From: Candidatus Omnitrophota bacterium | GTDB lineage: Bacteria; Omnitrophota; Gorgyraeia; Gygaellales; Profunditerraquicolaceae | Direction: 5' to 3' | NCBI GenBank assembly: GCA_043812955.1 | Contig: JBDRLN010000018.1 | Coordinates: 13,849 to 77,848, forward strand | DNA: 64,000 nucleotides | Shown: piece after piece, positions 1-64,000 of the stretch | Position numbering within the stretch: the first letter of the stretch is position 1 | Layout: every line of letters begins with the position of its first letter | Position numbers and translations under genes: made by a program | The notes under the pieces: model-generated | Told to the model about the DNA's origin: nothing | Databases searched by the model: none | Seen by the model: the letters and a program-made list of their open reading frames with translations, nothing else

Positions 1-752
1 GTAAAAATAAGGCTATCTACTAAATCTAAGACCCCGCCCATTCCCGGTATCAAGGAACCAGAGTCCTTGGTCTGACAATCCCTTTTGATCAGGGACTCGG
101 ATAAATCCCCTAACTGTGCCAATACGCTTAATACCAAACCCAAAATAAAAAGATGAAGATAGGAAAAAGGCAAAAACGATTTACAAACCATCGCCCCTAA
201 AACACTAAGCATTACTCCCCCAACCGCGCCCTCCACCGACTTCTTAGGAGATATTCTCGGGATAAGCGGATGTTTGCCAAAACGCGAGCCTACCAGAAAT
301 GCCCCCATATCGGTTAATTTAGTAATAATGACTACTCCGGCCAGAAAAGCTGTCCCGTTTTCTAAGAAACGTATCTTGATCAAAAAACTCAAAAACCAGG
401 AGATATAAAGAATTCCGAATATAGTAGTGGAGATCCCCACTACCGCCCCGCTTGACTCGCGGCGCTTAAACTGCATGATTATTAAAAATAATAAAGCTAA
501 AACAATTAACAAGAGCTCCCAGCTCTTAGTCAGTTCAAAACGGGACAAGATCGAAAGCGGTATTACCGCGCCCATGCCGATGCCGAAGTATTTGTAAATA
601 CTGATGCCTTTTTTCTCCAACATCGTAAAAAACTCATAAAGCCCCAGGATTATCAATAAAGTGATCACCAGGCCAGAGAGCCAATCGCTGAATATTACCA
701 GTATTGCAAGCAAGATCAGCGCTATTGAGCTTAAGATCCTTTTATTTAGCAT
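1..752 (-). CDS. cdsA: phosphatidate cytidylyltransferase (CDP-diglyceride synthetase), 3' part cut by window edge
   Basis: Absent from the ORF track because its stop lies outside the window. The minus-strand translation of 1-752 begins MLNKRILSSIALILLAILVIF... and is a multi-TM protein with the CdsA C-terminal signature SPKKSVEGAVGG ... GMGGVLDLVDSL. Its ATG at 752..750 overlaps the uppS stop, matching the usual uppS-cdsA order. Confidence 0.75.
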   Translation of the reverse strand, partial: MLNKRILSSIALILLAILVIFSDWLSGLVITLLIILGLYEFFTMLEKKGISIYKYFGIGMGAVIPLSILSRFELTKSWELLLIVLALLFLIIMQFKRRESSGAVVGISTTIFGILYISWFLSFLIKIRFLENGTAFLAGVVIITKLTDMGAFLVGSRFGKHPLIPRISPKKSVEGAVGGVMLSVLGAMVCKSFLPFSYLHLFILGLVLSVLAQLGDLSESLIKRDCQTKDSGSLIPGMGGVLDLVDSLIF

Positions 753-1461
753 CTATCCCCCCGAACCTCCTCTTCCTCTCGGTAAAAGCCTCAATGGCCT
801 CTCTTAAATCATCTTTCTTAAAATCCGGCCAGCATTTTTTCACAAAATAGAATTCAGCGTAAGAAAGCTGCCAGAGTAGAAAATTACTTATCCTTATCTC
901 TCCGCTGGTACGAATTAGTAGGTCCGGGTCAGGCAGGTTCCCGGTATAAAGAAATCTCCCGAAAACCTCTTCATCCAAATCATCAATCCTAACCTTCCCC
1001 TTCAGAGCGAGATGGGCAAAATCTTTTGCCGCGTCCACTATCTCCTGGCGTGACCCGTAATTTAAAGCGAATACCAAGGTCATCTTGGAATTGCTATGAG
1101 TTTTTTCTTCTGCCGCTGCCATCTTCTTCCGGATATCTTCTGGAAAAGGGTCTTTCCTGCCGATAAACAATACCTTTATATTGTTTTTATGCAAATCCTT
1201 GATTTCATTATCCAGGAAATCTTTTAAGTAACGCATAAGAGCGTCAACCTCTTTTTTAGGCCGGTTCCAGTTCTCCGAGGAAAAAGCAAAAAGAGTAAGT
1301 ACCTTGACCCCGAGATCAGGCGCAACCCTGACTATCTCCCTGACCCGATTTATCCCCTCGCGGTGACCGATAACCCTGGGCAGCCTCCTGGCCTGGGCCC
1401 ACCTGCCGTTACCATCCATTATTATCGCGATATGCTTAGGGTTATTTTTTTTATCTATCAT
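742..1461 (-). CDS. uppS: undecaprenyl-diphosphate synthase (cis-prenyltransferase)
   Basis: 239 aa with the HIAIIMDGNGRWA motif and the RGHREG / FSSENWNRP motifs of UPP synthases. Confidence 0.9.
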   Translation of the reverse strand: MIDKKNNPKHIAIIMDGNGRWAQARRLPRVIGHREGINRVREIVRVAPDLGVKVLTLFAFSSENWNRPKKEVDALMRYLKDFLDNEIKDLHKNNIKVLFIGRKDPFPEDIRKKMAAAEEKTHSNSKMTLVFALNYGSRQEIVDAAKDFAHLALKGKVRIDDLDEEVFGRFLYTGNLPDPDLLIRTSGEIRISNFLLWQLSYAEFYFVKKCWPDFKKDDLREAIEAFTERKRRFGGIDAK

Positions 1462-1468
1462 ATTACTC

Positions 1469-1525
1469 TAGGGGACGTTTCTATTTTTCTCTATAAAATT
1501 TCCTGAAAAATAGAAACGTCCCCTA
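1469..1525. terminator. Perfect 19-20 nt inverted repeat (TAGGGGACGTTTCTATTTTT ... AAAAATAGAAACGTCCCCTA) between the GH57 3' end and the uppS start; terminator-like hairpin
   Basis: The arms at 1469-1488 and 1506-1525 are exact reverse complements separated by about 17 nt. It lies downstream of the GH57 stop at 1583 and upstream of the uppS start at 1461. There is no clean U-run, so it could equally be a regulatory or repeat element; the same 18-mer recurs inside the giant gene at 52270-52292. Confidence 0.35.
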
Positions 1526-1582
1526 ATTTAAACTCAAAGTTCAAAACGTTTTATTTTTACGTTTTTCGCTTTGAGCTTTAAA

Positions 1583-3199
1583 CTACTGATGGACTCGATA
1601 ATCTATTTCCGGGAAGATATTATCTTTGTATTCGATTTCCGTTAGCCATTCCTGGTCAATGGAATTTGACTTTATGTCTTCGTATAGGCGTGTAAAATTC
1701 AAAATGTGGTCTTTGGTCCTGCGGACTGCATAAGAAGTATGCGTTCCCGTGCCCATGATAAATGCCCAATCTGAACTCTGGGCCAAAAGTAATTCCCGTA
1801 AAGCCTGGTTTAATGCCCTTTTAAATAAACCGTTGGTATTAGAATAGGACCTGACGAGCTCAGTCATTCGCCCGGATGCGCTATGTAAATGCCGGTAGAT
1901 CCAGTCATTCGAGCCCTGCAGCCACATCTCAGAATAACCCTTCCATCCCCAGCTGGACATCGAAGGAGTAATCACCTGGTTACGCGGATTCTCAGCCAAA
2001 TATTCCGAAGGCGTAATCAACCGTATTATATCCTGATCACAAGAGATCTTACGGATCAGAAAATCCAACCACTGCGGGCCTTCATACCACCAATGCCCGT
2101 ATAATTCTGCGTCATAAGGAGAAATTATCAAAGGTTTCTTGCCGATAAAATCATTCAGGTATTCAACCTGCTTCTGGCGGTTAAACATAAAATTCCCGGC
2201 GTGTTCCGCGCACTTTTCAGTGGCCCATTCCGGGACATAAGGCTCTTTGTGGTTTCCCGTACCGGTTATACGATAATATTTTATCCCAGTAGCAATCCTT
2301 ACTCCGTCAGGATGGATATAAGGCCGGATGTAATTATACTCGCAGTCAAAACCGATATCCCGGTAGAATTCCCGGTAATTATAATCCCCCGGATAACCTT
2401 CGATCGAAGACCAAACCTGCTTGGAAGATTCCAGGTCCCTGCTAAAGCAGGCAACACCCGTGCCCTTGCAATACACCGGGGCGAATACCCCGTATTTAGG
2501 CCTGGGAGTGCCGTGTAAAACTCCGTGGGCATCGGAAAAAAAATATTTTAGGCCTGCCTCTTTTAGGATCTCATCCTGGCCCGGCTGAAAACCGCATTCC
2601 GGAAGCCAGATGCCCCTGGGCCTTCTGCCGTATACGCTCTCATAATGGCTGACAGCTACCTTGACCTGAGCCCTTACTGATTCTTTACAAACATCCATAA
2701 GCGGAAAATATCCATGGGTTGCCCCGCAGGTAATGATCTCCAGTTTTCCCAGGTCCTGAAACCTCTTAAAAGCCATCGCTAGATTCCTCTTGTATTTTTC
2801 AAAAGTATCCCTGGCCCGGCAAAAAGTATTCAGATACATTATTGCCAGACGTTGAAATTCCGGCTGCCAACTAGTCCTTTCTATTTCTTTATGGGCCAGT
2901 TCGATCAGCCTATTGATATGTTTTACATAGCGTTCCTGCAAAAGCTGGTCGCAAAACATCGCGGTCAGGGTCGGGGTTACCGACATGGTAATCCTAAAGT
3001 CTATTTTGTCTTCCATTAATTTTTCGTAGACCCAGATCAGTGGCAGATAAGTTTCAGTGATCGCCTCATAAAACCAATCTTCCTCCAGAAAATCCTCGTG
3101 TTCAGGATGCCGGACATAGGGGAGATGACTGTGCAGGACTAAACAAAGGTATCCTTTATTAGACATGTCTATCTTTCTTTTTTTTTCACGGATTCTCAC
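1583..3199 (-). CDS. glycoside hydrolase family 57 protein (alpha-glucan branching enzyme / amylopullulanase-like)
   Basis: 538 aa carrying the GH57 N-terminal signature LVLHSHLPYVRH. The alternative start MSNKGY at 3165 would give a more typical N-terminus. Confidence 0.75.
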   Translation of the reverse strand: MRIREKKRKIDMSNKGYLCLVLHSHLPYVRHPEHEDFLEEDWFYEAITETYLPLIWVYEKLMEDKIDFRITMSVTPTLTAMFCDQLLQERYVKHINRLIELAHKEIERTSWQPEFQRLAIMYLNTFCRARDTFEKYKRNLAMAFKRFQDLGKLEIITCGATHGYFPLMDVCKESVRAQVKVAVSHYESVYGRRPRGIWLPECGFQPGQDEILKEAGLKYFFSDAHGVLHGTPRPKYGVFAPVYCKGTGVACFSRDLESSKQVWSSIEGYPGDYNYREFYRDIGFDCEYNYIRPYIHPDGVRIATGIKYYRITGTGNHKEPYVPEWATEKCAEHAGNFMFNRQKQVEYLNDFIGKKPLIISPYDAELYGHWWYEGPQWLDFLIRKISCDQDIIRLITPSEYLAENPRNQVITPSMSSWGWKGYSEMWLQGSNDWIYRHLHSASGRMTELVRSYSNTNGLFKRALNQALRELLLAQSSDWAFIMGTGTHTSYAVRRTKDHILNFTRLYEDIKSNSIDQEWLTEIEYKDNIFPEIDYRVHQ

Positions 3200-3290
3200 G
3201 GATTTATTATACGGATTTTCACAGATTATCCGCGTAAATTTATCCGCGTAAATCCGTTATTTTATCCGTGTATATCCGTGTCAATTCAAA
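3176..3290. repeat. Intergenic repeat family D, copy 1 (ACGGAT / ATCCGCGTAAATCCGTTATTTTATCCGTGT iterated motif)
   Basis: TTTTTTTTCACGGATTCTCACGGATTTATTATACGGATTTTCACAGATTATCCGCGTAAATTTATCCGCGTAAATCCGTTATTTTATCCGTGTATATCCGTGTC; a near-identical block lies at 14741-14812. Confidence 0.6.
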
Positions 3291-3294
3291 ATTA

Positions 3295-4338
3295 TCACTT
3301 CAGCACTTGGCTGGACTTGGTTTCGCGGGATACTATCGGAGTGATAGTCCTCTCTTCCAACTCGTCGCTAGCAACAGCCTTAACCGGAATTACCTGTTTT
3401 CCGTCAGGAAGCGCGTAACGTAAAGTAAAAGTCCCATCCGGCCTTAATTTTATCGGCTTACCCTGAACGGATACTTTAGCGTCCGGTTCAGTAGCCCCGT
3501 AGACAATTAATTCGCAATCCACAACTAACCAAAATTTCCTGATCTTGGGAATTTTTTTAACCGGGCTGGCCATTGAGGCCATTCCCGGAGAAGCCAAGAT
3601 CCCGGAGAATAAGGCTTTTTTTACCCTCTCCTGCCAGGCCTTTCCTACGGGCGAACTCTGACCCAATCCAAAACCCATACCGTAAAGCTTGCCGAAAATC
3701 TCTTCAGGAATCATCCATTCTTCATCGCTGATCCAGGATGGCCCATCAAGCGGAGATTGAACTGTATTGGAACGAACTATGGTTATAAATTCTCCGTTGG
3801 GAAGTTTTAAACCAAAATCTGCACACCATGACCTCCCTGGACCGGCAGCATCAATATACCAGGTATTGGCATCATGATTAATCTCTATATCGAAAAATTT
3901 ATGCGCGTTCTTGCCATTAAAAATAATCTGGCTGACATCATAAACCCTGAGCGTTTTTTTAGCTGAATGAAATATATCTTTAAGCTGCTGCTTTAACTTG
4001 GCCCAGGTATTTAAGGTCACTTCCCAGTAAGAATGCAACCACCAGGGATCGCGAATCTGTAAAATAATCTCATCCTTATTATATCCTCCGGGCAAATCAT
4101 GAGGCATGGGCCTGGGCAATTGTTTCGCCTGAAGAAAAGAAAATTTAGCCCTTTCTATCTCCATCTGCTGCAGCCCCAACATATCCTTAAGGGGCATCTC
4201 AATAGTATTCTTTTTAGAAATAGTGCCTTTACGTATGCGACTTAAAACTTTACGTTTAACTGAGGCCGGAGTAGACTTTCTCTTGGGAATTATTTTGGAA
4301 AGCCTGTCTTTAATTTTGCGTATTTTTGTCATAGCCAT
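3295..4338 (-). CDS. hypothetical protein, DUF4912-like (a type often encoded next to GH57 genes)
   Basis: 347 aa. A GGAGGTAATGAGAT Shine-Dalgarno sits just upstream of the ATG. The central RDPWWLHSYWE motif and the position beside a GH57 gene suggest DUF4912, recalled from memory only. Confidence 0.45.
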   Translation of the reverse strand: MAMTKIRKIKDRLSKIIPKRKSTPASVKRKVLSRIRKGTISKKNTIEMPLKDMLGLQQMEIERAKFSFLQAKQLPRPMPHDLPGGYNKDEIILQIRDPWWLHSYWEVTLNTWAKLKQQLKDIFHSAKKTLRVYDVSQIIFNGKNAHKFFDIEINHDANTWYIDAAGPGRSWCADFGLKLPNGEFITIVRSNTVQSPLDGPSWISDEEWMIPEEIFGKLYGMGFGLGQSSPVGKAWQERVKKALFSGILASPGMASMASPVKKIPKIRKFWLVVDCELIVYGATEPDAKVSVQGKPIKLRPDGTFTLRYALPDGKQVIPVKAVASDELEERTITPIVSRETKSSQVLK

Positions 4339-4469
4339 ATCTCATTACCTCCTTCCGCAGTAAGCGGAATACTTAGCACTACGATTACCTGGGGCGCCGC
4401 AACAAAAAAAGGGTTAAATATCCCCTCTTTTCTACAATTTATTATTTTGCGCCGTCTTCTTTTTTTAAA

Positions 4470-4847
4470 TCATTTATTGATTATTGATTTGCTGTTTACC
4501 GAGGCGTCTTTAAACTCCTCTCCCAGGGCCTCTTTAACCTGGGTAACTTTAACCATCCCTTCTTTCAAATCCTTACTGACCAATCTCTCCTGATCCAATA
4601 GCTTTTTGGTCGCCTCATGGCTGGCTTTTTCATTCTGTAATTCCTTATCCTTGGCCATTAGCTGGAAATCCCGGCCCTTTTTTTCGTCCTGTAATTTCTC
4701 TTCAGCCTCAAGACGGGCATACATCTCCTTATCTTTCATATTCTTCTGCTTTTGAATATTTCCGCAGGATTTAATCGTAGTTATTAAAAATACCAACGTA
4801 AGTAAAACCAATATTGGAAAAAGTTTACCCCGGATATCCTCCTCCAT
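4470..4847 (-). CDS. small membrane-anchored coiled-coil protein (FtsB/DivIC-like topology), hypothetical
   Basis: 125 aa with one N-terminal hydrophobic helix (LFPILVLLTLVFLITTI) followed by a charged K/E-rich helical region. Confidence 0.4.
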   Translation of the reverse strand: MEEDIRGKLFPILVLLTLVFLITTIKSCGNIQKQKNMKDKEMYARLEAEEKLQDEKKGRDFQLMAKDKELQNEKASHEATKKLLDQERLVSKDLKEGMVKVTQVKEALGEEFKDASVNSKSIINK

Positions 4848-4970
4848 TTATATCGCCCTCATAAAAACAGGTTAAAAAGGTTAAATAGATTAAAAAAATT
4901 AAGAGGGTTGCGGAAATAAATCCGACAACCTCTTTAACATTCTCAACTTTCTTAACATTCTTAACCTCGA

Positions 4971-5615
4971 TTATTTAATGTTTTCCTTCGGTTCCTTAAG
5001 CCCTTCGGAATCCTTAATCTCTTTAACCTTAGTAGTCTTAGGCAGAATCACGATCTCAACCCTGCGGTTAAGCCTTCTGCCCTCTTTGGAATCATTAGCG
5101 CTGACCGGATGATATTCACCGTAACCTATAGCAGACAAACGCTCAGGCAATAAACTCTTTTGATCGATAAGATAATGTAAAACGCTTAAGGCCCGGGCAG
5201 TAGATAACTCCCAGTTTGACTTCCAGCTGGATACCTTAATAGGTTCGTTATCGCTATGCCCCTCTATGCCTACCTTAAATTCCGGGATATTCTCTTGTAA
5301 AACCCGGGCAACTTTATCCAGTATCGGCATCGCCTCAAGCCTGATCTTATCCTTCCCGGAATCAAATAATATATCTGCTACAAAAGTAATTACCAGGCCC
5401 TTTTCCATCATTTTAAGCCGGACGTTTTTATCCTTGATCTCCTGGGACAACCTTTTCTCCAGAATGTCTTTCACCTGGCTTAATTCATCTACCTGCTTGG
5501 ATAAATTCTCGATCTTCTGCAGATCTGAACGCCTCCCCCCCTGAAAAACAAAAGTGCACCCGTTCAAGCCTAAGGCTGAAATCAATATCATAAATAAAAT
5601 TTGCTTTTTCATCAC
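4971..5615 (-). CDS. OmpA-family lipoprotein (Pal/MotB-like peptidoglycan-binding domain)
   Basis: Signal peptide with a lipobox-like LGLNGC, then an OmpA C-terminal motif block GHSDNEP...TARALSVLHYL...NRRVEIV. Confidence 0.7.
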   Translation of the reverse strand: MMKKQILFMILISALGLNGCTFVFQGGRRSDLQKIENLSKQVDELSQVKDILEKRLSQEIKDKNVRLKMMEKGLVITFVADILFDSGKDKIRLEAMPILDKVARVLQENIPEFKVGIEGHSDNEPIKVSSWKSNWELSTARALSVLHYLIDQKSLLPERLSAIGYGEYHPVSANDSKEGRRLNRRVEIVILPKTTKVKEIKDSEGLKEPKENIK

Positions 5616-5668
5616 AACCTCCTAGTTCTTTACAGTGTTTTTTATAGTATCATAACCTCAAATTATAG

Positions 5669-6952
<1,284 letters not shown>

Positions 6953-6982
6953 TTAATTATTGCCTTGCATTAATAAAAGGTA

Positions 6983-7056
6983 CAGGTAAAGGTATAGGTA
7001 GAGATTTTGTCTTTGTTTTTCTTTACCTATACCTCTTCCTCTACCTACTTCTATAT
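6983..7056. repeat. Intergenic imperfect inverted-repeat family F, copy 1 (AGGTAAAGGTATAGGTAGAG ... CTTTACCTATACCTCTTCCTCTACCT)
   Basis: Lies between the purA start and the LeuA-like gene stop. The same architecture recurs at 11848-11925. Confidence 0.5.
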
Positions 7057-7062
7057 TTGTCC

Positions 7063-8307
7063 CTATTCTGGCGACATGGTGAATATCTTACGGGCGATAT
7101 CCGAATATTTTCCGATAAATTTCAACTCATCGTCCACTAAGGGTTTTTGGTTATGTATATTGGCGTAACGGGCCAGTTCCAGGATCTCGGTAGCCTCTTT
7201 CTCGTCTTTAAAAACTATCTCCAACTTATCATAAACATTCCGAAAACCCTTGATCCCGGAATATTCGCCGACAGTAATCTTCCTGCCGGTTTCAATAATC
7301 TCCGGTTCGCCCCGGCCTAATTCCTCATAATCATAAAGTTCATAATTACGCCTGTCCTTTAATGCCCCATCAGCATGAATACCGGATTCATGGGCAAAGG
7401 CATTTGAGCCTACGCCAGGCTGATTTATCGGTATAGGTATGCCGAAGGCGTACGAGGCATATTTACAGATCTTCCAGGCTATCTTTAAATCTACTTTCTC
7501 ATCCAGGCGATACTTATCCTTGATCTGACTGCCATATTTTAGCGCCAATATTACCGCGACTAAATCCGCATTACCCGCCCGCTCACCCATCCCATTAATG
7601 CAGGTATTAATAAAAGCATCATACCCAGCGTCATTAACCGCCATTGCCCCGGCAACTGAATTAGCCACCACCATACCTAAATCATTATGGCAATGGACTT
7701 CAATAGGCATCTGCACTTCTTCGGTTATTTTCTTAATCCGGTCATAGATGCTAAACGCAGAATCAAAACCTAAAGTATCGCAATATCTAAGCCGGTCCGC
7801 TCCCGCGGCCTTGGCTGCCTGGCCAAATTCAATCAGGTACTCCATCCGCGAACGCGAGGCATCCTCGGCATTAACCCCGATAGTCTGCGCTCCCAATTTA
7901 CGAGCCTCTTTAACCGCCTCAGCCATCTCTTTGATTATTGAAGCGTAATCTAATTTACCTTTAAACTTATGCTCAATCATCTGATCCGAGGTAGAAATAG
8001 ATAAATTTAAATGTTTTATCGCAGGCACCAACTTATACGCCTGCCGGACATCTTCCTTGATCGCCCTAAGCCACCCCCCTAAATGGATAGGAGATAATAC
8101 TCCCTTTTTAACCAGTTCCAGGTTGGCATTAAGGTAATTAGTCTCATGGTGGGTGATAGGAAAACCGAACTCGCTCTGATATGCCCCCATTTCATTCAGG
8201 TACAGATTGATCATTGTCTTCTGAAGCTTGGATAAACAGATCCGCGATGTCTGAACCCCGTCCCGGTTGGTAACGTCAATTAAATAAATCTTTGGTTTAT
8301 TAGCCAT
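7063..8307 (-). CDS. LeuA/NifV-family 2-oxoacid:acetyl-CoA C-acetyltransferase (homocitrate / citramalate / isopropylmalate synthase-like; short form lacking the LeuA regulatory domain)
   Basis: 414 aa with the N-terminal DVTNRDGVQT (TxRDGxQ) and the HCHNDLGM metal-binding motif; the substrate cannot be assigned from sequence. Confidence 0.75.
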   Translation of the reverse strand: MANKPKIYLIDVTNRDGVQTSRICLSKLQKTMINLYLNEMGAYQSEFGFPITHHETNYLNANLELVKKGVLSPIHLGGWLRAIKEDVRQAYKLVPAIKHLNLSISTSDQMIEHKFKGKLDYASIIKEMAEAVKEARKLGAQTIGVNAEDASRSRMEYLIEFGQAAKAAGADRLRYCDTLGFDSAFSIYDRIKKITEEVQMPIEVHCHNDLGMVVANSVAGAMAVNDAGYDAFINTCINGMGERAGNADLVAVILALKYGSQIKDKYRLDEKVDLKIAWKICKYASYAFGIPIPINQPGVGSNAFAHESGIHADGALKDRRNYELYDYEELGRGEPEIIETGRKITVGEYSGIKGFRNVYDKLEIVFKDEKEATEILELARYANIHNQKPLVDDELKFIGKYSDIARKIFTMSPE

Positions 8308-8327
8308 CTTATCACCTCTTATCAGTT

Positions 8328-10100
8328 TTACCTCTTTATAATCTTTCTGAGGTCTTCTTTAGAAGGAACACCCTTGGAACTAAAAACCTCCCTATTATTT
8401 AATAGATAAGTTGGCCCGAACATGACCATTAATTCTTTATTCAGGCTTATATTCTCCCTCAATAAATTTTTTCCCTCATCAGACTGAGCGCAGGCCTTAA
8501 TCTTCGCGGTATCGAATTTACCCAGGCCGCAGTCATCCCACCAGGAAGTAAAGCTATTTTTCGCCCGGCAGCTGATATAGTCCCAGAAATATTCCGGAAA
8601 ATGTTTCTGCACACATACACTACGCAAGGCCTCTTCAACTTCCGCAATACCTTTAGGGGCCTCAAATTTATCTTCTTTCTCCACTGCCAGAAAATGTACT
8701 ATAGGATTAAATTCTTTTAATGAATCGAGTGACGCGAAACTATCCTTATCAAATAAGCTAAAAAATAGATCCAACCTGCCCTTAACAAATTCGCGATTAA
8801 GAAAATACGACATACCTGACATCTGAGGCAAAACCTGATAGAATTCATTTTTTAATTCTAGATTATTTTTCAGGTTCTCGAATTCCTTTTCCTTCTCCAG
8901 CTCTTTACCCAGAAAATAAGCCGGTAGACTTAGGATATCAAACTCCCGGATTAATTTATCCGCTTCCTTACCCGGGTAAGGGACTTCCCTAACTTCTAGC
9001 CCGTTGATCTTCTTCTTAAAGAAATTTACCATCGGGTTAATATCACATACCGCGCAAGACTTAGGGCTAATAACCAAAAACCGCACTTTTTGGGCCGCGG
9101 TAAACAGGCATTGAGATCTGATTTCGCCGGGATTCTGGCAGGTCCCAATCATTTTTTCTTTTTTACAGTTACTCTCGGAAAAACAGCGCGGGAGCACTAA
9201 ACTTATATCATCGTCATCAATTATTTTATCCGACAAACGTAATTCATCTATCCTGTAATCGGAAATTTTTTTATCTTTTATATTTAAAACTGCCTTGCCT
9301 AATCTACGGCCCTGCCAAGCCGGCCTTAATATCAAAGTGGAATTTACCTTAGCAAAGATACTCTCCTTTAAACGGCTATGCCCGATTATGACTACGTCGA
9401 TACCCGGCACATTTTTAATCAGCCTAACATCCTCATCTTCGCCTAACTGGCTTAACAATATAATTATATCAACGGATTTGGATTTAAGCTCATCTACTAC
9501 CTGTTTAACCTTAGTCCCGGGGTCCGCTATATCCAAACCCCCGGTTTTAGGAGCGATTGAAACCGGGGCAACTCCGATTATCCCGATCTTTACGCCAGCC
9601 AGCTCTTTTATCACGTAAGGCAAAACGTTATCTAATTTTAAATTACTGGAGACAAAATTTACTTTAGTTTCTTTTATAGCTTGCTGGAGAAATTCCCGGC
9701 CAAAATTAAACTCATTATCCCCTAAATTCAGGGCGTCGTATTTCATTAACTCCAGGGATTTAAGGTTTACCCGGGTCCGTTTCTTATCTAAATCCGTGTT
9801 CTGGGTATATTCATCCGTTAGTCCGCTGGCAAAAAATCCGCCTGAATCCAAAACTAAGGTATTGGCATTTTTTGCCCTTATTTCCTTTATCCGGCTAGCT
9901 CTCCGGGCTACCCCGCCGTCGGATTCTATCGGGCAGCTGCAGGGATAAAGCATAGAGTGGGTCTCGCCGGTGTAAAGTAGGGTGATTTCCTCGGCAAAAC
10001 AGGGAAACGCAAAATTCAAAACTAAAAACGTAAAACTGAAACTCAAAACTAAAAAAGTTTTTCCCGTCCAGCGCTTAAGCCATAGGGCGGGATCCCGCAT
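8328..10100 (-). CDS. secreted 5'-nucleotidase/metallophosphoesterase fused to a C-terminal DsbA-like thioredoxin-fold domain
   Basis: 5'-nucleotidase family blocks are present (LVLDSGGFF, LGDNEFNFG, VKIGIIGV, DVVIIGHSR). The C-terminal ~300 aa contains a CAVC pair and a DsbA-like GPTYLLNNRE. The ORF track extends to 10223 (MTIK..., an ATGA overlap with the serA stop), but those extra 41 aa are encoded by a copy of repeat family B. A canonical signal peptide, MRDPALWLKRWTGKTFLVLSFSFTFLVLNFAFPCFA, begins at 10100, which I take as the more likely start. Confidence 0.6.
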   Translation of the reverse strand: MRDPALWLKRWTGKTFLVLSFSFTFLVLNFAFPCFAEEITLLYTGETHSMLYPCSCPIESDGGVARRASRIKEIRAKNANTLVLDSGGFFASGLTDEYTQNTDLDKKRTRVNLKSLELMKYDALNLGDNEFNFGREFLQQAIKETKVNFVSSNLKLDNVLPYVIKELAGVKIGIIGVAPVSIAPKTGGLDIADPGTKVKQVVDELKSKSVDIIILLSQLGEDEDVRLIKNVPGIDVVIIGHSRLKESIFAKVNSTLILRPAWQGRRLGKAVLNIKDKKISDYRIDELRLSDKIIDDDDISLVLPRCFSESNCKKEKMIGTCQNPGEIRSQCLFTAAQKVRFLVISPKSCAVCDINPMVNFFKKKINGLEVREVPYPGKEADKLIREFDILSLPAYFLGKELEKEKEFENLKNNLELKNEFYQVLPQMSGMSYFLNREFVKGRLDLFFSLFDKDSFASLDSLKEFNPIVHFLAVEKEDKFEAPKGIAEVEEALRSVCVQKHFPEYFWDYISCRAKNSFTSWWDDCGLGKFDTAKIKACAQSDEGKNLLRENISLNKELMVMFGPTYLLNNREVFSSKGVPSKEDLRKIIKR

Positions 10101-10142
10101 AAAAAATATTAGATTCCCAGCGGGAAAACTTTTAGTTGTAAC

Positions 10143-10212
10143 CTTGCGCTTTTCCTGCCTAACTGCCGGATAGGCAGGCCTGCCGGCAGGCAGGGCGCTT
10201 TGCGCTTTTAAC
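10143..10212. repeat. Repeat family B-like nested palindrome (GCGCTTTTCCTGCCTAACTGCCGGATAGGCAGGCCTGCCGGCAGGCAGGGCGCTTTGCGC)
   Basis: Built from CCTGCC/GGCAGG palindromic units and a GCGCAAAGCG flank, as in the in-frame family B copies inside the giant gene (26877-26965, 31291-31395, 40395-40500). Confidence 0.55.
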
Positions 10213-10219
10213 TTAATGG

Positions 10220-11806
10220 TCATAATTTTATTACCTTTACAGCCAATATATTGTCCAGCTTTTTGATCTTTTCCAAAAGTTCAGGGGATATCGAGCTATC
10301 CACGTTTAATAAACTTACCGCTTCTTGACCCTCGATCTTACGGCCAAAGGTCATTGCCGCGATATTGATATTGTGCTTTCCTAAAAGCGTACCGATACTT
10401 CCGATGATCCCGGGTTTATCCCAATTTTTCATAGTCAACAAGTATCCTGACGGAGAAGCCTCAACATAAAAATCATCGATATTAACAATCCTGGGCTCTC
10501 TCTTCGGAGAAAGTGATGCCGCAAACTTACGGGTTTCTTTATCAGTGATTATCTTAAGCGAGATCAGGTTCACGAAATCCTCTTCCACTAAAGCCTTGGT
10601 CTCTTTGATCTGGATGCCCCTCGCCTTGGCGATTGGGATAGCATTGATAAAATTAACCGTATCTTTTAAAACCGGTTTTAAGAGCCCTTTGACTAATGCC
10701 ATAGTCAGAGAAGTGGTGTTATATTTGGTGATATCGCCGCTATACAAAATACTGATTTCATTGATCCTTCCCTCGATTATCTGGCCGGAAAAATCTCCCA
10801 ATTTCTCAGCCATAATTATATACGGCTGTAATACTTTATAAAGCTCTGAGTCAATATTTGGATAATTTGCCGCATTGCGAATGCCTTTACCGGATAAAAA
10901 ATCCCGCACGCATTCAGCTACTTCAATAGCTACGTTTACCTGGGCCTCTTCGGTTGAAGCCCCTAAATGGCAGCTGACTACCACATTATCCATTTTTAAT
11001 AATTCCGAATTCGGATCCGGCGGTTCTTTTTCAAATACGTCTAAAGCAGCACCCGCGATCTTGCCTTCTTTAAGCGCTTTGATCAAAGCCTGTTCTTCGA
11101 TTATCCCGCCCCTAGCGCAATTAATTACCCGAGCTGTCTTTTTCATTAAATTAAACTCTGCATCTGAAATCAGGTATTTAGTATCTTCGGTTAGAGGGAC
11201 ATGCACAGTAATAAAATCCGCAGTTTTTAATAATTCATTTAATTCTACCGCTTCGATCCCCATATGCTGGGCTGCTTCGCGGGATAAATAAGGATCGTAG
11301 GCCAAAACCTTCATCCCGAAAGAAAGCGCCCGCTTAGCCACTTCTGAACCGATTTTGCCCAGGCCGACTACACCCAGAATTTTCTGGTAAAGCTCGACTC
11401 CCATAAACTTAGAACGTTTCCATTCCCCGGCTTTAGTAGTAGAATTTGCCAAAGGGATACTCCGGGCCAAAGATAAAATAAGGCTCAAGGTCTGCTCGCA
11501 GGTAGAAATAGTATTGCCCGCCGGAGTATTCATTACCACTATGCCTCTCTCAGTTGCTGCCGGCAGATCTACGTTATCCAGGCCCACACCTGCCCTGCCG
11601 ATAACTTTCAGTTTATTGGCCGCGGCAATAATATCCTTGGTCACCTTGGTAGCGCTCCTGATTAAAAGGGCATCGTAATCTCCGACCATAGCCTTTAATT
11701 CTTCTGGCTTCATCCCGGTCTTGATGTCAACCTGAAAATCCTTATTTGACTTTAATATTTTTAAACCTTCTTCGGACAAAGAATCACTGACTAGAATTTT
11801 GAACAT
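10220..11806 (-). CDS. serA: D-3-phosphoglycerate dehydrogenase (with C-terminal ACT domain)
   Basis: 528 aa with the NAD-binding VGLGKIGSEVAKRA motif, the 2-hydroxyacid dehydrogenase catalytic region and a C-terminal ACT-like region. Confidence 0.9.
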   Translation of the reverse strand: MFKILVSDSLSEEGLKILKSNKDFQVDIKTGMKPEELKAMVGDYDALLIRSATKVTKDIIAAANKLKVIGRAGVGLDNVDLPAATERGIVVMNTPAGNTISTCEQTLSLILSLARSIPLANSTTKAGEWKRSKFMGVELYQKILGVVGLGKIGSEVAKRALSFGMKVLAYDPYLSREAAQHMGIEAVELNELLKTADFITVHVPLTEDTKYLISDAEFNLMKKTARVINCARGGIIEEQALIKALKEGKIAGAALDVFEKEPPDPNSELLKMDNVVVSCHLGASTEEAQVNVAIEVAECVRDFLSGKGIRNAANYPNIDSELYKVLQPYIIMAEKLGDFSGQIIEGRINEISILYSGDITKYNTTSLTMALVKGLLKPVLKDTVNFINAIPIAKARGIQIKETKALVEEDFVNLISLKIITDKETRKFAASLSPKREPRIVNIDDFYVEASPSGYLLTMKNWDKPGIIGSIGTLLGKHNINIAAMTFGRKIEGQEAVSLLNVDSSISPELLEKIKKLDNILAVKVIKL

Positions 11807-11847
11807 CGCGTTAATCCTCCTTACTTATCTGTTAAATATAATCTAGG

Positions 11848-11925
11848 CATAGGTAAAGGTGTAGGTATAGAAAAATTTACGCCTTAAAAAATGCTTTACT
11901 CTACCTCTACCTTTTCCTTTACCTT
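11848..11925. repeat. Intergenic inverted-repeat family F, copy 2 (GCATAGGTAAAGGTGTAGGTATAG ... CTCTACCTCTACCTTTTCCTTTACC)
   Basis: Same GGTAAAGGTRTAGGTA ... TACCTMTACC architecture as 6983-7056, here between the serA start and the aminotransferase stop. Confidence 0.5.
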
Positions 11926-11927
11926 CT

Positions 11928-13064
11928 TTATTTTAAAAATATCTCTTCCGCTGCTTTGACCCCTGCGCCCAATTGAAACTTATAACCCATCTGGGTCAGG
12001 ACTTTTTCTAAACAAGATATTCCTAAAATAATATCAAACTCTCCGATATAACCCATGTGGGCGATCCGGATAAGCTTGCCTTTCATTTCTGATTGGCCGC
12101 CGGCAATAGTAACCCCATGAGTATCCCGCATAGTCTTGACCAGCTTTTCTCCGTCGATTCCAGCCGGAACTTTAGCCGCGGTTACCACATCTGACGCAGC
12201 GTGAGGTGCAAAAAGCTCTAACCCTAAAGCTTTCATTGCAGCCCTGGTAGCATCCGCCATTTTCTGGTGCCGCTTAAAAATATTCTCCAGGCCATCCTGT
12301 TTCATTAATTTGATTGCTTCGTTAAGCGCAATAATCAAACCAATAGCCGGTGTCCAGGGAGTATCGGTGCTCTCGTAAGCCTTCTGGCAGGCTTTTAAAC
12401 TAAAATAATATTTCGGGCATTTAGATGTTTCGATCAATTTCCAGGCCTTGGGGCTGACTGAAATAAAACCTAGTCCCGGAGGAAGCATCAGCCCTTTTTG
12501 AGAACCTGAAACCACTACATCGCAATTCCAGGCATCGGTCTTTAAATCAATCGCTCCTAAGCCGCTGATAGCATCAACCACCAATACTGCCGGAGTATCT
12601 TTTAAAACCGCACCGATCGCCTGCATATCTACCGCGACACCGGTTGAAGTTTCGCAAAGAGTAGTAAATACCGCCTTTATTTTGGGATTGCTCTTTAATT
12701 TTTTTTCTATCTCTTTGGGGTCTACTGCCTGGCCCCATTCCACTTTTAATACTTCACAATTAATCCCGTAGGCTTGGGCGATTTCAGTCCAGCGCTCGCC
12801 GAATTTACCGCCCTCTACAGTGATAACCGTATCGCCTGGCGAAAGCAGATTTATAACTGCCGCCTCCATCGCCCCGGTTCCGGAAGAAGCTAAAATAAAG
12901 ACGTTACTGGTGGTCTGGTATACGTATTTTAAACCTTCATGCGCTTCTTTTAATATCACCTGGAACTGCGGAGTGCGGTGATGGATTATTGGTCTGGCCA
13001 AAGCCTCACAAACTTCCGCCGGCAATGGTGTCGGGCCTGGAGTAAGTAAATAATTTTTCTTCAT
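11928..13064 (-). CDS. class V aminotransferase, AGXT (serine-pyruvate / alanine-glyoxylate) family; candidate non-canonical phosphoserine aminotransferase
   Basis: 378 aa with PLP-fold motifs and the lysine region SGSQKGLMLPPGLG; it sits immediately downstream of serA. Confidence 0.75.
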   Translation of the reverse strand: MKKNYLLTPGPTPLPAEVCEALARPIIHHRTPQFQVILKEAHEGLKYVYQTTSNVFILASSGTGAMEAAVINLLSPGDTVITVEGGKFGERWTEIAQAYGINCEVLKVEWGQAVDPKEIEKKLKSNPKIKAVFTTLCETSTGVAVDMQAIGAVLKDTPAVLVVDAISGLGAIDLKTDAWNCDVVVSGSQKGLMLPPGLGFISVSPKAWKLIETSKCPKYYFSLKACQKAYESTDTPWTPAIGLIIALNEAIKLMKQDGLENIFKRHQKMADATRAAMKALGLELFAPHAASDVVTAAKVPAGIDGEKLVKTMRDTHGVTIAGGQSEMKGKLIRIAHMGYIGEFDIILGISCLEKVLTQMGYKFQLGAGVKAAEEIFLK

Positions 13065-13091
13065 CGTAATTCCCTCCCATCTTAACCACTC

Positions 13092-13124
13092 CCACCCCGT
13101 AGGTGTCTTACACCTACGGGGTGG
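13092..13124. repeat. Repeat family C hairpin, perfect 14-bp stem (CCACCCCGTAGGTG tctta CACCTACGGGGTGG)
   Basis: Intergenic between the clpP stop and the aminotransferase start. An identical copy lies at 22698-22730, and diverged in-frame derivatives sit inside the giant gene at 31268-31294 and 61111-61150. Confidence 0.8.
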
Positions 13125-13130
13125 CTGTGG

Positions 13131-13736
13131 TTATTTTTTCTTACCTATAAATACTTCATCCACTAAGCCATACTCTTTGGCTTCCTGGGCTGACATAAAA
13201 AAATCCCGGTCGCTGTCATTTTTAATCCTCTCAATCAACTGGCCGGTATGCATTGCCAGAATCTCATTTACTCTATCTCTGAGTTTTAAAATCTCCTGGG
13301 CATGCCTGGAGATATCTTCTGCCGCTCCCTGAACCCCTCCCCAGGGCTGGTGTATCATAACCCGCGAGTTAGGCAAAGAAGAACGTTTCCCTTTGGTTCC
13401 GGCGCATAAAAGAATTGCCCCCATACTGGCAGCCTGGCCCACGCAATAAGTAGCCACATCGCACTTAATAAATTGCATTGTATCATAAATAGCCATCCCG
13501 GAAGTAACCGAACCTCCGGGCGAATTAATATAAAGGCTGATATCTTTGGCCGCATCTTCCTGCTGTAAAAATAACATCTGGGCAATAATCAGATTTGCCA
13601 CATTATCATCTATGGCAGTGCCTAAAAAAATTATCCTGTCCTTTAAAAGCCGGGAGTAAATATCATAAGCCCTTTCATAACCCCGGGCAGTCTGCTCGAT
13701 CACCATCGGAACCAAAACCTGATTCTTAATATCCAT
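13131..13736 (-). CDS. clpP: ATP-dependent Clp protease proteolytic subunit
   Basis: ClpP catalytic motifs GQAASMGA and MIHQPWGG. The ORF track start at 13790 is probably too long: the ATG at 13736 ([16 protein letters not shown]...) is preceded by AAGGAGGTGGAGA. Confidence 0.88.
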
Positions 13737-13842
13737 TCTCCACCTCCTTAAGCTCACACCTGCGCCGTAGGCGCATTTAGCGAAATCCACCAGCCCTTTT
13801 GGATATTTACTTAACGTAGGTTCCCTAAAAGGGCTAGGCTAG

Positions 13843-14718
13843 TTATTTAATTTCCCAATTTGCTTCTCTGAACAAAAACTCCATTACCTTCTGCGGCATA
13901 TGGTCGTCTACTATTATATTCTCTTTTTTAGCTATGGCAGCCAGGATCATATAGATTTTTACTTGTTTTCTCGCCTGCGGCTCCAATTCCTGGGCAATCT
14001 TTTTCTCCTCTTCTTCGATCTTCTCTTTAGGCACTCCCTTTATAGCCAAGTCCACCTTAGTCTGCCGGAGCAGGTCTTCCTGCTGCTTTTTTACCAATGA
14101 CTCCGGAAGTTTAAAATCCAGTTCCTTGGTAAGCGCTTCGACGACCTGGCCTTCAACTTTCTGGCGCTGCTGATTATCTTTTTGGGCAGCCAGCTGCCTC
14201 TCCATTACCTTCTCCAACTCAGCGATATTAGGATAACCTAAACTCCTGGCAAAATTATCGTCTAGTGTTTGAGCCTTGCGCGATTCCTTGATAGAATCGA
14301 TATTACGCTTGATTTCATCTGCGCTAACTATCGCATTCTGATATTCAATCTTTAAACCCTTGTATTTATTGACTGCTATCTCCGGCATTATCTCTAATCT
14401 CGCCTTAAAAGAAAGCACATTCCTGTCTAACTTAACATCGGTTATCTGAGGCAAGTCTATGACTCCTAAATTCTCTTTATCCAGGGCCTGGCCATAAACC
14501 TCAGGTATTAATTCCCGCATAACCTGCTCATGGGCCAAAGAAGAATAATTCTTTTCCAATATATCCCGCGGCACATGCCCGGGACGGAAACCTTTTACTT
14601 TAGCTTCCTGGCCTATCCTTTTAAAAACATCCTCAAATTTATTCTTGACCACATCTCCACTGACTTCCACGGATATTTCTCTCTTGGCGTCATCGATTAC
14701 CTTAACTTCAGTTTTCAT
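13843..14718 (-). CDS. tig: trigger factor, short form lacking the central FKBP-type PPIase domain
   Basis: 291 aa. The N-terminal ribosome-binding domain carries the GFRPGHVP signature and is followed directly by the C-terminal chaperone arm. No FKBP segment is present, whereas typical tig products are about 430 aa. Confidence 0.7.
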   Translation of the reverse strand: MKTEVKVIDDAKREISVEVSGDVVKNKFEDVFKRIGQEAKVKGFRPGHVPRDILEKNYSSLAHEQVMRELIPEVYGQALDKENLGVIDLPQITDVKLDRNVLSFKARLEIMPEIAVNKYKGLKIEYQNAIVSADEIKRNIDSIKESRKAQTLDDNFARSLGYPNIAELEKVMERQLAAQKDNQQRQKVEGQVVEALTKELDFKLPESLVKKQQEDLLRQTKVDLAIKGVPKEKIEEEEKKIAQELEPQARKQVKIYMILAAIAKKENIIVDDHMPQKVMEFLFREANWEIK

Positions 14719-14740
14719 TGGTTGCTATTCTCCTTCTTTT

Positions 14741-14812
14741 TTTTACACGGATTTCCGCGGATTATCCGCGTAAATCCGTTATTTTATCTGCGTGTATCCG
14801 CGTTTTACATCC
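14741..14812. repeat. Intergenic repeat family D, copy 2
   Basis: TTTTTTTTACACGGATTTCCGCGGATTATCCGCGTAAATCCGTTATTTTATCTGCGTGTATCCGCGTTTTA, nearly identical to 3176-3290 and likewise just upstream of a minus-strand gene start (tig). Confidence 0.6.
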
Positions 14813-15527
14813 TAAATTTTTCCCCTAAATATATCTCTTTAGCCTTAGGGTTATTGATCAGTTCTTCGGTCGGACCCGAAATCAAAATCCTGCCGTCAGC
14901 GATCAAGTAAGCCCGATCAGTAATTGACAAGGTCTCTCTTACATTATGGTCGGTAAGTAAAATTCCTAAGCCTTTCTGTTTTAATTCTTTAATGATCTCC
15001 TGGGCTTCATTAACAATGATCGGATCTATCCCGGAAAACGGCTCATCTAAAAGTATAAATGACGGATTGGTAACCAATGCCCGGGTGATCTCTAAACGCC
15101 TTCTCTCCCCGCCGGAAAGGGTAAAGGCCTTATTCCTGGCCAGATGGGCGATCTTTAATTCCTCAAGCAAATTCTTCAACCTCTTCAAACGATGCTTCTT
15201 GTTCATCGGAAGAGTCTCTAAGATCGCCATAATATTTTCTTCAACCGTGAGCTTCCGGAATATCGACGGCTCCTGAGAAAGATAGCCTATGCCGTAACGC
15301 GAACGCTCGTGTATCGGTAAAGAAGTTATATCCTCATTATCAAAAATGATCTTTCCTTTATTAGGCGGAATGATCCCGACCACCATATAGAATGTTGTAG
15401 TCTTGCCCGCGCCGTTAGGGCCCAAAAGCCCGACTATCTCGCCGCGTTTAACCAACATATCAACACCCTTAACTACTTCCCTGCCATCGTAGGATTTGGA
15501 TAAACCCTTAATTTCCAGTAAGTGCAC
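14805..15527 (-). CDS. lptB: LPS export ABC transporter ATP-binding protein
   Basis: 240 aa with Walker A GPNGAGKTT, ABC signature LSGGERRRLEI and Walker B ILLDEP; it sits in the lpt/kds context. Confidence 0.85.
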   Translation of the reverse strand: MHLLEIKGLSKSYDGREVVKGVDMLVKRGEIVGLLGPNGAGKTTTFYMVVGIIPPNKGKIIFDNEDITSLPIHERSRYGIGYLSQEPSIFRKLTVEENIMAILETLPMNKKHRLKRLKNLLEELKIAHLARNKAFTLSGGERRRLEITRALVTNPSFILLDEPFSGIDPIIVNEAQEIIKELKQKGLGILLTDHNVRETLSITDRAYLIADGRILISGPTEELINNPKAKEIYLGEKFRM

Positions 15528-16428
15528 CTTTAAAATCCTCCGCTGAGGCTATCTCAAGTTTTGGCCTTCCTGAGAGTATGATCTTATTATCCACTGAGTT
15601 ATAGATCGCCTCATCACTGTAAGAGACGTTGCTCCCCCGAACTATCTTAACATTGCCCCAGGCCCGGATTTTATCAATCTGCGAACCCATGAACATCGAA
15701 CCTTCGCCGATAATTTCGGGTTTTTTTGGCGCTGCTTTTTTATCTGAGGAGCTAAAATATATATCCATTATATCGCTATAGATAGTCATATCATCAGTGA
15801 CTACTTTAACGTTCTTATTAAAAGTAGCGGTTTTTTTACGATAATCGATCTGTAAAGGCCCATCGCAGGTAATCATTACCTTGCCAAAACCTTTTCCTTT
15901 AGTCTTGGATCCGGGAAGCGGTAAAACATCCACCGATACATCCTTGGATAAGCTAGCCTGACTTAAGTCTGGATGGCTTATCGCGCCTTTACCGGTAGTA
16001 ACCACATTTTCTTTTTCTATTTTTACGCTATCCTCGGTAGAAATAGTCTTATTCTGCTTATCCCAATCTAAGGAATCGGTAGTCATCTTGGCTCCAGAAG
16101 AAATAGTCACTACTACATTCTTCTCTAGATGCATCTTTCCGGCGCTACGGTTATAATCCCCGGTATCAGCCATTAAGGTAACGTTATCCTGCTCCCCGTA
16201 AAAATTACTGGTAATATTATTAAGTTTTATGCTCTCCGCCGAAATATCCGCGGATTTTCCTTTAATATCCCAATTCCTTTTGCCCTTATCAGCGTAACCA
16301 GAAAGGGTAAAATCCTGGACCTGCTGGTCAGAGTCATTATTCGACTGGTTAGTGTTATCCGCAGCCTGAGCAGGCGTTGCGGAAAATATCAGAATCAGCA
16401 TTAAAGGAACCAGTCTTTTAAATATCAT
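15508..16428 (-). CDS. LptA/OstA-family periplasmic LPS transport protein
   Basis: 306 aa. A signal peptide MIFKRLVPLMLILIFSATPAQA is followed by repeated OstA-like beta-jellyroll segments (MHLEKNVVVT, FNKNVKVVTDDMTIYSD, AWGNVKIVRGSNVSYSDEAIY). Confidence 0.65.
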   Translation of the reverse strand: MIFKRLVPLMLILIFSATPAQAADNTNQSNNDSDQQVQDFTLSGYADKGKRNWDIKGKSADISAESIKLNNITSNFYGEQDNVTLMADTGDYNRSAGKMHLEKNVVVTISSGAKMTTDSLDWDKQNKTISTEDSVKIEKENVVTTGKGAISHPDLSQASLSKDVSVDVLPLPGSKTKGKGFGKVMITCDGPLQIDYRKKTATFNKNVKVVTDDMTIYSDIMDIYFSSSDKKAAPKKPEIIGEGSMFMGSQIDKIRAWGNVKIVRGSNVSYSDEAIYNSVDNKIILSGRPKLEIASAEDFKGALTGN

Positions 16429-16945
16429 AAAACCCGACCGCTTCTTTCCATTTCCCCTGAGTCTTAAGGATCAGTTCGGCAATCTCCCTGACCGCGCCCC
16501 TGCCCCCTTCTTTCATCGTAATATAAGAGGCCACTCTTTTGACTTCCGGACAAGCGTTAAACACAGCCACCGAAAAACCCACCCTCTTCATCAGACAGAT
16601 GTCCACCAGGTCGTCGCCGGCAAAACATACCTCATCCTTAGTCAACCTGTATTTCTTTAGAATCTTCGCCAGAACCTTACTCTTAGGAGTTATATTTTTA
16701 AATACCATATCTACCCGCATATCCCGGGCCCGGGGTTTGATCGCCCGCGAATCTTTGGCAGTGATAAGTACCGTCGGAATACCGCACTTTTTCAAAAGAT
16801 ATACTCCCAGTCCATCATGCACGTCAAAGGACTTCAGATCCGAGCCTTTAGAATCATAGACTATCCTTCCGTCGGTCAGGACCCCGTCAACATCCAATAA
16901 CAATAGTTTAACCTTCTTGGCTTTCTCTAGTATATATTCTTCCAT
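16418..16945 (-). CDS. kdsC: 3-deoxy-D-manno-octulosonate 8-phosphate phosphatase (HAD family)
   Basis: 175 aa with the HAD motif I LLLLDVDGVLTDG; the KdsC size and position next to kdsD fit. Confidence 0.85.
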   Translation of the reverse strand: MEEYILEKAKKVKLLLLDVDGVLTDGRIVYDSKGSDLKSFDVHDGLGVYLLKKCGIPTVLITAKDSRAIKPRARDMRVDMVFKNITPKSKVLAKILKKYRLTKDEVCFAGDDLVDICLMKRVGFSVAVFNACPEVKRVASYITMKEGGRGAVREIAELILKTQGKWKEAVGFYDI

Positions 16946-16958
16946 TTTTTTAGGGGAA

Positions 16959-17930
16959 TTAAACCAGACCTGCCCTTAACAAATCCTGGATATCCAAGAG
17001 CCCGACCGGCTTATTATTTTTATCCACAACCGGGATTTCGTCAATCTTTTTTTCTTCCAGGATACGCATGCCTTCGGCAGCCAGCCTATCCGCAGTAATC
17101 ACTAAAGGATCCTTGGTCATTATCTCTTTGATCTTACGCCGGGTGAGATTAACATCCTCCTCTAAATGCCGGCGCAGGTCTCCGTCGGTAAATATACCAA
17201 CGAGCCTCCCTTTATTATCCACTATTGTGGCTGAGCCTGCCCTGGCCTGGGTTATTTTAAGTAAGACTTGAGAAACTCTCATATCTTCACTGACTACAGG
17301 GCTGGCTTTTCCAGTGCGCATAATATCGCTTACCTTTAAAAGCAGGCGCTTGCCTAAAGCCCCGCCGGGATGAAAAAAAGCGAAATCCTTCTCCTTAAAA
17401 CCTTTTAGTTCCAACAGACAAACTGCCAAAGCATCCGCCATAGCCAAAGCAGCGGTAGTAGACGCGGTAGGAGCCAGACCTAAAGAACAAGCCTCTTTTT
17501 TAACCGACACATCCAAAACCGAATCGCTATATTTTGCTAAAAGAGATTTGAGATTTCCGGTAAGGGCTATGACCTTAGAGCCTATTTTTTTTAAAAGCGG
17601 CATTAATTGCCTTAATTCTTCGCTTGAGCCGCTATTAGAGATTATTATTACCACATCATCGCAAGTCACTCTGCCTAAATCACCATGAACTGCCTCGGTA
17701 GTATGCAAAAATAAACTGGGAGTGCCTGTTGAAGCTAAAGTAGCAGAAAACTTCTGGGCGATAATACCGGTCTTGCCCATTCCGCTGACCACAATCCTCC
17801 CCCTGGCCTTAAACATTAGGTCCAGGGCTTTTGTAAATTCATCGCCTAGGCGAGATTTTAAAACCCTGATCGCCTCGATCTCAATATCCAGGACTTCTCT
17901 CGCTCTTTTTATAGTATTCATTCTATACAT
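16959..17930 (-). CDS. kdsD: arabinose-5-phosphate isomerase (SIS domain + tandem CBS)
   Basis: 323 aa with the SIS motif VVSGMGKTG, followed by two CBS-like repeats. Confidence 0.88.
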   Translation of the reverse strand: MYRMNTIKRAREVLDIEIEAIRVLKSRLGDEFTKALDLMFKARGRIVVSGMGKTGIIAQKFSATLASTGTPSLFLHTTEAVHGDLGRVTCDDVVIIISNSGSSEELRQLMPLLKKIGSKVIALTGNLKSLLAKYSDSVLDVSVKKEACSLGLAPTASTTAALAMADALAVCLLELKGFKEKDFAFFHPGGALGKRLLLKVSDIMRTGKASPVVSEDMRVSQVLLKITQARAGSATIVDNKGRLVGIFTDGDLRRHLEEDVNLTRRKIKEIMTKDPLVITADRLAAEGMRILEEKKIDEIPVVDKNNKPVGLLDIQDLLRAGLV

Positions 17931-17933
17931 GAT

Positions 17934-18045
17934 GACACGCTGTCCTATCTAATCGGGACACGCTGTCCTAACTGAAGCGGAAACAGTGTCCCCTTTGACT
18001 TGGACAGCGTGTCCGCTTTAGCTCTAACAGCGTGGCAGGGATTCA
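17934..18045. repeat. Repeat family A cluster: iterated imperfect palindrome GGACACGCTGTCC / GGACAGCGTGTCC with flanks (CTAATCGGGACACGCTGTCC ... AAGCGGAAACAGTGTCC ... GGACAGCGTGTCCGCTTTAGCT ... ACAGCGTGGCAGGG)
   Basis: Fills the whole kdsD-kdsA intergenic space. Units of 40-65 nt nearly identical to it occur in-frame in the giant gene at 26208-26280 and 59308-59372. The plus-strand ORFs 18000..18275 and 18032..18283 are just translations of this element. Confidence 0.8.
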
Positions 18046-18864
18046 GGGATTCAGGGATTTTTCTATGCTTTTTACCTGCCTTAATAAACTCTCCAGCTCT
18101 TTCAGATCAATCATATTCGGCCCGTCGCAAAGAGCCTTCCCCAGAGAAACATGCACTTCTAAAAATAACCCATCGCAGCCAAAAGCTACAGCTGCCCGAG
18201 ACAACCCTGAAACAAATTCTCTCTGGCCTCCGGAAGAAGTGCCTTTTCCTCCGGGAAGCTGGATACTATGGGTAGCGTCATAAATTACCGGATAACCAAA
18301 CCCCCGAATTATTGCCAGGGAGCGTAAATCGGAAACTAAATTATTATAACCGAATGAAAAACCTCTCTCAGTGATCAGAATGGATTTATTCCCAGTTGAT
18401 TCTGCCTTTCTGATGATCGGCTGGATATCCCAAGGCGCTATAAATTGCCCTTTCTTAATATTAACTACCTTGCCACTTTTGGCTGCCGCTACCACTAAAT
18501 CAGTCTGACGGCATAATAAAGCCGGGATCTGGATTACGTCCAAAACTTTACTTACCTCAATAACTTCCTTCTGGCAGTGCACATCGCTTAATACCGGAAC
18601 TTTGATCTTTTGTTTTACCTTATGTAAAATATCCAAACCCTTTTTTAATCCCGGTCCTCGATAAGACTCTAAAGACATCCGGTTAGCCTTATCAAAACTG
18701 GACTTAAAAATAAAAGGTACGCCCAGTTTCACCGTGATATCTTTAATCCTGCGGGCCGCGTCTAAACAATTAGTTTCGGATTCAATAACACAAGGCCCGG
18801 CAATCAACGCTAAAGGATTGCCCCCTCCGATTTTTATATCCTGTATTTTTACGACTCTGGTCAT
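18043..18864 (-). CDS. kdsA: 2-dehydro-3-deoxyphosphooctonate aldolase (KDO-8-phosphate synthase)
   Basis: 273 aa with the LALIAGPCVIESE N-terminus and the KASFDKANR motif. Confidence 0.92.
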   Translation of the reverse strand: MTRVVKIQDIKIGGGNPLALIAGPCVIESETNCLDAARRIKDITVKLGVPFIFKSSFDKANRMSLESYRGPGLKKGLDILHKVKQKIKVPVLSDVHCQKEVIEVSKVLDVIQIPALLCRQTDLVVAAAKSGKVVNIKKGQFIAPWDIQPIIRKAESTGNKSILITERGFSFGYNNLVSDLRSLAIIRGFGYPVIYDATHSIQLPGGKGTSSGGQREFVSGLSRAAVAFGCDGLFLEVHVSLGKALCDGPNMIDLKELESLLRQVKSIEKSLNP

Positions 18865-18958
18865 AATTAAAAAGTTTTCCCGCTCATAACCTTCAGGATT
18901 AGGCGGAATCCCGCATTATCTCAAATTCTATTGCGGGAAAAGAAAGATTAAAGTAAAT

Positions 18959-19714
18959 TTATTTCTTTCCTGTTTCTGCCTTAATATATTCTTCTACTCT
19001 TACCAGATCCTCAGGCGTATCTACACCAATAGTATCGTACTTAGTTTCCACAACCTTTATCCGGTAGCCTTCTTCCAAAACCCTCAGCTGTTCCAACTTT
19101 TCTATTCTTTCCAAATTTGACGGCGCCAGGTTCTTATATATAAAAAGAAAATCTTTGGTGTAACCGTATAAGCCGATATGTTTATAGTAGCTTGGTGAAT
19201 CGACTTCTGAATTTAGGGCCTTAAAAGGTATGACGGCCCGGGAAAAATAAAGGGCAAAATTATTCATATCTACAACCACCTTGACTATATTCGGGTCGTT
19301 TATAAGCTCCTGATTTTCAATTTTTTTCATCAGCGTAGCCATAGAAATTGATTTATTCCCCAGTAATGCCTGAGCCACGCTGTCGATCATAGTAGGGTGG
19401 ATCAAGGGCTCGTCAGCCTGAATATTTATTATTACCTTTACATCTAAGGGATTAACTACTTCAGCTATCCGGTCACTACCACAGGCATGGTCCTTGGAGG
19501 TCATTACTACCTTGGCCCCGAATTCCCGGGCCTTTTCAGCTACTTTCTCCTCATCGCAGGCAATAATTAAATCATCCAAAAGCCGGGATTTTTTAGCCCT
19601 TTCCCAAACATGCTCTAACATAGACTTGCCGGATATCTCAGCTAAAACCTTCCCTGAAAACCTGGCGGAAGAATATCTTGCCGGTATTACTCCTATTACA
19701 TCCATATTTTCCAT
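18959..19714 (-). CDS. kdsB: 3-deoxy-manno-octulosonate cytidylyltransferase (CMP-Kdo synthetase)
   Basis: 251 aa with VIGVIPARYSSARFSGK and IINIQADEP. Confidence 0.9.
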   Translation of the reverse strand: MENMDVIGVIPARYSSARFSGKVLAEISGKSMLEHVWERAKKSRLLDDLIIACDEEKVAEKAREFGAKVVMTSKDHACGSDRIAEVVNPLDVKVIINIQADEPLIHPTMIDSVAQALLGNKSISMATLMKKIENQELINDPNIVKVVVDMNNFALYFSRAVIPFKALNSEVDSPSYYKHIGLYGYTKDFLFIYKNLAPSNLERIEKLEQLRVLEEGYRIKVVETKYDTIGVDTPEDLVRVEEYIKAETGKK

Positions 19715-19717
19715 TCC

Positions 19718-20731
19718 TTAATTTAGTTTTTGCAATAACTCTTTTCGGTTAGTTACCGCTGTACCCAATTTCCCCACAACTATTCCGGCGGCATAATTAG
19801 CGATATGCGCTGCCTCAACCTTTCCGGCCCCTGAACAAAGGCTTAAAGTAAAAGCGGCAATAACTGTATCTCCGGCTCCAGATACGTCAAACACCTCCTG
19901 AGATATTGTCGGTATATGAATAGTTTTTTTATTCTTTTCAAATAGTTTCATCCCCTGTTCGCCTAAAGTAACTAAAACCGCGTCAAGGTTTAAGTATTTC
20001 ATTATATGCTCAGCCGCCACATCTACATCCTTCATAGTCGACAGCCGGTAAGTGTCCAGCTTGAACCTATTGGTATTATCCTTGATCTTTAAATTTCTGG
20101 CCGCGTTCTCCAACTCTTTGCGATTAGGGGTAATACAGGTAACTCCCTTATAATACTGAAAATGTTCCTCCTTCGGATCGACATTAATAATCTTTTTATG
20201 CTTTTTAGCTAAGCTGATAACCGTTTCCAAGAGCTCCATATTGATTACGCCTTTGCCGTAATCCTCGATAATAATCGCGTCAAACTTACGGATGTTTTTT
20301 TTAATAAAACCGATGATTCCCTGGTTTAACGCCTTAGGCAATGGCTCAACATCTTCCCAGTCGAGCCTTACTACCTGCTGGTGGCCAGAAACAATCCTGG
20401 TCTTTAAAGTAGTGCATCTTTGCGCAGATACAAAAATACCTGCGGCGGAAATCTTTCTTTTCTTTAATTCTGAAAGCAATATTCCGGTATTCTTATCCTT
20501 ACCGATCACTCCGGCCAAACAGACAAATCCGCCCAGGGAACTAATATTATTAGCTACGTTAGCCGCGCCTCCGGGTAGAAATGTGCGTTTTTTAGCCCAG
20601 ACTACCGGTACCGGCGCCTCCGGCGATATCCTCTCCACATCTCCCCAGATAAATTCATCCAGGATCAAGTCGCCGATTACCAGTATATTCGCTTGGCTAA
20701 ATTTATTTACTATCTGCTTAAAATCCTGCAT
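19718..20731 (-). CDS. hldA: D-glycero-beta-D-manno-heptose-7-phosphate kinase (PfkB-family kinase, HldE domain-I type, stand-alone)
   Basis: 337 aa. The N-terminus ILVIGDLILDEFIWGDVERISPEAPVPVV matches the HldE kinase-domain signature, and the C-terminal GAGDT motif is present. Confidence 0.75.
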   Translation of the reverse strand: MQDFKQIVNKFSQANILVIGDLILDEFIWGDVERISPEAPVPVVWAKKRTFLPGGAANVANNISSLGGFVCLAGVIGKDKNTGILLSELKKRKISAAGIFVSAQRCTTLKTRIVSGHQQVVRLDWEDVEPLPKALNQGIIGFIKKNIRKFDAIIIEDYGKGVINMELLETVISLAKKHKKIINVDPKEEHFQYYKGVTCITPNRKELENAARNLKIKDNTNRFKLDTYRLSTMKDVDVAAEHIMKYLNLDAVLVTLGEQGMKLFEKNKKTIHIPTISQEVFDVSGAGDTVIAAFTLSLCSGAGKVEAAHIANYAAGIVVGKLGTAVTNRKELLQKLN

Positions 20732-20805
20732 ATTCTTTTAGCCCCCAATAAGGTTATAGACAACCTTATTAATTTATCACAATTTCAAATTCAAATCAAC
20801 TCTAT

Positions 20806-22605
20806 TTAGTTTTCGGGTTTACGGAAATCCTGGTTGCAATAGAGTTTATGGTATAGCCCCTGCTTTTCCAGGAGTTCGGCGTGCGTTCCTTCCTCGACTA
20901 TCCTTCCTTCGCTTAAAACAAGTATCCGGTGGGCATGCCTAATAGTAGAAAGACGGTGAGCGATGATAAATACCGTACGTCCTTTGATCAGCTTATTTAT
21001 CGCCTCCTGCACTATACGTTCAGCCTCAGTATCTAACTGCGAGGTTGCCTCATCTAATATTAATATCGGAGGGTCTTTAAGAATCGCCCGGGCAATAGCA
21101 ATCCTCTGCCTTTCTCCTCCGGATAATTTCATCCCCCTGTCTCCGATAAATGTTTCATATCTTAAAGGCAGCCGTTTGATAAAATCATGGGCATGGGATT
21201 GCACTGCAGCTAATTCTATTTCTTCATAATTCGCGTCCGGCCGGCCATAAGTGATATTAGTCCTGATGGTATCATTAAACAGAATAGTCTCCTGAGTAAC
21301 AATCCCTATTTGCTGGCGCAGGGATTTCAGGCTGAAATTCTTCGTCTCCTGTCCATCAATTAAAATCCTCCCGCGTAAAGGATCATAAAAACGCGGGATC
21401 AGATCTACCAGGGTAGTCTTGCCGGAACCGCTAGGCCCCACTATAGCCACGACCTGGCCTTTTTTTACCTCCAGGTTAATGTTCTTTAAAATCTCCTGGT
21501 TTCCATGATTAAACCAGACATCTTCAAACAGGATACTGCCTTTAAAATCCTTCAATTCCTGGGTATTCTTCCTATCTAATACCGTCGGAATGGTATCTAA
21601 GACTTCGTAGATGCGGGCATTGGCTGCCATAGCCTGCTGGATTATGGAATTAACCTGGCTCAATTTTTTAAAAGGCCGAATCAAAGAGAGCAATGCTCCC
21701 ATAAACAAACCAAACATGCCGAAAGAAAGTTTTCCGGCAATTACCTCTTTACCCGCCCATAAAAAAACAAAAATACCGGCAAGGACGCCTAAAATCTCGG
21801 TAAACGGCCCTAATAACAGTGTACGCTTAATAGATTTCATTGAGAGTTTATAATAATACTGGTTGGTCTGGCTGAATTTGGCTACCTCGTAACTCTCCAT
21901 ATTAAATGCCTTGATGATTCTGGCGCCCAATATACTCTCATAAAGTATGGAATTAATATCAGCCATGGCCTCCTGGGTCTTACGGGATAACTTTCTTAAT
22001 ACCCTACCTACCTTAATAATAGGAAAACTGATTAAAGGAAGAAGCACCAGGGCAGTCAGGGCCAGCTTCCAATGGATAAAAAATATTAAACAGGTAAAAA
22101 GAACTACCTGCAGAGTCTGGTAAATCAAGTCCGTAGAACCATAAGAAACAGCATTTTCCACTAACTTTACGTCGTTGGTGATCCGGGAAATCAGCTCGCC
22201 TCCGCGCTTCTGGGTAAAATAATCCATGGATAAGGCGTGAAGCTTGGTATAAAGCTTGGCCCGGATATCCCTAACTACTAACTGGCCTATATCAGACATA
22301 AGATAACTCTGCAAAAAACCGAATATCCCCTTAAATACAAACAGGATTATTGTAGCCACGGCCATATAATTAAGCATGGCCAACGGCTGAATACCGTTAA
22401 TAAAACTGATGAAATTGGAAAGGAAGGCTGGTAATTTGGTCGGAATAATGATTTGCTTATTGGTCAGTACTTTATCCGCCATCGGTACTATCATACCCAA
22501 AGAAACGCCATCAAATATAGCAGAAAAAAACATGCATATGCCTGCTATAATGAAAAGCCCGGGATAGGGTTTGACAAATCGCAGCAATTTCAGGTAATCA
22601 CGCAT
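20806..22605 (-). CDS. msbA: lipid A export ABC transporter (fused permease/ATPase)
   Basis: 599 aa with a six-TM ABC exporter domain, Walker A GPSGSGKTT, signature LSGGERQRIAIARA and Walker B ILILDEATS; the LPS cluster context fits. Confidence 0.82.
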   Translation of the reverse strand: MRDYLKLLRFVKPYPGLFIIAGICMFFSAIFDGVSLGMIVPMADKVLTNKQIIIPTKLPAFLSNFISFINGIQPLAMLNYMAVATIILFVFKGIFGFLQSYLMSDIGQLVVRDIRAKLYTKLHALSMDYFTQKRGGELISRITNDVKLVENAVSYGSTDLIYQTLQVVLFTCLIFFIHWKLALTALVLLPLISFPIIKVGRVLRKLSRKTQEAMADINSILYESILGARIIKAFNMESYEVAKFSQTNQYYYKLSMKSIKRTLLLGPFTEILGVLAGIFVFLWAGKEVIAGKLSFGMFGLFMGALLSLIRPFKKLSQVNSIIQQAMAANARIYEVLDTIPTVLDRKNTQELKDFKGSILFEDVWFNHGNQEILKNINLEVKKGQVVAIVGPSGSGKTTLVDLIPRFYDPLRGRILIDGQETKNFSLKSLRQQIGIVTQETILFNDTIRTNITYGRPDANYEEIELAAVQSHAHDFIKRLPLRYETFIGDRGMKLSGGERQRIAIARAILKDPPILILDEATSQLDTEAERIVQEAINKLIKGRTVFIIAHRLSTIRHAHRILVLSEGRIVEEGTHAELLEKQGLYHKLYCNQDFRKPEN

Positions 22606-22697
22606 CAGTTTCTCCTAAGATATATTGCTTTTTTTAGAGAAATATATATTAACACAATAGTTTATTTTTGTCGAGTGTTCTATTTTTAACCCTTCGT

Positions 22698-22730
22698 CCA
22701 CCCCGTAGGTGTCTTACACCTACGGGGTGG
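22698..22730. repeat. Repeat family C hairpin, second perfect copy (CCACCCCGTAGGTG tctta CACCTACGGGGTGG)
   Basis: Identical 33-mer to 13092-13124, sitting in the divergent msbA / comFB-cheR intergenic region. Confidence 0.8.
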
Positions 22731-22787
22731 AGCTGGTTCATAAATATTCTTTTAAATAGTACATATTTATGCTATAATTTTATCCCT

Positions 22788-23888
22788 ATGGCCCAAAGCA
22801 AATTAAGAAACATTACTGAAGAGATGATCCGGGAGCGCTTAAATAAAGCCCTGGCTATCCATTATGATATCTGCAGCTGCATAACCTGCGAAACCGATAT
22901 GCTTGCCTATATCCTTTCCCGGGTCCCGGCCAATTACTCAACCACTGAAAAAGGCGCAATCCATACCCTGGCTGAAAAAAACAACCAAGAAGAAGAAAGT
23001 TTAATTAACCACCTGATCTTTTCCGCCATAGATATCGTAAGTAAGAAACCTACGCATGAATTAAAGGAAGACCATCAGGCACTACTTAAATTAATGCTCA
23101 AGAAGATATTCCATGAAAGAGGCGTAGATTTCCGCAATTACCACCAGGAGATCTTAAAAAGAAGGCTGGCACTGAGGATCCGCGCCAACGGCTTAAAATC
23201 ATATTCCGAATATATGAACTTCCTCTTCAGCAATCCCAAAGAATACGATAAGCTATTTGAAACATTATGCATAAATGTTTCCGAATTTTTCCGGGATAGC
23301 AGTATCTGGATAACCGTAAAAGCCCTTTTGGAAAACCTGGTCCGCTTAAAAAATAAAAACAACGAAAAGAGTATAAAAATCTGGTCAGCCGGATGCGCCT
23401 GCGGAGAAGAGCCTTATACCATTGCCATCATTTTAAAAGAGCTGTTAAATGACGATCTGAATAAATTCGACTTAGATATCTACGGCACGGACATTGATAA
23501 AGAAGCCCTGGAGGCCGCAGAGGAGACGGTATATCCAAAAGCAAGCGTTAAAAATTTAACCCCTCGGATCGCCGAAAAATACTTCCTGGCTATCGGCGGG
23601 AATTATAAATTAAGGAGTCAAATAAGGGATATGGTTAAATTATGCTATCTGGACCTGACTTCTTTTGATCTCATTGAAAATGTTGATGTGATATTTTGCC
23701 GGAATGTTTTTATTTATTTTAATCTTCGTCTTCAAAAAGAACTGGTCACTAAATTCCACAGGTCCCTGAAATCCGGCGGCTATATAGTTATGGGAAAGGT
23801 CGAAACTATTTTAAGAGATTCCGAAGAATTGTTTCAAGAGGTAGATGCCGGGGCTAATATTTTCCAAAAAAAAATAACCAGTAAATGA
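22788..23888 (+). CDS. ComFB-like N-terminal domain fused to a CheR-type SAM-dependent methyltransferase
   Basis: The ORF track starts at 22668, but its N-terminal stretch overlaps the family C hairpin. The ATG at 22788 gives MAQSKL.... The N-terminus HYDICSCITCETDMLAYILSRVPANY resembles the ComFB cysteine motif. The C-terminal ~270 aa is CheR-like (KIWSAGCACGEEPYTIAI, VIFCRNVFIYF). A TATAAT box lies 11 nt before the ATG, so the transcript may be leaderless. Confidence 0.7.
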   Translation: MAQSKLRNITEEMIRERLNKALAIHYDICSCITCETDMLAYILSRVPANYSTTEKGAIHTLAEKNNQEEESLINHLIFSAIDIVSKKPTHELKEDHQALLKLMLKKIFHERGVDFRNYHQEILKRRLALRIRANGLKSYSEYMNFLFSNPKEYDKLFETLCINVSEFFRDSSIWITVKALLENLVRLKNKNNEKSIKIWSAGCACGEEPYTIAIILKELLNDDLNKFDLDIYGTDIDKEALEAAEETVYPKASVKNLTPRIAEKYFLAIGGNYKLRSQIRDMVKLCYLDLTSFDLIENVDVIFCRNVFIYFNLRLQKELVTKFHRSLKSGGYIVMGKVETILRDSEELFQEVDAGANIFQKKITSK

Positions 23889-23889
23889 T

Positions 23890-24165
23890 CTAAAGCGGGA
23901 TCGTGCTTACTTTATTGAATTTAACTCCAATTTCCCTTCCTTTAACCCAAACTATTTCTCCGCAGACATAAAAATGCCCTAATCCAGGCAGGATCTGAAA
24001 TTGGCCAAATATAGAACTACCCGGCTGCAATCCAGCATCTAAAACCACCTTCATCCCACCGGCGGAGATATTTAAAACTATACATTTTTCTACCTTACCG
24101 TCGCCTTTATGGTAAAACGCGCCGTCTTTTTTATCTACCCGGTTAAATTTACGCTTCTCTTTCAT
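23890..24165 (-). CDS. PilZ-domain protein (c-di-GMP receptor-like)
   Basis: 91 aa with RKFNRV (RxxxR) and LNISAGGMKV (D/NxSxxG) motifs. Confidence 0.7.
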   Translation of the reverse strand: MKEKRKFNRVDKKDGAFYHKGDGKVEKCIVLNISAGGMKVVLDAGLQPGSSIFGQFQILPGLGHFYVCGEIVWVKGREIGVKFNKVSTIPL

Positions 24166-24176
24166 TTCCCCTTCCC

Positions 24177-24887
24177 TTAACCTTTGAAATTCCTGGCCAG
24201 GCTCATTAGATCCGCCCGCTCCAGGTTAATTCCGCAGCGAAAACCAGAGGCGCCGGATCCTTCTGACCAGACTACCTCACCCCGGGTATAAAGAGGCTCT
24301 AGTCTATCCGGAATATTCAGCCACATCTCTAACGAAGTATTGGGTAATAATTTTTCTTGAGTAACCAAACCCATCCCCTTGGAACTTATATCTACTGATT
24401 TAGCCAGGCCTTCCCGGTCAGCGCTGGACTCAAGAAACCTAAGAGGCAGCTCCATAGGAAAACGCGCGAATATTCTTTTATCCTCAAAATTCTGGCTCTG
24501 CAGCATAACCTCTTCTCCTGTTTTAAGGCCTTCCCACCAACGCTTGTTTACCTCTTGGGGTGCGGATTTAAAAACGTATTTAAAAAGCTTATCTTTATCG
24601 CTATCCTTGATCTTGATAAAATAAAACCCGTAGTAGTTCCTGCTGTCTATAACCCTATGCCAGACCACCCAGGTTTCTATATCCAGGGTAAAATCATCGG
24701 CCAGCAAAATATTTAAATTCAGAAATTGGTCCTTTTCAATAACCTTAGGCCCCAGAGACAGTTGCAATCCTTTGAAATTAACATCGATCAGACGGCCATC
24801 GACAAAATCACCCTCACCTGCCAATTTTATTTTTATTGGGCGGCTGATCAGCCATCTGGTAATCTTGCGCTGCTCTTTAGTATCCAA
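24177..24887 (-). CDS. tandem PilZ-domain protein
   Basis: 236 aa with two RxxxR ... DxSxxG-type units (RKITRW...DVNFKGLQL; KRIFARF...VDISSKGMGL). It apparently starts with TTG, preceded by an AGGAG. It lies 71 nt downstream of the giant-gene stop on the same strand. Confidence 0.65.
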   Translation of the reverse strand: MDTKEQRKITRWLISRPIKIKLAGEGDFVDGRLIDVNFKGLQLSLGPKVIEKDQFLNLNILLADDFTLDIETWVVWHRVIDSRNYYGFYFIKIKDSDKDKLFKYVFKSAPQEVNKRWWEGLKTGEEVMLQSQNFEDKRIFARFPMELPLRFLESSADREGLAKSVDISSKGMGLVTQEKLLPNTSLEMWLNIPDRLEPLYTRGEVVWSEGSGASGFRCGINLERADLMSLARNFKG

Positions 24888-24957
24888 GGGCTTACTCCTA
24901 TTATATTAAAAATTTCTTATAATGCAACCAATTTATTGCTATAATTTAGCGCCATAG

Positions 24958-27900
24958 CTACGGCCTAATAGCAATAAATCTCATCCCTCCATAATAAAAA
25001 GTATTATACATATCATTAATCGCCTCGATTACCCCTATTTCTTTGAGGCTTTCTACATCAATCGGTTTAATATCAAGCCGGGGGTTAACACTTTTTAACT
25101 GTTCAAAATCAAACCTGCGGCCTTCATTTTTAACCAAAGCCAAAGCTATTGTTTTATATAAAATCCGGAAATTATTACTAATGGGTATCTTATTATAATT
25201 ATTTCTGCTAATTACCTTTGTTTTAAGCGATAATTCCTCCATAGCCAAATGATTAATTCCGTCGACATAACTCTTATCAACCATATCAGCCATCATAATA
25301 TCGTTTTCCGCCTCCTCAAATAACAGATTGAGTTGTGCCGCGTCTTCCTGGCTGAGGGCTTTACCTAAAATCCATCTTAATTCTACTTTAAACAATAATT
25401 CTTCAACCGATAACAAGGCCAGACTAGCTTTAAGATGAAACCCCCGGGCAAAATACCTGCTGGCATAAGAATCACTCTGCATTATCTCGGCAGTATATTC
25501 CGGAGTAAGCGCTAAGTTTATTTTTTCCTTAGCCTCGGAATATTTACCCTGTCGATTTAAGGCATCGGCTAAAATTATATGGCTTAAAACCAGCCAATCC
25601 TGTCTTTTATGATTCACCAACCATCTCTTAAACTTTAATAGTTCTTTTGCGTTATTTTCTATCTCCTGATTTAAATATACGCCTCCTACGTAGAACTTAT
25701 TTTTAGTCGACATTTTATCCAGATATTGGATTTTTTCAAAAATATACCTGGTCCGATTATCAGCGCCCTTAGACAAGCGGACTGCTTCATCAAAATCCGC
25801 TAGACACTCTTTAAGATTGCTTTTATCAAAATTAAGTATGGCCCGGATATAATAAGCTACCGGAGAAAAAAAATTCGGCGTATTGATAATCTCTTCGAGT
25901 TTATCAAAAGCCTCTTTAGTAAATCCTCTTTTTTTCTCGGCCAGTTTAAGATAAAAATCTTTCATTTTTATATCCTGCGGGTCATATTTAAATAGCTCGC
26001 CCAATAATCCTAATGCCAACGGATAATTCTTCGGTTCTCCTGATATAAGTTTTGAATTAATGATCCGGTATAATTTTTCCTTGTGCTTGTCAACAACCGG
26101 CGACGACGAGGGACACCCTTTCAGCCAATCGAGGGACACCCTTTCAGACAATCGGGATGATGTCCCCTGCTGTTTTACATCCAATACCATAGCCACCAAC
26201 GCTCCCATTCCTTGCCACGCTGGCAAACCTAATCGGGACACGCTGTCCGAGCCAAAGCGGACACTGTGTCCTAGAGCGGCCGGCGAGCTAGAACAAATAT
26301 TAGCTACTTCTGCAAGAAACCTTAATGTTTTTCTAAACATAATCTTGCCCACTCTATCCTTGCACCAAAGCGCCTTGCCAATATCCAAAGCCAAGGGATT
26401 ACAATCAAGCTTCCTTCTCTTTACATTAGAAAACCAGTCCTTCTGTAATTTGGCATAGTCAGACCCGGTAAATTCAATTTTCCCCATGAGCTTGACATTA
26501 ATAGTATTTAAGTCAAACTGTTCATCTTTGCTATTAAATACGTGGCCGTGGCGCCACATAGTTTCATCAAAGTATGTCCTGATAAACAAAATAACAGGCA
26601 AGTGTTTAAGGTCTTCTTCTGCGGCATCAAATTTATTTTTAATTTTCTTCATGCCTAATAGGAAAACCTCAAGTATCATCTCCTCTAAGAACTTCTTAAT
26701 ATTATTTTCTTCTATTCTGTTGCTTATAATATAAACATTGCCGTAAAATTGCTTAGAGTCGCTTTCCATTATTGAATTAAATAATGACTGCGGCATGCCG
26801 TGAATACCTATATCAGGCAATCTTTCAATTAATTTTTTTACCTGGATTTGATCTTGCCGTAGATTATTTTTAACAGCCGGCGAGCTTCCAACGCAAAGCG
26901 TATCGCCTGCCTGCCGATCAGGCAGTAATCCGTCACTTCTTCTGGCGGAAGACTGCGCCACCGGCAAGGCGGCCGGCGAGCTGGAGCGAAACGTACCCCG
27001 CGACGAGGTAGTTCCGTTTAATCCCGTATTATTTAAAGCCGCAAAGGGAAAGGTATATTCTTCTTCTATTTTCACCTCAAAATCCGCCAACCTCTCCTGC
27101 GCTTCTATAACGCATCCTATCCTGGAATTACTCTCATCCAGATCAACCATCTCTCCGACTAAAATTATCCTTTTCACTCCCAGTTCAAACTTTAATATCC
27201 ATCGTAACCTATCCCAATTTGTAGATAAGCCAACCGGGCAAGCCATCCCTTCCAATTCCACGGGCTCCAAATCATCTAAATAAGTATTAATTAAAATCCC
27301 GTATAAATTATATTTTCTAAATAATTTACCTGCCTCTGTCAATAAATCCATCTTTGGCTTTAACCTGATTGTACTTTTAATATAACGCTGGTCTCCTATC
27401 CCGGCGAATATGGGCCCAGGATAAGACCGGACACGATCGGATAACCTATGAATAAAACTCCGATAACCTCTAACGGCATTCCCTCTTATTGCTTTCCGCA
27501 GTATCAAGGGGACTCTCTTAAAATTCCTGCTGATATAATCATCTAACACATTTTCAAAAAATAACGGGTGGCTCCATAATATAATCTCGTGATTATTCCG
27601 CGAAATACTCCGCCGTAATTCCTCTGAGGCTAAAACTGTGGATATCGGGATAAGCCTTTGACCATTGCCTGCAGGCGGACTGGAAGGTTTAGGCCCTAAC
27701 CTATTGACGCTCCGATCAGCTACAAATTTGGAGGCAAACCCCAATAAAACCCTACCTAACCTAAGGAATTTAACCGGCGAGCTTCCTTTCGGCACTGGCG
27801 AGGCGGAGGTTTTTTGGACTAAGGGAACAGCTGTGCCTGCAGATTTACCCAGCTGATAAATATATCTAAAAGCCTCATCTGGATTGTCACAAGAACTTAA

Positions 27901-30900
27901 AAGCGCTAGATAGCCAAGGGCATCGGCATAATCATATACCCACGCATTGAACCTCTCAGTTAGAATTTGAGGAATTATATAATCGCCAGGCCCAAGCCCC
28001 TTAAATACTTCGTCCAGTTCGCTTAACGTATCTACTCCTCTTGATTTAAATCTCGGGTATTCATTAATAGTAATTATTTTTCTTAAAATGGCCTCTTTCT
28101 GCCGAAAATTAAGCTTAGGCTTAATATGTATTACATCCACCAAGTGCCAATAGGCAGCCCCTGCATAGCTAAATTTATACCCTTTAATTTTGTAAAAAAT
28201 CGTATTGGCATAAGCATGGGCTAACAAAGGATGGTCGGGCAATTCTAGAAGATGGGCCATTTCGTGCGCCATATACCAATAAAAAGCGGTTAATCCTTCG
28301 ACATTATCCTTAGGTATAATTATTCTGCCTTTAATTGTTACCCCCATAGAGGGAGACACAGGGAAGAGAAATTTGTTTATATGCCAGACTCCCGCAATAA
28401 TAACACTCAAACCTAAAATGAATTTACCAAAACCCCTTCTGGATAATATTTCTTGAGGGGTTGTTGCCTTTGCCCCAAAGTATAAAGCCAAACCCGATAC
28501 CCCTAAAAATCTTGCCTCTTGAAGTTTCTCTTGACCTTTTTCAGAAAATCTCGGGTGGTCGAGCGACCGAATAACTTCCTGACAAATTTCTTCTTCCGAG
28601 AATTCCTTAATCGGAAACCCGACAAACCTAGAAGCCTCTTTATATGCATCATATACATCTAATACTACTGGTTTTAGTTCTGGTTTAATTTCATCCCCTT
28701 TACTAAATAGAAAAACTCCGTCATAGAAAAGTTCTTTAAGTAGGTCTAGATAGGCGAATATCATCCCATATATTTTTAAACTTTTTAAGAACCCCCGCCT
28801 ACTTTGTATACCCTCTATAGAACCCTCTGCTGCAGAAGAAGATACAGAACAAATACCTTTATCGGATTTGCCTGATAACCTATTATTTGGCAATGGTTTA
28901 GATAGAGCGTCTCTAGAATCTCTTACTGCCGGCGAGACAAAGGCCGGGCTGGAAGATGTTTTATCCATTGATATGCCTAATATATTTTCTATAAAACTTT
29001 CCGGCCAGCTGAAATACAATTTAAAATCTATATTGTTGCCTTCTTTAGCTGTAAACATAAACTCAGGGACCCAAGAACCATCTTTCCTCAAATACCCTTT
29101 TGTCCTGGCGGGGTTAATTTCAAGCAGTGCAGAGTGGCCGCGAAATGACAGGGCAAAGCGCGCTAATTTAAATTCTCTCCCCAGCCGCGCTTCTAATTGA
29201 GTTATTGAAGGTAAATACCCGGAAGAAACAATCAGAATGGTTGCTTCTTGCGGGCTTATATTATTATTTTTTAATTTGGATTTCAGACTCCGGATAAAAT
29301 AATCCAGATCTGCGTCTTTGTTCTCCCTGTACTTTAGGTAAACCTGCGCCAAGGCAGCAATTTTTCTGTCTTTAGCAATAATGAGGTAGGCGTCTTTACT
29401 ATTTAAAACATTGGAGACAAAAGTTTTATTATCGTTGCCTATGCCGCGAAACTGGTTGCCGGAGCTAAAATTGTCTATAGAAGAGGTAAATAAAATTACT
29501 ATCGCTGCTGCTATTAAAGAAGGATATTGTAGACGCTTTACGTAATCTATTACTGGAGAAGATGTTGCAGAATAAATACTTCGAACTGAACCTGTTGGCC
29601 CGGCCTTATTCAACCCTCTTTTGGCGATATAATTTAAAAATAGTGAGCTGGACTTATTAGTTATTATTTGATAGTTCATAGTTAATAGAGAAGCATCTCC
29701 CATTAAACTACCAACTACTAACTGCGTACTATGAACTAAACTAGCCGGAGAACTGGTAGTTGGTACGGCCAGATAGACGAATTCAAAATCCGACTTTCTT
29801 TTGCCGCTAGAAGTAGTAAGCAGGGCTTTGGTGATTGATTCTAAACTAAGGCTGCTTCCATAAAGATGGTAACCAACCCCTATCTTAAATCTCTCTTCCA
29901 TGATGCCGAAATGTTCAAACAAAGCTGGACGCTGCGGCAAATAAACATAGTATTCATTTACTGAATGCCCTAATGCCTTTCTTAGCATGCTATAAATAAG
30001 AAAAGAGCCTAACCCTATTCCCCGGTAACACTCTTCCTCTACCTGAAAATAATACCTTTGCTCTGTTCCCATCTTCAGCTTACCTTTGCGGATATGAAAT
30101 AAATTATATCCTACCCACGCTTCATTAAAATCAGCTTGATCAACTTTGAGAATTAAATGATAAAATTGCTCGTCACTAAAAAATTTGACAAAATTCCGAT
30201 TTTCCCTTATTGCAAATATTCCCTTCTTATTCTTTACACCTCCGATGAGTTCGCCATCCATTGTCTTAAAGGGCAACTGTCTTAGTACCATCTCTAATAA
30301 ATTTTGGGCGTCTATATTTTTACCCGACGCCGGTGAGGCGGCGGTATATTTAGCGTTTAGCGAATAACGGTTAGCAGATAGATCAAATAGACTACTATAC
30401 ACTCTACGCTCCATGCTATCCGCTGCTTTTTCCACCGGTGAGGCGGCAACCTTTTGAATAATCCTAACTGGCACACACCCTGCGGTAAAGGAAGTCCCAT
30501 CAACAAAAGATTTATTAATCTCACTCGTGCACAAGGACAAGATGTAGTTTACTTTTTTATATTCCCGCTTCATTAATACATCCTTAAATCCTTGCTGCTT
30601 TAATAAAAAATTAACAATCCAAAAATCGTGTTTTGAGGCAATAATAATAAAACCGTTCTTATGCAATAATTCTTTAATAATTTTTTGAATCAAGTTCAAT
30701 ATGGCTTTATCCGCTCCGCCCTTGACATAAGGAACTATGTTCGCGTATAAACCCTTGCTCCAAACAGTCAATCCTTTTACAAATAATACATCTATGCCGC
30801 CCGCCTGTTTTATTTGAGGAAAATATGATTCCGTCTTAAAATTATTCGCGACTATCGTAGTTAGATTTTTTGTCTTCTCTTTAAAAAATACCGGTAAGTT

Positions 30901-33900
30901 CATTTTCTCGCTAGCCATATTTTCTAATGCCTGCGGGCTTTGAACTGTGATGCCTAAACCGAATCCATTAAACATCTCGGCATTAATCCCAAACGTCCTA
31001 GCGGCAAAATAGGAAACAAAATAATCATTGCCGATCGAATTATATAGGACATTGCCTCCTAAGACCCCCATTTTTTTCAGGAGATGTAATATTGTAATAT
31101 AGTGTATAAGGGCGTTATCTAATCTTAACTTGTCATACTTAATATAGTCTCTAGTCCTTAACCATGTTAACGTTTGCCGGTCTAAATGAATTTGGTCAAG
31201 TATCCTTTCTATGTCGTTTTCGAAGAATAAACGGTAGAAATATTCCTCATCTAAAGGCGAGCTGGACCCATTTCCACCCCGTAGGTGGAAATGGTTTGCG
31301 GCTGGCGAGCTTCCGACACAAAGCCTGGCGCTTGCCTGCCGGTCAGACAGGGATCCGCCACGTATTGTGGCGCGGGGCTGAAGCACTGGTTCCTCAAACC
31401 AATTCACTATCAATCTACGGGTTCCCGGGATCATCTCGCCACCATTGATGAGAGGGCTCGATGTCGAGGCGGAACGCTTATCCATTAACATTACCTCCGG
31501 GAAACCTTCACTCAGGAATTTTGCCAAAGTTTCAACTGCGAGCTCCGCATCTTCGCCTTCTGCAATAAGCTTTACCTGGGCTGCGCTTATCCATGAATCA
31601 ACGATAGCATCCGCAACCGCTGCCAGCGAATCCAGTATTTTTTTAAGATTTACGGTTTCATTTTTATGTTCTATATAGATACGGGATAAAAATTTATTAG
31701 CTAGCGCCACTAAATTGCTGATATCATGTTCGTGTACTTCTTCGCAATTATCAACTATACATATTTTTTCTATCCTTTTCAGAGTATTTTCTTCAGGTGA
31801 AGATTTTACCGGCGAGCTGGATATAACAAAACTGCTACTATTTACTTCTGCCATTTTCACTTTATCTAATTTATAATAAGTTGTATATACGGGATCAGGA
31901 ATATTAGAAACAATTCTAAAGGGATCTGATTTTTGAAAAATTAATGGGATGCCTAATCCGGCATTATAATTTACTATTTTCAAACCTTGATGTGGTATAA
32001 ATTTAAAATCTCTTCCCCAAACCTTTATACTCCGCAAAATTGTTTTAGGTTTTATGCAAACTAAATTTGCAAATCCTACTCCTTCCGGTTTCAGCCTCCT
32101 TTTAAGAACATTGTAAACTTCCACTCTATCTTTGAAATATTGGCCAACATTATACCCAACCACAAAGATATCAAATAGGCCGGCCCCCAGAAATAATTGG
32201 CCCTCGTTCAAATCCCGCAAAATAAAATTATTCCTAAGGTGTTGAGAGTATCTTTCCGCCCTATCTAGGTCTATTTTCACTCCTAACCTTTGCATAAATC
32301 GGCCGGCTATACTATTTGCGTCTATTTCAACGAGATCATGCTTCGCTAAGGAGTAAAAACTTATCCCCTCTATATTTATTCTTTCTTTTACTTCCAGCAA
32401 AAACATTAATTCAAAAAGTTCATAACCCCTGCCCGGGCCGACCCATAAAATACTGATTTCGGGATTTCTTTTCATACTTTTTTTAATTCTGCTTAAAATT
32501 GACTTATAGAGATGTCCGTCGAATGCTTGGTTAATCTCCCTGAAAAAGTGGCTAATATAACCTTCAGGATAGTTAATCATCGGCGAGGCGGCGGTATTGT
32601 TCCTTATGGCCGAATTGCGACCGGAATGAATCGTTTGATTGATGGATTCATTTTTTGACTCAATGCCAGACAATGGGCTAGATACAGCGTCTACATCTTC
32701 TTTTTTGCTTAAATTTGAAGATATCGATGAAGTAAAGATAAGCCTGTCCACCCAGAAAAAAATCGCCGCGCCGATTAAATTAGCTATGACCGTCGCAAAT
32801 AAGCTGACGCCTAACCACCAGACAACCAACCACAAAACAGGGGTACTCAACTGCCAACGGATAAGATAAAGAATAAACCTTTTTATTGATAGCCCGCTGT
32901 TCGTTTTTTCTGCCGGATTGCTGGATTCTTTCTCTACAGGCGAGGCGGCGGCATATATGTTATTGATTATAAAACTGGCTGAATAAACGGCAGGGTTTAA
33001 AAACGCAGCTTTAAAAATTAGCAGCGGCTTTGGACCTGCCCTGATAGGACAGCTATCCATCAGCGGACTTGAACCGGAGTTTTCCGTAGAATTATCGGTT
33101 AATGTAATAGCCTGGGCCAAGCTCTTGCCTTCCCAAAGTAACCTGGCTACAAAATATTTGGAAGGTACATCGTATGGAAAATAATAATCCAGCGCTCCAT
33201 ACAGCATCTTTCCGTATTTATAAGTCCAAACCGGTTCTCTTGATAGGTTATCCCATAAACTCACCCTGCTCGCATCCAGTAAATATTTCTGCAATATCCC
33301 TACCGGGACAGCGCTGGCGATCAATTCACCTTCTGAGATATATTTACCTTCGGTTTCGGAAGATTTAATCATCTGAGATAATAACCTTTTTTCTTCTAAG
33401 CGTATAAGATTTATTAAATTCGGCAATCCTTCCCGATGAGCCTTTCTCAATTTTCCTGGCCATAACGCGTGAATAAATTCATGGGCAACAGTTAGTTCGG
33501 AATTTAACTCTACTAAATCTTTTGACCAAAGTTTTCTCCGTTTAACCAATATAGTCCAATTGCCAAGCACGGACTTATAAGCTGTCCCTAAACCCGGACA
33601 ATAACCTCTACCTCGACAAAAATCATGTAGCCGATATTTTACATGCATATAAAAATACAAAATAATCGTAGAAATAGCGATGCTGATTAGGATAGAACTA
33701 AATTCGTTGTCCGGGATTAACCCAAAAGGCTTAATTATAAATTCAGCATATGCCCAGAAAACCGTAAAAGCAGGCAACCCCAACAATAAAAACCCGGCTA
33801 AAAAAATAACCGACTCGCCGATAAAACCTACCATGTTTAACCATGAAGTACGCGGCGTATACGGTCTAACCGTAATTGCCGAAATAAATTTTTTAATTTC

Positions 33901-36900
33901 CTCGGTTGGTATCTCCGGATATAGGCGCGCTGCTATCTCTTCCATTTTTTTGCGAGCAGATTTAGCGTATTTTTTTGAAAAAGATTCTAAACCAATCGCC
34001 TTCTCAATAAATGAATCGATCTTCCGCGTCCATAGCGGCGCAACTCCAAAAACTCTATTTGTTACCGGCGAGCTGGAACAGCCTTCAGCTTCGGATATTT
34101 TCTTCTGGCTTAGGCTGGCCAAATCGGCTATAAGCCGATCGAGTTCTTTTTTAAAAGCTTTTCCTGACTCCTGACTCCAGAAATAATTAAATACCTGGAC
34201 TCTGGATAAACCATTTAGAATATCGCAAAGCATAACTGGATCTATTTTCATTAATGGCTTAAGCCGGCAACAAAGATAGAGGTTAATATCGCTAATACTC
34301 AAATTATGAGCGCCTAACCACATCTCGCTATCCCGGATTAACAAACCTATCTCATGCTCTATCCTCGCTCGCCTATCAACTATTTCAATAGCCCTTAAGA
34401 AAATATATAATTTCTTAAAATATTCCCCCAATTTTAGCTGTAAAGCATTCTTTTGTTCTGCGCTGACGGTTTTCTCGCTACTTTTGATATATTGTATGCG
34501 CAGACGAACATTATTAATTAATTCAACCAATATCTCGCCGGGATTATAAATCTTTTCCTGAAAACCAAACTGGGGATGATTTAAAAACTCTTTTAAATCA
34601 CTGGGATAATTTCTGGCCCCAAGGCGTAAATTACTAGATCTTGCTATAACTAAAGCTTTCTGAATAACTCTGTTGTTATCCGCTGAATCTACCATTGTCA
34701 TAACAGAATTTAAAATACCGCTAATACTTACATCGCTACTCCCTTGAAAAATTTCACTCAGTAGCATTTTTTGTTTTTCCCAATCAGCGCCTATTCTGTT
34801 AAATGCCTCTTCAATTAAACGATTAGACAACAAGCTATTACTCTTAGCAGCCGGTGAGCTGGCAGAAACCATGCTTACTCCGATAATTACATCGAATTTC
34901 GCCCCGCTTAACTGTCTTATTTTGGCGTTGATTATTCTATCCATATACCGGTAGTTCTCGGGTAAAAACCTTATCCCATACTTTTTCTCTTCTTCTCTCG
35001 CAAATGCCAAGGTGGTATCGCTACGGAGAAAATTTTTCATCTGGGCTAAGGGGAACTTCGCAGAGAATCCCTTATTTTCAGTAAAAATAAATTTTGGAAC
35101 TCTGCGCTGCCTAATTCCGGAGCCGTTAAAAATGAAGGCTTTGATTGTCTTTACCACATAACCGTCATCTGCTTCTCCAAAATATACGATATTCCTTATA
35201 TTACTGAATCTGGGTTCGGTAAGCACCTGAAGGTGGGGCCTGCGCAATTTCGAAGTTCCGATTACCTGTTGATATAGCTTACGCAGGGTAAGATGGAATT
35301 TAAATTCAAAAACAGTATTATCGCTGATCGCGTCAAATTCCTTGCCCGCCCCCCTCTTATCATAAAAAATCGGGTTAACTGATTGCACAATGCCCAAACT
35401 TATACCTTCTAAAGTAGTCCCTCTTTTGATGATTGCCTCATAAAGCCCGGATATTTCTCCGGCTAGACCCAGGACCTGTCCATTGCCGCTTTCTCCCTTA
35501 TAAACCCCTTCTGCCATTTTAGTAATGGCATTATTAACAGCCGCTTGGACGACAGATTCATTTTTACCCTTATAAACAAACAGCTTCTGCATCTTAAGCC
35601 ATAATCTGTTAAAAGAGAAATCTCTAGCGGCAAAAGCACTGATTACCAGAAGGCATTCTTTTAATTCTTCCGGCAAGGAAGAAGTTTTTATCTGTGTAAT
35701 ATTTTCAAGAAGGCTTTCAAGCGGCGAGGCGGCCGGCGAGCTGACGCCCTCATGGTATAGCCACAACAAATCACTAATTATCTCAGCCTGCCATTCAGGG
35801 ATTAGCTTAAGAAATGACGCATGTGTTACAATTTCATCTGGGGAATTAATTTTTGCTATGCTGTTATCGGAGAGTTTGAGGTTCGTGGTAATATTTAATA
35901 CCAGCTCCGGAGGGGCGCGGGCTTCTTGAGCCAGGCATACTGCCAGCTTCTGCAAACCAGCTCGCGACCCCAGAGCAATCCTACCTTCAGCTAAAATCAC
36001 GCTATATTTACCATTATTCAATTTAAACTTAATCTTAGCAAACAATTCCTTGCCGTATTCCGTTTCTGCCTCCTGCTGATCCTGCGCAGATACATCCAAA
36101 TACGATCTGATCGGCGAATTTACGCCGTAGACGTATCCGCTTCCGGCGGTGAACTGTGCCGCCGGCGAGGCGGCGCCTTGGCGCAAATCAATAAATTCAA
36201 ACCCCTTAGAACTAGCAATATTGGGTAATCTCCAGGGTGTGTTATTATCAAATGGGGCTTGCGGGTTTACGGCTAAATCTAATACCATATCGAACTCGGT
36301 TTTAATCGTACTCCTCACTAAGCCCAGCTTGCTCCAAAAGTCAAACTGACATGGCAGAGCCTTTAAAACAATAAACTTTTGGAGATTTAGACTATGCGCT
36401 TCCTCTATAATTAATGAGCCTATTGCCGAAAAAAGCCCTTTTTCCTGAAATGACGGACTAATATTGATATCCGCACGCCGGTTATCAATAACCATAGCAG
36501 CTTCTCTTTTATCCACGCGGTAATGACAGTAGCCGCAGAAAGGTCGTTCTGTTTCTATAAATTTATATCCTTCTCCCTGATAAAGTTTATCTTGATTAAT
36601 CCTATGTAAATCAATACTGATTAATGCTTCGCTGGGTATTTCCTTTTGCCTTAATGTAAAAAGCTCTTCTTTAATTAAGACAACCAACTGCAACACGCCG
36701 AATTGTTCTTTTTCTAATAACTCAGCGTTATCTAAACTAATTTTAACTGGCGAGCTGGAACCCCTGGAGCCCGATACCGGCAAAGCAGCAGATGATCCGG
36801 CTAGATAGACGGATTCAAAATCCGACTTTCTTTTGCCGCTAGAATTAGTAAACAAGGCTTTGGTGATTGATTCTAAACTAAGGCCGCGGCCATAAAGACA

Positions 36901-39900
36901 GTAGCCCACTCCTTTTTCCAACCTCTCTTCTTTAATACCGAAATGCCGGAATAAACCCGGCTGCTGCAGATAAACATAATATTCATTTACTGAACGCTCT
37001 AAAGCTCTTCTTAACATACAATAAATAAGAAAAGAGCCCAATCCTTCATTCCAATAATCTTCTTTTATCTTTAAATAACTTTCTCGCTCGTGCCCCATTT
37101 TGAGCTCATTTATAAGAATATAAAATAAGATATTTCCTACTCGCGATTCTTTAAAATCAGGCACGTCAACTTTTAGAATTAAATAATGAAATTGTTCACC
37201 TTGGCTTAAATTGATAAAGGTGCGCTTTTCTCTTACTATAAACATCCCTTTCCTGTTTTTTATGCCTCCAATTAGCCTGCCGTCTATCGCCTTAAGCGTG
37301 ATCTGCCTTAGCGCATACTCAAGGCCGTTTCTTTCAACGCCTGAATTGCCCGCCGGCGAGCTGGAAATTGTATTAAATTCTTGGGGACTAAATAGAATCT
37401 TTACGTCCGCGCCCCGATACAAACAGATCCCTTCTCTCCTTCTTATCGTCCGTCTGTTTAACTCTAAACCATACTGTTTCTTATAAATATCTTCCGCTAA
37501 ATCAGCAACTAAATAAGGGTTCCCGGGAAGGAAGTAGTAATCTGGGCCGAATTCTACTAAGATATCGATCATATCTATAAACAGCCTATTTAAACCCGCG
37601 CTATTTACGGCTTTTCTCAAAATAAAAAACTGGGCATAGGCATATTTATGAAAACCTGCGTCATAGATTGTGTTTGAACTTATAAACTTAAACGCTGATT
37701 TAAAAATACAATATGTGAATTCATTTCTTTGCTCCTGTCTAATCTTTAGTTGATTTAGTAGGACAGCCGCTGTAAATTCTGCAACAAATTCCTGTAATCC
37801 GGCAAAGGCTCTATATTTTGAATCAACGGAAAGCGGATTAGAATTATCCTTTAATTTTACAATAAACGATTGATTAGGGAAAAGAGCGTAAAGCCAATTA
37901 TGGCCTATTTCATGCGCGATTATTCTTAGGATTCCTTCAATACCATGGCTCAAATAATAGCCCTTAAGCCTGGCATAGTCATATTTAAAATTCGCGTTGG
38001 CTGTTCCACGATAAGAACCTATATCTAAATTCTGTATAATCTTTTGCGTAATACGCCTAACTATCGCGGGCGTAAATAAGGTATCTAATGACAATAACTG
38101 TACCGAAAGCGCAATATTCCACCCCAATAACTCTTCTTGAATCATTTTTAGCGTATTGTATTTAAAATACCGGTCTATCTTTTCTCGATACTCCATAGAT
38201 ACAAGTTTCTCGTTCAAATCACTCCTTACCAGATCGATTGAACGCCGTAGCAAAAAATTGATCCGCGAATTAATTAATAGGATTAGTTGATGGGTTCCAA
38301 CTGGCCATTTACCAGTTGCCGGCGAGCTGGCCTGCGGCGCCAGCGGCGAAGAAACAAATTCAAATTCTGATGGGTTTCTTTGGACCTTGATTCTTACACC
38401 AAGATGATCCGAGGCCAAGAAGATTCCTCCTTCATTTTTTATAACTTTTAATCCCTCAAATAGTTTCTTTAAACGTTCCTGATTCACTTCATCTGTTTTA
38501 AATAAAGAACGATACTGGGATATATACTCGTTAAAGGTGGGTTTAATGGTAACCGTATCAACAAAATCTCCATTCTCTGCCCAACGAAACACCCTAAAAA
38601 CAAGATTATAAATATACCAAAGAAACATTATCTCTGGATTTATCGCTGCTAACTCATCATCTATGACTTTATAACTACTCTTAAGCCTCCCATCGGGAAA
38701 TTTTATTATCATTTTATTAACATACCCTACAAATTTGCTTACCCTCCATTCAGACACCGGCGGGCTTGAGTCGAGAACCTCATTTTTTTCTATTTCTACA
38801 AATATTTCCGGGTATAGTTTCTTTAACCATGGCGTAATTTGTACGTCATTTTCTTTATAGATCACCTTAAATCTCTCTCCCAATTCTTCCGTAAATGGCA
38901 ATTGCATGCGGCCATCCGCCAAAGAATGGCCCCTAAGTATGAGCTTAAGCGCTGCGTCAGTAAGTTTAAGGCTAACTTTCGGATTTTCATTTTTATAATA
39001 TAGACTTAAAAGATACCAAACTTCACCGATATATATCGGAATATTTAAAGATTCATGATAAGACATATCTGGCTCTCTTTTTATTACCTCATCCGCGCAA
39101 TAGTTAAACATATCCACAATTAAATCTTCCGGCAGCTGACATAGTATAACGAAAAGTTCTTTATGTACGCTTTCACTTTCTAAAAATAGATAATATATAT
39201 TACTAGGATCAATATAATAATAAGCTTTCATGACTTCCCTTACCCACCTTGCCGTACTTTCATAGTCACCCCCTATCTTAAGATTGCGTAGTTTATCCTC
39301 TATTTCTTGAATAGATATTCCTTTGGGTGGAAAAAGATACCGTCCCTCCTTTAAAACGCTCATATCAGGCGTTCCCCATTTCCATTCCCGCTGCCGCCAA
39401 TAGGGATGCATATTAGTCTCAACCGGCGAGGCGGCGGTTTCACTCCTGACCCTGCTTTCATCCGCCGGCGAGCTGGCATAAAGCGTAGATGCCGGTATTA
39501 TTTTTCCGTCTACGGTTGCATCATTACCGCTAACCAATAAAGCAGAATAATCTCTCCGCAGAGAACCAGTAATGGCTCTGTGAAGATGTGCCGGCAAAGG
39601 CACCTCTTCACCCTGTTCTATCAAAACATTCGTAAAAAATATGGCTTCTGCTCTGTGTTGCGTTAACATGCCACTCTGCGCCGGATCTAAGAGATCGATA
39701 TATTTCGGCTCTACCAACGCGCGGATGTTGTTTTTCAAACGACAATAACGCGTGTCGTCCTTTACGATTTCGAAAAAGATATCAAAGTTTTCTTGTGTTA
39801 TACACTCGCAGACATAGGCAAGCTTATAAATACCCATTTTTACCGCGTATAAAAGCGGTATATTTTTATCCCAAGCCTCTATTCCTATGCTCCATGGTAA

Positions 39901-42900
39901 AGAAATAGCAAGGTTATCTTTCGCACGCAAACCTCCCCGTTTACCATAGAGGGCCATCAGGATAGAGTACGGCTGGTCTCCGCGCGAACAACCCAGGGAT
40001 TTTATGGTGAGGTGAAAATCTTTTTTCTTTTGTTTTTCTGGTACGAGCATATTGAGAAAGTTATCTAGATTCCATCGGTCAACGAATCTAAACAATGTCG
40101 ACATTTTCTCAGCTTCATTCAAGGGCACAAAACCGTTAAAAATCGCTCTGGTAATATAGCGGCGCTCTGTAGCATGGTCAGCCCCTGTTTTTTCGAGTAC
40201 CTCCAGATACCCGGTCAAATCGGTCTTCCAAGAACGGGCGCGCGATGCAATAAAATCCTGACATACCTCTGCCAGAAAGACTGGCAGCTCGACAGTAGCA
40301 AGACGGAAACTAAACACGGGTATTGTTTGATTTATGAACTGAGACAGATAATGCAAATCTTCGCCATTAAGAATAAAACGGATAACTTCCTCTGTTTTTT
40401 TATCCGCCGGCGAGCTCCCGCCACAAGGCGTGTCGCCTGCCTGCCGATCAGGCAGGGATCCGCCACGTATTGTGGCGGAGGACTGATCCACCGGTGAGGC
40501 GGCGATCTTAGTTAATTTATACACAAAGATACCGCCAAACGGAGCACTTAAGACGTGGAAACAATCTAAAACAGAATGCCTAAATTTACCTTTAAGTTCT
40601 TTGGCTAACCGCAAAGCAGGCGGATACTGTGAACGTAAATCCGGATAAGGTATTATAATTGTGCCATTTTTCTTAAGGAAGCCGGGAGACTCGGTAATGA
40701 AACGTGAGGTTAACCTGAATTTAGGATCGTGCGTAGCAAGATGTTCCGGTTTCTCAATAGGCATATCTACGAAAGGCGGATCAAATATTATGTAATCAAA
40801 TTTTCTGTCATTAGGAATGTTAGAAAAAAGATCGCTTACGATAGCTTCTGCCTTGTCTTCCAAGCCGGTAATTCTAAAATTCAGGTTAGCATTATCTACT
40901 TGCTCTTTGAATGCGTCAACCGCTAAAACAGAACCGCCCTTCAAGGCGGCTATTATAGCTTGAATGCCGGAGCCTGTGCCCATATCCAAAACTTCCTTAT
41001 TCCTGAAATCCGCCTTATTGAACAGCGCGTTTGCTAATATTGCGGTAATTAACATATCAGGTGGGTATGTTCCCGGAAAACTAACGATTACCGGAACCGG
41101 TTGGTCCGGGAAATACCTTTTGATCCCAAAAACGATTGTGTTTAACTTGAATTGGCGCTTAGTTACTGAAACTACATCCTCTGATTGGCCGGCCGGCGAG
41201 CTGGAGTGTTTCTTTTTTAGGATCTTTTGTTCAAAATATTCTTCTATTATTAATGCCGGGTCGACCGGCAAACTGGATAATTTACTAGGGTTGTCCGCCC
41301 GCAAAACGGCGTCCTGATTAATATCTATCGATACATAAGAATCAGTGTGACTTTTTGATTCACGTAGAATTCCTACTAAACACTTAACAATAACGGTTGG
41401 AATGGCAAAAATTAAATAGAAGGAAAGATAGAACTGCCAGGTAAAATAAGGTTCGGCTGCCACAAGATATAAATCTAGAATAAAAGCCGTAAGCCAGGGG
41501 ATAATGATCAACTCTGAACTCGTAGACCAGTACGTAGAAATAAATTTTAAAACAATAGGATTAATCTTTTCTTTAGAAAAAGATATTTGGATTTCTCCTT
41601 TGAAGAACAACGTCAGAAATGTTTTTAAAGAGATTGATTCCCAAATTATTTCTTGCGGCAATAATTTCTTAAGAGTAAAGGGGATGTGCAAGATTCTCCA
41701 AAGGTTAAAAGTTATCCAAGTTGAAATAAAAAGTGAGCCAAACATTCCATATGTCAATATGAGCGGGCTTTTAAAATTCCAGCCATTAAACCAAAATAGA
41801 AATATTAGATTCGCACTTCCAACAAAACCGCCTACTTCAATCAAAGAAGGCACCATGATCTGGCCTATAAACCACCCTATCTTCGGCAATCCGAATTTCA
41901 TAAATAGTTTTTGAAGGTAGGAATAAAATCGTTGTAAGAACGGCCAGCCAATGAATACTACATTGACTCTTGGTATATTGGAACGGCCAACCGGAGAGCT
42001 GGAGGGGCGCAAATAAATTTCTACCACTGATTTCAATATTTCTATTTGTTTTTGTTCCGGCAATGTAAAAAGGTAGGGATTAATTAAAAAACGTGTTAAG
42101 GAACGGTGGGCTATAATAATATATTCCGGAGGTGCGGTAGCCATATGATAACTAGTCAATATTAAACGATTTTTTAACTTTTCCTTCATGCCGGAGACAG
42201 CGCCGGCATAATTATCGCCATATAATAAATAAATTGATTTGGGTAATCTTAACGGCCCCATTACACTCAGTTTAGAACATTCCTCTTGGACAAATGTATG
42301 GATTATGTCAACCCTAACTCCGAACTTTTGAATTAATCTGCCTGTTATTATATTAATATCAGCAGCATCTACCCTCTTCATCTTTGGCCATAATCTAACA
42401 GATAATAATTCAGTTAACGTTGCCAATTTTATCTTATCATTATTATCTTTGGAAATTTCCGCCGGCGAACTGGAATAAAATAGCTCCCATAAACCTTTTA
42501 TCCGCTCATCTACAGAGACTGCCCGACTTCCGATAAACCAAAGACTGCTCTTTCGGGCATTAGGAAATCTATCATAAACAATACATTTACCTATCCTGAT
42601 AGAATCTCCGATTGCTTTCTTATTTTCTCTAAGCCATCCTGCTAATGAATCGTCATACCTGGATGAATCTTCAGCAAAGATTTCTTTATATGCCCCTGCT
42701 ATTTTGCTAAATTCTTCCTCTAGAATACCAAACCCCCCAGGGTTAGCTGTAATAGGCAACATAAGATAAAATTGCGCGCCGGGCTGATTTTCCCTGTATT
42801 TATGTGCAGCTATACTTTTAATAGCGTTAGCAACGCAGGTAGTTAGGTTACATCCAAATATAATAAAATGTTTCCCGGCAAAGAATTCTTTACGCAGCTC

Positions 42901-45900
42901 GAATTCACCTGCCCCAATCCATCCGAAAAATTCGTTTGATATATTGGATTTTTCCTCAATAATACGGTTGTCGTCAACGTTTTGCATGACCTCTAATTTA
43001 TAATTAAACCCGGTAAACAAATCACCAATCTTATCTGCCATCTTATCTGCCCTAGCAATATCCAGTTTGCTTATCAGGCCTTCCGTATGTACTCCTATAA
43101 CCCTATAATCTTGCGGGATAAATAAACGCTTTACCAGCGGCGAGGCGGCAACAGGTGAGCCGGGAAAACCGTTATTTACAGCTTGAGTAATACTATTTAA
43201 AAAATCCCGGTTGATAAACGCATTTTCTTGAACAGGTAACAGCCGGCTCAAAATCATCCTTAATATAGCTGGATGAATATTTTCCTCTTCCAAGGTGGAA
43301 ATAATCCCGTAAACCATCAGACGTTCTCTTAAAGCCATGCCTTTTTTGGTACGTGCAACAAGGCTGACTTGCGTTGCTTCCTGATACCGCCGCATGGCTT
43401 CTAACACCGTAATTGCCCCTAATCCTTTCTGGATTGGGCTCCCAAGCTCAATACATAATAAACGAAGTTTATCTATATCGTAAGAATAGTCGAGCCAGCT
43501 TATCACTTTATTATTTTCTACCTCCATTACTTCTAACCTGCTTATTCCATTTGGCTCAGGCCCGTTATGCGCGGGGTAAAAAACATTTAAAAGTATATTT
43601 TTAGCTAGCTCTGCCGCACCATTATTAAACCGAAACGTGGATCCTTTATAAACATCCTGCCAGAGATGTTTCCACTGGCTGAGTCCACTAGAAAGATACT
43701 CCGCTGGCGAGCTGGACTGGCTTACGCCTCCCCGAGCCATTTTTTCCGCCCAAGCCTTATTGAGCACTCGTTTTATTACAGGTATACCTTCTGCGGGACA
43801 ATAATTCTTAGATTCGGCAGCTATAATACCTTTTATTTTTATACCTCTTGCTTCCAACGCCATAAATAGCTGGCGGGCTTCCTGCAATAAGATATTCTCT
43901 GGAATATCAACTCTTCGCCCAATTATCTGCCCAGTATTGTCAAAATCTATAGCCCAAGTCCCTTTGTGAAGGAAATAATCGGAACAGATACTTACCCAAG
44001 CTGGTTCATCTATATCGGGCAGTTCACGAAAAAAACTCCTCACTGTAATCACTTTAATCCCTTCAATAAACCGTCTTGGCACTTGCTCTATCTGATAAAC
44101 GGGATGGATCAGAAAATAATCTTTTATCTGTCCCGTAATTTCGCCTTTGGTAACCCAATTACTTTCGGTTCTAAAAAATGGCTTGTTAGCTTTTATAGCT
44201 TCGTGGATTTTATGGTCTCCTCTATCCGCATGAAAATCAAAGATTAAGACAATTTCGTCTTGTCCAAGCATATCCAGTGTTTTATCATGGGTATCAACAA
44301 AGATTATGCCTGAAGAAAACATAACTTCCACCGGCGAGGCTGAACTATTAAGCACCTTAACTTCATATAAGAAAACAGGATGAGAAAAACTTGTATCTGC
44401 GATTTCAACCTTAACTAATTTTGCGATGCCGCTCCGGGAAAGCACTCTTATTGTTTCTTTTTCTGCTGTTCCCAATTTATCGCCTAATATTGCGGCGCAA
44501 AAAGTCTGGCCGGTATATATAAAATCAAAAACATTACTCATAAACGGAATATTCCGGACATCCGCCTGCGCAATAAAAACTCTAGAGCGCTCTTCCCCTG
44601 TAAATTTATTTAACTCCTTGCGCAAATTACGGATATTTTTATCCCAAAATTCAATTACGTATATTTGAACATCGGGAGCGGTTATTTCCAATAAATATTT
44701 TACCTCTCCCAGCGTAGGGCCGGGTCCTATCACACATATACGCTTAACACCCTCCGGAAGATATTTAATCGTTGTTTTAATAAGGCTATGTACAAATGAA
44801 CGCTCAGGAAAGAAATAATCTAAGAGGCTTCTTCTATAATAGTAACGGCCGGCAAGTCCCGGGTAATCCCTTAAATTATTCCTTACCGGATCATTGTATT
44901 TTTTAAAAATCGGCGAGGCCGCGGAATATATGTTATTAATTATAGTGTTGGCCGAAAATACGGAATGGCTTATAAGAAATGTATTTTGCGGATTTTCCAC
45001 ATTAATAACAGGGCTGCTGGTTATTTTCTCTATTTTCAGGTGAGTTGTTACTGCGCCTTTTACACCCCCCTGCATGATCCTTCTTAGAATATTTTCGATG
45101 GCTTTTTTGTCTTCGGGGTATATGATTCTTTCTAGCAGTCTTTCCAGCCAAACAACAGATTCCTTAACGCGTAATAAATATAAGCTATCCACCGCAGAAA
45201 ATACTTCTTCCCTGTTGCGAACAAGGTCGGCTTCCAACATCCGCATTAAACAGCTAACTATCTGTGCTTTTTCTTTATCATTTAGCATATTGTTAAACCA
45301 CTTCCTAAAACTAACCCTTATCTTCTTTTTTGCATCTTTCATTGGTGCCCTATCAAATAAATAAGGTATAGCTATATTTCGAAACAAAAATCTTCTTAAA
45401 TCTTCATCATTCGGAATTTGTAGATCTTTCTTTTCTTTCCGCAGTAAATTCCTTATATTGCTGACATCTTCAACGCTTAATCCCTGGCCGTGCGCCTTAA
45501 AAATTGAAGCCAAAAATAAACTCAACCATGTTTCTTTTTCAAGCCCCTTTCTTCCGATCCCTAAATTGTTTAATCTCTTCAGATAAAGTTCTGGATTAGA
45601 TATTGGAGATTTGGTCTGCGCCAGCGGCGAGCTGCTGAAAACAGGCAGATTGATTTTATACTGCGGCTTGCTTCTTACTTCTTGGCCAACAACAAAAGTA
45701 AACCCGTCAGGAAGGATACTGCCTATTCTGGTAACCAATGTTTCAAAGATAAATTTGTAATGCTTAGAAATATCATCTTCTTTTAATCCTATCTTCTTTC
45801 TTATCGCATCTATTTCTTTAAATGTAATTTTGTCCTTTTTTTCTGAAACAAGCTCAACTGAATGTATTCGCCAATTAACCGTTAGCCGAGCTATGTACTC

Positions 45901-48900
45901 TTCGGCTATTATTCCTGACATATTCCTTAATCTTATCTCCATCAGCCATTCTTTATCGAAACCTTCTTTAATCTTCTGTATCTTGCCTTTGTATTTGGGC
46001 GTTAAATCTAAACTCTGAGATAGTGATTTTTGGAAACCGCTGCAATCTTCTTCTGTAGGCTCAATAAAACGTATAAGGCCCTGTTTTTTCAGCTTATCTA
46101 AATGTTCAGTTAAGATAAGTTCGCCATCGGCTAATTTTATAATGATCCCATCTTTTAATAATCGTTTTATTTCTTGGGGAGTTCTTGCTTTACCATTTTT
46201 AGTGGTTATTAATTTCATGGGCTCTTCGCAGGTAAGCGGCCTAAAATTTTCCGGGGTAAAATTTCCCGGATCTGACCATTCGCCAATATGGTATAACAAT
46301 CTATCCTTAAGCCGCATTTCCTTAAAGTCTCTGTGCCCATCTTTTATTTTAGTTAGTTCAGGAGTAAAAAGCGTACCCTGAATTGATTTATAATACTTTG
46401 CAATATTCGGAGTCTGGATGGCCTCTATATTAATAAAGGAATCCAGGGCGTAAACATAATGTTTGGCTTCTTTTAGATCCCAAGTTGATCGAGGAATACT
46501 TAAATTATCGCCGCGGTCAAGCAATTTAATTGCCCTGGCATACTTGGAACTTGAGTGAAATATCCTGCTTATAAACTCCTCTTGAGTTTCACCTTTTCTT
46601 TGAGTGAGAATTAAGACTATATTCAATATAAAATAGGCTTTTCTAAACTGTAAAGTTTTAAAAAGAGCGAAACCAAGTTTAAGTATGAACCAACTTATTC
46701 TTTTTCCTGCATCTCTGTATTCTTCTATGGTATCGTGCAAGAGGATTACAGAAACAAAAACATCCAATTGTAGTTTTAGATTATCAATGTCCTGAAAGAT
46801 TCCTTTATCCTTAACAATTTTTGCAACCATACGTAGGAGGTGCATAAGATATGGCTCGCCAAGCGCCTGCCGAAATCCGGGATGAATCTTCTTGGCTATC
46901 TGATAGGAAACTTCGATAAGGTTAATATTAATCCCGGGAGACATAAGTGCCAGATTATCCTTTAGTGCATTAAATTGCTGATCAAGTTCTTGTTCAGTAT
47001 ATTCGCGCGGAGAATATTTCATAAGATAAACCGGTACGGAAATCCTGTCTTTCTCCCAAAATGTTGCCGTGCCCCTGACTACCTCCTTCATTTGCGGGAA
47101 AAAGCTAAACCATTTTTCAGCGGTAGTAAGTAAAAACCCGTTATTTTCAAGCCAATCAAGCATATTACTGGCAATGATAAAAGTCCGAATATGGCCGATT
47201 GGTTTTTGTTCTTTTTCAATCAGGTATTCATAAAAATTATAAAGAATAGCGTAAAACTTCTCCTCCCTTGGAACATCTAGTCGAATATCAATAAATTTAC
47301 GCACATCCTCTTTTATCTGATAAGTCCCCTCTTCTCTTAAATCAAAATAGCGCTTAAGTAGTACCCTGGTTGTCTCGGAGAGATAACGCTCTCTATTTAA
47401 GGTTTTAAAACAATCTACATGATAAATACCTTTTTTTGCTTTATTAAACGCCTTCTTATCGAAATCAAATACCGCAACTTTTAAAATATCGGGGGTAAGT
47501 TCTATTCCTTCCCAGGCCCCGGGATTTTCTCTTCTATCCTCTAGAAGCCAAATGACTACCTGGTGAGCCTCGGCAATAGTGGAAATACCGTATAATTCTC
47601 GTACTGAGCCAAAACTTAAAATTTTAATCTGCTCCCCTGGTTTTGCCTGCGCTAAACGCTTTCTAATTAAAGGAATAACATCTTCTTTAAACAAGCCCAT
47701 TACCTCTTTTCTTTCACCTATACCTACATTAAAGAAGCGATAAGGATACGATACTTCTTCCTTACCCTGAGCCCTCATCTCTTTCGGCACTCCCACTGCC
47801 GATTTTCTTCTATCCTGATTAACCGGCGAGCTAACCGAAAAATTGATTTGGGCTTGAGCGCGCGGAACAATAAATACACTCATATCCCCATAATAATATT
47901 CGGGTGAATCCTGTATTGTTCCAATTACTTTTATTACCTTAAGAATTTCTATATCTTTAGGATCTATATCAATATTTATTTCACTCAATTCATTTAGGCT
48001 AAACCTGCGGCTGTCTTTTTTACGTAAGAGCCAGGCAATCTCTCGGAGCAATTTGCTAAGGCTTTTTCTGTAGGAAATGCAAGAGATAATATCATCGAAA
48101 TCCTTTTCTTCAATCATCGTAAATTTATTGGATAAATTCATAATTGTTAAACAGTTTCTGCCTTGAAGATAAGATCCCCCTCGCTCAAAGGCATTCTTTA
48201 TGTCGTTTGCAGCCGCAGCAAACAAAAGTTTTAAACCATGGATGTCATCCCTGATAGCTAATCCACTAATCCAGCTTAGTTCCGTCTTTACGAGCATCTC
48301 TTCAATATTAGTCAGCCTTATGCTCGCCCTAAGGTCAAAGGCCCGGGCAATATATTTATCCACCGGGAATCTATCTCCTTTTATATTTATCAGGTAGCTT
48401 TTCTGGAATAAGGTGTTTAAAAAATCTTCCGCATATTGATATTCGTTTTTACCGATTAAGGCCTGAATAAGAAAAACATTTACAATAAATTCCCAATTAG
48501 GGGTTACATACTGACGTAATATTTGATCAAATTGAGAAACCTCCAATACCGTCCGATTAAGCTCATCGGCAATATCAAATCCGTGAGCATATAATCTACC
48601 GGACTGAAGAAAATCATCCAAGTAGGCTGCTTTTTCAAAAAGATATGCTACTCTGTCCTCTAGCGTCTGTGAAAACCTGATCGCAGAATTTAAATCTTTT
48701 AACCCCGCCTCAAAGTTACGCATCTTAAGATGGAAAAATGACCTTAAGTGGTAGCCCGCCGGGCATAGATCGATCTCGCCGATGATCTCCTCTGTTTTTT
48801 GAAAAGCCAAGGCAAACAGATCTTCACTCATATCGGCAACTTTTAAGTAATCAAGAATGGGCGCTATATCTTGAGGATCCCATAGAATCAATTCTTTAAG

Positions 48901-51900
48901 CCATTCTAAAGCTAATGAATAATTTCTCTCATATATTGCCGTCCCGACTGCATAATTCAACCTTTCCTTATACTTGTCCTCTACGGGCGAGCTGGAGAAC
49001 CCGGATATCTTTTCTAACAGTAGTTTTTCTAGACTATCCTCTTCTCTTAAAAGACTCCTTATCACCTTCTTAGATCTTTTCCTACGGTAGGCATCTGCTT
49101 TCAGGACTTCCTGCTCAGCTTCATCGCGTTTACCGGAAACATCCTCTAGAGTTTTGAGTCTATTTGAAGTATCAGGCGATTTTATCCCCTGCGTAACCTT
49201 TCTTAATTCGCTTAGGAAACCTACCTCTTCAATCATTTTCTTTGGATCGTTTTCTGCCTGCCAATCCTCAACCCAAGACATCTCAAAAAGCAATTTTACC
49301 TTAAAGTGCTTCCATAAAAATTTGTCTACCTCTGCCTTAACTTTATCTAACTGTTCCAGGAGATTTTTTGGATAAGGTAAGACTGTATTCCTTTCTATAA
49401 CTAAGTAAAATACTTCCGGAGGCTGCCTTACAATAGTAACCTGATAACCTAAATCCTGGTTATTGAAGAACCGGTCTAGGGCTAAATTTAACAATAATAT
49501 CAGGGTATTCCCCGCTTTATGGAAAAAGACTCCCTCAAAAGATTTAAAACCAAAAATATTTGATCCATCATTAGCTTTTCTGATTTGTCTGCTGCCTGAA
49601 GCCTTTATCATATTTTTAAGAGTATCCGGGTCATCGCTGGTATAAGCCGGGTTTAGCCTGCAAAGTGAAATATCTTTTTCAGCCTGGATAAGCTGGTCTC
49701 GTAGAATATAATATAAGGCAATACGCATGAATGAAGGATAAAGCTCTTCTCTTTTATAGGGCAGTCTTTTTAAACCCTGCCCTATCTGGGCTGATTCTTT
49801 AAACAATCCAGCTCTCTCTTCCTCAAAATCTGAATCGCCAATGCTTATTTCTGCTTCAGGAATTTCAACCGATTCCTCTATCAAAACATAAGGTTTATTA
49901 TTTTTGGCTATATCCTGAAGCATAGACCCGGCCTTAAGGATATTCTCGACTAATTCATCTATATTATTTTGCGAGGCAAAACTTGCTGCCCTGGCACCGC
50001 CTATAGGCAATAAAGGAACAGGGACAGGCAAATCAAATTTCCCTCTTAGCTTAAACTTATCTTCGGAATTAACCGCCAAAACTATCCTTTTTAAAGTTTC
50101 TCTCAAAGAATAAAGGCTTCCTCTTTCAAAAAATATAAAATATTTATTCTCTGCCCGGCTACCAACTAACACCGGAAGAATAATGACTTTTTTTACTGAT
50201 TCGGTTTCTTTAAGCTTAGTTATTACGTCCTCACTATTTCCTTTTAATATATCCAAAGACGCTATAGCGTATCTTCCTTTAAAATATTGCATCAGCTCAA
50301 AAAGAATAAGATAGGATATCCTCTCAACCTCTTCCTTCTTATATTTCTTAGGGCTGATACTCAAAATCTCATCGGCAACCAGATGCCTGGTGAATCCGCC
50401 AAACCTTTGCTCAACGCTATCGGCGATCTCTATTGCCTTATTAATTAAAAGATCCATAACCTCCCGGCCAAAGGTATTATTTCTATCGTAGAGTTTTTTC
50501 ATATCGCCAAATTTAACCCAGCAATCGCCCTCCTGCGCCAGGAACTCTTTTAATTCAGTCAGGGCAGTCGGCTTTATAACTCTCTTAAAGAAGGGAATTT
50601 CCTGCTCATAGCCCTCTTCCGCTTCTAACCATTCCACATATTGGCCTATGGCGCAATCTATCTCCTGCCGATACCTCAATTCAATCTCTGAAAGAGTATA
50701 CTTTGTCTTGATGCCATCTATAAAATCAAGCGCTTCTTTAAAAAATTCAAATTCTATTTCTTTTAATTTCTGATAACATTCCGCGGCTTTTTCACCGATT
50801 GTAGAATCAAAATCGTAGTAAGAAAGCTCCTGGAGTTCTCTAAAATAAATCATAACTTCATAGGTATTATCGGAAAATCTTTTGGTAATATCGTAAAGCA
50901 TTGCCACCTGGGGATCTATAAACTCATAATCAAACTCCAGATCTCCGAACTGAATAAGCCCAATACCTTGTTTTATATATTTGCGGTACAGGAGTGTGTT
51001 AATATATATTCTTAATTTGCTGGCAGGAGTAGCTATACTTGCCTGCAAACCATAGTTCTCAATAAATTCAGTATTATTCCTTATCTGCCGAAGGTTACTT
51101 TCTCTTGAGAAATTGATTAATCCAACCCTGACCAATATGCCTATTCCCTTAAGAATCCTTATCGCTTCTCTATTTTGTTCAGGTATTATTCCTTTAGTGA
51201 AATATTTCAACTGGCCAGAATCATTACTCTCAACCCCTAAAAATACTTGCTTAAGGCCTGCCTTTTTCAATAACTCAAACACCTCTCTGCTATCTTCGGT
51301 TACAGCATCGGAACGCGTAAGTATCCAGAAATTTATCCTTAGGCCTCTTTTAATAATTTCATCGGCTATTCCCCTGGCTCTTTCAGGCTGATTACCGATA
51401 AAATCATCATCAACAAAATCTATTCCGGTTATCCCGACTTTTATGAGGTATTCTATTTCATCCACTACTCTTATGGCTGAACGGTGACGCCAGAATAAAT
51501 CCTTGGCCCGAATTAAAGAATTCTCGCGGTTGATACAATGGGCTTCATCAAAAAATTTATGTATGCCGCAAAAGGCGCAAGACCCAGGACAGCCGCGGGA
51601 AGAATCTAACTGGGCTATCTTGGCAAACCTGTCCGTTTTATCATGAACTATTGACCAATCCAAAGGAGGTAATTTATCCAGGTCTTCCGTGGTCAGAACA
51701 TAGCGGGGATTACTGACGATTTCGCCTTGCTGGTTTCTATAAATCACATTTTCTACGCCTTCTAAATCCTGCCTTTCTGATAATTGCTTTATAGCCTTTA
51801 CAAAAGCCAATTCTCCCTCCCCAGCCACAATAAAATCAATATCCGGGAATTCCTTCAAGAAATTGTCTTTGGAAATACTAGGTAAATAGCCACCGGCTGA

Positions 51901-54900
51901 GATGAAAAACTTTCTATTGCTTTTTAATTCTTTAGGCAGGAGACTAAGGAAATTTGTAAGATACGCCTTGTCAGCCGGAAATAAGCTTAAACCCAGGAAT
52001 ATCTCTTCTTGCGGATATTTTACCGAAAGAGCTACAACCTTGTTGGCTAAAGCTTCTGCGGATAAATTAAGCTTATTGGCATCAATAAATTCTACCGCGA
52101 TATCATTTGCTTTTAAGGAGGCGCTGATTCTGGCGAGGCCTAAAGGTTTAACGCTTCTAAGGGAGGCGTGATCGGGATTTATTAAGATAACTACGGGGCT
52201 TGAGGATGGCGGCGCATGCGCAAAAAATCCTTTTTTCTCATTCAACAGCTGATTTAAAAATCCCTCTAAAATAGGGGACGTTTCTATTTTCCTTTGCGCC
52301 GGGGAGCTGGATTTTCTGGCAGTAACTAGGTATTTATTCTCTAGGCTTACCTGTGAATAATGATATACTGCGGGATAGTCTACAGGTATATTCTTACCCT
52401 TAAATAATCTAACGCTGGATGCTTCAAAACCAGCCCCTTTTATAATAACAGCTATCTCTTCGGCTTGAAACCCGTTATCCCGGTCATTGTCCACACTCAT
52501 AAACGCAACTCCGCCTCCGAGGCTGCATACCCGTAAAGACTCCTGTAAAGCTTCTTTTATTGATCCCAATCCTACAGTAGGATTAGGATAATTCAAGGTG
52601 ATAAGGTTAAAGGTGCCATCCCGGAATTCAAGACAGGACCAGTTCATATTCCATATTAAAACAAGGTTCTTCTCCGCAGCAAAGCCGGATAATATCTTTT
52701 CACCGTCATTATCAATGCAAGTAAAACGCGCTCTTTTCCCCCACAGCGTATACCTGGCATCCCTGGCAAAATCGCCAAACCCCGCCCCGATGTCTAAACC
52801 CCAGAGCAAACGCAAGCCCGTATACCTAAGAATATGGTTACAAAATTCGGTGAAAATATTCCAGCCTGCTTTGCCTCTTTTAATTTCAATCCGCTGGTTA
52901 ATTACATACGCTGCCTGCCTGATAAACTCCTGCTTACGGGGGTCGCTTTCGCTTGCCAGAAGAGACTCTAACTCTCCAAGGACGCTCCTACCGACTAAAT
53001 CCACCAAACAAATCATCGCCCGATGGTAAACATATGGCATATCGCTGGATAAAAACAGCTCCAGAAGAATATGTTTAACCTTACTCTTTTGAGTAGAAAC
53101 CTCTCTTTCGCAAATAGCCGCAATCGCATCAATTGATTTTTGCCTAAATGAAAACACGGGATAACTGGCAAATCCGGCAAGAGTACTAAAAGAACCAATG
53201 CTACCGCAATGCTTGAGAGCGTTAATAAATTCCAAAGTTAAGTTAAAATATTTAGAGAAATTACCATCTCTATGTATAGCCTCAAGCGCTTTTAATAACA
53301 CCGCCTCTAAACTAAGGTCTACGCCTTTTACTATAGCAATTTTAGGTATAACAACTTCAAGATACTGTAATTTTTTGATATTCATCCGCACCAGCCCGGA
53401 GGGATTCCTTAAAAAATTTTCCAAAACCGGCGAGGCGGAAGTTTTTTGGACATTTTGTCTAAGGAAATCGGCGAACTGCTTTATTAATCTCCCTTCCCTG
53501 AAGAATCCCAGAAAAATTTTTCCGCTAAGCTGATTATCAATATTATCCCCTAACTCAAGGTATTTATAAGCATTGTCTTTACTTAAAATAAAGTAGCGCG
53601 GAGCAAAGCTCAACAGGACAAGATTTGATAACAAACAGGCGGTACGCTTATTACCTGCAGCAAATAGCTTAAGATGGGTTAATTTAACAAAGCATCCGGC
53701 AGCCAGCAAAAACGACGAGTCAGGACCTAAATTATTTCTGTAATTTCTCATAAACCAATTGGCAAACCTCCTGACTGAGCGGGTAGCGCCTTTATGGTTA
53801 ACCTCTCCGGCAGGCCTAATTGCCAGATTTAATTGATTTAAGAACACGCTAAATTCACCCGCATCCTTAAACTTGGTTTCAATATAATTATTAATGAATT
53901 TACATCCAACAATAAATCCGGCAATTATTTTTATATCCGGGCTAAAGTGTTTAAAAAGTAAATTTTTAGCGCCTTGATTAATCTCCGGCCAACTAATTGA
54001 TAATTCGCTAAGCTTATCGAAAACCAATCCTAAATCTATTCTTCCTTTGAGCGAACCCGCAGAGAGCATACTAAAACAAAAATTACTAATCGCGCGCAAG
54101 GTTCTTTCATCTTTTCTCCGTAACGCGCTTTCGTGATCAACGCCTTCAATTCTTCTTACTGCCGGCATGCCAGTATCCTCGGGATCAAAACTGATCAATT
54201 CAGTTATGCCGTCCGTATTTGGGGTAGCTAAATGATCAAATATTTTTCCAATCAGCCCTTTCTTCACTTCGGGAATAATCCTGCCTTCTTTAGTAAAAGT
54301 ACTGATGATTAATGCTTCCCCTTTTCCCCAATGCCTAAGCCTCTTTTGAATATCTTCTAAAAGGGCCGTATTCTCCGGCCTCCCCTTTATAAGCTGGCGG
54401 TGTATTCCCTTGCGAGGATCCCTTATCTTAGCTAAAGAAAGTAAATCCCAAAATAAAGGCATCTGCAACCTCATCCATCGAGATATTCCTTTACTGAAAG
54501 AGAACGCCGGATTAACCAGCACTAATCCATCCACCCCTTTATTTTTTAAAAATTCGCTGTTATAGGAGGCTAAAACCCCTCCGAAACTTTCGCCGATTAC
54601 TATTATCTTAGGATCTTTAGGATAAGGTTGAGTTTCAAAAATTCGCTCCATTATCGGGATAAAAATACTTTGGCTTATATCTTGAATGTTCATGAGTATA
54701 TTCTTTGGCTTAAAGTCAGCGTGAGGAAAAGAGATTACCGCAAATCCCAGCCCTAAAAAATACCTTAAGAATGAATCTTCCTGCCAAGAGATAAGATCGT
54801 AGTAGGGTAGATATAGCTGGCGCATCTTAGGGCGAAAGATAGACCGCAGGAAATTATAGGCATCCAACACCCTCTTACCGTGAACATATATTATAGTTAT

Positions 54901-57900
54901 GCCGACAGGGTTAGCCGGCGAGGCTATTCGAAATATAAACTTTTTTCCCGAGACTTCAAATTTATACGGATAAGGTAACGCTTCAGCTTTTTCGCCCTCC
55001 AGCGGCGAGCTACCTAATTTATGGGAGTTGGAGCAGCTACTAATTTTTTGATTATTTTCTTTCCTTTGCGCAATTTCATCCAAAATGGTTAAATTATTCT
55101 TAAAAGAAGGATTTTCTAAAAAGCTCATTTCTTTGGCTTTCATAACTAAAATAGCTGTTAAATCCGGATTTACTGATATATTTTTATAGGCAAACCCGCC
55201 TACACATTCAATCGGCAACCTACCATTAATAAACCAATATTTACCTTTCCTCGCAGGCACAAGGCCTTTTTCTTTCAAGCCAGTCCTGTTAAATAATAAA
55301 GTTACTTCTTTACTGCGTAAATAACGGTCATCATCGTCTTCCCAAGAATCAAATAACCAAACATCTAACATATACCCGCTATTTAAAAATTTTACGAGAG
55401 ACTCTTCGTCGGTGTTATGAAAAAAATATTCGATAGATCTATGTAATTGAGCGCTATTTAAAATACCCCCGTCATTTACCGGCGAGCTGGAAGATTGTTT
55501 CTTGAGTTCATTCCAATCAATTGTTTCCCGGCCTCCGGTTTCTTTAATGGTCAGCAGGTGCTTAGACTGTATTGCTGCTGTAAGAAGGCCGCTCAAAACC
55601 TCAATTCTCTTTATCAAACGCGGCATTACCTCGATAAAGCTCGCAACATCATATGTCTCTTTCAGGGTAGCAACCGTTAACCAAATCATTTGAGCCGTAA
55701 CACCCAAATCCAACGAAGAATCCCAAAGTAACGGCAAATCCCGTTTAGCCTGCTCCAGGAAGCTCGCCTGGCCATTGCCTAAATCTGTTCCGCTTGCCAT
55801 TAATCGAATAGCGTCTTTAATTTCATCGGCGTTTTTCTCGACTTCTTCGCAAAGCGAGACAGATTTAACCTGCAAAACGCTATTCTTAATTCTAACTACC
55901 TGTTTATTCAAACCATCCACAAAGGCCTGGAGTTTAGTAAATTCCTCATCGGAAAGCGGCGAGGCGGCGGAATATGTAATATTGACAATTGGACTGGCTG
56001 AAAATACGGTAGGGCTTGAAGGAATAACTAAAGGAGATAATTGTGGTTTTGGCCCTGCCCGGGCAGGATTTATCGTATTTGAGTTAAGTAGGGGTAATAT
56101 TATATTTTGCGGATTAATTACATTAACAATTGGGCTACTATTAGCTATGTCTATTGCCAACCGGGTTGCTACTGAAGCGCCGCACGGTCTCTTGGAATAA
56201 AAAGTAGAATTTCTAGATTGCTCTAGCGGCAGATTGGAATGGCTGGCTGCCAATGGACTTGAGCCGGATGAGTTCTTGGAAAGCATACTATTCGTAAGTT
56301 CGAGCTTAATAAATACTGCCTGTTTATCCTCAGCTTGCTCTAAACTATCATACTTTCTTTTTGCGCCAGAATGAACGATGATTTTATAAATCCGCCCTAA
56401 CTTAAATTCCCCTATTGTAAGGCTTGAAATAGGGATATAGGCCACGCCATAATCGCCTTCTTCGCTGATTGTATACATCCAGGGATTACGGCCAAGGTCG
56501 ACATCTGAAATATTACAAATCCAAACTTCATCTTCATCTAACAAACTGACAAAAATGTTTATTCCTGCCTGCGTCTTGGGAAAGATAATTTTTAAAAATT
56601 TATAGCGGCGTAAATCCTTAAATGGTTCATCATTTCCATTTTCATCTTTCGGGCTATTCTTCCAGCAAGAGAACTCTCCATTTTTGGACGCTGTATCATC
56701 AAATCCTTTGGCAATAATTTTTGCCGGCAGAAGAGCTTTAGCTGATTCCCCGCGTGCCACATTAACAATAGCAGGATACTTAAAAGCCACTGCTCCAACA
56801 ATTACGGCCTTTAAAAGCTGTCTGCGGGTTAAGACCTTTGAATTAAATGAATCAGTGCCAAAACTAAGCGGCGAGGCGACGGATGGCGAACTGCTTACAC
56901 GCGCAGGCGAGCTGGCGACGTAAGCGCCCTGAGATTCATTTCCGTAATATTTGCCAAAGGCAAGAATAAAACTCGTCCTTATATTCTCCAGATATCTCCG
57001 GCAGGGCGATAACCAATACTCTTTGTCCCGACTCTGCCAATACTGTTTCTGGGGTGAATCTATCAAAGTTATATAATCAAATTTAAACCCGTTTTCTTTT
57101 AACTTCTTCAGGAAATTATCTATCACTTCAGGCAGGTTTTTTGGATTCACATACTGAAGCGCATCCAGGTCTATACTCAACACACGGTAAATGCGCGGCG
57201 AGGAAATCTTTTCTTCTGGCGGGTGTAACGCAGTAAAACTCAAGGCGGTTTCGGTTATCCTGCGCTGCATTAACACTCTCCCCCCCGGCATATTTTCCTG
57301 TATATCGATAAGAAATCTTCCACTGCTCTTCATATCTACGCTCACCGGCCAATATCCACGACGGGTATTAACCAACATTGCTTCTAATACAATATTATCC
57401 CGGTAGAAGTTACTGCCAGTAATAGGCAAATCATATAACTTCACTAAAGTGCCCTCGATCACCAGAGGACCTATCCATAACCCAGGGGAACGCATTCTGG
57501 CATAATGACGTATTGTCTCTATGTCCGCCGGATTAATAAAGTAAGGGCATTGTTTAAGCTCTCCGTTTAACCAGCGCTCCAGGAGTTCCCGGTGTCGGAA
57601 ATACCGGTCGTTTCGTATGTCAAGACGTTCATTCTCAACCCGGCCTTCGTCAACCCATCTAAAAAATGCCATTTCTTTCGTTTTCTTATCCAGTAGTTCA
57701 TGCAACAATGGCGGAGTAGGAGCCCCCGGATTTCTGTCGTCATGCTGATCCGTGTTGTAAACCACAAAAACACCACCCTCTCTCAGTCTTATTTCGGTAA
57801 GAAGGCCGTATAAAAGATTATGGTCTGCGAAAGAGAATACGGATATCCCATTACATTGATAGAGCTTGATATCATTTCCGTAGGGGCAAGGGAGTTCTAT

Positions 57901-60900
57901 GATGCGCTGCGGGTTGTATTCTCTATCTACTGGCCAGGCGGGAATACTGCTAAACCGGTTCAGCAAAGACCGTAACCAACGCCAAGCTTGTAGCGGCGAA
58001 CTAAAGCCTCTTTCTTTAGCCAGCGGCGAGGAGGCAGAATTTATACCAGCTACAAGAATACTTTCTTCAGGCTGAGGGCTTAAAACAATGAATTTTCCTC
58101 TTTCCGGGCCACTGCTTAATATTTTCCCTTTTTGATCAAACTGTTTATTCAAGAAAATAAGGGCATTCTGAGTAAAGTAGGTGCCTTCTTCTAAACCTTG
58201 AATATCTTCAAACCCTGCAAGCGGGAGCTTTTCCGAGAAAACGCTTTCTGCCAGAAGCAAAAAAAACAGCGTCGGTGCTTTTAAGAATACCCGGGAATAT
58301 AAACACGCGCTCATCCCCCTGCGAGGATACTCTGCGCATTTTTCATGCCTTATCGGGTATTTAGAACATCCGGAGGCAAAGATAAGCCCGCCTGCCGATG
58401 AATAATCAAAAACTGCCCGAATAGCCCAGCAAGGAAAATACGTATCGAAATCATTTCCTTTCTTCCCGCGATAAATACCCAGCGCCATTTCTCTTCTAAC
58501 AACCGGGCAATCCCTGCCGTACTCCTTTTTTAAAAATCTTCTTATTTTAGGATAATCGTTGAATCTAAATTTTCCCGGGATATCCTGCTCCAAGAAACAA
58601 CAAAAACTATCTACGCAGCGCCTTCTACCTAATATCTCTGCGAACCTTAAGTCTACCAGGCCTTCTTGGAAGTTTACTCCGGAAAAATTATTTGGCGAAA
58701 AGTTAACCGGCGAACTGGCTTCCTTTTTAATAAGCTCCTGGTTTTTAACCAATTCCGGATAATTAATTATTTTAGGGTTATTTAAATCGGCTAGGAAATC
58801 TTTATATCCCACTACTCTTATCAGGCCCTTTTGGCCCTGATAGCAAGTATTATACATATGCACAATTACTTTTCCCGAGGGATAAAGAAATATACCGATA
58901 CGTGAAATATCTATTGATTTGGTTTCTTCTATCTTAAAATTCTCCTTTAATACATATTTCGTAGTTAGTATTTTTTTAATGTCCGGAATCCTTGATATAT
59001 CCTCGGATTCATCTGTATATAACATAAGTATCCTGGTCATCGGATCCCTGATCAACTCTAATATATATTCCTGGCTTAAATCATACTTAAACAAATCCCA
59101 GATATCGGTATCACTAGAATACCTCCTTAAGTATAAAACTTTGTTCCGGCTATCGGCTATAACCATATCTATGCATTGAGATAGAAACTCAACCACGGGT
59201 CTATTCTTAACCTCAACAGGATAATCTAAATAGCTCATTCTTCTGTATCCGGAAAGGTCGACCAAATCTTTCGTTTTAATTATTACCGGAGAGCTGCCTT
59301 TGTAACCTTGCCACGCTGTCCCAGCTAAAGCGGACACGCTGTCCGAACCAAAGCGGACACTGTGTCTTAGAATCAGCGGCGAGGCAATAGCAGGTGCCTG
59401 AAAATTATACGCTATTGGGCTTGAGCCGGATCGAAATTTATTTTCAGCCCTGCGTCGCTTTGCACCATCAGGGGCCTTCCCGGTATTTTTTATAAATTGA
59501 CCCGGAGAAGGAAAGCCTTTATCATTTACATAATGAGATGAGAGATAGTTAATGCCGCCGTGCCCGGGAACAAAAATAAACTTTTTTCCGCTATTACGGA
59601 AGATATTTTCTTTAACCCAGTGTAAAATTAAACCTAACTCGTTGGTAAGCCTGAAAAAATCTCTTTCCGACAGTTTCAAAAAATCTTTCAACGCCCCGAA
59701 TTCTATTAAAATGGCATTATAGCCCAGGATTTTTGAAACTTCTTCTTTCCACTCGCGGACCGAGACTTTCTGATTTTTAAGCTCCACCACATAATTACGG
59801 CTATCCCGCGCGAAAAATACCTTTAAACCGGGATCAGTATTAAAATGGCCCTCTGCCACTAAACTGTCGCTACCATATTTATCTTTAATCAATAAAATCA
59901 GATTTTTAAAATAATCATTGCTCTTTAACCCACTGGGCGGCTCATAATATTTTTTCCCAAATATAATTGATAACCTTTTAAACAAATGATGCGCAACTAC
60001 TGCCTCAGGTATCTCGGATAACCCAGCAGCTTGAATATACTGTTTAGTTTCATCAATTAAACCGGGCAAAACGGAATCTTCTGAAACTGACGATTTAGCT
60101 TCGATCAGCGCCATATCCGCTGCGGGCTGATTATTTAAATTATTATCCTTACCATCTGTAAATCCCAGGTTAAATAAACCTATAGTTAAAATAACTGCCA
60201 GGTTAACAGGCCTAAAACTTGCCGGCGAGCTGGCTGTTTCTTTTAAAATTCCTCCTATAAATTCATCCTCAAAATACATATCTGTGTCAATTCTGTAAGG
60301 TAGGTTTTCTTTTTTTAGATGCTTTCTTAAACAAGCGGTGTCTGCGCTGCCGGAGAGAATAACTACTCTGGGCCTGAAAAATCTGGTTAAATCAGCTAAA
60401 TCATCATTCTTAATGCAATCTTCAGATGGCCCGACTAAACAAGGAATGCCAAAATGTTCCAAATTAGCTACTAAAATATCAACGCTATCATTAAATCCGC
60501 TTTTTTTCTTTAATTCGGAGAATAAACAACCCATATATTTAAAGCTGACTCTTTCTTGCGGCAAGGCGTTTACTTTAATAGACTCAAGGAGAATTCTCTT
60601 AGACTCTTCATGCCTATCCAAGGCGTATACTTTTTTAGCCCCTAATGATAAGGCTGCGAAAGTTATCACTCCGTCTCCGCAGCCGGCATCTACCACCACT
60701 TTATCTTTAATTTCAAGATGCTGCATCCCCAGCAGGCATCCCGCTGTCCAATGTTGAAAAGTCCTGTTATCATAAGCATAATCTTCTTTGCGCATATTTA
60801 ACATATCTACGCCAATGGCTATTAACCCCTGTTCGGTGAATTTCATCAAGTCGAATAAATGCAAATAATAATTATCAATAATAACTATTCGTCCCGAACG

Positions 60901-63900
60901 ATAAAAATAAGTTTCCATATTACTGGAATGAGGCCCAACATGAAGGTTCACTCTGTCTTTATGCCCGTTAAAATTTACGTATCCCGCGTAACGGATGTCT
61001 TCCTTAAAACCATAATCACCCAACTTATTCGCTAAATCTGCCTCGATCGCTAAGGCCTGTATTTCATCAGCCGGATTTAAAGATTGAGCAGAAGCAGCCG
61101 GCGAACTAGACCATTTTCCACCTACGGGGTGGCGCCCACCTACGGGGTGGAATAAGATATAATTCCTTTGCACCGGTGAACTAACCTTATCGCCCAATCT
61201 TCCGATCGGACTATAAACAACTTCCGAGGCTTTGGCTATTCTTAAGACCGCATTCACATCTCCTGCTATACGATAAGATTTTATCCCATATTTAATCCTG
61301 GTTTTTTTTACGGCCCAGGCAGCTGCTTCTAAAACCTGCCTTCTTCTTAAATTTACCTGCTCGATAGAAAGCCATTTTCCGGTTAGGGCCTGTTCAGTTT
61401 CAAAACTGGATACAATGACTCCGCCGGCATTACTCAAGGTATCAGGGATCACTATAATGCCTCTTTCGTATAATTTAAGCTCGGCATCACTGCTTGTCGG
61501 ACCATTAGCCAGCTCTACCACTATATCAGCCTTGACCAAATCCACGTTATCCCGCCTTAACTGATTTTCTAATGCCGCCAGGACTAAAATATCAACCTGC
61601 GCCCCGATTATCTCAGCAGACCTGCCAGACAAACCGATCCTCCAATCTTTAACATCGAATTTTCCTAACATCTGCGCGTTGACCCTCCCCTGCAGAAAAT
61701 AATTTACCAGAGCTTCTCCTTGCAGACGATTATTTGCCCACTCCACCATAGGCGTTAGGTCTTCCAGGCTAAAACCTTCCTTCTTATAAAGAACGGCTGT
61801 ATGGTCGCTGATATATTGGATAACCGCCCCTTTTTTGACTAAATCTAAAGCTGCATATGAAGCAACATTGCCAAAACCCTGTATAGCCACGGTCTTTAGC
61901 CTTAAACCATCGACTATAACCCGCATAACATCCACTCCGCCAAAACCTGTTGCCTCAGTCCTACCCCAGGAACCGCCTAAATCAATTGGCGTAACCGGCT
62001 TGCCGGTATAAACTCCCAATAGAGGGAATGAATGACCCATCTTTGAATAACGGTTGACCTCTTTAAGCAAAGGCGTATCGGTAATGTCACGCTCTCCTTT
62101 ATTTATTATCCCGATCAACTCCGCGTATAGCTCCGGGTAATTATTCTGTATTTCACTGGTTTCTTCCAGAAAATATTTTATATATTCATCGGCATACCAA
62201 GAGAGGATCCTACCGTTTGTATTCATATCCGGGGCAGGTATATCTATATCTATACCGACCTGGTTATTCCTGGCTAACTCCCGGCTATGTAACCTGGAAA
62301 TCAAAGCTAAGTTATGCGGATCGCGCCAATTTTCGCAATCCTTTAAAACCAATTTTCCGGACTGAGCGGTTAATTCCCCGATAAAAACAATCCCTTTCCC
62401 GCCGCCCAGATTTAAACCCGCCTGTGAATTCTTTAAGGACATATCCAGCGACAGAGCATTGCATAATTCTTTAACCCACTTAATAATGAAATGTTTTATT
62501 TCCTCTTCCGTTGCCCGGAGTCCATTTAAACGCTCAATGGCTTGAGCGAATAATCCCGAACTTTCATTCATCAGGGTTGAGCCCGTGATATAACGTATTC
62601 CGCCTTTGCCCGGGCCCAAAACTACATTATTCCTAATTCTTACCTGATATATATTAGCCTGGTAGATAGAGTAATTCTGCCTTATCAATTCCGCGCTATA
62701 CCAGCTATCATATACATTAAAAGGAATCTTTAGTTGATTAATTATTCCCAGATTTACGCTATCTACGTAAGGCCTGGTTGCTTCCAGACGCTGCAGTGTA
62801 TCCTGCCAATAAGGATTAACCGTTTCCTGAATAAGTTTCTGGACTGCGGATTGAATGGAAGAAGAAGCAAGGACCCAACTTTGGCTGGCAAAAGGGTACA
62901 GATTTAAATAATTATGGTTTAAAGAATTAACTATGCTCGAAAAACTTATTCCCCGCGTTAATTCTTCTGGCAGAAAAATTTTACCCTCAACATCGATTAA
63001 GCCATTGACATTAGTATCAGTTTCCTGCATCAAGAGATTAAACTTAACGGATAAATTAAAGTTAATTGATCTTATATATTCATATAACTCAAGCCTGCAT
63101 TCATTAGTTTTAACTTCAATAATTAAATCTATGTCCGCGCCGGGATAGATATCTTCAAAGTGCTTCACGGAACTGCCAAATAACCAGATTTTTTTAATAT
63201 CGTCATAACGACTAACCAGCTCCTCGGTAATTAATATTGAGAGCGCATACCTTAATATACTATGCGCCGGTTTATAGCGGCTTGGGTCATCTAAAAGGTT
63301 TAACTCTGAAATTAACTCCTCTGCGCCATTTAAACGTAATCTTTGAGAAGTCTTAAACAAAGCCTTCTGCCATAATTTTTCCACCCTCATTGCTATAATT
63401 GTAGTTACGTCCGCGCCTACGGGCGAAGAGGAGATTGCTTTACCCGCAGAAGAAGAAAATCCGGGCTTTTTCGCCTGCAATTCCCACATTTTGTATATTT
63501 CTGTAATTAGGCCATTGACTTTTGCTTTTTTTATTTTGACAATAGTAAAACCTTTAAATAACTTCTCCAGAGATTCCGGTTCAAAAAACCGGTAAGGCAG
63601 CCCATCAAGAATGTAGATCTCTTTATCGACCGGTAAACCTTGGCCATATTTACCATCAGCCTGAGAATATACTATTGCAAAAACTCTTCCCCTCGGCTTA
63701 AGCACCCGCCAAATCTCATCAACTATACGCCTCATCATCCTATCGTCAAAAGATATCAGGCTGCAGTTAGCGTAAACTATATCAAATTCTCCATTAGAAA
63801 ACGGCAAAGGTTCTGTTAAATCCTGGACCTGGGCAACCAGCCTGCCTGCAATACCCTGCCGGATTGCCTCTTTAGATACCCGTTCTATGCAAACAGGGGA

Positions 63901-64000: not shown

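Follow-up and report, generated by a model that had tools for sequence, protein, structure and literature searches.

The window analysed here, a 64,000-nucleotide stretch from the genome of a Candidatus Omnitrophota bacterium, carries all of its genes on the minus strand and includes a giant multi-enzyme ORF (24958..63975, minus strand) of at least 13,005 codons that is still open at the window edge. Pfam recognises several SAM methyltransferases in this ORF, together with a Glu/Leu dehydrogenase, B12-binding and radical SAM domains, a CheR-like module and HPr. Giant Omnitrophota genes in which many distinct Pfam domains tile one very long polypeptide have been described as a 'multi-enzyme metabolic cluster' class (bioRxiv 10.64898/2026.06.07.730766), and the ORF, which is the host gene of the repeats considered below, fits this class. 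Neither that paper nor the second one on giant Omnitrophota proteins (bioRxiv 10.1101/2023.11.21.568195) mentions palindromes, hairpins or linkers in giant genes, and both the repeat elements and the 12-mer linker of the giant gene appear to be undescribed so far.

The neighbours of the giant ORF are housekeeping genes encoding UppS, a GH57 branching enzyme, PurA, a homocitrate-synthase-like protein, SerA, a SerC-like protein, ClpP and trigger factor. Every named organism among the top SerA homologues is a Candidatus Omnitrophota, and the order TF-ClpP-SerC-SerA-(584-597 aa protein)-HCS-PurA-OmpA is kept in three relatives. No transposase was found in the window by Pfam scans or by synteny with relatives, which cover nearly all ORFs. 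The gene for D-3-phosphoglycerate dehydrogenase SerA (10220..11806, minus strand) lies directly upstream of a palindromic element (10150..10212, minus strand), which is followed by a UshA/5'-nucleotidase-like gene (8328..10100, minus strand). We count four copies of this repeat, termed family B, in the 64 kb, one of them intergenic, 8 nt after serA, and three intragenic, in the giant ORF. The window also holds two more hairpin families, each of which occurs both between genes and in frame in the giant ORF. A separate window family, CCACCCCGTAGGTG, carries GTAG.

Three family-B copies are translated within the giant ORF

Repeat grouping within the window brought together a 107-nt family at 26867-26973, 31292-31398 and 40397-40503 (copies 1 to 3), with 66-82% identity. 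The 19-nt palindrome that a preliminary description of this DNA had reported is indeed present, in that the 19-mer CTGCCTGCCGATCAGGCAG is exact at 26907 and 40437 and has 3 mismatches at 31332, with 0 occurrences expected; CCGCCACGTATTGTGGCGG is exact at 40460 and has one mismatch at 31355. As that description also stated, all three copies are in frame in the minus-strand ORF 24958-63975. They are free of stops and read ...ATIRGGSL(P/S)DRQA...C(G/V)GSSPA or ...SDGLLPDRQAGDTLCVGSSPA, with ...SSATIRGGSLPDRQAGDTPCGGSSPA and variants of it recurring across the three.

Copy 3 (40397..40503, minus strand) is the best preserved and scores 63.2 bits with a covariance model that we built from 14 family members. 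It encodes AASPVDQSSATIRGGSLPDRQAGDTPCGGSSPA, at about residues 7826-7857 of the giant ORF, and according to Pfam lies between an MTS-type methyltransferase module and the CheR-like module. The latter, on the 3' side of the copy, is a stand-alone gene in another organism (homologue P0001), the alignment with which begins just past the element; searching for homologues of the 571 aa that surround copy 3 yielded two distant matches only. At the core of this copy lies a long palindrome of 63 nt, CCCGCCACAAGGCG-TGTCG-CCTGCCTGCCGATCAGGCAGG-GAT-CCGCCACGTATTGTGGCGGA, with two perfect 8-bp stem-loops at 40436-40456 and 40459-40479. When compared to shuffled sequences, the copy folds with a z-score of -3.9 as RNA and its core with one of -6.7 as single-stranded DNA. 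The tandem of independent hairpins that had been proposed is not what folding returns: the best fold is a single long nested palindrome of 9+5+8 bp, with the outer stem CCGCCACAA/TTGTGGCGG.

Copy 1 (26867..26982, minus strand; 51.9 bits) encodes SSSPAALPVAQSSARRSDGLLPDRQAGDTLCVGSSPA and combines a perfect 7-bp hairpin at 26907-26925 with a second, imperfect one (CCGTCA/TGGCGG); its fold z-scores are -2.0 and -2.8. Copy 2 (31292..31398, minus strand; 49.9 bits) is decayed. It encodes RATIRGGSLSDRQASARLCVGSSPA, its first hairpin, CTTGCCTGCCGGTCAGACAGG, contains one mismatch and one wobble, its second keeps a 6-bp stem, and its fold is at shuffle level (z -0.2). A GTAG hairpin of another family, A (31268-31294), adjoins copy 2, and a further linker motif stands on the far side of this hairpin.

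The preliminary description had assigned to every copy two perfect 7-8 bp stem-loops and a linker motif at either end. Two perfect stem-loops are present at 40.4 kb, but the 26.9 kb copy has one perfect stem-loop and the 31.3 kb copy is decayed. Likewise, bracketing by the linker holds at 26.9 kb only, where exact CCGGCGAGCT stands on both sides, at 26877 and 26973, 96 nt (32 codons) apart; at 40.4 kb the closing motif is the variant CCGGTGAGGC, and at 31.3 kb the left motif alone is present, with one mismatch. The repeat is therefore real, but its regularity had been overstated. Derivation of the copies from a single local duplication, which the description had set against dispersal, does not agree with their surroundings: the 400-residue flanks of the three copies are mutually unrelated (BLASTP, all E > 0.1), and hence the giant-gene copies are not pieces of one local segmental duplication.

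Hairpin elements lie beside interdomain linkers

The giant ORF contains 60 [SA]SP[AVL] linker motifs, compared to 1.2 expected, with a strong TCG/CCG codon bias. At the nucleotide level, the linker core CCGGCGAGCT is present in 31 copies (at most one mismatch) in this ORF, all in a single orientation and with random flanks, and most of them extend to the 12-mer CCGGCGAGCTGG, as at 26973..26984 (minus strand; CCAGCTCGCCGG on the mRNA strand, read SSSP). All hairpin elements of the three repeat families (7/7) lie within 21 nt of a linker, compared to 16% of random positions that lie within 40 nt of one. The 12-mer was absent from all 147 loci that we fetched and does not flank insertions elsewhere, from which we conclude that it is neither part of the mobile unit nor a general target. 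The suggestion that CCGGCGAGCTGG serves as a common insertion target was thus not confirmed, and the motif is specific to the giant gene. The two other hairpin families of the window were also absent from all fetched loci, so that these families and the linker 12-mer appear to be genome-specific. The linkers may either be the sole places in the giant gene where an insertion is survivable or have descended, together with the hairpins, from former intergenic spacers; the stand-alone CheR-like homologue, with its start immediately past copy 3, fits either reading.

A putative relative of family B in the serA-ushA spacer

The element at 10150-10212 lies 8 nt past the serA stop codon (10220-10222) and about 50 nt before the probable ushA ATG (10100-10098), and it is oriented oppositely to the copies in the giant gene. 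Read on the mRNA strand, it consists of GCGC-AAA-GCGC, followed by CCTGCCTGCCGGCAGG and then by CCTGCC-TATCCGGCAGTTA-GGCAGG, and this layout of a small hairpin, a CCTGCC-type hairpin and a third hairpin is that of the family. A direct repeat, TTGCGCTTTT, flanks the element at 10144-10153 and 10200-10209, and its fold z-scores are -1.3, -2.3 and -2.8. The spacer core CCTGCCTGCCGGCAGG is a perfect-palindrome variant that adjoins the 21-mer described below in two Omnitrophota loci (L050 and L118) and in an unclassified metagenome contig (L138). The relationship of this leader palindrome to the family, as previously proposed, is real but weak, with a covariance score of 18.8 bits and an E-value of about 0.016 on a rough calibration; we regard 10150-10212 with moderate confidence as a diverged relative of family B. 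An intrinsic terminator at this position was considered and rejected, as the element has no U-tract and the sequence after its minus-strand hairpins is AAAAGCGCAAGG. The only candidate from a terminator consensus scan, at chance frequency, was a separate hairpin of 5 bp at 10126-10114 with a T-rich tail.

The long ORF 8328-10223 opens with an ATG at 10223 that overlaps the serA stop codon (ATGA) and reads through the palindrome as SALPAGRPAYPAVRQ; 41 residues precede M42, and a signal-peptide-like stretch follows it. The segment is open in frame, as noted in the preliminary description, which had considered it a 41-aa extension of the protein should the upstream ATG be used. Alignments with solved 5'-nucleotidases and NCBIfam UshA-like models start about 36-38 residues past M42, and in relatives the UshA-like orthologues are 584-586 aa long and start 10-18 nt after serA. 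These observations indicate that the extension is most likely an annotation artefact and that 10150-10212 is intergenic, with M42, as predicted from these alignments, the probable true start. The 5'-nucleotidase identity of the downstream gene was corroborated by matches in the PDB (1.6e-17) and NCBIfam (5e-39); Pfam gave no match for this gene. The situation of the 41-aa extension is the one that Di Nocera et al. described for REPs at predicted N-termini (PMC3733652).

The serA-ushA spacer measures 119 nt here, compared to 10-18 nt in relatives with 75-76% identical SerA. In GCA_041643295.1, the SerA of which is 95% identical, a different hairpin, CTTGCCTACCGGTGAGGCAGG, with different flanks occupies the same spot. 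The short spacers of the relatives and the different variant in this close one indicate that the spacer gained its element within the present sub-lineage and turns over much faster than the flanking genes.

Anatomy of the family and a 51-nt composite

The window copies are most similar to a 51-nt three-hairpin composite found in metagenome-assembled genomes (MAGs) of Omnitrophota and Planctomycetota, the canonical form of which is TCCGCC-NNN-GGCG-CCTGCCTGCCGGTCAGGCAGG-GATCCGCC-NNN-GGCGGA. Its units are a 21-nt core, CCTGCCTG-CCGRT-CAGGCAGG, with an 8-bp stem and a 5-nt loop, and 15-nt CCGCC-NNN-GGCGG flankers. Core and flankers can fold as one long imperfect hairpin, and the minimum-energy fold of the 51-mer is a single nested hairpin (z -4.6). 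All unit lengths are multiples of three (15, 21 and 51 nt, and 63 nt in the window), and direct reading of the canonical 51-mer showed that 5/6 reading frames are stop-free. Across the 14 members used for the covariance model, 94% of cells are paired, compared to 25-46% with slid partners, and helix 2 reaches 98%, while the loops vary. Double changes occur at three pairs, a result reached by 6/500 shuffles.

A metagenome scan for the right half of the composite returned 11 contigs, most of them with the canonical 51-mer or a close variant, and we found the composite in frame in OTCase, RmlA, NadA, TsaC and a Mur ligase. When aligned with solved structures, the RmlA copy stands exactly opposite a 17-residue gap and the OTCase copy adds 14 residues net, both at what these alignments place as loop-like positions of the solved homologues. 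Two of seven composites have 7-nt A/T-rich flanking repeats, which are incompatible with the reading frame. The composite contigs also hold further copies as well as chains of 15-nt mini-hairpins.

Database searches did not connect the family to a described element. Rfam gave no meaningful match, either for the whole window at gathering thresholds or for copy 3 by E-value; a literature search with the element DNA strings and encoded peptides retrieved no relevant paper; a word-index search with the 48-aa element peptide gave no candidates; and the 51-mer, compared by BLAST to PLSDB plasmids and isolate phages, produced chance-level partial matches only. Several other kinds of element were considered and rejected: a ribozyme or mini-intron, as no conserved catalytic motifs were seen and the inserts are stop-free with a biased frame; a CRISPR array, as there is one copy per locus and the spacing is irregular; and an rRNA or tRNA fragment, as Rfam finds no match.

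The 21-nt core in other genomes

The preliminary description had made its reading depend on further copies elsewhere, and these were found outside the window, in other genomes. Scanning 185,579 species genomes with an 18-mer pattern yielded at least 119 loci, and the exact 21-mer CCTGCCTGCCGGTCAGGCAGG was present in at least 82 instances, compared to about 0.3 expected in 596 Gb. Variants with CCGAT or other loops have random flanks and stand at the chance level of about 17-20 matches per variant, and the only enriched variant has a CCGGT loop with CC...G flanks. Among the matches listed, carriers of the 21-mer represent about nine phyla and include Bacteroidota, Patescibacteria, Planctomycetota, Omnitrophota, Acidobacteriota, Saganbacteria, Sumerlaeota, Thermodesulfobacteriota and a Zetaproteobacterium. 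Two carriers, Terrimonas pollutisoli and Mariprofundus erugo, are isolates; almost all others are MAGs. Viral contigs added 11 exact 21-mers from about five independent sites. Related contigs contain 2-4 copies or variants of the element each. Two pairs, L027/L116 and L064/L088, were initial candidates for orthologous sites across species and were discarded, being contigs of the same MAGs and thus intragenomic repeats.

The flanks of the 21-mer in the matches listed are random, save for a G at position -1. Flanking repeats of at least 4 nt surround 15 of 80 instances, compared to 5.5 expected, which is a weak excess, and no convincing target-site duplication was found in these 80 instances. 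About 35 of the listed instances lie inside long ORFs, and use of the reading frame is biased: 30 listed instances with at least 80 open codons on both sides are read as LPAGQAG/LPDRQAG. Among the matches listed, the two orientations are used equally in coding contexts, and the stop-containing frame (PA*PAGR) is represented by one coding instance only. The frame bias suggests that the 21-nt insert is translated and filtered by selection. In comparison with solved homologues, the 21-mer corresponds to an exact 7-residue insertion just before the DHE motif in adenine deaminase and to a net 7-residue insertion in TrpRS. An element of the family is also found in frame in BipA elsewhere.

Discussion

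Taken together, our data make it probable that family B and its relatives are small, non-autonomous, GC-rich palindromic repeats of the REP/REPIN-like type, with the in-frame Rickettsia palindromic elements (RPEs) as their nearest functional analogue. They would thus be a known kind of element, but the family itself is apparently undescribed. The preliminary description viewed the repeat as a miniature insertion element that preserves reading frames, and this view gained support mostly from evidence outside the window. The evidence for an insertion element comprises the unrelated flanks of the copies, the spacer of 10-18 nt in relatives versus 119 nt here, and the insertions seen in RmlA and OTCase and in adenine deaminase and TrpRS. 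Since the unit lengths are multiples of three and no target-site duplication is made, the frame of the host gene is kept and the insert is read as a short Ser/Ala/Gly/Pro-rich loop, for instance GGSLPDRQAG. Precedents for such insertions are found in intragenic REPs, which encode 20-30 residues, and in RPEs (PMC3733652, PMC10969869).

Under this model, the element would spread via a single-stranded hairpin intermediate and be mobilised in trans by an enzyme encoded elsewhere, which might be HUH/Y1 RAYT-like or of another type. The linkers, being probably disordered joints, would tolerate copies, the encoded peptide of which would be neutral, and purifying selection would clear those that fall in structured parts of proteins or in less tolerable frames. 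The remaining copies would then decay, and the 31.3 kb copy may be an example. The RNA hairpins may also act on the 39-kb mRNA, for example through ribosome pausing at module joints or protection from 3' exonucleases, but this would be secondary. As no pair of empty and filled sites was seen between near-identical strains, we infer transposition itself, and with it the mobility of the family-B element in this genome, from the comparisons above. More tentatively, the 21-mer CCTGCCTGCCGGTCAGGCAGG, the perfect 20-nt variant and the 51-nt composite may constitute one undescribed cross-phylum family of ultra-short mobile palindromes that are frame-preserving by construction, a proposal that we take seriously but place somewhat short of probable. 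The exact identity of the 21-mer across phyla is hard to reconcile with ordinary REP biology.

The giant-gene copies could also have been captured from former intergenic spacers instead of being inserted. On that reading the giant ORF would stem from fused neighbouring genes, and the hairpins would be scars of these fusions, that is, formerly intergenic REPs or terminator-like structures that became coding once stops were lost. Such a history would account for the position of all hairpin elements at module joints beside linkers, for the occurrence of the three hairpin families also in true intergenic spacers of the window, and for a CheR-like module that stands alone elsewhere and starts where copy 3 ends. 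We nevertheless consider it unlikely, given that inserts of the family are found inside single-domain enzymes without any gene boundary and that the 60 linkers share a 12-mer which is absent from intergenic spacers; it also concerns the route of entry rather than the nature of the element, and to that extent overlaps with the REP/REPIN-like explanation. Alternatively, the hairpins could be a selected RNA or DNA structure that acts in cis on the 39-kb transcript through pausing, protection from 3'-5' decay or as processing marks, and that in the leader separates the expression of serA from that of ushA. The loss of the fold in 1/3 copies (z -0.2), the presence of a hairpin in only 3-7 of the 60 linkers, the use of both orientations and of arbitrary loops of ordinary enzymes elsewhere, and leader hairpins without a U-tract on the mRNA strand, which the separate hairpin at 10126-10114 does have, make this quite improbable, even though base-pairing is kept while loops vary, the folds are strong, their positions match domain boundaries, and a role as RNA elements has been suggested for REPs that lie near the 3' end of the upstream ORF (PMC3733652).

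Selection could also operate on the protein, with GGSLPDRQAG...SSPA as a selected linker or recognition peptide, for instance a protease or modification site, and the palindromy as an incidental property. The segments are always in frame and stop-free, their frame is biased to LPDRQAG/LPAGQAG, and the SSPA motif is over-represented (60 versus 1.2 expected), all of which would be expected of such a peptide. However, the nucleotide identity across phyla is exact and includes synonymous sites, and therefore cannot stem from peptide selection. The same DNA moreover gives different peptides in its two orientations and is also present in non-coding spacers, and two of the three core differences between copies 2 and 3 are non-synonymous, so that a protein-level repeat is very unlikely. 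Finally, we find it scarcely credible that the 21-mer, or the family, is an artefact of assembly, contamination or library chemistry. In favour of such an origin, nearly every carrier is a metagenome-assembled genome, exact identity between phyla is out of the ordinary, and a 21-nt insert keeps frames whatever its source; against it, the carriers stem from a wide range of laboratories, assemblers and read types, with the isolates T. pollutisoli and M. erugo among them, the flanking genes are specific to their lineages, use of the reading frame shows a non-random bias, the insertions fall at alignment-inferred loop-like positions of solved homologues, related viral contigs share the same site, and variants of the element coexist within contigs.

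If the REP/REPIN-like reading and the cross-phylum family are true, selfish palindromes inserted in frame extend beyond Rickettsia and are widespread in uncultivated lineages in a much smaller form, which would be the smallest known case of selfish DNA in protein-coding genes, and its length of 15, 21 or 51 nt would itself be an adaptation to gene-dense genomes. Exact identity across phyla would then imply a shared, horizontally moving machinery, either a mobiliser acting in trans or a templating one. Linkers of Omnitrophota giant genes would be one safe haven among others, with some copies located beside active-site motifs of housekeeping enzymes. For the giant genes themselves, the interdomain linkers would be nucleotide-level features that collect repeats, which bears on how such fusions are built up and maintained. 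The 21-mer and the covariance model provide a handle for an insertion census, for a search for the mobiliser by phylogenetic profiling and for the dating of insertions. For annotation, this reading would account for odd 7- or 17-residue Ser/Ala/Gly/Pro-rich loops in conserved enzymes of MAGs and for spurious N-terminal extensions such as the 41 residues before the UshA-like signal peptide here.

Comparison with known mobile repeats

GC-rich hairpin-forming mini-insertions in the coding sequence of an AT-richer genome are also known from the mitochondrial GC clusters and the translational-bypass 'byp' elements of yeasts and from the hop in T4 gene 60. Ribosomes skip byps, which are often frame-breaking or contain stops and in which take-off and landing codons are matched. 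We rejected translational bypass for the elements described here, because their copies are stop-free and in frame; with a frame that is under selection, this argues for translation and against byp-type skipping.

Like bacterial MITEs (Correia/NEMIS, ERIC, Nezha and others), the family is small and non-autonomous; some MITEs also make in-frame fusions, and their RNA hairpins are able to alter mRNA fate. MITEs, however, have IS-derived terminal inverted repeats and target-site duplications, whereas the family-B unit is wholly palindromic and insertions of the family are exact additions of 21 or 51 nt without duplication; no candidate parent IS was identified for it. Without a transposase and without target-site duplication, the family is REP/REPIN-like rather than a classic MITE.

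REPs (repetitive extragenic palindromes) and REPINs are imperfect palindromes, rich in GC and 20-40 nt in size, that commonly combine in pairs as larger hairpins and typically lie just downstream of ORFs; their families are GTAG- or CGTC-tagged (Di Nocera et al. 2013, PMC3733652). The same paper reports intragenic REPs with 20-30 encoded residues, among others in the PVC bacterium that it calls O. terrae. Family B shares with them the short, GC-rich, imperfect palindrome with a stem-loop and, in the 51-mer and the core of copy 3, the inverted doublet that folds as one long hairpin. It also resembles REPs in the position of 10150-10212 just downstream of an ORF, in the lack of target-site duplications and in the coexistence of several families per genome, and may do so in its dispersal. 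In contrast to REPs, it has no GTAG/CGTC tag beside the 21-mer or the 51-mer and no RAYT gene in the window, its unit lengths are multiples of three, and the sequence of its 21-mer core does not vary across about nine phyla, in contrast to REP families, which as a rule are confined to a genus or order.

RPEs, in turn, are in-frame palindromic elements with ten families (Ogata et al. 2000, as summarised in PMC10969869 and PMC1779305). They are about 100-150 bp long, AT-rich and restricted to Rickettsia and allies, and they share no sequence similarity with family B; the elements described here are 21-72 nt long, GC-rich in a 40% GC genome and distributed across phyla. With RPEs the family nevertheless has in common that palindromic selfish DNA resides in frame in unrelated metabolic genes, has no associated transposase and is translated as an extra peptide compatible with the fold of the host protein.

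Linker motif and extent of the giant ORF

Considering the giant ORF (window 24958-63975, minus strand), in which multi-enzyme modules are joined by SSPA-type linkers, we counted 60 linkers of the form [SA]SP[AVL], compared with 1.2 expected from composition, and in 31 of these 60 the motif core CCGGCGAGCT is present, either exactly or with a single mismatch. The majority of the core copies extend to the 12-mer CCGGCGAGCTGG (for example at 26973-26984, 37353-37364 and 41193-41204), which reads CCAGCTCGCCGG on the mRNA strand and is translated as SSSP. All copies of the motif share a single orientation and have random flanks, and the linker codons are GC-rich, which is atypical of the giant gene (40% GC). 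The motif was not found in any of the 147 other fetched loci. Its conservation is at the nucleotide level. The motif could mark a joint left by recombination, a site of processing or a point at which a polyprotein is cleaved.

Since the frame is open up to the window edge (63976-64000; KNGERILSLGCG...) and the listed TTG start sits within the first methyltransferase motif, the giant gene is probably longer than 13,005 codons and continues outside the window. An internal duplication of ~270 nt (29745-30016 versus 36777-37045; 79-85% identity, 7.03 kb apart) provides evidence that segmental duplication also adds to parts of the gene. In the Omnitrophota relative represented by locus L147, a multi-domain ORF of 2,368 residues (L147 2677-9783) with GDPGP1_N and phosphoglucomutase domains is inserted between SerC and SerA; this ORF is missing between SerC and SerA both in the window and in L145, a further fetched locus, so long fusion genes are gained and lost amid conserved synteny.

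Repeat families within and outside the giant ORF

In other contigs, the GC-rich palindromic family B takes the form of chains of 15-nt mini-hairpins with a stem of 6 bp and a loop of 3 nt (types TCCGCC-NNN-GGCGGA, TCTGCC-AAA-GGCAGA and CCAGCC-TTC-GGCTGG). Such chains are located in three of the fetched loci (L133 1700-1800, L136 1530-1625 and L142 2360-2398) and, when translated in frame, yield the five-residue beads SAxGG, SAKGR and PAFGW, for example within quinolinate synthase NadA. A third repeat family of the window, ~78 nt long and made of GGACACGCTGTCC-type hairpins, has copies that are 67-82% identical, one of them intergenic (17930-18007) and two in frame in the giant ORF (26210-26287 and 59306-59383), where they read ...RHSVRFGSDSVS... 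and are once more bordered by SSP linkers on both sides.

In two upstream regions of the window, 3172-3281 and 14731-14803, a T-run leads into arrayed repeats of the ACGGAT/ATCCGT type (TCACGGATT..., TTATCCGCGTAAATCCGTTATTTTATCCGTGT), with 85-90% identity between the two regions. The GH57 branching-enzyme gene has one of these regions upstream of it and the trigger-factor gene has the other, and they may constitute a regulator-binding array common to both genes, or a promoter module. For the UshA-like protein (8331-10100), the best NCBIfam model was 'UshA-like (seleno)protein', with a score under the model cutoff, and comparison with Pfam gave no match; the protein has a CSCP motif close to the N-terminus, and the motifs expected of a metallophosphoesterase (YTGETHS, LGDNEF) appear to have diverged in it.

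The second palindromic family of the window carries a GTAG tag (CCACCCCGTAGGTG-TCTTA-CACCTACGGGGTGG) and gave seven matches, compared with 0.09 expected. Its intergenic copies (13092-13124 and 22697-22731) form a perfect stem of 15-16 bp. Further copies are in frame in the giant ORF: at 31268-31294 a half-unit lies within a new palindrome and is read as HFHLRGGNG, and at 61118-61150 two direct arm copies are read as HPVGGRHPVGG. The family looks like a classical GTAG-type REP.

Follow-up and report, generated by a model that had tools for sequence, protein, structure and literature searches.

A short palindromic repeat, probably mobile, in the spacers and in the giant gene of a Candidatus Omnitrophota genome

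Is a long, perfect hairpin that stands in two spacers of one genome a signal for the neighbouring genes, or is it a repeat that has spread there? The question is raised by a 33-nt sequence, CCACCCCGTAGGTG-TCTTA-CACCTACGGGGTGG, which is found, identical, at positions 13092-13124 and 22698-22730 of a 64-kb stretch of DNA from a Candidatus Omnitrophota bacterium (the whole stretch is called the window hereafter). Both copies are present exactly as claimed by an earlier note on this DNA, which also pointed to related sequences inside a giant gene and considered that the family, called here family C, could consist of REP-like elements, bidirectional terminators or attenuators. Our analysis favours a reading close to the first of these options: family C is probably a short, non-autonomous palindromic repeat that spreads, or is copied, as DNA to sites that can accommodate an insertion.

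The half-site of the hairpin is a 14-mer with seven exact matches in the 64-kb window, where 0.11 would be expected, and more than one match was observed in none of 100 shuffled sequences. No further units of the family were found in the window when up to three mismatches were allowed and, as this relaxation adds nothing, the family has to be seen as uniform and not as a diverged one. The 15-nt unit, CCACC-TACGG-GGTGG, is a mini-hairpin in its own right, with a stem of 5 bp (or 6 bp if a T.G pair is included); the 33-mer is therefore an inverted doublet of a palindromic unit. In all, the window contains two such doublets and three units inside a gene, distributed over four sites, two of them extragenic and two inside a giant ORF. 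The earlier note had described the in-gene copies as diverged derivatives, a description that has to be corrected: their core has not diverged, all seven units being exact matches, and it is the arrangement alone that differs, with single or direct tandem units in the gene instead of the inverted doublet. Identical cores, embedded in flanking sequences that are unrelated from one site to the next, point to a recent spread of the family.

Several known kinds of hairpin can be set aside. At the gathering threshold, no Rfam family matched anywhere in the window, and below this threshold there were only generic hairpins of miRNA precursors; in the literature, no match to the 13-14-mers of family C was found. 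An integron attC site was rejected by inspection, because RYYYAAC/GTTRRRY does not describe the outer motifs and because the hairpin stands in an operon of housekeeping genes. Additionally, there is no array that would indicate a CRISPR repeat, and no resemblance in sequence to a tRNA or tmRNA fragment. The spacers of the window do contain at least three other repeat families, with GGACAGCGTGTCC at 17931-18042, AAATAGAAACGTCCCCTA at 1462-1582 and CGCGGATAA-type repeats at 3200-3294 and 14719-14804. The most suitable reading of family C is that it belongs to a set of at least four families of short palindromic repeats, REP/REPIN-like or mini-MITE-like, in the spacers of this genome.

The first intergenic copy (13083-13133) follows clpP (13131-13790, minus strand) and precedes a gene for a class-V aminotransferase (11928-13064, minus strand), while the second (22688-22738) is flanked by genes for an ABC exporter (20806-22605) and a ComFB-CheR fusion (22788-23888). 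Pfam confirms these gene calls, which were already those of the earlier note. The CheR of the window is 100% identical to MFH1397156.1, and the best homologues of SerA and CheR belong to Candidatus Omnitrophota. In copy 1, the core doublet (13092-13124) is enclosed by an outer stem, TAACCAC (13083-13089) with GTGGTTA (13127-13133), and the copy is framed by the inverted repeats TTAACCAC/GTGGTTA. The outer stem overlaps the clpP stop codon (13131-13133, minus strand), the TAA of the stem being that very stop, and the copy lies on the transcribed strand between this codon and the RBS of the aminotransferase gene (GGGAGGG, 13072-13078). Folded as RNA, it reaches -42 kcal/mol (z = -9.8).

A hairpin that starts at a stop codon and is this stable (copy 2 reaches -36 kcal/mol, z = -8.2) invites a reading in terms of selected function. 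It would be a U-tract-independent and possibly bidirectional terminator or attenuator, or a stabiliser of mRNA 3′ ends, and each genome would homogenise its own hairpin by gene conversion. The window shows no enrichment of canonical hairpin-plus-U terminators (22 versus 21 expected) and, because they occur at the level of chance, hairpins without a U-tract could be the functional 3′-end signals of this lineage. Moreover, when copy 1 is read on the plus strand, its outer stem is followed by T6, as in a canonical terminator. However, this T6 is the complement of the terminal Lys codons of clpP and faces the antisense direction, and a U-run is absent from the sense strand at both copies, so the earlier note was right on this point as far as the sense strand is concerned (the minus strand for copy 1). 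A canonical terminator was rejected on this ground and on the chance-level count of terminator-like sites in the window. The other lines of evidence discussed below also make a dedicated terminator or stabiliser unlikely, although copy 1 may have some secondary effect on its RNA, through stability or through partial attenuation.

Copy 2 contributes to this judgement through its position between two divergent promoters. Its core (22698-22730) has the flanks AACC (22688-22691) and GGTT (22735-22738), which form a weak outer stem. On one side lies the predicted promoter of the ABC exporter gene (22646-22674, minus strand, TCGACA-17-TAATAT) and on the other that predicted for comFB-cheR (22751-22778, plus strand, TTTAAA-16-TATAAT, with an upstream TG that makes an extended -10); both blocks are conserved in L033 and L035, two of the syntenic relatives described below. 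As copy 2 is found between the -35 boxes of these predicted promoters, and upstream of both, it is probably transcribed from neither of them and is unlikely to be present in a transcript on which a terminator could act.

The same position could suggest that a dimeric regulator uses the 14-5-14 palindrome as its operator, or that a nucleoid or topology protein binds there, and that clpP-aminotransferase and ABC/cheR belong to a small regulon; REP/BIME sequences, for instance, are sites for gyrase and IHF. A perfect palindrome centred between divergent promoters is where such a site would be sought, the 33 nt are identical in both intergenic copies, loop included, and the outer AACC motif is conserved across members of the family. 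Nevertheless, copy 1 follows a stop codon and is not at a promoter, and exact units also occur inside an ORF in other arrangements. With the comparisons that follow, we regard an operator as extremely unlikely.

Syntenic loci were compared in L028-L032 (SerA about 76% identical), L033 (CheR 85% identical) and L035 (CheR 80% identical), and not a single unit of family C was found in these approximately 130 kb. Between clpP and the aminotransferase gene, L031 has 27 nt and L028 44 nt, with an RBS only in both cases, while L033 carries direct repeats of GTTGCTAGG and L035 an unrelated hairpin, GGGGACAGCGACTATTTTTT. In the slot between the conserved promoter blocks of the ABC exporter and cheR genes, where the window has family C, L033 has about 110 nt of GGGGACAGCCTCCG doublets and L035 a degenerate palindrome. 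More generally, nine spacers of the gene cluster vary from 1 to 184 nt among three close genomes, with different palindromic or direct repeats present or absent, and at other positions of the cluster L035 has spacers of 1-11 nt where the window or L033 carry repeats of 52-127 nt. Some repeats have been inherited, as family A is found at kdsD/kdsA in both the window and L033.

As the orthologous slots of the relatives contain either no repeat or other families, and their lengths turn over, family C is, on this comparative evidence, one of several fast-turnover repeat families and not a conserved cis-regulatory site. An operator is particularly difficult to reconcile with slots that hold unrelated sequences though the neighbouring proteins are 80-85% identical. 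For a terminator or stabiliser, the comparison cuts both ways. Some palindromic repeat is found in the ABC/cheR slot in three of three related genomes and in the clpP/aminotransferase spacer in two of three, which would fit a structure that is retained under selection; however, the latter spacer measures 27-44 nt in the more distant syntenic relatives, and the short or RBS-only spacers of these genomes indicate that the genes of the clpP cluster are co-transcribed and that the hairpins are dispensable. The lack of a sense U-run, the turnover of spacers in the relatives and the placement of copy 2 upstream of both promoters leave the role of terminator or attenuator unsupported.

Beyond the relatives, the exact two-arm pattern occurred once (L001) among the representative genomes of 185,579 species, at 25 nt after an ORF in a MAG of 39% GC labelled Planctomycetia. 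A degenerate search for two units in metagenomes yielded 24 loci, where fewer than one chance match is estimated to be expected. Sixteen of these 24 constitute a sister family with the arms CCACCTACGAGGTG/CACCTCGTAGGTGG, which differ from those of the window by 1 nt, and this number rises to 17 with L001, whose arms match the window exactly. Sister-family loops range from 4 to 8 nt (spacers overall from 3 to 8 nt), and several of them are palindromic, so that the whole element is a perfect palindrome. The outer stems range from 0 to 11 bp and differ in sequence, although they are often complementary, and an AACC motif stands 4-8 nt beyond the core in about 18 of the 42 flanks of family members. 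The doublets of the sister family occur in two configurations; the 16 metagenome loci, L001 and both window copies are all inverted doublets. Three loci with palindromes made of other 5-mers (L002, L008 and L016) were counted outside these 16. Others (L007/L017, L013, L019, L021 and L024) were set aside and taken as unrelated, because they are direct repeats built from different 5-mers; three of these loci are in GC-rich DNA. L021 is on the same contig as a viral match, L026.

Most metagenome members are extragenic. Among the 20 tabulated intergenic doublets, which comprise both window copies, L001 and the metagenome loci, there are 11-12 that a stop codon precedes by 2-33 nt, and these occupy gaps in which the genes on both sides are co-directional. 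Such a preference would favour a 3′-end signal, and it argues against an operator, as most members sit in tight gaps of this kind. The case of L011, with a hairpin in each of three successive spacers of the lepB-pgsA-plsY cluster, speaks against termination, as these are spacers of one operon. In the metagenome Ga0197142, a 160-bp repeat that has TTAACCCAA as terminal inverted repeats encloses the hairpin and is, judging from its structure, a MITE. No genes common to the sister-family metagenome loci and the Omnitrophota loci were found.

Taken together, these observations uphold the REP-like part of what the earlier note had proposed: the intergenic form is an inverted doublet of a small palindrome, its identical copies stand in unrelated flanks, it is absent from the orthologous spacers of relatives, and its sister family is found mostly just after stop codons. 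By contrast, a bidirectional terminator or attenuator finds no support as the primary nature of the element, since there is no U-run on the sense strand, copy 1 lies within a tight operon and copy 2 is upstream of both predicted promoters. In the palindromic repeat that we propose, the intergenic form is an inverted doublet, built like a REPIN and in many cases enclosed by AACC...GGTT as an outer inverted repeat. The element would be tolerated directly after a stop codon, ahead of the RBS of the next gene, in the dead space between two divergent promoters and, as single or tandem units, in linkers of the giant gene discussed below. Its movement may involve a hairpin-forming single-stranded intermediate, or the terminal inverted repeats, with a transposase supplied in trans. 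Where it is transcribed, as expected for copy 1 and the in-gene copies, it would act at most as a protector of mRNA 3′ ends or as a pause site, and not as a dedicated terminator.

Neither intergenic copy is flanked by a direct repeat that would represent a clear target-site duplication, and terminal inverted repeats are inseparable from such a duplication because TTAA/TA ends are palindromic. No transposase (RAYT or DDE) was found among the scanned proteins of the window or the genes called in the syntenic loci, and no autonomous IS with the same ends among the fetched loci. Some observations weigh against mobility. High copy number is a hallmark of REP sequences and MITEs; the 64 kb covered here contain two doublets and three in-gene units, and only one exact doublet is found elsewhere, in 185,579 representative genomes. 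Related genomes also fill these spacers with some palindromic repeat, so it could be that a structure is needed and its sequence homogenised in each genome, as opposed to a purely selfish insertion.

The in-gene copies bring a second kind of evidence. They are located in an uninterrupted ORF of 39 kb (24958-63975, minus strand) that encodes a protein of 13,005 aa, with several methyltransferases, a Glu/Leu/Phe/Val dehydrogenase, a Pol-beta-type nucleotidyltransferase, B12-binding/radical SAM, CheR-like and HPr domains. Such a composition agrees with the class of giant proteins that has been called “multi-enzyme” in Omnitrophota (10.64898/2026.06.07.730766; 10.1101/2023.11.21.568195). Linkers, hairpins, palindromes and intergenic repeats are not mentioned in these preprints on Omnitrophota giant genes (10.64898/2026.06.07.730766; 10.1101/2023.11.21.568195). 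The links between the unrelated enzyme domains are 43 [SA][SA]SP motifs with a fixed use of codons, TCC AGC TCG CCG G or GCC GCC TCG CCG G. This junction motif of 13 nt, [TG]CC[AG][GC]CTCGCCGG, is conserved at the nucleotide level and encodes SSSP or AASP. On the plus strand, CGGCGAG occurs 32 times in the giant gene versus none in the other 25 kb, where the genes have the same orientation.

Both sites of family C in this gene are in frame and are translated, as the earlier note had observed for HLRGG and HPVGGRHPVGG. The first is a single unit within a perfect palindrome of 27 nt, CCATTTCCACC-CCGTA-GGTGGAAATGG (31268-31294, minus strand), with an 11-bp stem and a folding energy of -21 kcal/mol, and it encodes HFHLRGGNG (approximately aa 10894-10902). 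The second consists of two direct units (61118-61150, minus strand) separated by CGC, with a period of 18 nt and a stem extended by the flanks TTCCACC/GGTGGAA, and it encodes HPVGGRHPVGG (aa 943-953). Their position relative to the junction motifs is nearly the same: each lies 0-1 nt upstream of one SSP motif, and a second SSP motif is found 5-24 nt further upstream. For the single unit, an SSSP-coding motif (31256-31266, minus strand; TCCAGCTCGCC on the coding strand) is 1 nt downstream of the hairpin and a second, SSP-coding one (31300-31311, minus strand; AGCTCGCCAGCC) is 5 nt upstream, and the two constitute an 8-nt direct repeat, AGCTCGCC, around the insert. The tandem units have an SSSP-coding motif just downstream (61098-61110, minus strand; TCTAGTTCGCCGG) and an SSP-coding motif on the upstream side (61173-61182, minus strand; AGTTCACCGG). 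The direct motifs that flank the in-gene copies, AGCTCGCC and AGTTCRCCGG, are the same as the recurrent motif of the linkers.

With these features, the in-gene copies look like recent in-frame insertions beside codon-fixed SSP linker motifs. Two paralogous linkers (26790-27010 and 40320-40540) are without a segment of 48 nt that comprises the 31268 hairpin and the second SSSP motif. Identity with the intergenic copies is 100% for the hairpin core, whereas the linker around it shows no more than 66-82% identity with its paralogues; because the core has remained identical while the linker paralogues diverged, the hairpin is considered younger than the linker and, consequently, an insertion. On the paralogue tree, insertion and deletion are equally parsimonious at this site, and the call of an insertion rests on the argument of age. 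No homologues of the giant-gene module around this hairpin were found.

A different history would be that the in-gene copies are relics. The giant gene would have grown by the fusion of neighbouring genes, and spacers with their hairpins would have become translated linkers. It is true that the giant protein is a chain of unrelated enzymes of the stand-alone type, that three different intergenic repeat families are found in the gene only at module junctions, and that parsimony at 31268 would allow a deletion from the paralogues. However, the cores are 100% identical to the intergenic copies beside linker paralogues that have diverged by 18-34%. Moreover, remnants of stop codons or of an RBS are not evident, and the in-gene copies are single or direct units and not the intergenic doublet. 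A fourth argument comes from family A at the last junction, which is orthologous in the window and L033: in the window, a family A hairpin of 78 nt separates the junction motif from the conserved C-terminal module, and L033 is without this hairpin, so that the hairpin is present or absent beside a motif and a module that are otherwise common to both. We thus consider a relic origin very unlikely.

An insertion of repeats into linkers is also consistent with other families and genomes. For each of the five in-gene copies of the intergenic families A, B and C, an SSP-coding motif is no more than 13 nt away, although only about 8% of the gene is this close to such a motif, and strong local hairpins are approximately 3-fold enriched near linkers, a figure to which the GC-rich motif itself contributes. 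L033 and L035 have their own intergenic repeat families inside their own giant genes. It is simplest to assume that, within the ORF, stop-free inserts whose length is a multiple of three are tolerated in the linkers and nowhere else. For family C, these SSP linkers would then be the third of the tolerated places, in which the repeat is translated as short Gly-rich peptides.

The linkers are also where the giant gene itself changes. Module-wise BLAST indicates that its modules begin exactly at the codon-fixed motif, while a BLAST of the whole protein against itself returned only the self match. At the same locus, L033 encodes a giant protein of 46,785 aa, compared with 13,005 aa in the window. 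Within the approximately 3,000 C-terminal residues compared, only the last 420 aa or so align between the giant genes of the window and those of L033 and L035, although the neighbouring genes are 80-85% identical, and the point at which homology between the window and L033 breaks falls at a junction motif. In the residues compared, the module content of the giant gene thus turns over almost completely between close relatives.

This turnover raises a further possibility, namely that the hairpin repeats and the junction motif together mark the junctions at which a cassette-like system, by recombination, would assemble and rearrange the giant genes of Omnitrophota, the palindromes being where modules are captured, duplicated or lost. 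Modules start at the motif, the homology of relatives breaks there and, if such a system existed, the palindromic repeats held in common with intergenic DNA would not be mere passengers; hairpin-stimulated breakage, template switching or a site-specific enzyme could provide the route. We find it doubtful that the repeats have this part in the process, and continue to see them as a short repeat that inserts where it is tolerated.

For annotation, it follows that perfect hairpins in the spacers of Omnitrophota should not be taken by default as terminators or operators, as they come and go between close relatives. Family C also offers a handle on the evolution of giant genes, in that young spacer repeats sit, translated, at the junctions between modules as well. 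The giant gene, with its junction motif and its turnover of modules, is a more novel lead than the hairpin, and both its origin and its turnover could be addressed with complete genomes. No description of such repeats was found in the literature on Omnitrophota, and family C has to be placed by comparison with systems from other bacteria.

The closest likeness is to REP sequences and REPINs. In Pseudomonas and Enterobacteria, REP sequences are mobilised by RAYTs and reach tens to hundreds of copies per genome; on the 5′ side of the palindrome they carry a conserved head, GT[AG]G, and the cognate single-copy RAYT, a Y1/HUH transposase, is typically flanked by repeats. In family C, GTAG is found inside the arm (CCGTAGGTG) and not outside of it, and the conserved outside motif is AACC/GGTT, at 4-8 nt from the palindrome, instead of a GTAG-type head. 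REPINs have been described as inverted REP doublets that form hairpins, with two doublet configurations and with singlets of the type “a-palindrome-a^c” (PMC3337134). Family C has a palindromic unit in the range of 15-20 nt, inverted doublets that yield a long hairpin and two doublet configurations, and the palindrome at 31268-31294 resembles a long, perfect “a-palindrome-a^c” singlet (PMC3337134). Additionally, as with REP sequences, most metagenome members are extragenic and just 3′ of genes, the families are species-specific and presence varies between close relatives (PMC3337134). By contrast, its units are 5 nt apart and not 30-70 nt as in REPINs (PMC3337134), exact copies are found inside an ORF, and the core hardly changes among numerous metagenome populations, while REP sequences are usually lineage-specific. 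A RAYT was not seen among the scanned proteins of the window and syntenic loci, and the likeness is thus one of architecture and not of the defining RAYT partner or of copy number.

Bacterial MITEs, such as Correia/nemis, ERIC, RUP and BOX, are also comparable, as non-autonomous and intergenic elements with terminal inverted repeats that are often co-transcribed and form hairpin RNA. TAACCAC/GTGGTTA in copy 1 and AACC/GGTT in copy 2 correspond to their terminal inverted repeats, and the 160-bp version in Ga0197142 is of the same kind. Family C is, however, 33-51 nt long, far below the usual size of MITEs, and shows neither a demonstrable target-site duplication nor a parent IS. With intrinsic (Rho-independent) terminators it has in common, in copy 1, a perfect GC-rich hairpin right after a stop codon; it differs from them in lacking a sense U-tract, lying within an operon, having copy 2 outside a transcript 3′ region and not being conserved at orthologous sites.

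The in-frame copies find their counterpart in the Rickettsia palindromic elements, which occur between genes and also, in frame, within coding genes, whose tolerant regions gain additional translated segments in this way (PMC10969869). The two translated sites of family C, in tolerant linkers, are alike in this respect (PMC10969869). The Rickettsia elements are larger (about 100-150 bp, with a conserved peptide of 30-50 aa, as compared with inserts of 27-33 nt, or 9-11 aa) and belong to an unrelated phylum, so that no similarity in sequence would be expected, and the inserts of family C are confined to the linkers of one giant gene. With these likenesses and differences in mind, what is seen at this locus appears to be mostly explained by a new family of repeats that resemble REP sequences or MITEs, with in-frame copies similar to those of the Rickettsia elements.

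The 13,005-aa protein encoded on the minus strand of the window at 24958-63975, hereafter the giant protein, joins its enzyme domains through linkers that carry the peptide [SA][SA]SP, and the codons used for this peptide are fixed, reading [TG]CC[AG][GC]CTCGCCGG on the coding strand. There are 43 such sites within the gene (for example, 26280-26292, 31256-31266, 37353-37365 and 41193-41205), and CGGCGAG is found 32 times in the giant gene vs none on the same strand in the remaining 25 kb of the window. The giant genes of L033 and L035, the syntenic loci of two close relatives, carry this linker motif as well. The motif is more than a peptide motif, being either a nucleotide-level signal or the product of a very recent common origin.

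At the same locus, the giant gene encodes 46,785 aa in L033 and 7,224 aa or more in L035. When the C-terminal ~3,000 aa of the giant protein were compared with these two genes, the final ~420 aa alone could be aligned, with identities of 75% (L033) and 65% (L035). This conserved 3′ end of the gene corresponds to positions 24958-26230 of the window, L033:12157-13420 and L035:12168-13330, and the homology with L033 breaks at a sequence coding for the SSP motif. The module content of the giant gene has been almost completely turned over, while the flanking genes have kept 80-85% identity.

Two pairs of paralogous modules were found within the giant protein itself, namely aa 8871-9072 and 11212-11412 (58% identity) and aa 12623-13005 and 4994-5372 (35% identity). 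As both alignments begin at the first residue after an SSP motif, this motif marks the N-terminal boundary of the duplicated modules. Additionally, a linker module of ~107 nt, encoding ATIRGGSLPDRQAGDT.C.GSSPA and containing three small GC-rich hairpins (GCCAC..GTGGC, CTGCC..GGCAG and CGACAC..GTGTCG), occurs three times (26867-26973, 31292-31398 and 40397-40503), in the giant gene only.

Some spacer repeats also have in-frame copies next to these motifs. Repeat family A, inverted arrays of GGACAGCGTGTCC units, fills the kdsD/kdsA spacer (17931-18042) and is conserved at the same spacer in L033 (L033:5046-5150). The giant gene contains two in-frame copies of this family (26210-26287 and 59306-59383), both adjoining SSP motifs. 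Similarly, repeat family B, AAAATAGAAACGTCCCCTA, forms a spacer hairpin at 1462-1582, with arms of 42 nt and 79% complementarity, and has one in-frame copy in the giant gene (52267-52290, encoding RKIETSPIL), 9 nt after an SSSP motif.

Regarding transcription termination, the number of terminator-like sites in the window is at chance level, and a gap of 1 nt (23888-23890) lies between the convergent cheR (+) and PilZ (-) genes, leaving no space for any terminator structure.

Long imperfect hairpins in two other spacers, at 6941-7062 and 11807-11927, are built from short repeats of the GGTA(N)AGG / CCTTTACC type, a further spacer repeat family. The clpP/tig spacer, of 52 nt in the window and 11 nt in L035, holds in L033 a 127-nt palindrome made of GGTGC/GCACC repeats (L033:822-948). 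In the Ga0197142 metagenome, the sister-family hairpin, which differs by 1 nt from the 33-nt palindromic family C, lies near one end of a 160-bp MITE with TTAACCCAA terminal inverted repeats (L006:1467-1626, L009:4888-5046, L010:7372-7528 and L014:782-923), the L014 copy being truncated at the hairpin. Finally, direct and inverted repeats of the CGCGGATAA / ACGGATTT type (3200-3294 and 14719-14804 in the window; L033:1828-1920; L035:1932-2035 and 7809-7992) are located in the tig/lptB spacer of each of the three related genomes and, in some of these genomes, in further spacers as well. These repeats might constitute a protein-binding array and, in contrast to family C, their position is conserved.

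Follow-up and report, generated by a model that had tools for sequence, protein, structure and literature searches.

A small palindromic repeat with 23-nt phasing in the kds operon and in a giant gene of an Omnitrophota clade, and its likeness to REP-type elements

In E. coli, REPs function within operons as RNA stem-loops affecting decay or translation. Other small repeats are the pneumococcal BOX elements, composed of boxA, a variable number of boxB and boxC, and the Neisseria Correia elements, which are modular MITE-like repeats. In-frame recombination junctions are known from systems of variable surface proteins, such as the Borrelia vlsE cassette, which is flanked by 17-bp repeats, and the Pneumocystis MSG CRJE. 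REPs, which together with their clusters (BIMEs) occur in Proteobacteria and other phyla, can supply stop codons, form head-to-head clusters and also lie inside genes, as in Opitutus terrae, a member of the PVC bacteria (PMC3733652). According to PMC10969869, which also mentions BOX elements, Rickettsia palindromic elements (RPEs; Ogata et al. 2000) are inserted in frame in genes as well as between genes. Palindromic repeats in coding and non-coding DNA, called unusual in an earlier note on the DNA analyzed here, are thus less exceptional than claimed there, as in-frame repeats are already known from the Rickettsia RPEs and from intragenic REPs (PMC10969869, PMC3733652).

The giant genes of the uncultured Omnitrophota have recently posed a puzzle. 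A "multi-enzyme" class of giant proteins has already been described for this group. Term searches of Omnitrophota giant-gene preprints gave no mention of palindromes, linkers, polyproteins, fusion or anything intergenic, and recombination, junctions, motifs and mosaics were likewise unmentioned in the preprint of 2026.

Here, we analyzed a palindromic repeat, designated family A, in a stretch of 64 kb of Omnitrophota DNA (the window). Three family A loci are located in these 64 kb, two of them intragenic, and spacer copies are present in four contigs. With a probability of roughly 0.55, we consider family A to be an undescribed small repeat of the REP/BIME/MITE kind of one Omnitrophota clade, which is REP-like in the kds operon and carried as a passenger in genes.

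In each family A unit, a 13-nt palindrome with a 5-bp stem and a 3-nt loop precedes a 10-nt spacer. The core is GGACA-N3-TGTCC, with the variant TGCCA-N3-TGGCA in terminal units, and the 10-nt unit spacers frequently terminate in AAAGC, AATCG or AAAGG. Searching the window for GGACANNNTGTCC with at most one mismatch resulted in 9 matches versus 0.55 expected from dinucleotide shuffles, and none of 100 shuffles reached 9, which rules out three chance matches, the alternative named in the earlier note. When two mismatches were allowed, there was no gain over background in the window. Eight of the nine matches fall into three clusters with a start-to-start period of exactly 23 nt. The spacer cluster has matches starting at 17933, 17956, 17979 and 18002 and a degenerate fifth unit, TAACAGCGTGGCA, at 18025-18037. 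The second cluster (26k cluster) has matches at 26236 and 26259 and a TGCCACGCTGGCA unit at 26213, and the third (59k cluster) has matches at 59332 and 59355 and a TGCCACGCTGTCC unit at 59309. Tandem Repeats Finder (TRF) independently detected the period of 23 at 59312-59360 and at a degenerate pair of units at 26107-26154. The reverse complement of the spacer cluster is 83% identical over 66 nt and 81% identical over 63 nt to the genic blocks, and the best sub-blocks of the spacer copy and the genic blocks reach 87-100% identity. These identities are somewhat below the about 90% given in the earlier note. Family A is a real repeat family of coding and non-coding DNA, with copies at the spacer and at the giant-gene loci. 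Its strict 23-nt phasing, the hairpin architecture of the spacer copy, and the genic copies being single arms at a fixed distance from a junction word are additions to the earlier note.

Among 21 aligned units, 87.6% of the cells within units are paired, and double changes of GC to UA and of AU to CG keep the palindrome. This within-unit covariation was matched by only 2 of 500 shuffles; it is suggestive only, as the 21 units are mutually related. The palindrome can be extended up to a perfect one of 23 nt, found at 2398-2420 of the contig L009.

The search for further copies, which the earlier note had proposed, revealed family A outside the window in the Omnitrophota contigs L028 and L092/L093 as well as twice in L009, so that seven loci are known in four genomes. 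These loci, and public scans that added almost nothing else, give no sign of a high copy number, which speaks against our preferred reading. A scan of a genome collection with GGACACGCTGTCC-N10-GGACA yielded 22 matches, about the number expected by chance according to a rough estimate, and L009 was the only true relative among them. In a metagenome scan with a 20-base pattern, the sole match, L026, turned out to be the same contig as L009. Scans of viral collections returned no relatives. Rfam gave no match for the whole window at gathering thresholds, and a search with the spacer that allowed E values up to 10 returned nothing but microRNA and snoRNA noise below threshold. Between the two L009 copies, 35 of 36 nt agree, spacer included, which points to within-genome homogenization.

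The five-unit element (17933..18037, minus strand) is located in the spacer between kdsA (18043..18864, minus strand; Pfam DAHP_synth_1) and kdsD (KpsF/GutQ; 16959..17921, minus strand; ORF 16959-17930; Pfam SIS+CBS). kdsB (ORF 18959-19714) and all other genes around the spacer cluster are also encoded on the minus strand. The 13-nt cores of the element are found at 17933-17945, 17956-17968, 17979-17991, 18002-18014 and 18025-18037, with 10-nt spacers between them. From the kdsA stop codon to the first ATG of the kdsD ORF there are 112 nt, and 105 of these are taken by the five units, in agreement with the earlier description of this spacer as being filled by iterated GGACA-N3-TGTCC. kdsD actually starts at the second ATG of its ORF (17921), as shown by comparison with a relative and by the NCBI product of 320 aa; this start is located 12 nt downstream of the element. 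At the other end, the kdsA stop codon of the window is 5 nt upstream of the element and was made by an 8-nt tandem triplication (CAGGGATT x3, 18036-18059).

Read on the transcribed minus strand, the element has two forward units, of which the terminal one is of TGCCA type and the next has the loop CGC, then a central unit with the loop CUG and finally two inverted units with the loop GCG. As the element contains forward and inverted units, these pair over the full 13 nt. The spacer copy is thereby itself an inverted repeat with arms at 17933-17984 and 17986-18037, which are 71% complementary; the opposite orientation ascribed to the intergenic copy in the earlier note holds in a relative sense only. 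Folding, also proposed there, indeed predicts a stable structure: the RNA hairpin of the window element has -52 kcal/mol (z = -5.73 versus shuffles), and folded as single-stranded DNA the element has z = -6.5. The predicted folds of the L028 spacer element (-47 kcal/mol, z = -3.8) and of the L009 element (z = -3.8) are stable as well. A consensus hairpin of 39 pairs is common to the three orthologues of the window, L092 and L028, and the only two differences between the window and L092 turn a G.U and a G.A into G-C pairs of this hairpin. The inverted ends of the 105-nt spacer copy, TGCCACGCTGT... and ...ACAGCGTGTCA, pair in all three orthologues. Double compensatory changes supporting the long helices were not found among the 39 pairs in the three orthologues, and the minimum-energy pairing partners of the long hairpin differ between the window and L028, both of which weigh against the preferred reading; the hairpin is supported by thermodynamic prediction and conservation, with very little covariation.

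Two other types of element were considered for the spacer copy. It is not an intrinsic terminator, because the hairpin is not followed by a T run (the sequence after it is UCAUCAUGUAUAGAAUG in the window and UACAUAGAGGCGAGGAUG in L028), and a terminator scan gave no site at the element. A CRISPR-like array was rejected upon inspection of the sequence, since repeats of 13 nt and spacers of 10 nt are not long enough and the spacer sequences turn up again in other copies.

For comparison of the locus, relatives were gathered via KdsA homologues and their contigs, beside the scans of public DNA. The KdsA of the window itself is 100% identical to an NCBI protein from a Candidatus Omnitrophota MAG. 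The orthologous five-unit element is present at kdsA-kdsD in two relatives, L092 (identical in L093) and L028, whose kdsA nucleotide identities to the window are 91.5% and about 80%, respectively. In both, the kdsA ORF enters unit 1, with the stop codon inside unit 1 in L092 and a few bases beyond it in L028. Read-through of the KdsA C-terminus into the element was also considered for other homologues and rejected, as KdsA proteins of 277-279 aa are unrelated in this respect and end with ...INEAITYGA.... Five relatives (L094, L095, L030, L031, L032) have no element between kdsA and kdsD. Their junctions are a 50-nt spacer in L094 and an ATGA overlap of kdsA and kdsD in L095 and, in the more distant relatives, a 17-nt spacer in L030, an overlap in L031 and a 35-nt spacer in L032. 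With three lineages filled and five empty, the pattern departs from the kdsA tree: in the kdsA identity matrix, L094 and L095 are nearer to the window than L028, yet they are element-free, and therefore the distribution is patchy. It requires a gain combined with a precise loss, gain at this site on two occasions, or lateral exchange.

Where the element is present, it is strongly conserved. The window and L092 elements are identical at 103 of 105 positions and in register, whereas the same two genomes agree at 81.7% of third codon positions and over 80.5% of other spacers (binomial p about 8e-8). Recent local transfer is not the cause, because the 60-nt flanks of the element show ordinary similarity between the window and L092. 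In L028 the register is intact with zero indels, and 56 of 65 core positions and 24 of 40 unit-spacer positions are identical to the window, compared with about 59% of third codon positions (neutral level about 60%). Units, 23-nt register and consensus hairpin are common to the window, L092 and L028. The kdsA-kdsD copy was evidently held nearly unchanged after replacing the tight junction of most relatives. As a family, the repeat is conserved far above neutral DNA, which is best read as selection probably acting at the nucleic-acid level. The near-perfect conservation of the unit spacers along with the cores between the window and L092 also exceeds what a simple decay-barrier hairpin needs, and this counts against the preferred reading.

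Such conservation could alternatively result if the phased 13-bp palindromes were an array of sites for a dimeric DNA- or RNA-binding protein (operator, iteron or nucleoid-protein type), with the sites and not the hairpin being selected. This would fit the strictly symmetric 5-3-5 cores, their advantage over the unit spacers in the comparison with L028, the 23-nt phase kept without one indel at a divergence between orthologues of about 40% of neutral sites, the degree of overall conservation beyond the needs of a plain hairpin, and the comparable 23-nt phased palindrome arrays present in an unrelated MAG (L007, L016). However, no DNA-binding or regulator gene was found near the spacer element among the scanned ORFs of the window, isolated single sites in promoters are absent from the window, and a spacing of 23 bp puts the sites off one helix face. 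In addition, the half-sites of terminal units change jointly to TGCCA/TGGCA, by which pairing is kept and a protein target is altered; these double changes from GGACA/TGTCC fit a hairpin at least equally well. Some of the sites lie inside a 39-kb coding region without obvious regulatory logic, others between co-transcribed genes. The dimeric operator suggested in the earlier note is thus not supported, and we regard a binding-site array as unlikely and continue with the REP/BIME/MITE-kind repeat as the preferred reading.

The genic copies are located in a giant multi-enzyme ORF (24958..63975, minus strand), which encodes at least 13,005 aa without a stop and whose 5' end is probably beyond the window. 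Its domains form a mosaic of methyltransferase, glutamate-dehydrogenase, B12/radical-SAM, CheR-like and HPr-like parts. The blocks that the earlier note had reported near 26208-26280 and 59308-59372 as translated in frame are both inside this one uninterrupted ORF of 13,005 aa. The 26k block (26209..26280, given on the plus strand) comprises 72 nt or 24 codons with cores at 26213-26225 (TGCCACGCTGGCA), 26236-26248 and 26259-26271, and is translated on the minus strand as AALGHSVRFGSDSVSRLGLPAWQG (aa 12566-12589). The 59k block (59309..59377, given on the plus strand) has cores at 59309-59321, 59332-59344 and 59355-59367 (TRF period 23) and is translated on the minus strand as ...LILRHSVRFGSDSVSALAGTAWQ... 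(aa about 1535-1556). The translations of the genic blocks include ...HSVRFGSDSVSRLGLPAWQG... and ...HSVRFGSDSVSALAGTAWQG..., respectively. A degenerate two-unit stretch, CGAGGGACACCCTTTCAGACAAT (26107..26154, plus strand; period 23, 2.1 copies, 96%), is located in the same SSP-bracketed filler as the 26k block; it is conserved in L092, where it gave a weak covariance-model match at 2577-2645.

Each genic copy corresponds to a single arm of the spacer element, in which the TGCCA unit is joined by one forward and the central unit only. Three units amount to 69 nt, a number divisible by three, and the genic copies have 69-72 nt and 23-24 codons. Their predicted folds are hardly more stable than those of shuffles (z = -1.3 and -2.3). 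Their reading frame is free of stop codons, and they are found in short fillers that separate protein modules. A covariance model built from the three-unit arm recovered all known copies, with 84.2 bits for the 26k block and 80.6 bits for the 59k block, and added a third in-frame copy at 1436-1504 of L009, in an ORF that runs off the contig start and reads ...GGSSSPVIQSHAARFNPDSVSRLALPAWQVGANV.... The orientation and frame of this copy are the same as those of both window copies, and, counted from the first base of a word coding for SSP, the distance to the start of the first core is exactly 18 nt in each of the three. The shared orientation, frame and distance to SSP suggest common descent or site specificity and not random insertion, and are in this respect at odds with the preferred reading.

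For the 26k block, an empty counterpart exists. The giant gene of L092, with a called product of 46,785 aa, shows homology on either side of the site, and its orthologous junction reads SSPV|GAVVSMVLDVKQQG..., with exactly 72 nt or 24 codons missing. None of nine homologues of the downstream module (E below 1e-10 in a library of 1.84 billion proteins) covers the block, as the alignments start either at SSPV or shortly upstream of it, by at most about 14 residues. A protein search found no homologue of the giant-protein segment around the 59k copy, and the concatenated open translations of the element also had no match among proteins.

The translated copies raise the question of whether the peptide HSVRFGSDSVS.L...AWQG is itself a selected motif or linker, with the spacer copies being decayed coding fragments. 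In favor of this, the three in-frame copies share one frame and have the residues RF..DSVS.L..AWQ in common. The conserved residues, however, are exactly those coded by the cores, and within cores every codon position is identical among the three copies. The differences, and with them the variable residues, fall into the 10-nt spacers. Selection therefore acts on DNA or RNA and not on the peptide. Moreover, the untranslated spacer copies are strongly constrained, and the peptide occurs in none of 5.8 billion protein sequences and is absent from the orthologous and the distant homologues of the flanking module. A selected peptide is thus very improbable, and the genic copies are better described as passengers of the REP/BIME/MITE-kind repeat.

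The surroundings of the genic copies are conspicuous in their own right. In coding sense, the SSP junction word AGCTCGCCGG (26281..26290, minus strand) is located directly 5' of the 26k block, and the ASP junction word GCCTCGCCG (59377..59385, minus strand) is located 5' of the 59k block, with 18 nt to the first core. The words preceding the in-frame copies are variants of the type AGCTCGCCG/A or GCCTCGCCG. The giant protein has 71 [SA]SP sites versus about 6 expected, of which 17 are coded by AGCTCGCCG and 12 by GCCTCGCCG (29 together), the consensus being gCCAGCTCGCCGGT. The SSP word is confined to the coding strand of the giant gene, likewise in L092. Short segments between two SSP words make up about 5.5% of the giant protein, and these fillers hold all five genic copies of repeats that also form full hairpins in spacers of the window (family A twice, CCACCCCGTAGGTG twice, GGGGACGTTTCTATTTT once). 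In a BLAST comparison with L092, homology stops at 26205, the edge of the 26k block, and resumes at 39464; both edges are at SSP words, and about 13.2 kb in the window replace 1.9 kb in L092 between these breakpoints. SSPV is also found at module edges in distant homologues of the flanking module.

These observations allow a further explanation, in which family A, its sibling half-hairpins and the SSP word are working parts of a recombination system that inserts, deletes or swaps giant-gene modules in frame, with the spacer copies as by-products or reservoirs. It would account for the constant 18-nt distance, orientation and frame of the in-frame copies in two genomes, for the confinement of all five hairpin arms to SSP-bracketed fillers, for the breaks of homology exactly at SSP words, for the nucleotide-level conservation of these words, and for SSPV at module edges of distant homologues. 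On the other hand, most SSP junctions are without a hairpin arm, a recombinase was not found among the scanned ORFs of the window, and ordinary homology-driven recombination at a short repeated word gives such breakpoints as well. The kdsA-kdsD copies are also without an SSP word, except for GGCGAGG next to the L028 copy, which doubles as ribosome-binding site. We therefore rate this system as distinctly unlikely. A similarly low probability is given to the proposal that the giant genes of this clade were built and diversified by in-frame cassette exchange at gCCAGCTCGCCGGT (SSP[VAL]), with family A and the half-hairpins as parts or footprints of the process. If it were true, the repeat arms would be comparable to integron attC hairpins and the kdsA-kdsD copy would be an off-target or a reservoir. 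The SSP word, as distinct from family A, resembles the vlsE and CRJE junctions in being a short in-frame word, conserved at the nucleotide level, where modules differ between genomes. In contrast to these systems, the giant protein is a cytoplasmic or membrane one with enzyme-like domains as its modules, and the likeness is one of the word and its position and not of a silent-cassette archive or of switching.

Returning to the preferred reading of family A as a repeat of the REP/BIME/MITE kind, the similarities to REPs and BIMEs are numerous. Short imperfect palindromes occur in direct and inverted orientation in operon spacers as single or composite hairpins, adjoin or overlap stop codons, differ in presence between strains and are in some cases located wholly within ORFs. 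The REP palindrome, a stem-loop of 20-40 nt, has its counterpart in the 5-bp stem and 3-nt loop of the family A unit. In contrast to REPs, family A units have 13 nt and follow each other head-to-tail, which is rare in REPs, with a constant period of 23 nt; very few copies are known, and orthologous copies are conserved well above neutral. Neither GTAG nor CGTC is conserved as a tag on the 21 aligned units or their 5-nt flanks, and no transposase, RAYT or recombinase gene was present among the scanned ORFs of the 64-kb window. A check for target-site duplications, suggested in the earlier note, was negative for filled (window, L092, L028) versus empty (L095, L094, L031) kdsA-kdsD junctions, and the 26k block has no flanking direct repeat when the filled site of the window is compared with the empty one of L092. 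Because tag, target-site duplication and a transposase in the window are all lacking, family A is not assigned to the RAYT-type REPs or MITEs.

The other known systems are matched in part. Terminal inverted repeats and presence or absence at orthologous sites (kdsA-kdsD and the 72-nt indel of the giant gene) are shared with MITEs. BOX and Correia elements are likewise small and non-autonomous, with reiterated sub-units and inverted ends, and their transcript hairpins can alter the expression of neighbors; family A differs from them by having no target-site duplication, a sub-unit of 23 nt instead of the 45 nt of boxB, no known cognate transposase and a host of another lineage. Family A can be likened to RPEs by arrangement only, as a palindromic repeat found in spacers and in frame in intact ORFs, where it adds a short peptide. 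RPEs have about 100-150 bp and are found in many unrelated housekeeping genes, whereas the genic copies of family A are single arms of 69-72 nt that all follow an SSP word, two of them at module junctions in the giant gene of the window and one in the truncated ORF of L009, with a common orientation and frame.

On this basis, the following course of events can be proposed. The repeat may have entered a compact operon junction, which in most relatives is an overlap or a spacer of 17-50 nt, and would then have come under strong constraint. The forward and inverted units of spacer copies together form the predicted long imperfect hairpin, and once transcribed within the kds operon, this hairpin may act like an REP stem-loop, as its position and the analogy to REPs suggest. 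Located at or over the kdsA stop codon and 12 nt before the kdsD start, it would uncouple both genes, keep 3' exonucleases away from the upstream transcript and/or dampen the translation of kdsD. Such an REP-like RNA role at kdsA-kdsD is suggested by position and by analogy (PMC3733652 and general knowledge of REPs). Spreading would have occurred by a mobilization or recombination route, presumably together with homogenization among the copies within a genome. The genic single arms, which cannot form the long hairpin, would be carried as translated passengers, with the peptide probably not being the selected object.

For the biology of Omnitrophota, family A is a repeat under strong constraint at the nucleic-acid level both between genes and within an ORF, and the 26k site provides a rare clean case of a repeat-derived coding indel of 24 codons between close relatives. 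It also offers a testable idea on how giant genes change, as modules differ exactly at an in-frame word to which repeat arms adjoin. If family A is an REP-like passenger only, it would extend the range of known bacterial repeats modestly. If there is a true link to module exchange, it would bear on the assembly of proteins of 10,000 to 50,000 aa.

The giant multi-enzyme gene (window 24958-63975, minus strand) is punctuated by an in-frame word conserved at the nucleotide level, gCCAGCTCGCCGGT, which codes for [SA]SSP[VAL] (e.g., at window 26281-26290, 39466-39475, and 59377-59385). In the encoded protein, 71 [SA]SP sites were counted compared to approximately 6 expected, and the gCCAGCTCGCCGGT word was restricted to the giant gene and its coding strand. 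The SSP word was also detected within 640-2545 on L092, the contig of the closest relative, which has its own giant gene, and at 1406-1417 on L009, an Omnitrophota MAG contig with family A, the palindromic repeat of 23-nt period. When the giant genes of the window and of L092 were compared, the homology breakpoints fell exactly at SSP words, and in distant homologues the module edges were marked by SSPV. At the 5′ end (window 63900-64000), residue 1 of the giant ORF corresponds to position 4 of a Pfam methyltransferase profile, so that the ORF starts inside this domain. Since no in-frame stop codon was present upstream of it within the window, its true 5′ end is probably located outside.

Besides family A, further repeat families were found in the window. 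The second one, CCACCCCGTAGGTG, occurs in spacers (13092-13124 and 22698-22730, a perfect 14-bp hairpin in both) and in the giant gene (31277-31291 and 61118-61150, as a single arm or direct duplicate). The giant-gene copies are translated to HPVGGRHPVGGKW or HLRGGN, and each of them is bracketed by two SSP words. The family was not found in the spacers of L092. A third family, GGGGACGTTTCTATTTT, is present as an inverted pair at 1469-1530 in the spacer 1462-1582 and as one arm at 52267-52290 in the giant gene, where it lies in an SSPA...SSPV filler directly ahead of the B12/radical-SAM module. Two other repeat families were confined to giant-gene fillers: one with the peptide ...IRGGSLPDRQAGD..CVGSSPA (26867-26973, 31292-31398, 40397-40503) and one with the peptide ...IINNIYSAASP (32913-33002, 44886-44975, 55932-56021).

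At the kdsA-kdsD junction, an 8-nt tandem triplication (CAGGGATT x3; window 18036-18059) extends into the 3′ end of kdsA, whose stop codon it generates. The triplication is missing in relatives, where kdsA reads into the first family A unit instead. In the close relative L094, the spacer is empty of family A and occupied by GATAGTAG-type short repeats in its place (6881-6930).

Other repeat structures were observed as well. The CheR/msbA spacer of L092 (6040-6140) carries a modular hairpin of GGGGACAGCCTCCG units with a 22-nt period and the same forward-forward...inverted-inverted design as the family A spacer copy; at this site, the window has a CCACCCCGTAGGTG hairpin instead. In the Tannerella sp. 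MAG JAISOP01, arrays of about 300 nt composed of 23-nt units with palindromic cores are located at contig ends (L007 61-320; L016 157-450), with cores changing progressively from GGGACAnnnTGTCCC to GTACAnnnTGTAC along the array. Their architecture is like that of family A, but the phylum is unrelated. Two window spacers contain similar hairpins of AGGTA/TACCT hexamer runs (6976-7046, 11844-11925). Furthermore, TTATCCGCGTAAATCCG-type motifs recur in two of the window's spacers (3218-3281 and 14762-14803; also 3172-3204 and 14731-14763), both situated upstream of minus-strand genes. These motifs may represent promoter or operator elements common to both spacers.

Follow-up and report, generated by a model that had tools for sequence, protein, structure and literature searches.

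Two modules of predicted cyclic-dinucleotide receptors beside a giant gene of Omnitrophota

The stretch from 22788 to 24887 of the window, the 64 kb of Candidatus Omnitrophota DNA analysed here, contains three small signalling genes that adjoin a giant gene: a ComFB-CheR fusion on the forward strand and two PilZ genes on the reverse strand. These 2.1 kb encode four predicted cyclic-dinucleotide receptor domains, ComFB being counted as a receptor type, and the three genes probably sense cyclic-di-GMP. The four domains fall into two modules because the gene neighbourhoods of their comparative loci differ: a tandem-PilZ gene of the type associated with giant genes on the one hand, and PilZ91 together with ComFB-CheR, of chemosensory type, on the other. 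What has been observed is the identity of the domains, their fold, the conserved motifs and catalytic residues, the geometry of the operons and the gene neighbourhoods that recur. A ComFB-CheR gene, a PilZ pair, a giant gene and a CheR-like module inside the giant protein had been proposed in a sequence-only reading, and all are present at or near the positions proposed there, with some adjustment of the geometry. The fusion gene, which had been called divergent, is divergent from msbA and convergent relative to the PilZ genes, with a single base (23889) between the stop codons of ComFB-CheR and PilZ91. The start of the tandem-PilZ gene had been placed 71 nt after the stop of the giant gene; the strand is indeed the same and the spacer measures 70 nt (24888-24957). 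Both the ComFB-CheR fusion and the occurrence of pilZ downstream of giant genes have already been published and every component comes from a described family, so that the basic picture is unchanged.

The giant gene is a mosaic multi-enzyme gene of the 'Archaeovorin' type, of which the window holds the C-terminal part of at least 13,013 codons (24958..63999, reverse strand; ORF and Pfam). Its stop codon occupies 24958-24960, and since the reading frame is still open at the window end, with no in-frame stop, the protein is longer than 13,013 aa; the homologous giant gene in the comparative locus L001 is called at 46,785 aa. The Pfam modules include several SAM methyltransferases, a Pol-beta NTase, a Glu/Leu dehydrogenase, B12-binding and radical SAM modules, a CheR-like module and PTS-HPr, and no GGDEF domain is matched in the 13,013 aa of the window at E <= 0.001. 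Upstream of the fusion gene lies a MsbA-like ABC exporter (20806..22605, reverse strand; TIGR02203 542 bits, below the 602-bit cutoff) that heads a Kdo/LPS gene cluster and is context only, outside the signalling module. Positions 1-20800 hold housekeeping and LPS genes only, a layout that agrees with that of the annotated locus L001. No MCP, Che (CheA, CheW, CheB), GGDEF or EAL genes are found beyond this locus in the 64-kb window, and no MCP, CheA, CheW, CheB or GGDEF/EAL genes within 10 kb in L001 or L003.

ComFB-CheR is a 366 aa protein (22788..23888, forward strand) in which Pfam recognises ComFB, then CheR_N, then CheR. Its start is the ATG at 22788, which is common to all homologues, and an upstream TTG at 22668 is not used. 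The three-domain architecture is identical throughout the best 120 homologue clusters (120/120). The CheR part (23088..23846, forward strand; Pfam and PDB alignment) consists of the all-alpha CheR_N domain (aa 101-150, 45 bits, 6.7e-12) and the SAM-dependent glutamate O-methyltransferase domain (aa 163-353, 175 bits, 1.6e-51). Sequence matches of the fusion protein in the PDB include 5FTW (1.8e-32), 1AF7 (3.8e-27) and, for ComFB, 4WAI (1e-05), and an AF2 model (pLDDT 88.6) aligns with 5FTW with a TM score of 0.90 and an rmsd of 2.3 Å, which identifies a CheR fold. By sequence and by fold the protein therefore belongs to the CheR family (PF03705 and PF01739), and its score of 129 bits against a cutoff of 435 for the NCBIfam CheR equivalog makes it a family member and not an equivalog. 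In the alignment R169 and Y310 are the equivalents of R98 and Y235 of Salmonella CheR, which we take to be the catalytic Arg and Tyr, and D235 of the fusion is presumably the acidic residue that binds SAM. Among the best 120 orthologues R169 and D235 are present in all and Y310 in 117, and the fusion protein thus retains the catalytic residues of CheR.

The N-terminal ComFB domain (aa 7-88; 22806..23051, forward strand) scores 54.7 bits with Pfam PF10719 (cutoff 25; 1e-14). It had been described as a 'ComFB-like Cys domain', and the Cys motif is there; as a mere Cys domain it was undervalued, since ComFB is a characterised c-di-GMP/c-di-AMP receptor family whose members affect motility and pilus functions (PMC12448109). 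The profile match is accompanied by the CxCxxC zinc motif and by the dimerisation residues. C29, C31, C34 and H90 are invariant in 120 orthologues and form a Cys3-His site, and the dimer residues N8, E11 and Y50 are kept in 119, 117 and 119 of the 120. Like the stand-alone family members B. subtilis ComFB (4WAI), Synechocystis Slr1970 (8HJA) and Nostoc CdgR (PMC12448109, PMC10068817), the domain keeps, besides the zinc motif, the Asp, the Arg/Lys and the dimerisation Asn, Glu and Tyr, and the genes of its orthologues adjoin type IV pilus-like genes, a setting also described for other ComFB genes. It differs from them in being fused to an enzyme, an architecture that has already been listed for Omnitrophota (UniProt A0A1G1PT98; PMC12448109), in its fourth zinc ligand, which is probably His90 in place of Cys, and in two ligand positions. 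The c-di-GMP contacts compared were Asp33, Asn40, Arg/Lys41 and Tyr55 of the B. subtilis protein. Aligned with 4WAI and 8HJA, the domain has D37 and R45, and likewise Y50, at positions that serve ligand contact or dimerisation in B. subtilis ComFB; D37 is found in 104 of the 120 orthologues and position 45 is R, K or H. The key ligand Asn (Asn40) is replaced by Ser44, with Ser in 117/120, and the stacking Tyr (Tyr55) by His59, with His in 79/120. Because of these two replacements nucleotide binding by this ComFB subfamily is uncertain.

The tandem-PilZ protein has 236 aa (24177..24887, reverse strand; Pfam PilZ 4.6e-22 in two stretches) and a TTG start that is conserved in L001 and L003. Its N-terminal domain carries RKITR and DVNFKG, in which Ser is changed to Asn, a position where both Ser and Asn occur elsewhere in the family; the C-terminal domain carries a full PilZ motif, RIFAR and DISSKG. 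All 27 aligned family members share DxRxFxR and SxKG, and no fewer than 90% of them have the motif Asp (D165). The family comprises 115 clusters, all from Omnitrophota where named. YcgR, a c-di-GMP-dependent flagellar brake, is likewise a two-domain protein, made of PilZN and PilZ. The tandem-PilZ protein resembles it in having two barrels, about 235 aa and a canonical C-terminal PilZ domain, and some family members are named 'YcgR' by JGI; it differs in that Pfam scores both halves as PilZ, with no match to the YcgR N-terminal-domain family at E <= 0.01, and in its context of giant genes and sugar transporters, not flagella. PilZ91 is a single-domain PilZ protein of 91 aa (23890..24165, reverse strand; Pfam 55.9 bits, 5.8e-15) that shows the c-di-GMP motifs of PF07238 (RxxxR and [D/N]xSxxG) at canonical spacing as RKFNR and NISAGG, followed by a family-specific C-terminal KVST(I/V/L)P(L/I) seen in the family alignment. 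With a gap of only 11 nt between them, the two PilZ genes probably form one operon.

Within the 70-nt spacer a promoter-like TTGCAT-N16-TATAAT (24900..24927, reverse strand) can be read from the sequence, followed by AGGAG (24895-24899) and then by the TTG start of the tandem-PilZ gene. The spacer with short coding flanks has 89% mean column identity among the window, L001 and L003, and the promoter-like element is present in all three; it is missing from the automatic promoter scan because TTGCAT matches only three of the six bases of the -35 hexamer. No terminator-like hairpin was found in the spacer, so co-transcription of the giant gene with the tandem-PilZ and PilZ91 genes is possible, and it is not required.

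Among the PilZ genes of the window it is the tandem-PilZ family alone that tracks giant genes, and in distant Omnitrophota as well its members come after giant or multi-enzyme genes. A small pilZ gene directly 3' of an Omnitrophota giant gene and on the same strand is found in the window, L001, L003 and L100, and related arrangements occur in L087 and L099. In L100 a tandem-PilZ relative (50% identity) lies 3' of a 39,783-aa gene, with an opposite-strand HicAB pair in between, in L099 a relative (44% identity) lies 3' of large multi-enzyme fusions (enolase; TIM-GAPDH-PGK), and L087 has a 19,924-aa gene with a single-domain relative downstream. L099 and L100 contain no PilZ91-type gene. West-Roberts et al. 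(bioRxiv 10.1101/2023.11.21.568195; section 11 and Fig. 7C) report pilZ homologues after most giant genes, and the window agrees with this in having small pilZ genes immediately after its giant mosaic gene. Beyond the pilZ gene, L099 and L100 carry a solute-binding protein and permeases (a sugar ABC transporter) and a glycoside hydrolase (GH2), exactly as published in that part of the preprint; the window clade differs from it in that the pilZ genes are followed by the convergent ComFB-CheR gene and the LPS cluster instead of a sugar transporter. The published pattern is thereby sharpened to the tandem-PilZ family only. The West-Roberts 2023 text makes no mention of ComFB and contains 'CheR' once, so that a CheR gene in this setting may be noted there.

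PilZ91 belongs to the chemosensory module, and its relatives are located directly 3' of CheW or CheC in che clusters (L040, L089, L090, L091) or after a REC-GGDEF-like gene (L098). The order in L091 is MCP, CheW, CheC, CheA, ComFB, CheR, CheY, CheD, CheB, CheC, PilZ, and that in the Omnitrophota MAG L040 is ComFB, CheR, CheY, CheD, CheB, CheC, MCP, CheW, PilZ; in L089 and L090 CheW is followed by PilZ, convergent with a REC-GGDEF-like gene. MCP, CheB and CheA thus adjoin ComFB and CheR in distant Omnitrophota loci, and the complete che clusters that hold ComFB, CheR and the PilZ91 family together have no giant gene. The fused gene keeps similar company: ComFB-CheR is followed by a REC-GGDEF-like gene and PilZ in L098, by CheC-like and REC-GGDEF-like genes in L097, and by CheY and CheA in L018. 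The REC-GGDEF-like neighbours have GGDDF or GADDF, not GG(D/E)EF, and their Pfam match covers no more than the first half of the model. There are nine independent orthologous loci outside the window clade (L004, L007, L008, L086, L087, L088, L096, L097 and L098), and in every one of them ComFB-CheR diverges from a pseudopilin/PilM/PilO/secretin operon; only L087 among them has a giant gene. In the window clade msbA holds the position taken by this operon. The convergent PilZ91/ComFB-CheR pair occurs in just two lineages, the window clade and L087, where it may be shared by descent.

The reading we prefer, to which we give about an even chance, is that two c-di-GMP-responsive modules meet in this 2.1-kb stretch and that c-di-GMP gates CheR in a manner similar to MapZ and CheR1. 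In the first module the tandem-PilZ protein would most likely signal how much c-di-GMP is present, either to the giant protein or to the export/uptake machinery encoded in its surroundings. The second, PilZ91 and ComFB-CheR, would derive in both its parts from chemosensory (che) gene clusters, such as those of other Omnitrophota in which adjacent but separate ComFB and CheR genes stand in MCP-CheW-CheA-CheY-CheD-CheB-CheC operons that end in a PilZ91-type gene; in the orthologous group of the window ComFB and CheR are fused, normally as the divergent head of a type IV pilus/type II secretion-like pseudopilin operon. It is proposed that PilZ91, and possibly the ComFB domain too, binds c-di-GMP from a source elsewhere in the genome and thereby gates CheR as a glutamate O-methyltransferase. 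Control by PilZ91 would be in trans, like that of MapZ over CheR1 in Pseudomonas aeruginosa, and control by the fused ComFB domain in cis; a chemosensory-type pathway in charge of a pilus or secretion apparatus would have its adaptation state set in this way. Binding of the ligand, the contact between PilZ and CheR, a methyl-acceptor and any connection with how the giant protein is deployed are predicted elements of this scheme. Two features of the window count against it, the lack of an MCP, CheA, CheW, CheB or GGDEF/EAL gene and the replacement of the pseudopilin operon by msbA in the window clade. Further points against it are the Ser and His that replace the ligand Asn and the stacking Tyr of ComFB, the dissimilarity of PilZ91 and MapZ, the occurrence of the convergent pair in two lineages only and the atypical motifs of the REC-GGDEF-like neighbours.

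MapZ is a single-domain PilZ adaptor whose c-di-GMP-bound form binds CheR1 and inhibits MCP methylation (PMC6370697; PDB 5XLY, 5Y4R). In the window, too, a single-domain PilZ protein with intact motifs has its gene beside that of a CheR whose catalytic residues are conserved, and this CheR protein has CheR1 structures among its best matches in sequence and in fold. On the other hand PilZ91 has no detectable similarity to MapZ (PA4608), no MapZ chain being among its PDB matches at E <= 1, and the analogy draws on gene neighbourhood only, as does the predicted PilZ91-CheR contact; furthermore, the CheR of the window carries a fused ComFB receptor domain and has no MCP nearby. CheR homologues that take part in the chemosensory control of type IV pili include PilK in the Pil-Chp system and FrzF in Myxococcus. 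The nine loci outside the window clade resemble these in that a CheR-family gene adjoins a pilus-type operon and differ in having no CheA, CheW or MCP beside it, and the window lacks the pilus operon itself.

It had also been suggested that c-di-GMP or methylation signalling is coupled to the giant protein. The c-di-GMP receptor half of this idea stands, as the tandem-PilZ gene recurs 3' of giant genes, and the tie between ComFB-CheR, or methylation, and the giant protein is not supported, given that eight of the nine orthologous loci and the complete che clusters have no giant gene and that the CheR-like module inside the giant protein is dissimilar. This module (about 39619..40077, reverse strand; Pfam CheR 45.7 bits at a cutoff of 27, E 6.5e-12) had been assigned to 39945-40010, which covers its SAM loop TIKSLGCSRGDQPYSILMALYG only. 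It carries a SLGCSRGDQPYS loop, matches only positions 9-147 of the 195 of the CheR profile and has no Pfam match to CheR_N. In an alignment to CheR1 (5XLY) it reads IFFTNVLIEQ where CheR has IFCRNV(F/L)IYF, and the catalytic Tyr and the neighbouring Arg are lost. A canonical CheR was rejected for this module, which lacks CheR_N and the catalytic Tyr and is better described as a CheR-like SAM-binding fold; judged by sequence it is unrelated to the neighbouring CheR. That the two nevertheless make up one methylation system acting on or with the giant protein is extremely improbable. The locus does have two CheR-family Pfam matches, and the internal module, 79% identical to its counterpart at a different position of the L001 giant, is one of only two stretches conserved between the two giants when the C-terminal 2,976 aa of the L001 protein are compared. 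Against this stand the identity of only 34% over 53 aa between the module and the neighbouring CheR, the missing CheR_N, Tyr and Arg, its being one of at least six SAM-methyltransferase modules in the giant protein, and the usual absence of a giant gene beside ComFB-CheR orthologues. Very unlikely as well is a chemosensory remnant in genome-reduced Omnitrophota, in which ComFB-CheR and PilZ91 would form an MCP-independent, c-di-GMP-gated methylation switch whose direct target is the giant protein or a pseudopilus/secretion machine and which couples contact with prey to deployment of the giant protein. A division of labour in which both PilZ genes serve the export, processing or activity of the giant protein and ComFB-CheR is a bystander is unlikely; c-di-GMP would then possibly come from GGDEF modules of the giant protein itself. 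It would account for two PilZ genes 11 nt apart on the strand of the giant gene, 70 nt after its stop and with no terminator between, for the same giant-PilZ-PilZ order in L087, the sampled C-terminal 1,835 aa of whose giant protein show no similarity to that of the window, and for the rule given in section 11 of West-Roberts 2023. It does not account for the PilZ91 family in che or REC-GGDEF-like loci without a giant gene (L040, L089, L090, L091 and L098, 2-14 kb retrieved per locus), for the lack of PilZ91-type genes in L099 and L100, or for the absence of GGDEF from the giant sequence in the window.

The genes might also be neighbours by descent in one genome family and act in separate pathways, with no functional coupling at all. 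PilZ genes are numerous in many bacteria, so some chance adjacency is expected, the full gene arrangement is seen only in the window clade (80-85% identity) and one other lineage, L087, and the divergent neighbour has been exchanged in the window clade. Yet ComFB/CheR is found repeatedly with PilZ, GGDEF-type and che genes, and in several orders and orientations, a pattern more typical of functional linkage than of inherited synteny; this explanation is distinctly unlikely. Rather unlikely, finally, is that ComFB has become a structural zinc-binding dimerisation domain that has lost nucleotide binding, leaving CheR to be regulated in trans or not at all. The invariant Cys29, Cys31, Cys34 and His90, the conserved dimer residues and the replaced ligand Asn and stacking Tyr are what it would predict, and the N40A mutant of B. 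subtilis ComFB has lost binding (PMC12448109); however, Asp37 and Arg/Lys45 are kept, ligand contacts are flexible across the family (PMC12448109), and a c-di-GMP context is suggested by the GGDEF-type and PilZ genes that recur nearby.

On what Omnitrophota giant proteins do and how they are regulated, and on the cellular target of ComFB-type receptors, the locus and its relatives offer a concrete, testable lead. As ComFB is fused or adjacent to CheR in che operons with a dedicated PilZ gene, chemoreceptor methylation is suggested to be an entry point of c-di-GMP into chemosensory signalling in Omnitrophota. Both ComFB papers (Hahn et al.; the PNAS paper) state that the target for motility inhibition remains to be found, and a corollary weaker still than the chemosensory-remnant reading is, by the Rosetta-stone argument from the fusion, that CheR, and with it chemoreceptor adaptation, could be what stand-alone ComFB acts on when it inhibits motility in other bacteria. 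This idea conflicts with the report of Hahn et al. that B. subtilis ComFB does not act through chemotaxis, and the PNAS paper leaves an effect on chemotaxis open.

The fusion gene has a promoter-like site of its own, TTTAAA-16-TG-n-TATAAT (22751..22778, forward strand), found by a consensus scan and with a -10 region that is conserved in L001 and L003. Since the site ends 9 nt before the ATG and is followed by no Shine-Dalgarno sequence, the ComFB-CheR mRNA is suggested to be leaderless or nearly so, provided that the site does function as a promoter.

The window locus is the junction of two modules, the giant gene followed by tandem-PilZ, and PilZ91 converging on ComFB-CheR. The giant gene, a multi-enzyme ORF on the minus strand, spans 24958 to the window end (>13,013 aa) and is still open there, with no in-frame stop. 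It is followed on the same strand by tandem-PilZ (24177-24887), which starts with TTG and encodes 236 aa with two PilZ stretches (Pfam PilZ, 4.6e-22), and by PilZ91 (23890-24165), which encodes a 91 aa protein (Pfam PilZ, 5.8e-15). ComFB-CheR (22788-23888, plus strand) encodes a 366 aa fusion and is divergent from a gene for an MsbA-like ABC exporter (20806-22605, minus strand), the first of a Kdo/LPS cluster. The domains that the sequence-only reading had named in ComFB-CheR and both PilZ genes are all recovered by Pfam, and the search that it had called for with the 22788-23888 product matches CheR (1.6e-51), ComFB (1e-14) and CheR_N (6.7e-12). Every component of the locus is a member of a known family.

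A spacer of 70 nt separates the giant gene from tandem-PilZ and, together with short coding flanks, reaches 89% mean column identity in an alignment of the window and two relatives. Within it, a conserved TTGCAT-N16-TATAAT element precedes AGGAG and the TTG start of tandem-PilZ, and no terminator-like hairpin is found within these 70 nt. PilZ91 and tandem-PilZ probably form one operon, since the gap between them is only 11 nt. The stop codons of the convergent PilZ91 and ComFB-CheR genes are 1 base apart and therefore their transcripts overlap or terminate within the coding region of the other gene; terminator-like sites around these gene ends are not in excess (4 versus 3.0 expected in shuffled sequence). 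Upstream of ComFB-CheR a conserved TTTAAA-16-TGnTATAAT sequence ends 9 nt 5' of the ATG, with no Shine-Dalgarno sequence, which suggests that the mRNA is leaderless or near-leaderless. The geometry of this promoter-like -10 (22751-22790) is kept in L001 and L003, the two loci that form a clade with the window. An Rfam scan of 20000-26000 (E <= 1) matched no family, riboswitches including the c-di-GMP types among them.

ComFB-CheR belongs to a phylum-wide family, and its three-domain architecture is found in all of the best 120 clusters. The gene order msbA, ComFB-CheR, PilZ91, tandem-PilZ, giant is shared by L001 (85% identity) and L003 (80%). Outside the window clade, ComFB-CheR is divergent from a pseudopilin-PilM-PilO-secretin operon in nine of nine independent orthologous loci with about 49-54% identity (L004, L007, L008, L086, L087, which is the same sequence as L006, L088, L096, L097 and L098). 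The genes downstream of ComFB-CheR are variable: a second ComFB-CheR paralogue and an epimerase in L004, L007, L008, L086 and L088, a CheC-like and a REC-GGDEF-like gene in L097, a REC-GGDEF-like and a PilZ91-type gene in L098, and nothing relevant in L096. Only L087 repeats the gene arrangement of the window, with two convergent PilZ genes, three small membrane ORFs and a gene of 19,924 aa. The three ORFs that separate the PilZ pair from the 19,924-aa gene (L087 10052-11565, equivalent to L006 12052-13592) are very hydrophobic, measure 184, 129 and 123 aa, include two paralogues and have no Pfam match. In four loci (L086 7223-7855, L088 7231-7872, L004 9125-9778 and L096 7221-7862) the pseudopilin operon begins with a gene for a protein of approximately 210 aa in which an N-terminal MerR-type HTH is joined to a pseudopilin body with a prepilin-type cleavage/methylation motif (GFTLIEL), an unusual case of a pilin-like protein fused to a DNA-binding domain. 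MCP-like methylation sites ([ASTG]2-xx-[EQ]2-xx-[ASTG]2) were also sought in the proteins of this operon, but the two matches, one in a coiled-coil protein and one in a 545-aa protein, were too weak and the candidate was dropped.

PilZ91-type genes also occur in a chemosensory context. A scan of metagenomes with the PilZ91-family alignment yields at least seven loci, a small but informative sample. L091 is a complete che operon comprising MCP, CheW, GNAT, CheC, CheA, a stand-alone ComFB, CheR, CheY, CheD, CheB, CheC and a PilZ91-type gene, and L040, from an Omnitrophota MAG, has ComFB, CheR, CheY, CheD, CheB, CheC, MCP and CheW followed by a PilZ91-type gene. In L089 and L090 CheW precedes a PilZ gene that is convergent with a REC-GGDEF-like gene, L018 contains ComFB-CheR, CheY and CheA in this order, ComFB and CheR are split within the che clusters of L021 and L050, and L010, L012 and L020 carry a CheC-like gene followed by ComFB and ComFB-CheR. 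Because they occur jointly in these loci, ComFB, CheR and PilZ91 share one chemosensory neighbourhood, and the fusion reads as the Rosetta-stone form of the ComFB/CheR adjacency seen elsewhere. The PilZ91/ComFB-CheR module is thus che-derived, and its normal attachment is to a pilus/secretion-like operon. A conserved REC-plus-GGDEF-family protein, which may be an active cyclase, a receptor or something different, adjoins ComFB-CheR or PilZ91-type genes (L098 3772-4713, L097 9728-10678, L089 1093-2046 and L090 4231-5181). In the two sequences inspected, L098 and L097, it has GGDDF or GADDF in place of GG(D/E)EF and matches the Pfam model only over approximately the first 90 of 161 positions.

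The tandem-PilZ family consists of 115 clusters of about 230-250 aa with 36-89% identity, and all members with a source name are from Omnitrophota. In L100, tandem-PilZ (50% identity) lies 3' of a 39,783-aa gene; the two are separated by a HicAB insertion on the opposite strand (9272-9726), which consists of the HicA toxin gene and a small gene for its partner. In L099, tandem-PilZ (44% identity) follows an enolase-fusion gene and a gene for a 2,069-aa TIM-GAPDH-PGK fusion; these two very large glycolytic fusion genes (L099 1-8549) may be related to the giant genes in a small or fragmented form. The enolase-repeat protein has a called product of 1,181 aa and extends past the locus end. In both loci tandem-PilZ is followed by genes for a solute-binding protein, permeases and a GH2 hydrolase, and neither PilZ91 nor ComFB-CheR is present.

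The CheR part of the fusion retains R169 and Y310, the equivalents of the catalytic residues R98 and Y235 of Salmonella CheR; they are kept in 120 and 117 of 120 orthologues respectively. An exact-sequence look-up of the ComFB-CheR protein returned no record and homologues were used instead, among them an NCBI protein of 'Candidatus Omnitrophota bacterium' with 100% identity, in keeping with the origin of the window from an Omnitrophota metagenome-assembled genome. The AF2 model of ComFB-CheR (pLDDT 88.6) superimposes on B. subtilis CheR with a TM of 0.90, and PDB 5XLY is among its fold matches. In the ComFB domain Cys29, Cys31, Cys34 and His90 are invariant. PMC12448109 describes ComFB as a c-di-GMP/c-di-AMP receptor family and reports that mutating the ligand Asn of B. 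subtilis ComFB abolishes binding. Ser replaces this Asn in 117 of 120 ComFB-CheR orthologues and His mostly takes the place of the stacking Tyr, so that nucleotide binding by this subfamily is only plausible, though the Asp, Arg/Lys and dimer residues are retained. PilZ91 carries the motifs RKFNR and NISAGG. In tandem-PilZ the C-terminal domain has RIFAR and DISSKG, and this domain shows DxRxFxR and SxKG in every one of 27 family members, with the motif Asp in at least 90%. In the N-terminal domain the motifs read RKITR and DVNFKG, with Ser or Asn at the third motif position across the family. PDB sequence searches with both PilZ proteins gave marginal matches to Xanthomonas/Pseudomonas PilZ (E about 0.03) that are leads rather than evidence.

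The closest functional precedent for the PilZ91/ComFB-CheR module is the MapZ-CheR1 pair of Pseudomonas, in which MapZ, a single-domain PilZ adaptor, binds CheR1 in its c-di-GMP-bound form and suppresses MCP methylation (PMC6370697). By this analogy PilZ91 would act on CheR as a c-di-GMP-bound adaptor, and the fused ComFB domain would add an extra input in cis, a proposal to which we assign an even chance. Caution is warranted because the PDB sequence search detects no relatedness between PilZ91 and MapZ, because the ComFB ligand site is altered, and because MCP, CheA, CheB and cyclase genes are absent from the window and from the L001 and L003 flanks.

The sequence-only reading had also placed a CheR-like module inside the giant protein and took it, with the neighbouring genes, as a hint that c-di-GMP or methylation signalling is coupled to the giant protein. 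The module is a real Pfam match (45.7 bits against a cutoff of 27, about nt 39619-40077), of which 39945-40010 is the SAM loop, but the link to the neighbouring CheR does not hold up: identity between the two is 34% over 53 aa and an origin as a recent copy was rejected, CheR_N is missing, and the module reads IEQ where CheR has IYF, with loss of the catalytic Tyr. The giant has at least five further methyltransferase modules besides this one, and its Pfam modules include several SAM methyltransferases, a Pol-beta nucleotidyltransferase, a Glu/Leu dehydrogenase, B12-binding plus radical SAM, and PTS-HPr.

In L001 the gene call for the giant homologue gives a product of 46,785 aa. Comparison of the giant stretches (window 24958-63999, L001 12160-21087, L003 12171-21089, L087 11582-17086) shows that the last 2,976 aa of the L001 giant share only two stretches with the window giant, the final 423 aa (75% identity) and 346 aa around the CheR-like module (79%), the latter at a different distance from the C-terminus, whereas ComFB-CheR is 85% identical between the same two loci. 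The sampled C-terminal 1,835 aa of the L087 giant have no BLAST similarity to the window giant. As judged from these alignments, the giant gene is strongly mosaic. A paralogue of its C-terminal domain lies further inside the protein, at aa 4991-5382 (33-35% identity), and a homology search with the conserved C-terminal 423 aa gave no match at E <= 0.001. An AF2 model of this domain from a 2-sequence alignment, of no more than moderate confidence (pLDDT 68, all-helical, sub-threshold TPR matches), was set aside. The region of about 39250-42250 has a GC content of up to 0.47 versus about 0.39 elsewhere and a GC skew near 0 versus about -0.15 in the rest of the giant. Both the CheR-like module and the methyltransferase module that precedes it in the protein fall within this region, which may be a recently acquired cassette.

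Both halves of this picture have been described before. The Omnitrophota ComFB-CheR architecture is listed in PMC12448109, and the West-Roberts preprint (bioRxiv 10.1101/2023.11.21.568195) describes pilZ 3' of giant genes. The available portions of these two sources and of a 2026 Omnitrophota preprint contain neither the split into a giant-linked and a che-linked PilZ family, nor the co-occurrence of ComFB, CheR and PilZ in che operons, nor the constant pseudopilin-operon neighbour of ComFB-CheR. The neighbourhood section of PMC12448109, as available, makes no mention of the che-operon link, and the West-Roberts text contains 'CheR' once, outside the passages covered here, and may note the link. 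The three observations are useful refinements and provide a testable lead for the target of ComFB.

Among the housekeeping genes of the window, ORFs of 631 aa (8328-10223, minus strand) and 125 aa (4470-4847, minus strand) match no Pfam family at E <= 1e-4. A perfect 33-nt palindrome, CCACCCCGTAGGTGT-CTT-ACACCTACGGGGTGG, is present in identical copies in two intergenic regions, msbA/ComFB-CheR (22698-22730) and aminotransferase/ClpP (13092-13124), and looks like a REP/MITE-like element. Half-sites with one mismatch are located inside the giant ORF (31274-31288, 61118-61132 and 61136-61150), with 7 matches versus 0.39 expected. The 111-nt stretch containing the palindrome has a predicted RNA fold of -39 kcal/mol (z -7.2), and the same msbA/ComFB-CheR intergenic position in L001 and L003 also holds inverted repeats, but different ones.

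Follow-up and report, generated by a model that had tools for sequence, protein, structure and literature searches.

The window analysed here is a stretch of 64,000 nucleotides from contig JBDRLN010000018.1 of a Candidatus Omnitrophota bacterium, and a single gene takes up most of it. One minus-strand frame (24961-63999) is free of stop codons for 13,013 codons and closes with a stop codon at 24958-24960; over the same region, which has a GC content of 41%, the other five frames contain 455-1264 stops each. The genes that define the locus are the following.

24958-63999, minus strand: 3' part of a giant open reading frame (ORF), 13,013 codons plus stop, with its 5' end beyond the window
23890-24887, minus strand: two PilZ genes (Pfam PilZ), directly downstream of the giant gene
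22668-23888, plus strand: ComFB-CheR fusion gene (Pfam), with an identical database protein (P0010) of 366 aa

The initial annotation had described one open minus-strand frame of more than 13,005 aa, with a true size larger than the visible part, and both points are borne out. The frame runs off the window edge, so its 5' end is missing, and the syntenic gene of a relative (JBGGGU010000001.1, a 443-kb contig assembled independently) is called at 46,785 aa. The window therefore holds the 3' part only; two-thirds of the gene on the 5' side, with whatever signal peptide, SecA-like or protease domain they may encode, lie outside it. The syntenic giant gene in JAHKAP is 7,224 aa long and is ended by a contig edge.

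The assignment of this DNA to the Omnitrophota is firm. The flank is collinear with the Candidatus Omnitrophota metagenome-assembled genome (MAG) contig JAHKAP010000035.1, with genes 85-96% identical at the amino acid level, and the ComFB-CheR protein is 100% identical to P0010, encoded on an 87.9-kb Omnitrophota contig at NCBI; the true start of the ComFB-CheR gene probably lies later than annotated. That 87.9-kb contig would itself cut off the giant gene. The earlier description of a neighbourhood of Kdo/LPS genes and two PilZ genes also holds. Both PilZ genes are present in the relatives L007 and L009, while in L004 a small ORF precedes a single PilZ gene, and a GH2 gene and a sugar ABC transporter lie downstream. 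Neither a recombinase, an integrase nor a mobile element was found in the 25-kb flank.

Coding signal runs throughout the giant frame, which beats both shifted frames in 43 of 43 consecutive 300-codon windows under a codon model trained on the flanking genes. Across seven shared blocks, three of them without a Pfam hit, dN/dS lies between 0.14 and 0.59, as against 0.03 in a flanking gene; purifying selection thus acts on the modules, and the catalytic motifs of the recognisable enzyme modules are intact. The metagenomic origin of the sequence raises the alternative of an assembly artefact, either a chimera joined at short shared sequences or a row of genes fused by sequencing errors, and an assembler might in principle be led astray by the shared 12-13-nt linkers described below and by the mosaic of modules across contigs. 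We regard this as highly improbable. Linker cores are far below assembly k-mers, and the ORF contains no long or near-identical internal DNA repeat that could signal a collapsed or chimeric assembly, a concern raised by the initial annotation; internal repeats reach 191 nt at most, with 79% identity. Moreover, some 40 error fusions without one stop or frameshift over 39 kb are implausible, and independent assemblies have giant ORFs at the same locus, including the one of 46,785 aa. This is a genuine giant gene of an uncultivated Omnitrophota bacterium, and its last 39 kb lie in the window.

The product is made up of 42 or more gene-sized modules, whose median length is about 230 aa. Roughly 80% of the protein has no Pfam match and most modules are "dark", yet several correspond to a complete free-standing protein, namely the glutamate dehydrogenase, HPr, the B12/radical-SAM enzyme, SAM methyltransferases, the nucleotidyltransferase and a putative zinc protease. 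The Pfam families recovered were ELFV_dehydrog (N and C), Polbeta, B12-binding, Radical_SAM, PTS-HPr, CheR, MTS, PrmA and Methyltransf_11/25. The assigned modules, all on the minus strand and listed from the window edge towards the C-terminus, are:

63550-63999, minus strand: class-I SAM methyltransferase (module aa 1-190, domain aa 1-150; Pfam Methyltransf_25, 52 bits)
62977-63222, minus strand: Pol-beta-type nucleotidyltransferase (aa 260-341; PF18765, 27.1 bits against a cutoff of 26.9; GS...DIDL, the GS...DxD motif, intact)
61222-62640, minus strand: Glu/Leu/Phe/Val dehydrogenase, N- and C-terminal domains (aa 454-926; Pfam 159 and 52 bits)
60301-60747, minus strand: PrmA-like SAM methyltransferase (aa 1085-1233; Pfam PrmA, 41.7 bits)
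54436-54630, minus strand: weak alpha/beta-hydrolase-like stretch (aa 3124-3188; Hydrolase_4, 22.4 bits, below the cutoff of 27; GESFG)
51112-52152, minus strand: B12-binding plus radical-SAM enzyme (aa 3950-4296; Pfam; NCBIfam BchE-like, 125 bits)
47833-48993, minus strand: internal TPR-like module (aa 5003-5389; 32-39% identical by self-BLAST to its paralog, the C-terminal module; also aligned with it)
46717-46974, minus strand: weak HD (RelA/SpoT-type)-like stretch (aa 5676-5761; NCBIfam NF008303, E = 1.5e-3; H...HD)
44425-44688, minus strand: SAM methyltransferase (aa 6438-6525; Methyltransf_11, 24.9 bits against a cutoff of 21.2)
41359-41514, minus strand: transmembrane (TM)-like hairpin (aa 7496-7547; Kyte-Doolittle window >1.8)
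40651-41046, minus strand: HemK/PrmC-like SAM methyltransferase (aa 7652-7783; Pfam MTS, 43.9 bits; NCBIfam PRK14968, 76.9 bits)
39619-40077, minus strand: CheR-type methyltransferase (aa 7975-8127, in module 7862-8175; Pfam CheR)
36757-37362, minus strand: duplicated "dark" module (aa 8880-9081), 55% identical to its paralog at aa 11221-11415 (29755-30339)
32683-34074, minus strand: membrane module or modules (aa 9976-10439) with two TM-like helices, HEFIH and then another TM-like segment; no family match
31510-31770, minus strand: HPr (PTS phosphocarrier)-like module (aa 10744-10830; PTS-HPr, 32.3 bits against a cutoff of 23; NCBIfam)
27784-28953, minus strand: putative zincin-like HExxH module (HEMAH; aa 11683-12072; family and fold support)
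24961-26106, minus strand: C-terminal TPR-like alpha-solenoid module (aa 12632-13013; AF2 pLDDT 72; Foldseek TPR hits)

Most of the enzymes that the initial annotation had read by eye are recovered by profile searches. The nucleotidyltransferase, just above its cutoff, and the full dehydrogenase domain stand, the latter with GGGKG and GFGNVA intact and a match to glutamate dehydrogenases in the PDB (E = 2.8e-37), as do the B12-radical-SAM module, with an intact CxxxCxxC (CPGSCAFC) and a match to OxsB in the PDB (E = 1.9e-21), and the two TPR-like modules, which AF2 and Foldseek support. Where at least six SAM methyltransferases had been counted, five have HMM support and two further matches are weak (aa 3735-3829 and 5506-5572). 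The alpha/beta hydrolase keeps its GESFG motif at a sub-threshold score and the HD module is a weak match to the RelA/SpoT HD region. A proposed isochorismatase-like module gave no hit, and two proposed GNAT-like modules reached only Pfam E = 0.08 and were negative in the PDB-profile search. A GNAT identity for this pair, the duplicated module, was rejected as unsupported: its three-sequence profile matched no acetyltransferase in the PDB. The HPr module had not been listed. HExxH does occur three times (0.17 expected), although zincin-like support extends to aa 11683-12072 alone and the other two modules have no family support; common descent of the three is not supported, since hhalign aligns just 12-18 columns at the motif with a probability below 5%.

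The contrast with a repeat adhesin or RTX-type protein, drawn at the outset, is upheld by the presence of only two 48-nt tandem arrays (Tandem Repeats Finder), 10 short paralogous pairs in a self-BLAST of the protein and no adhesin or RTX Pfam hits. The companion image of a "metabolic toolbox" is apt for the heterologous enzyme-like modules on the one ORF; with about 80% of the sequence lacking a Pfam match, it describes only a minority of the protein. The C-terminal 5,000 aa are not an orphan region. A homolog search with this segment at E <= 1e-10 found no match, a false negative, as P0001 and P0003 match the region at 195-354 bits (BLASTP).

The case for a nearly unprecedented protein did not survive comparison with the literature, as multi-enzyme giants of Omnitrophota are already described. 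The "Archaeovorins" (West-Roberts et al. 2023, bioRxiv 10.1101/2023.11.21.568195) are encoded by genes of >90 kb (over 30,000 aa) with numerous transmembrane regions, a divergent SecA DEAD/preprotein-binding domain, a C39 or S8 peptidase in an N-terminal region close to a signal peptide, and domains of the glycosyltransferase, methyltransferase, glycoside hydrolase, peptidase and NUDIX types. Nielsen & Lui (2026, bioRxiv 10.64898/2026.06.07.730766) describe a "multi-enzyme metabolic cluster" class among the long proteins of Omnitrophota, with membrane-associated members (TM helices, a signal peptide or both) of at least 10,000 aa tiled by many distinct Pfam families, none dominant by copy number. 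Our gene resembles both: it comes from an Omnitrophota genome, measures at least 39 kb with a syntenic ortholog of 46,785 aa, is tiled by many Pfam families among which methyltransferases and radical SAM are prominent, has few internal paralogs, a few percent of TM sequence and a mostly dark content, and is poorly conserved between genomes. From the Archaeovorin domain set the visible part carries the five solid and two weak methyltransferases and the one zincin-like module. Of the content reported as typical of the published giants, the visible 3' part lacks SecA-DEAD (no SecA match at Pfam E <= 1 in 13 kaa), C39/S8 and HEAT domains as well as glycosyltransferases, glycoside hydrolases and NUDIX (Pfam, NCBIfam), and the flank consists of LPS/Kdo and PilZ genes where T2SS, pili or glycoside hydrolases lie beside the published ones. 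Nonribosomal peptide or polyketide synthase (NRPS/PKS) condensation, adenylation, carrier, ketosynthase and acyltransferase domains were likewise absent (Pfam E <= 1, NCBIfam 0.01).

An extracellular or predatory role is favoured for many such giants in published work, and an alternative here is a single uncleaved surface or "coat" effector. In this scenario the protein would be exported or threaded through the membrane and would work as one giant extracellular scaffold, used to attach to prey or host and to attack cell walls, with the linkers as mere flexible hinges; we consider it less likely than not for this gene. Such a function has been proposed for Omnitrophota giants, the Archaeovorins, with more peptides detected in attached V. 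archaeovorus cells. Relatives' giants carry HEAT, glycosyltransferase and GH94 modules (GT1 and GH94 in P0001 and P0004), the GH2 gene and sugar ABC transporter of L004 point the same way, and TM-like segments are present in our protein. Against this, the identifiable modules need SAM, NAD(P), cobalamin with an Fe-S cluster, or phosphotransfer (HPr), all of them cytoplasmic chemistries, the visible 13 kaa contain no adhesin, lectin, dockerin, glycoside hydrolase or SecA domain, and the flank encodes LPS/Kdo housekeeping functions. The three membrane-spanning segments of the initial annotation correspond to three TM-like regions, with five helices called by hydropathy only (aa 7496-7547, 10054-10120 and 10387-10422). 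As these helices are apparently paired, and given the SAM-, NAD(P)-, cobalamin/Fe-S- and phosphotransfer-dependent enzymes, most of the visible part probably lies on the cytoplasmic face, tethered to the membrane.

The modules of the gene are joined by a short linker, [S/A/G]SSP[V/A/L/I], which punctuates the protein, and SSP, the most enriched tripeptide in an unbiased scan of the ORF, occurs 53 times where about 3.1 are expected (Poisson P ~1e-45); the flanking proteins contain one SSP in 7,584 aa. Together with 11 AASP sites this gives 64 linkers. Pfam domains are located between them, as with the HPr module between linkers at aa 10733 and 10847, and the linkers coincide with domain boundaries and are disordered in AF2 models. 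Distant giants are punctuated otherwise, by GxSLG (15 occurrences, 0.11 expected) or R[SA]ExR (19 occurrences, 0.14 and 0.11 expected). The idea that SSSPV, RSEVR and GASLG are one DNA motif read in another frame or strand was ruled out by hand.

The conservation extends to the nucleotides, (T)CC-AGC-TCG-CCG-G in constant codon phase, as represented by these features:

31810-31818, minus strand: linker core AGC-TCG-CCG (Ser-Ser-Pro), an example
26281-26289 (first) to 60223-60231 (last), minus strand: the exact 9-mer AGC-TCG-CCG at 17 sites
31268-31294, minus strand: GC-rich perfect hairpin with an 11-bp stem, within a 16-aa spacer between two linkers

AGC-TCG-CCG encodes 17 of the 53 SSP sites (P = 1.6e-24 given the codon usage of the gene), and all 17 lie on the coding strand within the gene, where 0.32 would be expected. 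Synonymous third positions of the linker carry 0.6-0.8 bits, compared with about 0.03 elsewhere, and the consensus recurs in five other genomes, confined to their giant genes. We found no report of the conserved linker, of its nucleotide conservation or of breakpoints at linkers in the literature searched, and neither West-Roberts 2023 nor Nielsen & Lui 2026 contains them; the punctuation is therefore the new point.

Hairpins were rejected as a general linker feature, with 27 gene-wide against 21±5 and no enrichment, and perfect hairpins are not significantly nearer to linkers (10 of 27, with 26% expected by area). Unusually strong folding was seen in 4 of 18 short spacers, a GC-rich subset (Mann-Whitney P = 0.047).

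A fixed codon string between domains might act in translation, with a rare TCG followed by proline imposing a programmed pause in which one module could fold before synthesis of the following one. TCG, the rarest Ser codon in the gene (9%), occupies 62% of second-Ser linker positions, proline is a slow substrate in peptidyl transfer, and the disordered boundary position of the linkers would suit such a role. However, each serine of SSSP has a preferred codon of its own (TCC 15/21, AGC 14/21, TCG 17/21) and CCG is the commonest Pro codon, so simple rare-codon selection is unlikely; pausing also leaves the breakpoints described below unexplained, and we judge it an unlikely reason for the conservation of the linker's nucleotides. 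A far less probable proposal is that the gene behaves as an operon without stops, its modules being made separately from internal translation starts. Although the modules are gene-sized and some equal free-standing proteins, an in-frame start with a Shine-Dalgarno-like sequence follows just 5 of 64 linkers, 7.4 being the figure for random positions, the 30 residues that follow a linker contain less Met than expected (16 against 24), and the flanking genes do carry recognisable Shine-Dalgarno sequences.

Comparison with relatives shows where the modules have moved. The giants P0001-P0005 have modules in common with the ORF at 45-80% identity and in a different order, the most widely shared being the methyltransferase module at the window edge (aa 1-190), with copies 59-63% identical in P0001 and P0003-P0005. 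Homology blocks end within 12 aa of a linker in 24 of 30 cases, whereas 10,000 random placements averaged 3.4 such ends and never exceeded 12; the other six ends lie away from linkers, and the rearrangement of the NTase and GDH modules relative to P0002 shows no SSP junction. Turnover is also seen between close relatives. Over their last ~3,000 aa the window ORF, L007 and L009 have only the C-terminal module in common, to which one relocated module is added. The relocated module is of the CheR type (aa 7862-8175), 79% identical in L007 at a different position, and the C-terminal module, 75% identical in L007 and 65% in L009, is the sole part conserved in the syntenic genes of close relatives, the C-terminus being also its usual position in database hits.

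On this evidence we consider it likely, with good confidence, that this is a giant gene of linker-joined modules that are gained, lost and exchanged at the linkers. The linkers would be the places where modules were gained, lost or swapped between giant genes, and an exchange at a linker would keep the reading frame open, so that complete turnover of the gene's interior can separate close relatives that retain the same flanks and C-terminal TPR-like module. The linker would thus serve as an in-frame recombination junction, and it may also act as a processing or pause site. The 12-13-nt linker core is, however, short for RecA-dependent exchange, which counts against a recombination junction, as does the lack of a recombinase, integrase or mobile element in the 25-kb flank, and repeated common descent or gene conversion could account for its nucleotide conservation without any present function. 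Module order appears irrelevant to function, which would imply that the modules work independently of one another.

The exchange of modules is compatible with a polyprotein reading, which would add a mechanism to it. In a polyprotein the linker would be a protease recognition site and about 40 or more proteins would be released; we put this forward tentatively, as less likely than not. The cutter could be the embedded zincin-like module, a C39 or S8 domain encoded N-terminally beyond the window, or a trans-acting protease. Shortness, strictness and lineage specificity (SSSPV, RSEVR, GxSLG) are traits that the linkers share with protease sites and that passive linkers usually lack. Some modules are whole proteins: 114 aa separate the two linkers around HPr, and free-standing homologs of 245-460 aa exist for the zincin-like module. 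Glutamate dehydrogenases of the type found here are hexamers, and hexamer assembly is hard to picture within a chain of tens of thousands of residues; in addition, module order is not conserved. Conversely, we identified no protease with a known specificity for the linker motif, two of the three HExxH modules lack family support, and selection on a protease site does not account for conserved synonymous positions in the linker. Cleavage has been raised as an open possibility in the literature, where the cleavage points and protease motifs of the giants are explicitly unknown in two papers, the cleavage points among them in West-Roberts 2023 (bioRxiv 10.1101/2023.11.21.568195).

Several known systems share parts of this architecture. 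MARTX (multifunctional autoprocessing RTX) toxins of Vibrio combine RTX repeats with an inositol-phosphate-activated cysteine protease domain that cuts between effectors; their module content varies among strains by recombination, and the modules act independently once released. The giant protein is likewise a very large polypeptide with an array of unrelated effector or enzyme modules of variable content, but RTX repeats and the cysteine protease are absent from its visible part, its scale is about 10 times larger and its processing is hypothetical; the resemblance is functional only. With viral polyproteins (picornavirus, potyvirus) it has in common one ORF, gene-sized units, a short lineage-specific motif between them and an embedded protease candidate; the viral module order is fixed, whereas this is a cellular gene with hypothetical cleavage in which order is not conserved. 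Integron cassette arrays, with their IntI integrase, attI site and attC hairpin at each boundary, are similar in having swappable units bounded by a short nucleotide site, with variable content between fixed ends and flanks. They differ in that no integrase (in the 25-kb flank), attI or attC is found here, that the units are parts of one ORF, and that the boundary is a 12-13-nt in-frame string with hairpins in few spacers only. The constant codon phase of the junction, which keeps the frame, also recalls symmetric-phase exons in phase-compatible exon shuffling.

Omnitrophota giant genes are a recognised puzzle as to whether they make one chain or many, where their units end, where they come from and why they diverge so rapidly. 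Were the linkers mere hinges, our finding would shrink to one more case of a published class. The punctuation mark offers a way to divide giant proteins into foldable units before their structures are predicted, it specifies exact neo-termini to look for in existing proteomes, and it predicts that structural variants in long-read metagenomes will be whole-module, in-frame indels bounded by the motif. The punctuation also explains why the giants look "sequence-unique" at full length although they have modules in common, with ~80% of clusters being singletons in the 2026 catalogue. As a bolder and much less certain proposal, Omnitrophota giants could be "punctuated cassette arrays", in which a lineage-specific, phase-locked linker (TCC-AGC-TCG-CCG-G, encoding SSSP[V/A], here; RSEVR or GxSLG elsewhere) would be both a DNA exchange junction and a polyprotein cut site. 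Whole modules would be inserted, deleted and exchanged in frame at the DNA junction, so that the giant gene would amount to a collection of captured genes under rapid reshuffling, and an embedded or partner protease would cut the polyprotein at the linker into separate proteins. If true, such an array would parallel viral polyproteins in a cellular setting, with a turnover like that of integrons.

One minus-strand frame of the window stays open for 13,013 codons, between its stop codon at 24958-24960 and the window edge (24961-63999), whereas each of the other five frames carries 455-1264 stops over the same 39 kb, at a GC content of 41%. A codon model trained on 20 flanking genes preferred this frame to both shifted frames in 43 of 43 consecutive 300-codon windows; no part of the giant ORF is open by chance alone. 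The single ORF described in the initial annotation is thus real. At the DNA level the repeats within the gene are short and divergent (longest 191 nt at 79% identity; two 48-nt tandem arrays), and they give no sign of collapse or repeat-mediated misassembly. An assembly artefact is a very unlikely origin. The giant gene (24958-63999) has a third-position GC of 0.38, versus 0.47 for the flanking genes (742-22605), with GC1 and GC2 similar, so that its codon usage is unlike that of its housekeeping neighbours. GC skew lies near -0.15 along the gene except at 40001-42000, a stretch containing a TM-like hairpin and a methyltransferase module, where it is close to 0 while the AT skew is positive.

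The 20 kb downstream are collinear, gene by gene, with JAHKAP010000035.1, a contig of a Candidatus Omnitrophota MAG; the amino-acid identities of 85-96% bear out the assignment to Omnitrophota first guessed from gene content, and an NCBI entry assigned to the same group is 100% identical to the adjacent ComFB-CheR protein. Outward from the 3' end, the order giant gene, PilZ (236 aa), PilZ (91 aa), ComFB-CheR (opposite strand), MsbA-like ABC exporter, PfkB kinase, KdsB, KdsA, KdsD, KdsC, LptC, LptB, trigger factor and ClpP is shared with two relatives, and the Kdo/LPS and two-PilZ neighbourhood is as originally described. In JBGGGU010000001.1 (443-kb contig) the call for the syntenic giant gene is 46,785 aa long; in JAHKAP010000035.1, where the contig edge ends it, it reaches 7,224 aa. 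Judged by the former, the window would cover no more than the last quarter to third of the gene, at its 3' end.

The PilZ pair and the ComFB-CheR fusion lie directly 3' of the giant gene (window 22668-24887; 10001-12098 in L007 and L009, the loci of two close relatives with a syntenic giant gene). At the corresponding place in L004, the locus of a further relative, a single PilZ gene (8959-9651) follows a small ORF. The fusion has more than 3,000 homologs, and the majority of the named ones come from Omnitrophota. These neighbours could provide a regulatory tie to the giant gene through c-di-GMP or methylation. In L004 the giant-gene fragment and its PilZ gene are followed by a sugar ABC transporter (SBP and two permeases) and a GH2 glycosidase (9813-15349), in agreement with the carbohydrate context known from the literature, from which the LPS/Kdo context of the window differs.

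Omnitrophota commonly carry giant ORFs (Seymour et al. 2023, PMC10066038). Described genes reach lengths of 85,804 aa, the enzyme-rich type being named Archaeovorins (West-Roberts et al. 2023, bioRxiv 10.1101/2023.11.21.568195), and a catalogue lists 916 proteins with 10 kaa or more (Nielsen & Lui 2026, bioRxiv 10.64898/2026.06.07.730766). The giant gene fits the 'multi-enzyme metabolic cluster' class of that catalogue, in which methyltransferase, radical-SAM, GNAT, HAD and HD domains abound. The interpretation given in the initial annotation was largely right, for a class that is already published and of which the gene by itself is one more member. Its visible part differs from the published giants in showing no SecA, C39/S8, glycosyltransferase or glycoside hydrolase content, and its flank of LPS/Kdo housekeeping genes differs from the secretion or glycoside hydrolase genes that flank the others.

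Domains of the visible 13,013-aa product (Pfam, NCBIfam and PDB sequence searches; all on the minus strand)
aa 1-150, 1085-1233, 6438-6525, 7652-7783 and 7975-8127, minus strand: SAM methyltransferases, firm, by profile/sequence searches
aa 260-341, minus strand: Pol-beta nucleotidyltransferase, at threshold, GS...DxD intact
aa 454-926, minus strand: complete Glu/Leu/Phe/Val dehydrogenase, firm, GGGKG and GFGNVA intact
aa 3950-4296, minus strand: B12-binding radical-SAM enzyme, firm, CxxxCxxC intact
aa 10744-10830, minus strand: HPr-like module, firm, His aligned by eye with HPr His15

Much of the enzyme content read by eye in the initial annotation survives these searches. The dehydrogenase and B12-radical-SAM modules are firm, with catalytic motifs intact. 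At least six SAM methyltransferases had been claimed; five are firm and two more are weak matches. The Pol-beta module reaches threshold with its motif intact, and the alpha/beta hydrolase and the HD stretch (RelA/SpoT-type) match weakly. The isochorismatase and GNAT calls found no support in Pfam, NCBIfam or PDB sequence searches. HExxH does occur three times (0.17 expected), and among the three peptidase-like modules proposed from it only aa 11683-12072 has further support: among its homologs are free-standing proteins of 245-460 aa in which HExxH, LP..LLA.AY and a downstream Glu/Arg-Lys are invariant. Both TPR-like modules, the C-terminal one and an internal paralog, were modelled as TPR-like alpha-solenoid folds (AF2 pLDDT 72). 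About 80% of the chain is without a Pfam match, and the visible part holds only about five TM-like helices, apparently paired.

What goes beyond the published class is the punctuation and cassette architecture of the gene. A recurring SSSPV was first spotted in homologs of the giant protein, and in an unbiased k-mer scan SSP proved the most enriched tripeptide of the window protein (53 occurrences, 3.1 expected), with a single SSP in 7,584 aa of flanking proteins. Its context is nearly always [S/A/G]SSP[V/A/L/I], and an AASP variant occupies 11 more sites. Cutting at all 64 linker sites yields 42 segments that are 80 aa or longer (median 231 aa), within which the Pfam domains fall: the HPr module is bracketed by linkers 114 aa apart, the radical-SAM module begins 17 aa past a linker and the dehydrogenase terminates 14 aa ahead of one. 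The linker is disordered in both AF2 models. More distant giant proteins, P0006-P0009, have only the dehydrogenase or a methyltransferase in common with the window protein, and three of them carry motifs of their own at a similar, module-like spacing: GxSLG in P0006 (15 occurrences, 0.11 expected) and R[SA]E[VIMLA]R in P0007 and P0009 (19 each; 0.14 and 0.11 expected), all counted in the protein sequence. The same k-mer and motif examination yielded no punctuation motif in P0008. Two papers on Omnitrophota giants call cleavage points or protease motifs unknown; the literature searched, which is incomplete in coverage, makes no mention of linkers, punctuation or polyproteins in this setting, and we claim no priority.

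The linker is conserved as a nucleotide string as well as a peptide. Of the 53 SSP sites, 17 have the preferred coding, AGC-TCG-CCG (P = 1.6e-24, calculated with the codon frequencies of the gene itself), and TCG, the rarest Ser codon elsewhere (9%), rises to 62% at its linker position. Across the 21 SSSP sites the first serine is TCC in 15, the second AGC in 14 and the third TCG in 17; three serines with three different favoured codons argue for a nucleotide string and against selection at the tRNA level. Synonymous third positions hold 0.6-0.8 bits in the linker versus about 0.03 in adjacent codons. All 17 copies of the 9-mer (0.32 expected) lie on the coding strand within the giant gene. 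The same consensus recurs at giant-gene linkers of five other genomes, and not in their flanks; the modules between the linkers have diverged to 45-80% amino-acid identity (dS 0.2 to >0.9).

Some of the 16-33-aa spacers between two linkers are GC-rich (0.61-0.69 versus 0.41 overall) and encode near-perfect hairpins, for example CCATTTCCACC-TACGG-GGTGGAAATGG with an 11-bp stem (31268-31294), TCCGCCAC-AATAC-GTGGCGGA and CCTGCCTG-ATCGG-CAGGCAGG. A hairpin mini-element of about 107 nt (repeat family D1) occurs three times, at 40397-40503, 31292-31398 and 26867-26973. Folding z falls below -2 in 4 of 18 spacers versus 7 of 120 controls (P = 0.047), and the hairpin spacers could be RNA-stability, pause or recombination elements maintained in frame. 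Linker-adjacent spacers also carry 23-nt tandem duplications (26107-26154 and 59312-59360) and repeat D6 (78 nt, 82% identical, at 26210-26287 and 59306-59383) with small GGACA...TGTCC palindromes; these correspond to aa ~12571-12632 and 1539-1565, and P0005, a partial giant protein from another assembly, contains the similar peptide …SVSRL.LPAWQG….

Comparison with relatives places the linkers at the edges of exchanged units. The five partial giant proteins P0001-P0005, which come from other assemblies of Omnitrophota, have modules in common with the window protein at 45-80% identity in a different order; P0003 presents window aa 5007-5396, 9419-9722, 1-194, 2678-2848 and 12370-12571 in that sequence. 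The ends of shared blocks lie within 12 aa of a linker in 24 of 30 informative cases (random mean 3.4, maximum 12, in 10,000 trials). P0004 (locus L006, JBAZGU010000077.1, an 11-kb contig) carries SSP linkers together with a methyltransferase module that is 63% identical, and its NCBI label, Smithella sp., is probably mis-binning.

The interior of the giant gene turns over fast between relatives. The flanks of the window, L007 and L009 are 85-96% identical, but over the last ~3,000 aa of their giant genes the C-terminal TPR-like module (65-75% identity) is all that the three have in common. An exhaustive search of the last 1,200 aa against 1.84 billion representatives gave only 37 matches, the majority long proteins or fragments in which the TPR-like module is usually C-terminal. 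A CheR-type module (window 39400-40420, aa 7861-8206) is present in L007 at another location; its dS is unusually low (0.18, where the C-terminal module of the same two genomes has 0.49), which suggests that it moved between lineages more recently. Selection on the modules is purifying but relaxed: dN/dS is 0.14-0.59 in seven shared blocks, including three modules without a Pfam match, and 0.03 in a flanking gene, and the module proteins evolve about 5-8 times faster than the flank.

Gene-sized modules are thus set apart by a phase-locked, nucleotide-conserved linker, and it is at this linker that the breakpoints of exchanged modules fall. A role as a pause site is possible, but it leaves the homology breakpoints at linkers unexplained. 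We propose that the linker would act as an in-frame recombination junction, at which modules could be gained, lost or exchanged with the frame always kept open; this would explain why the gene is so extremely long and why it diverges so rapidly. Since module order is not conserved, the modules would function independently of each other. The identifiable enzymes rely on SAM, NAD(P), cobalamin with Fe-S, or phosphotransfer, and this, with the few paired helices, makes it more likely that the visible part would be tethered on the cytoplasmic face rather than displayed outside. Proteolytic processing of the chain is a serious possibility, to be held tentatively, given a strict, lineage-specific peptide motif, a zincin-like module embedded in the chain and a dehydrogenase whose family is hexameric; separate products from internal translation starts are disfavoured. 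The punctuation and cassette architecture recasts the question of whether these genes make one protein or many, and of how they are built, as specific testable predictions.
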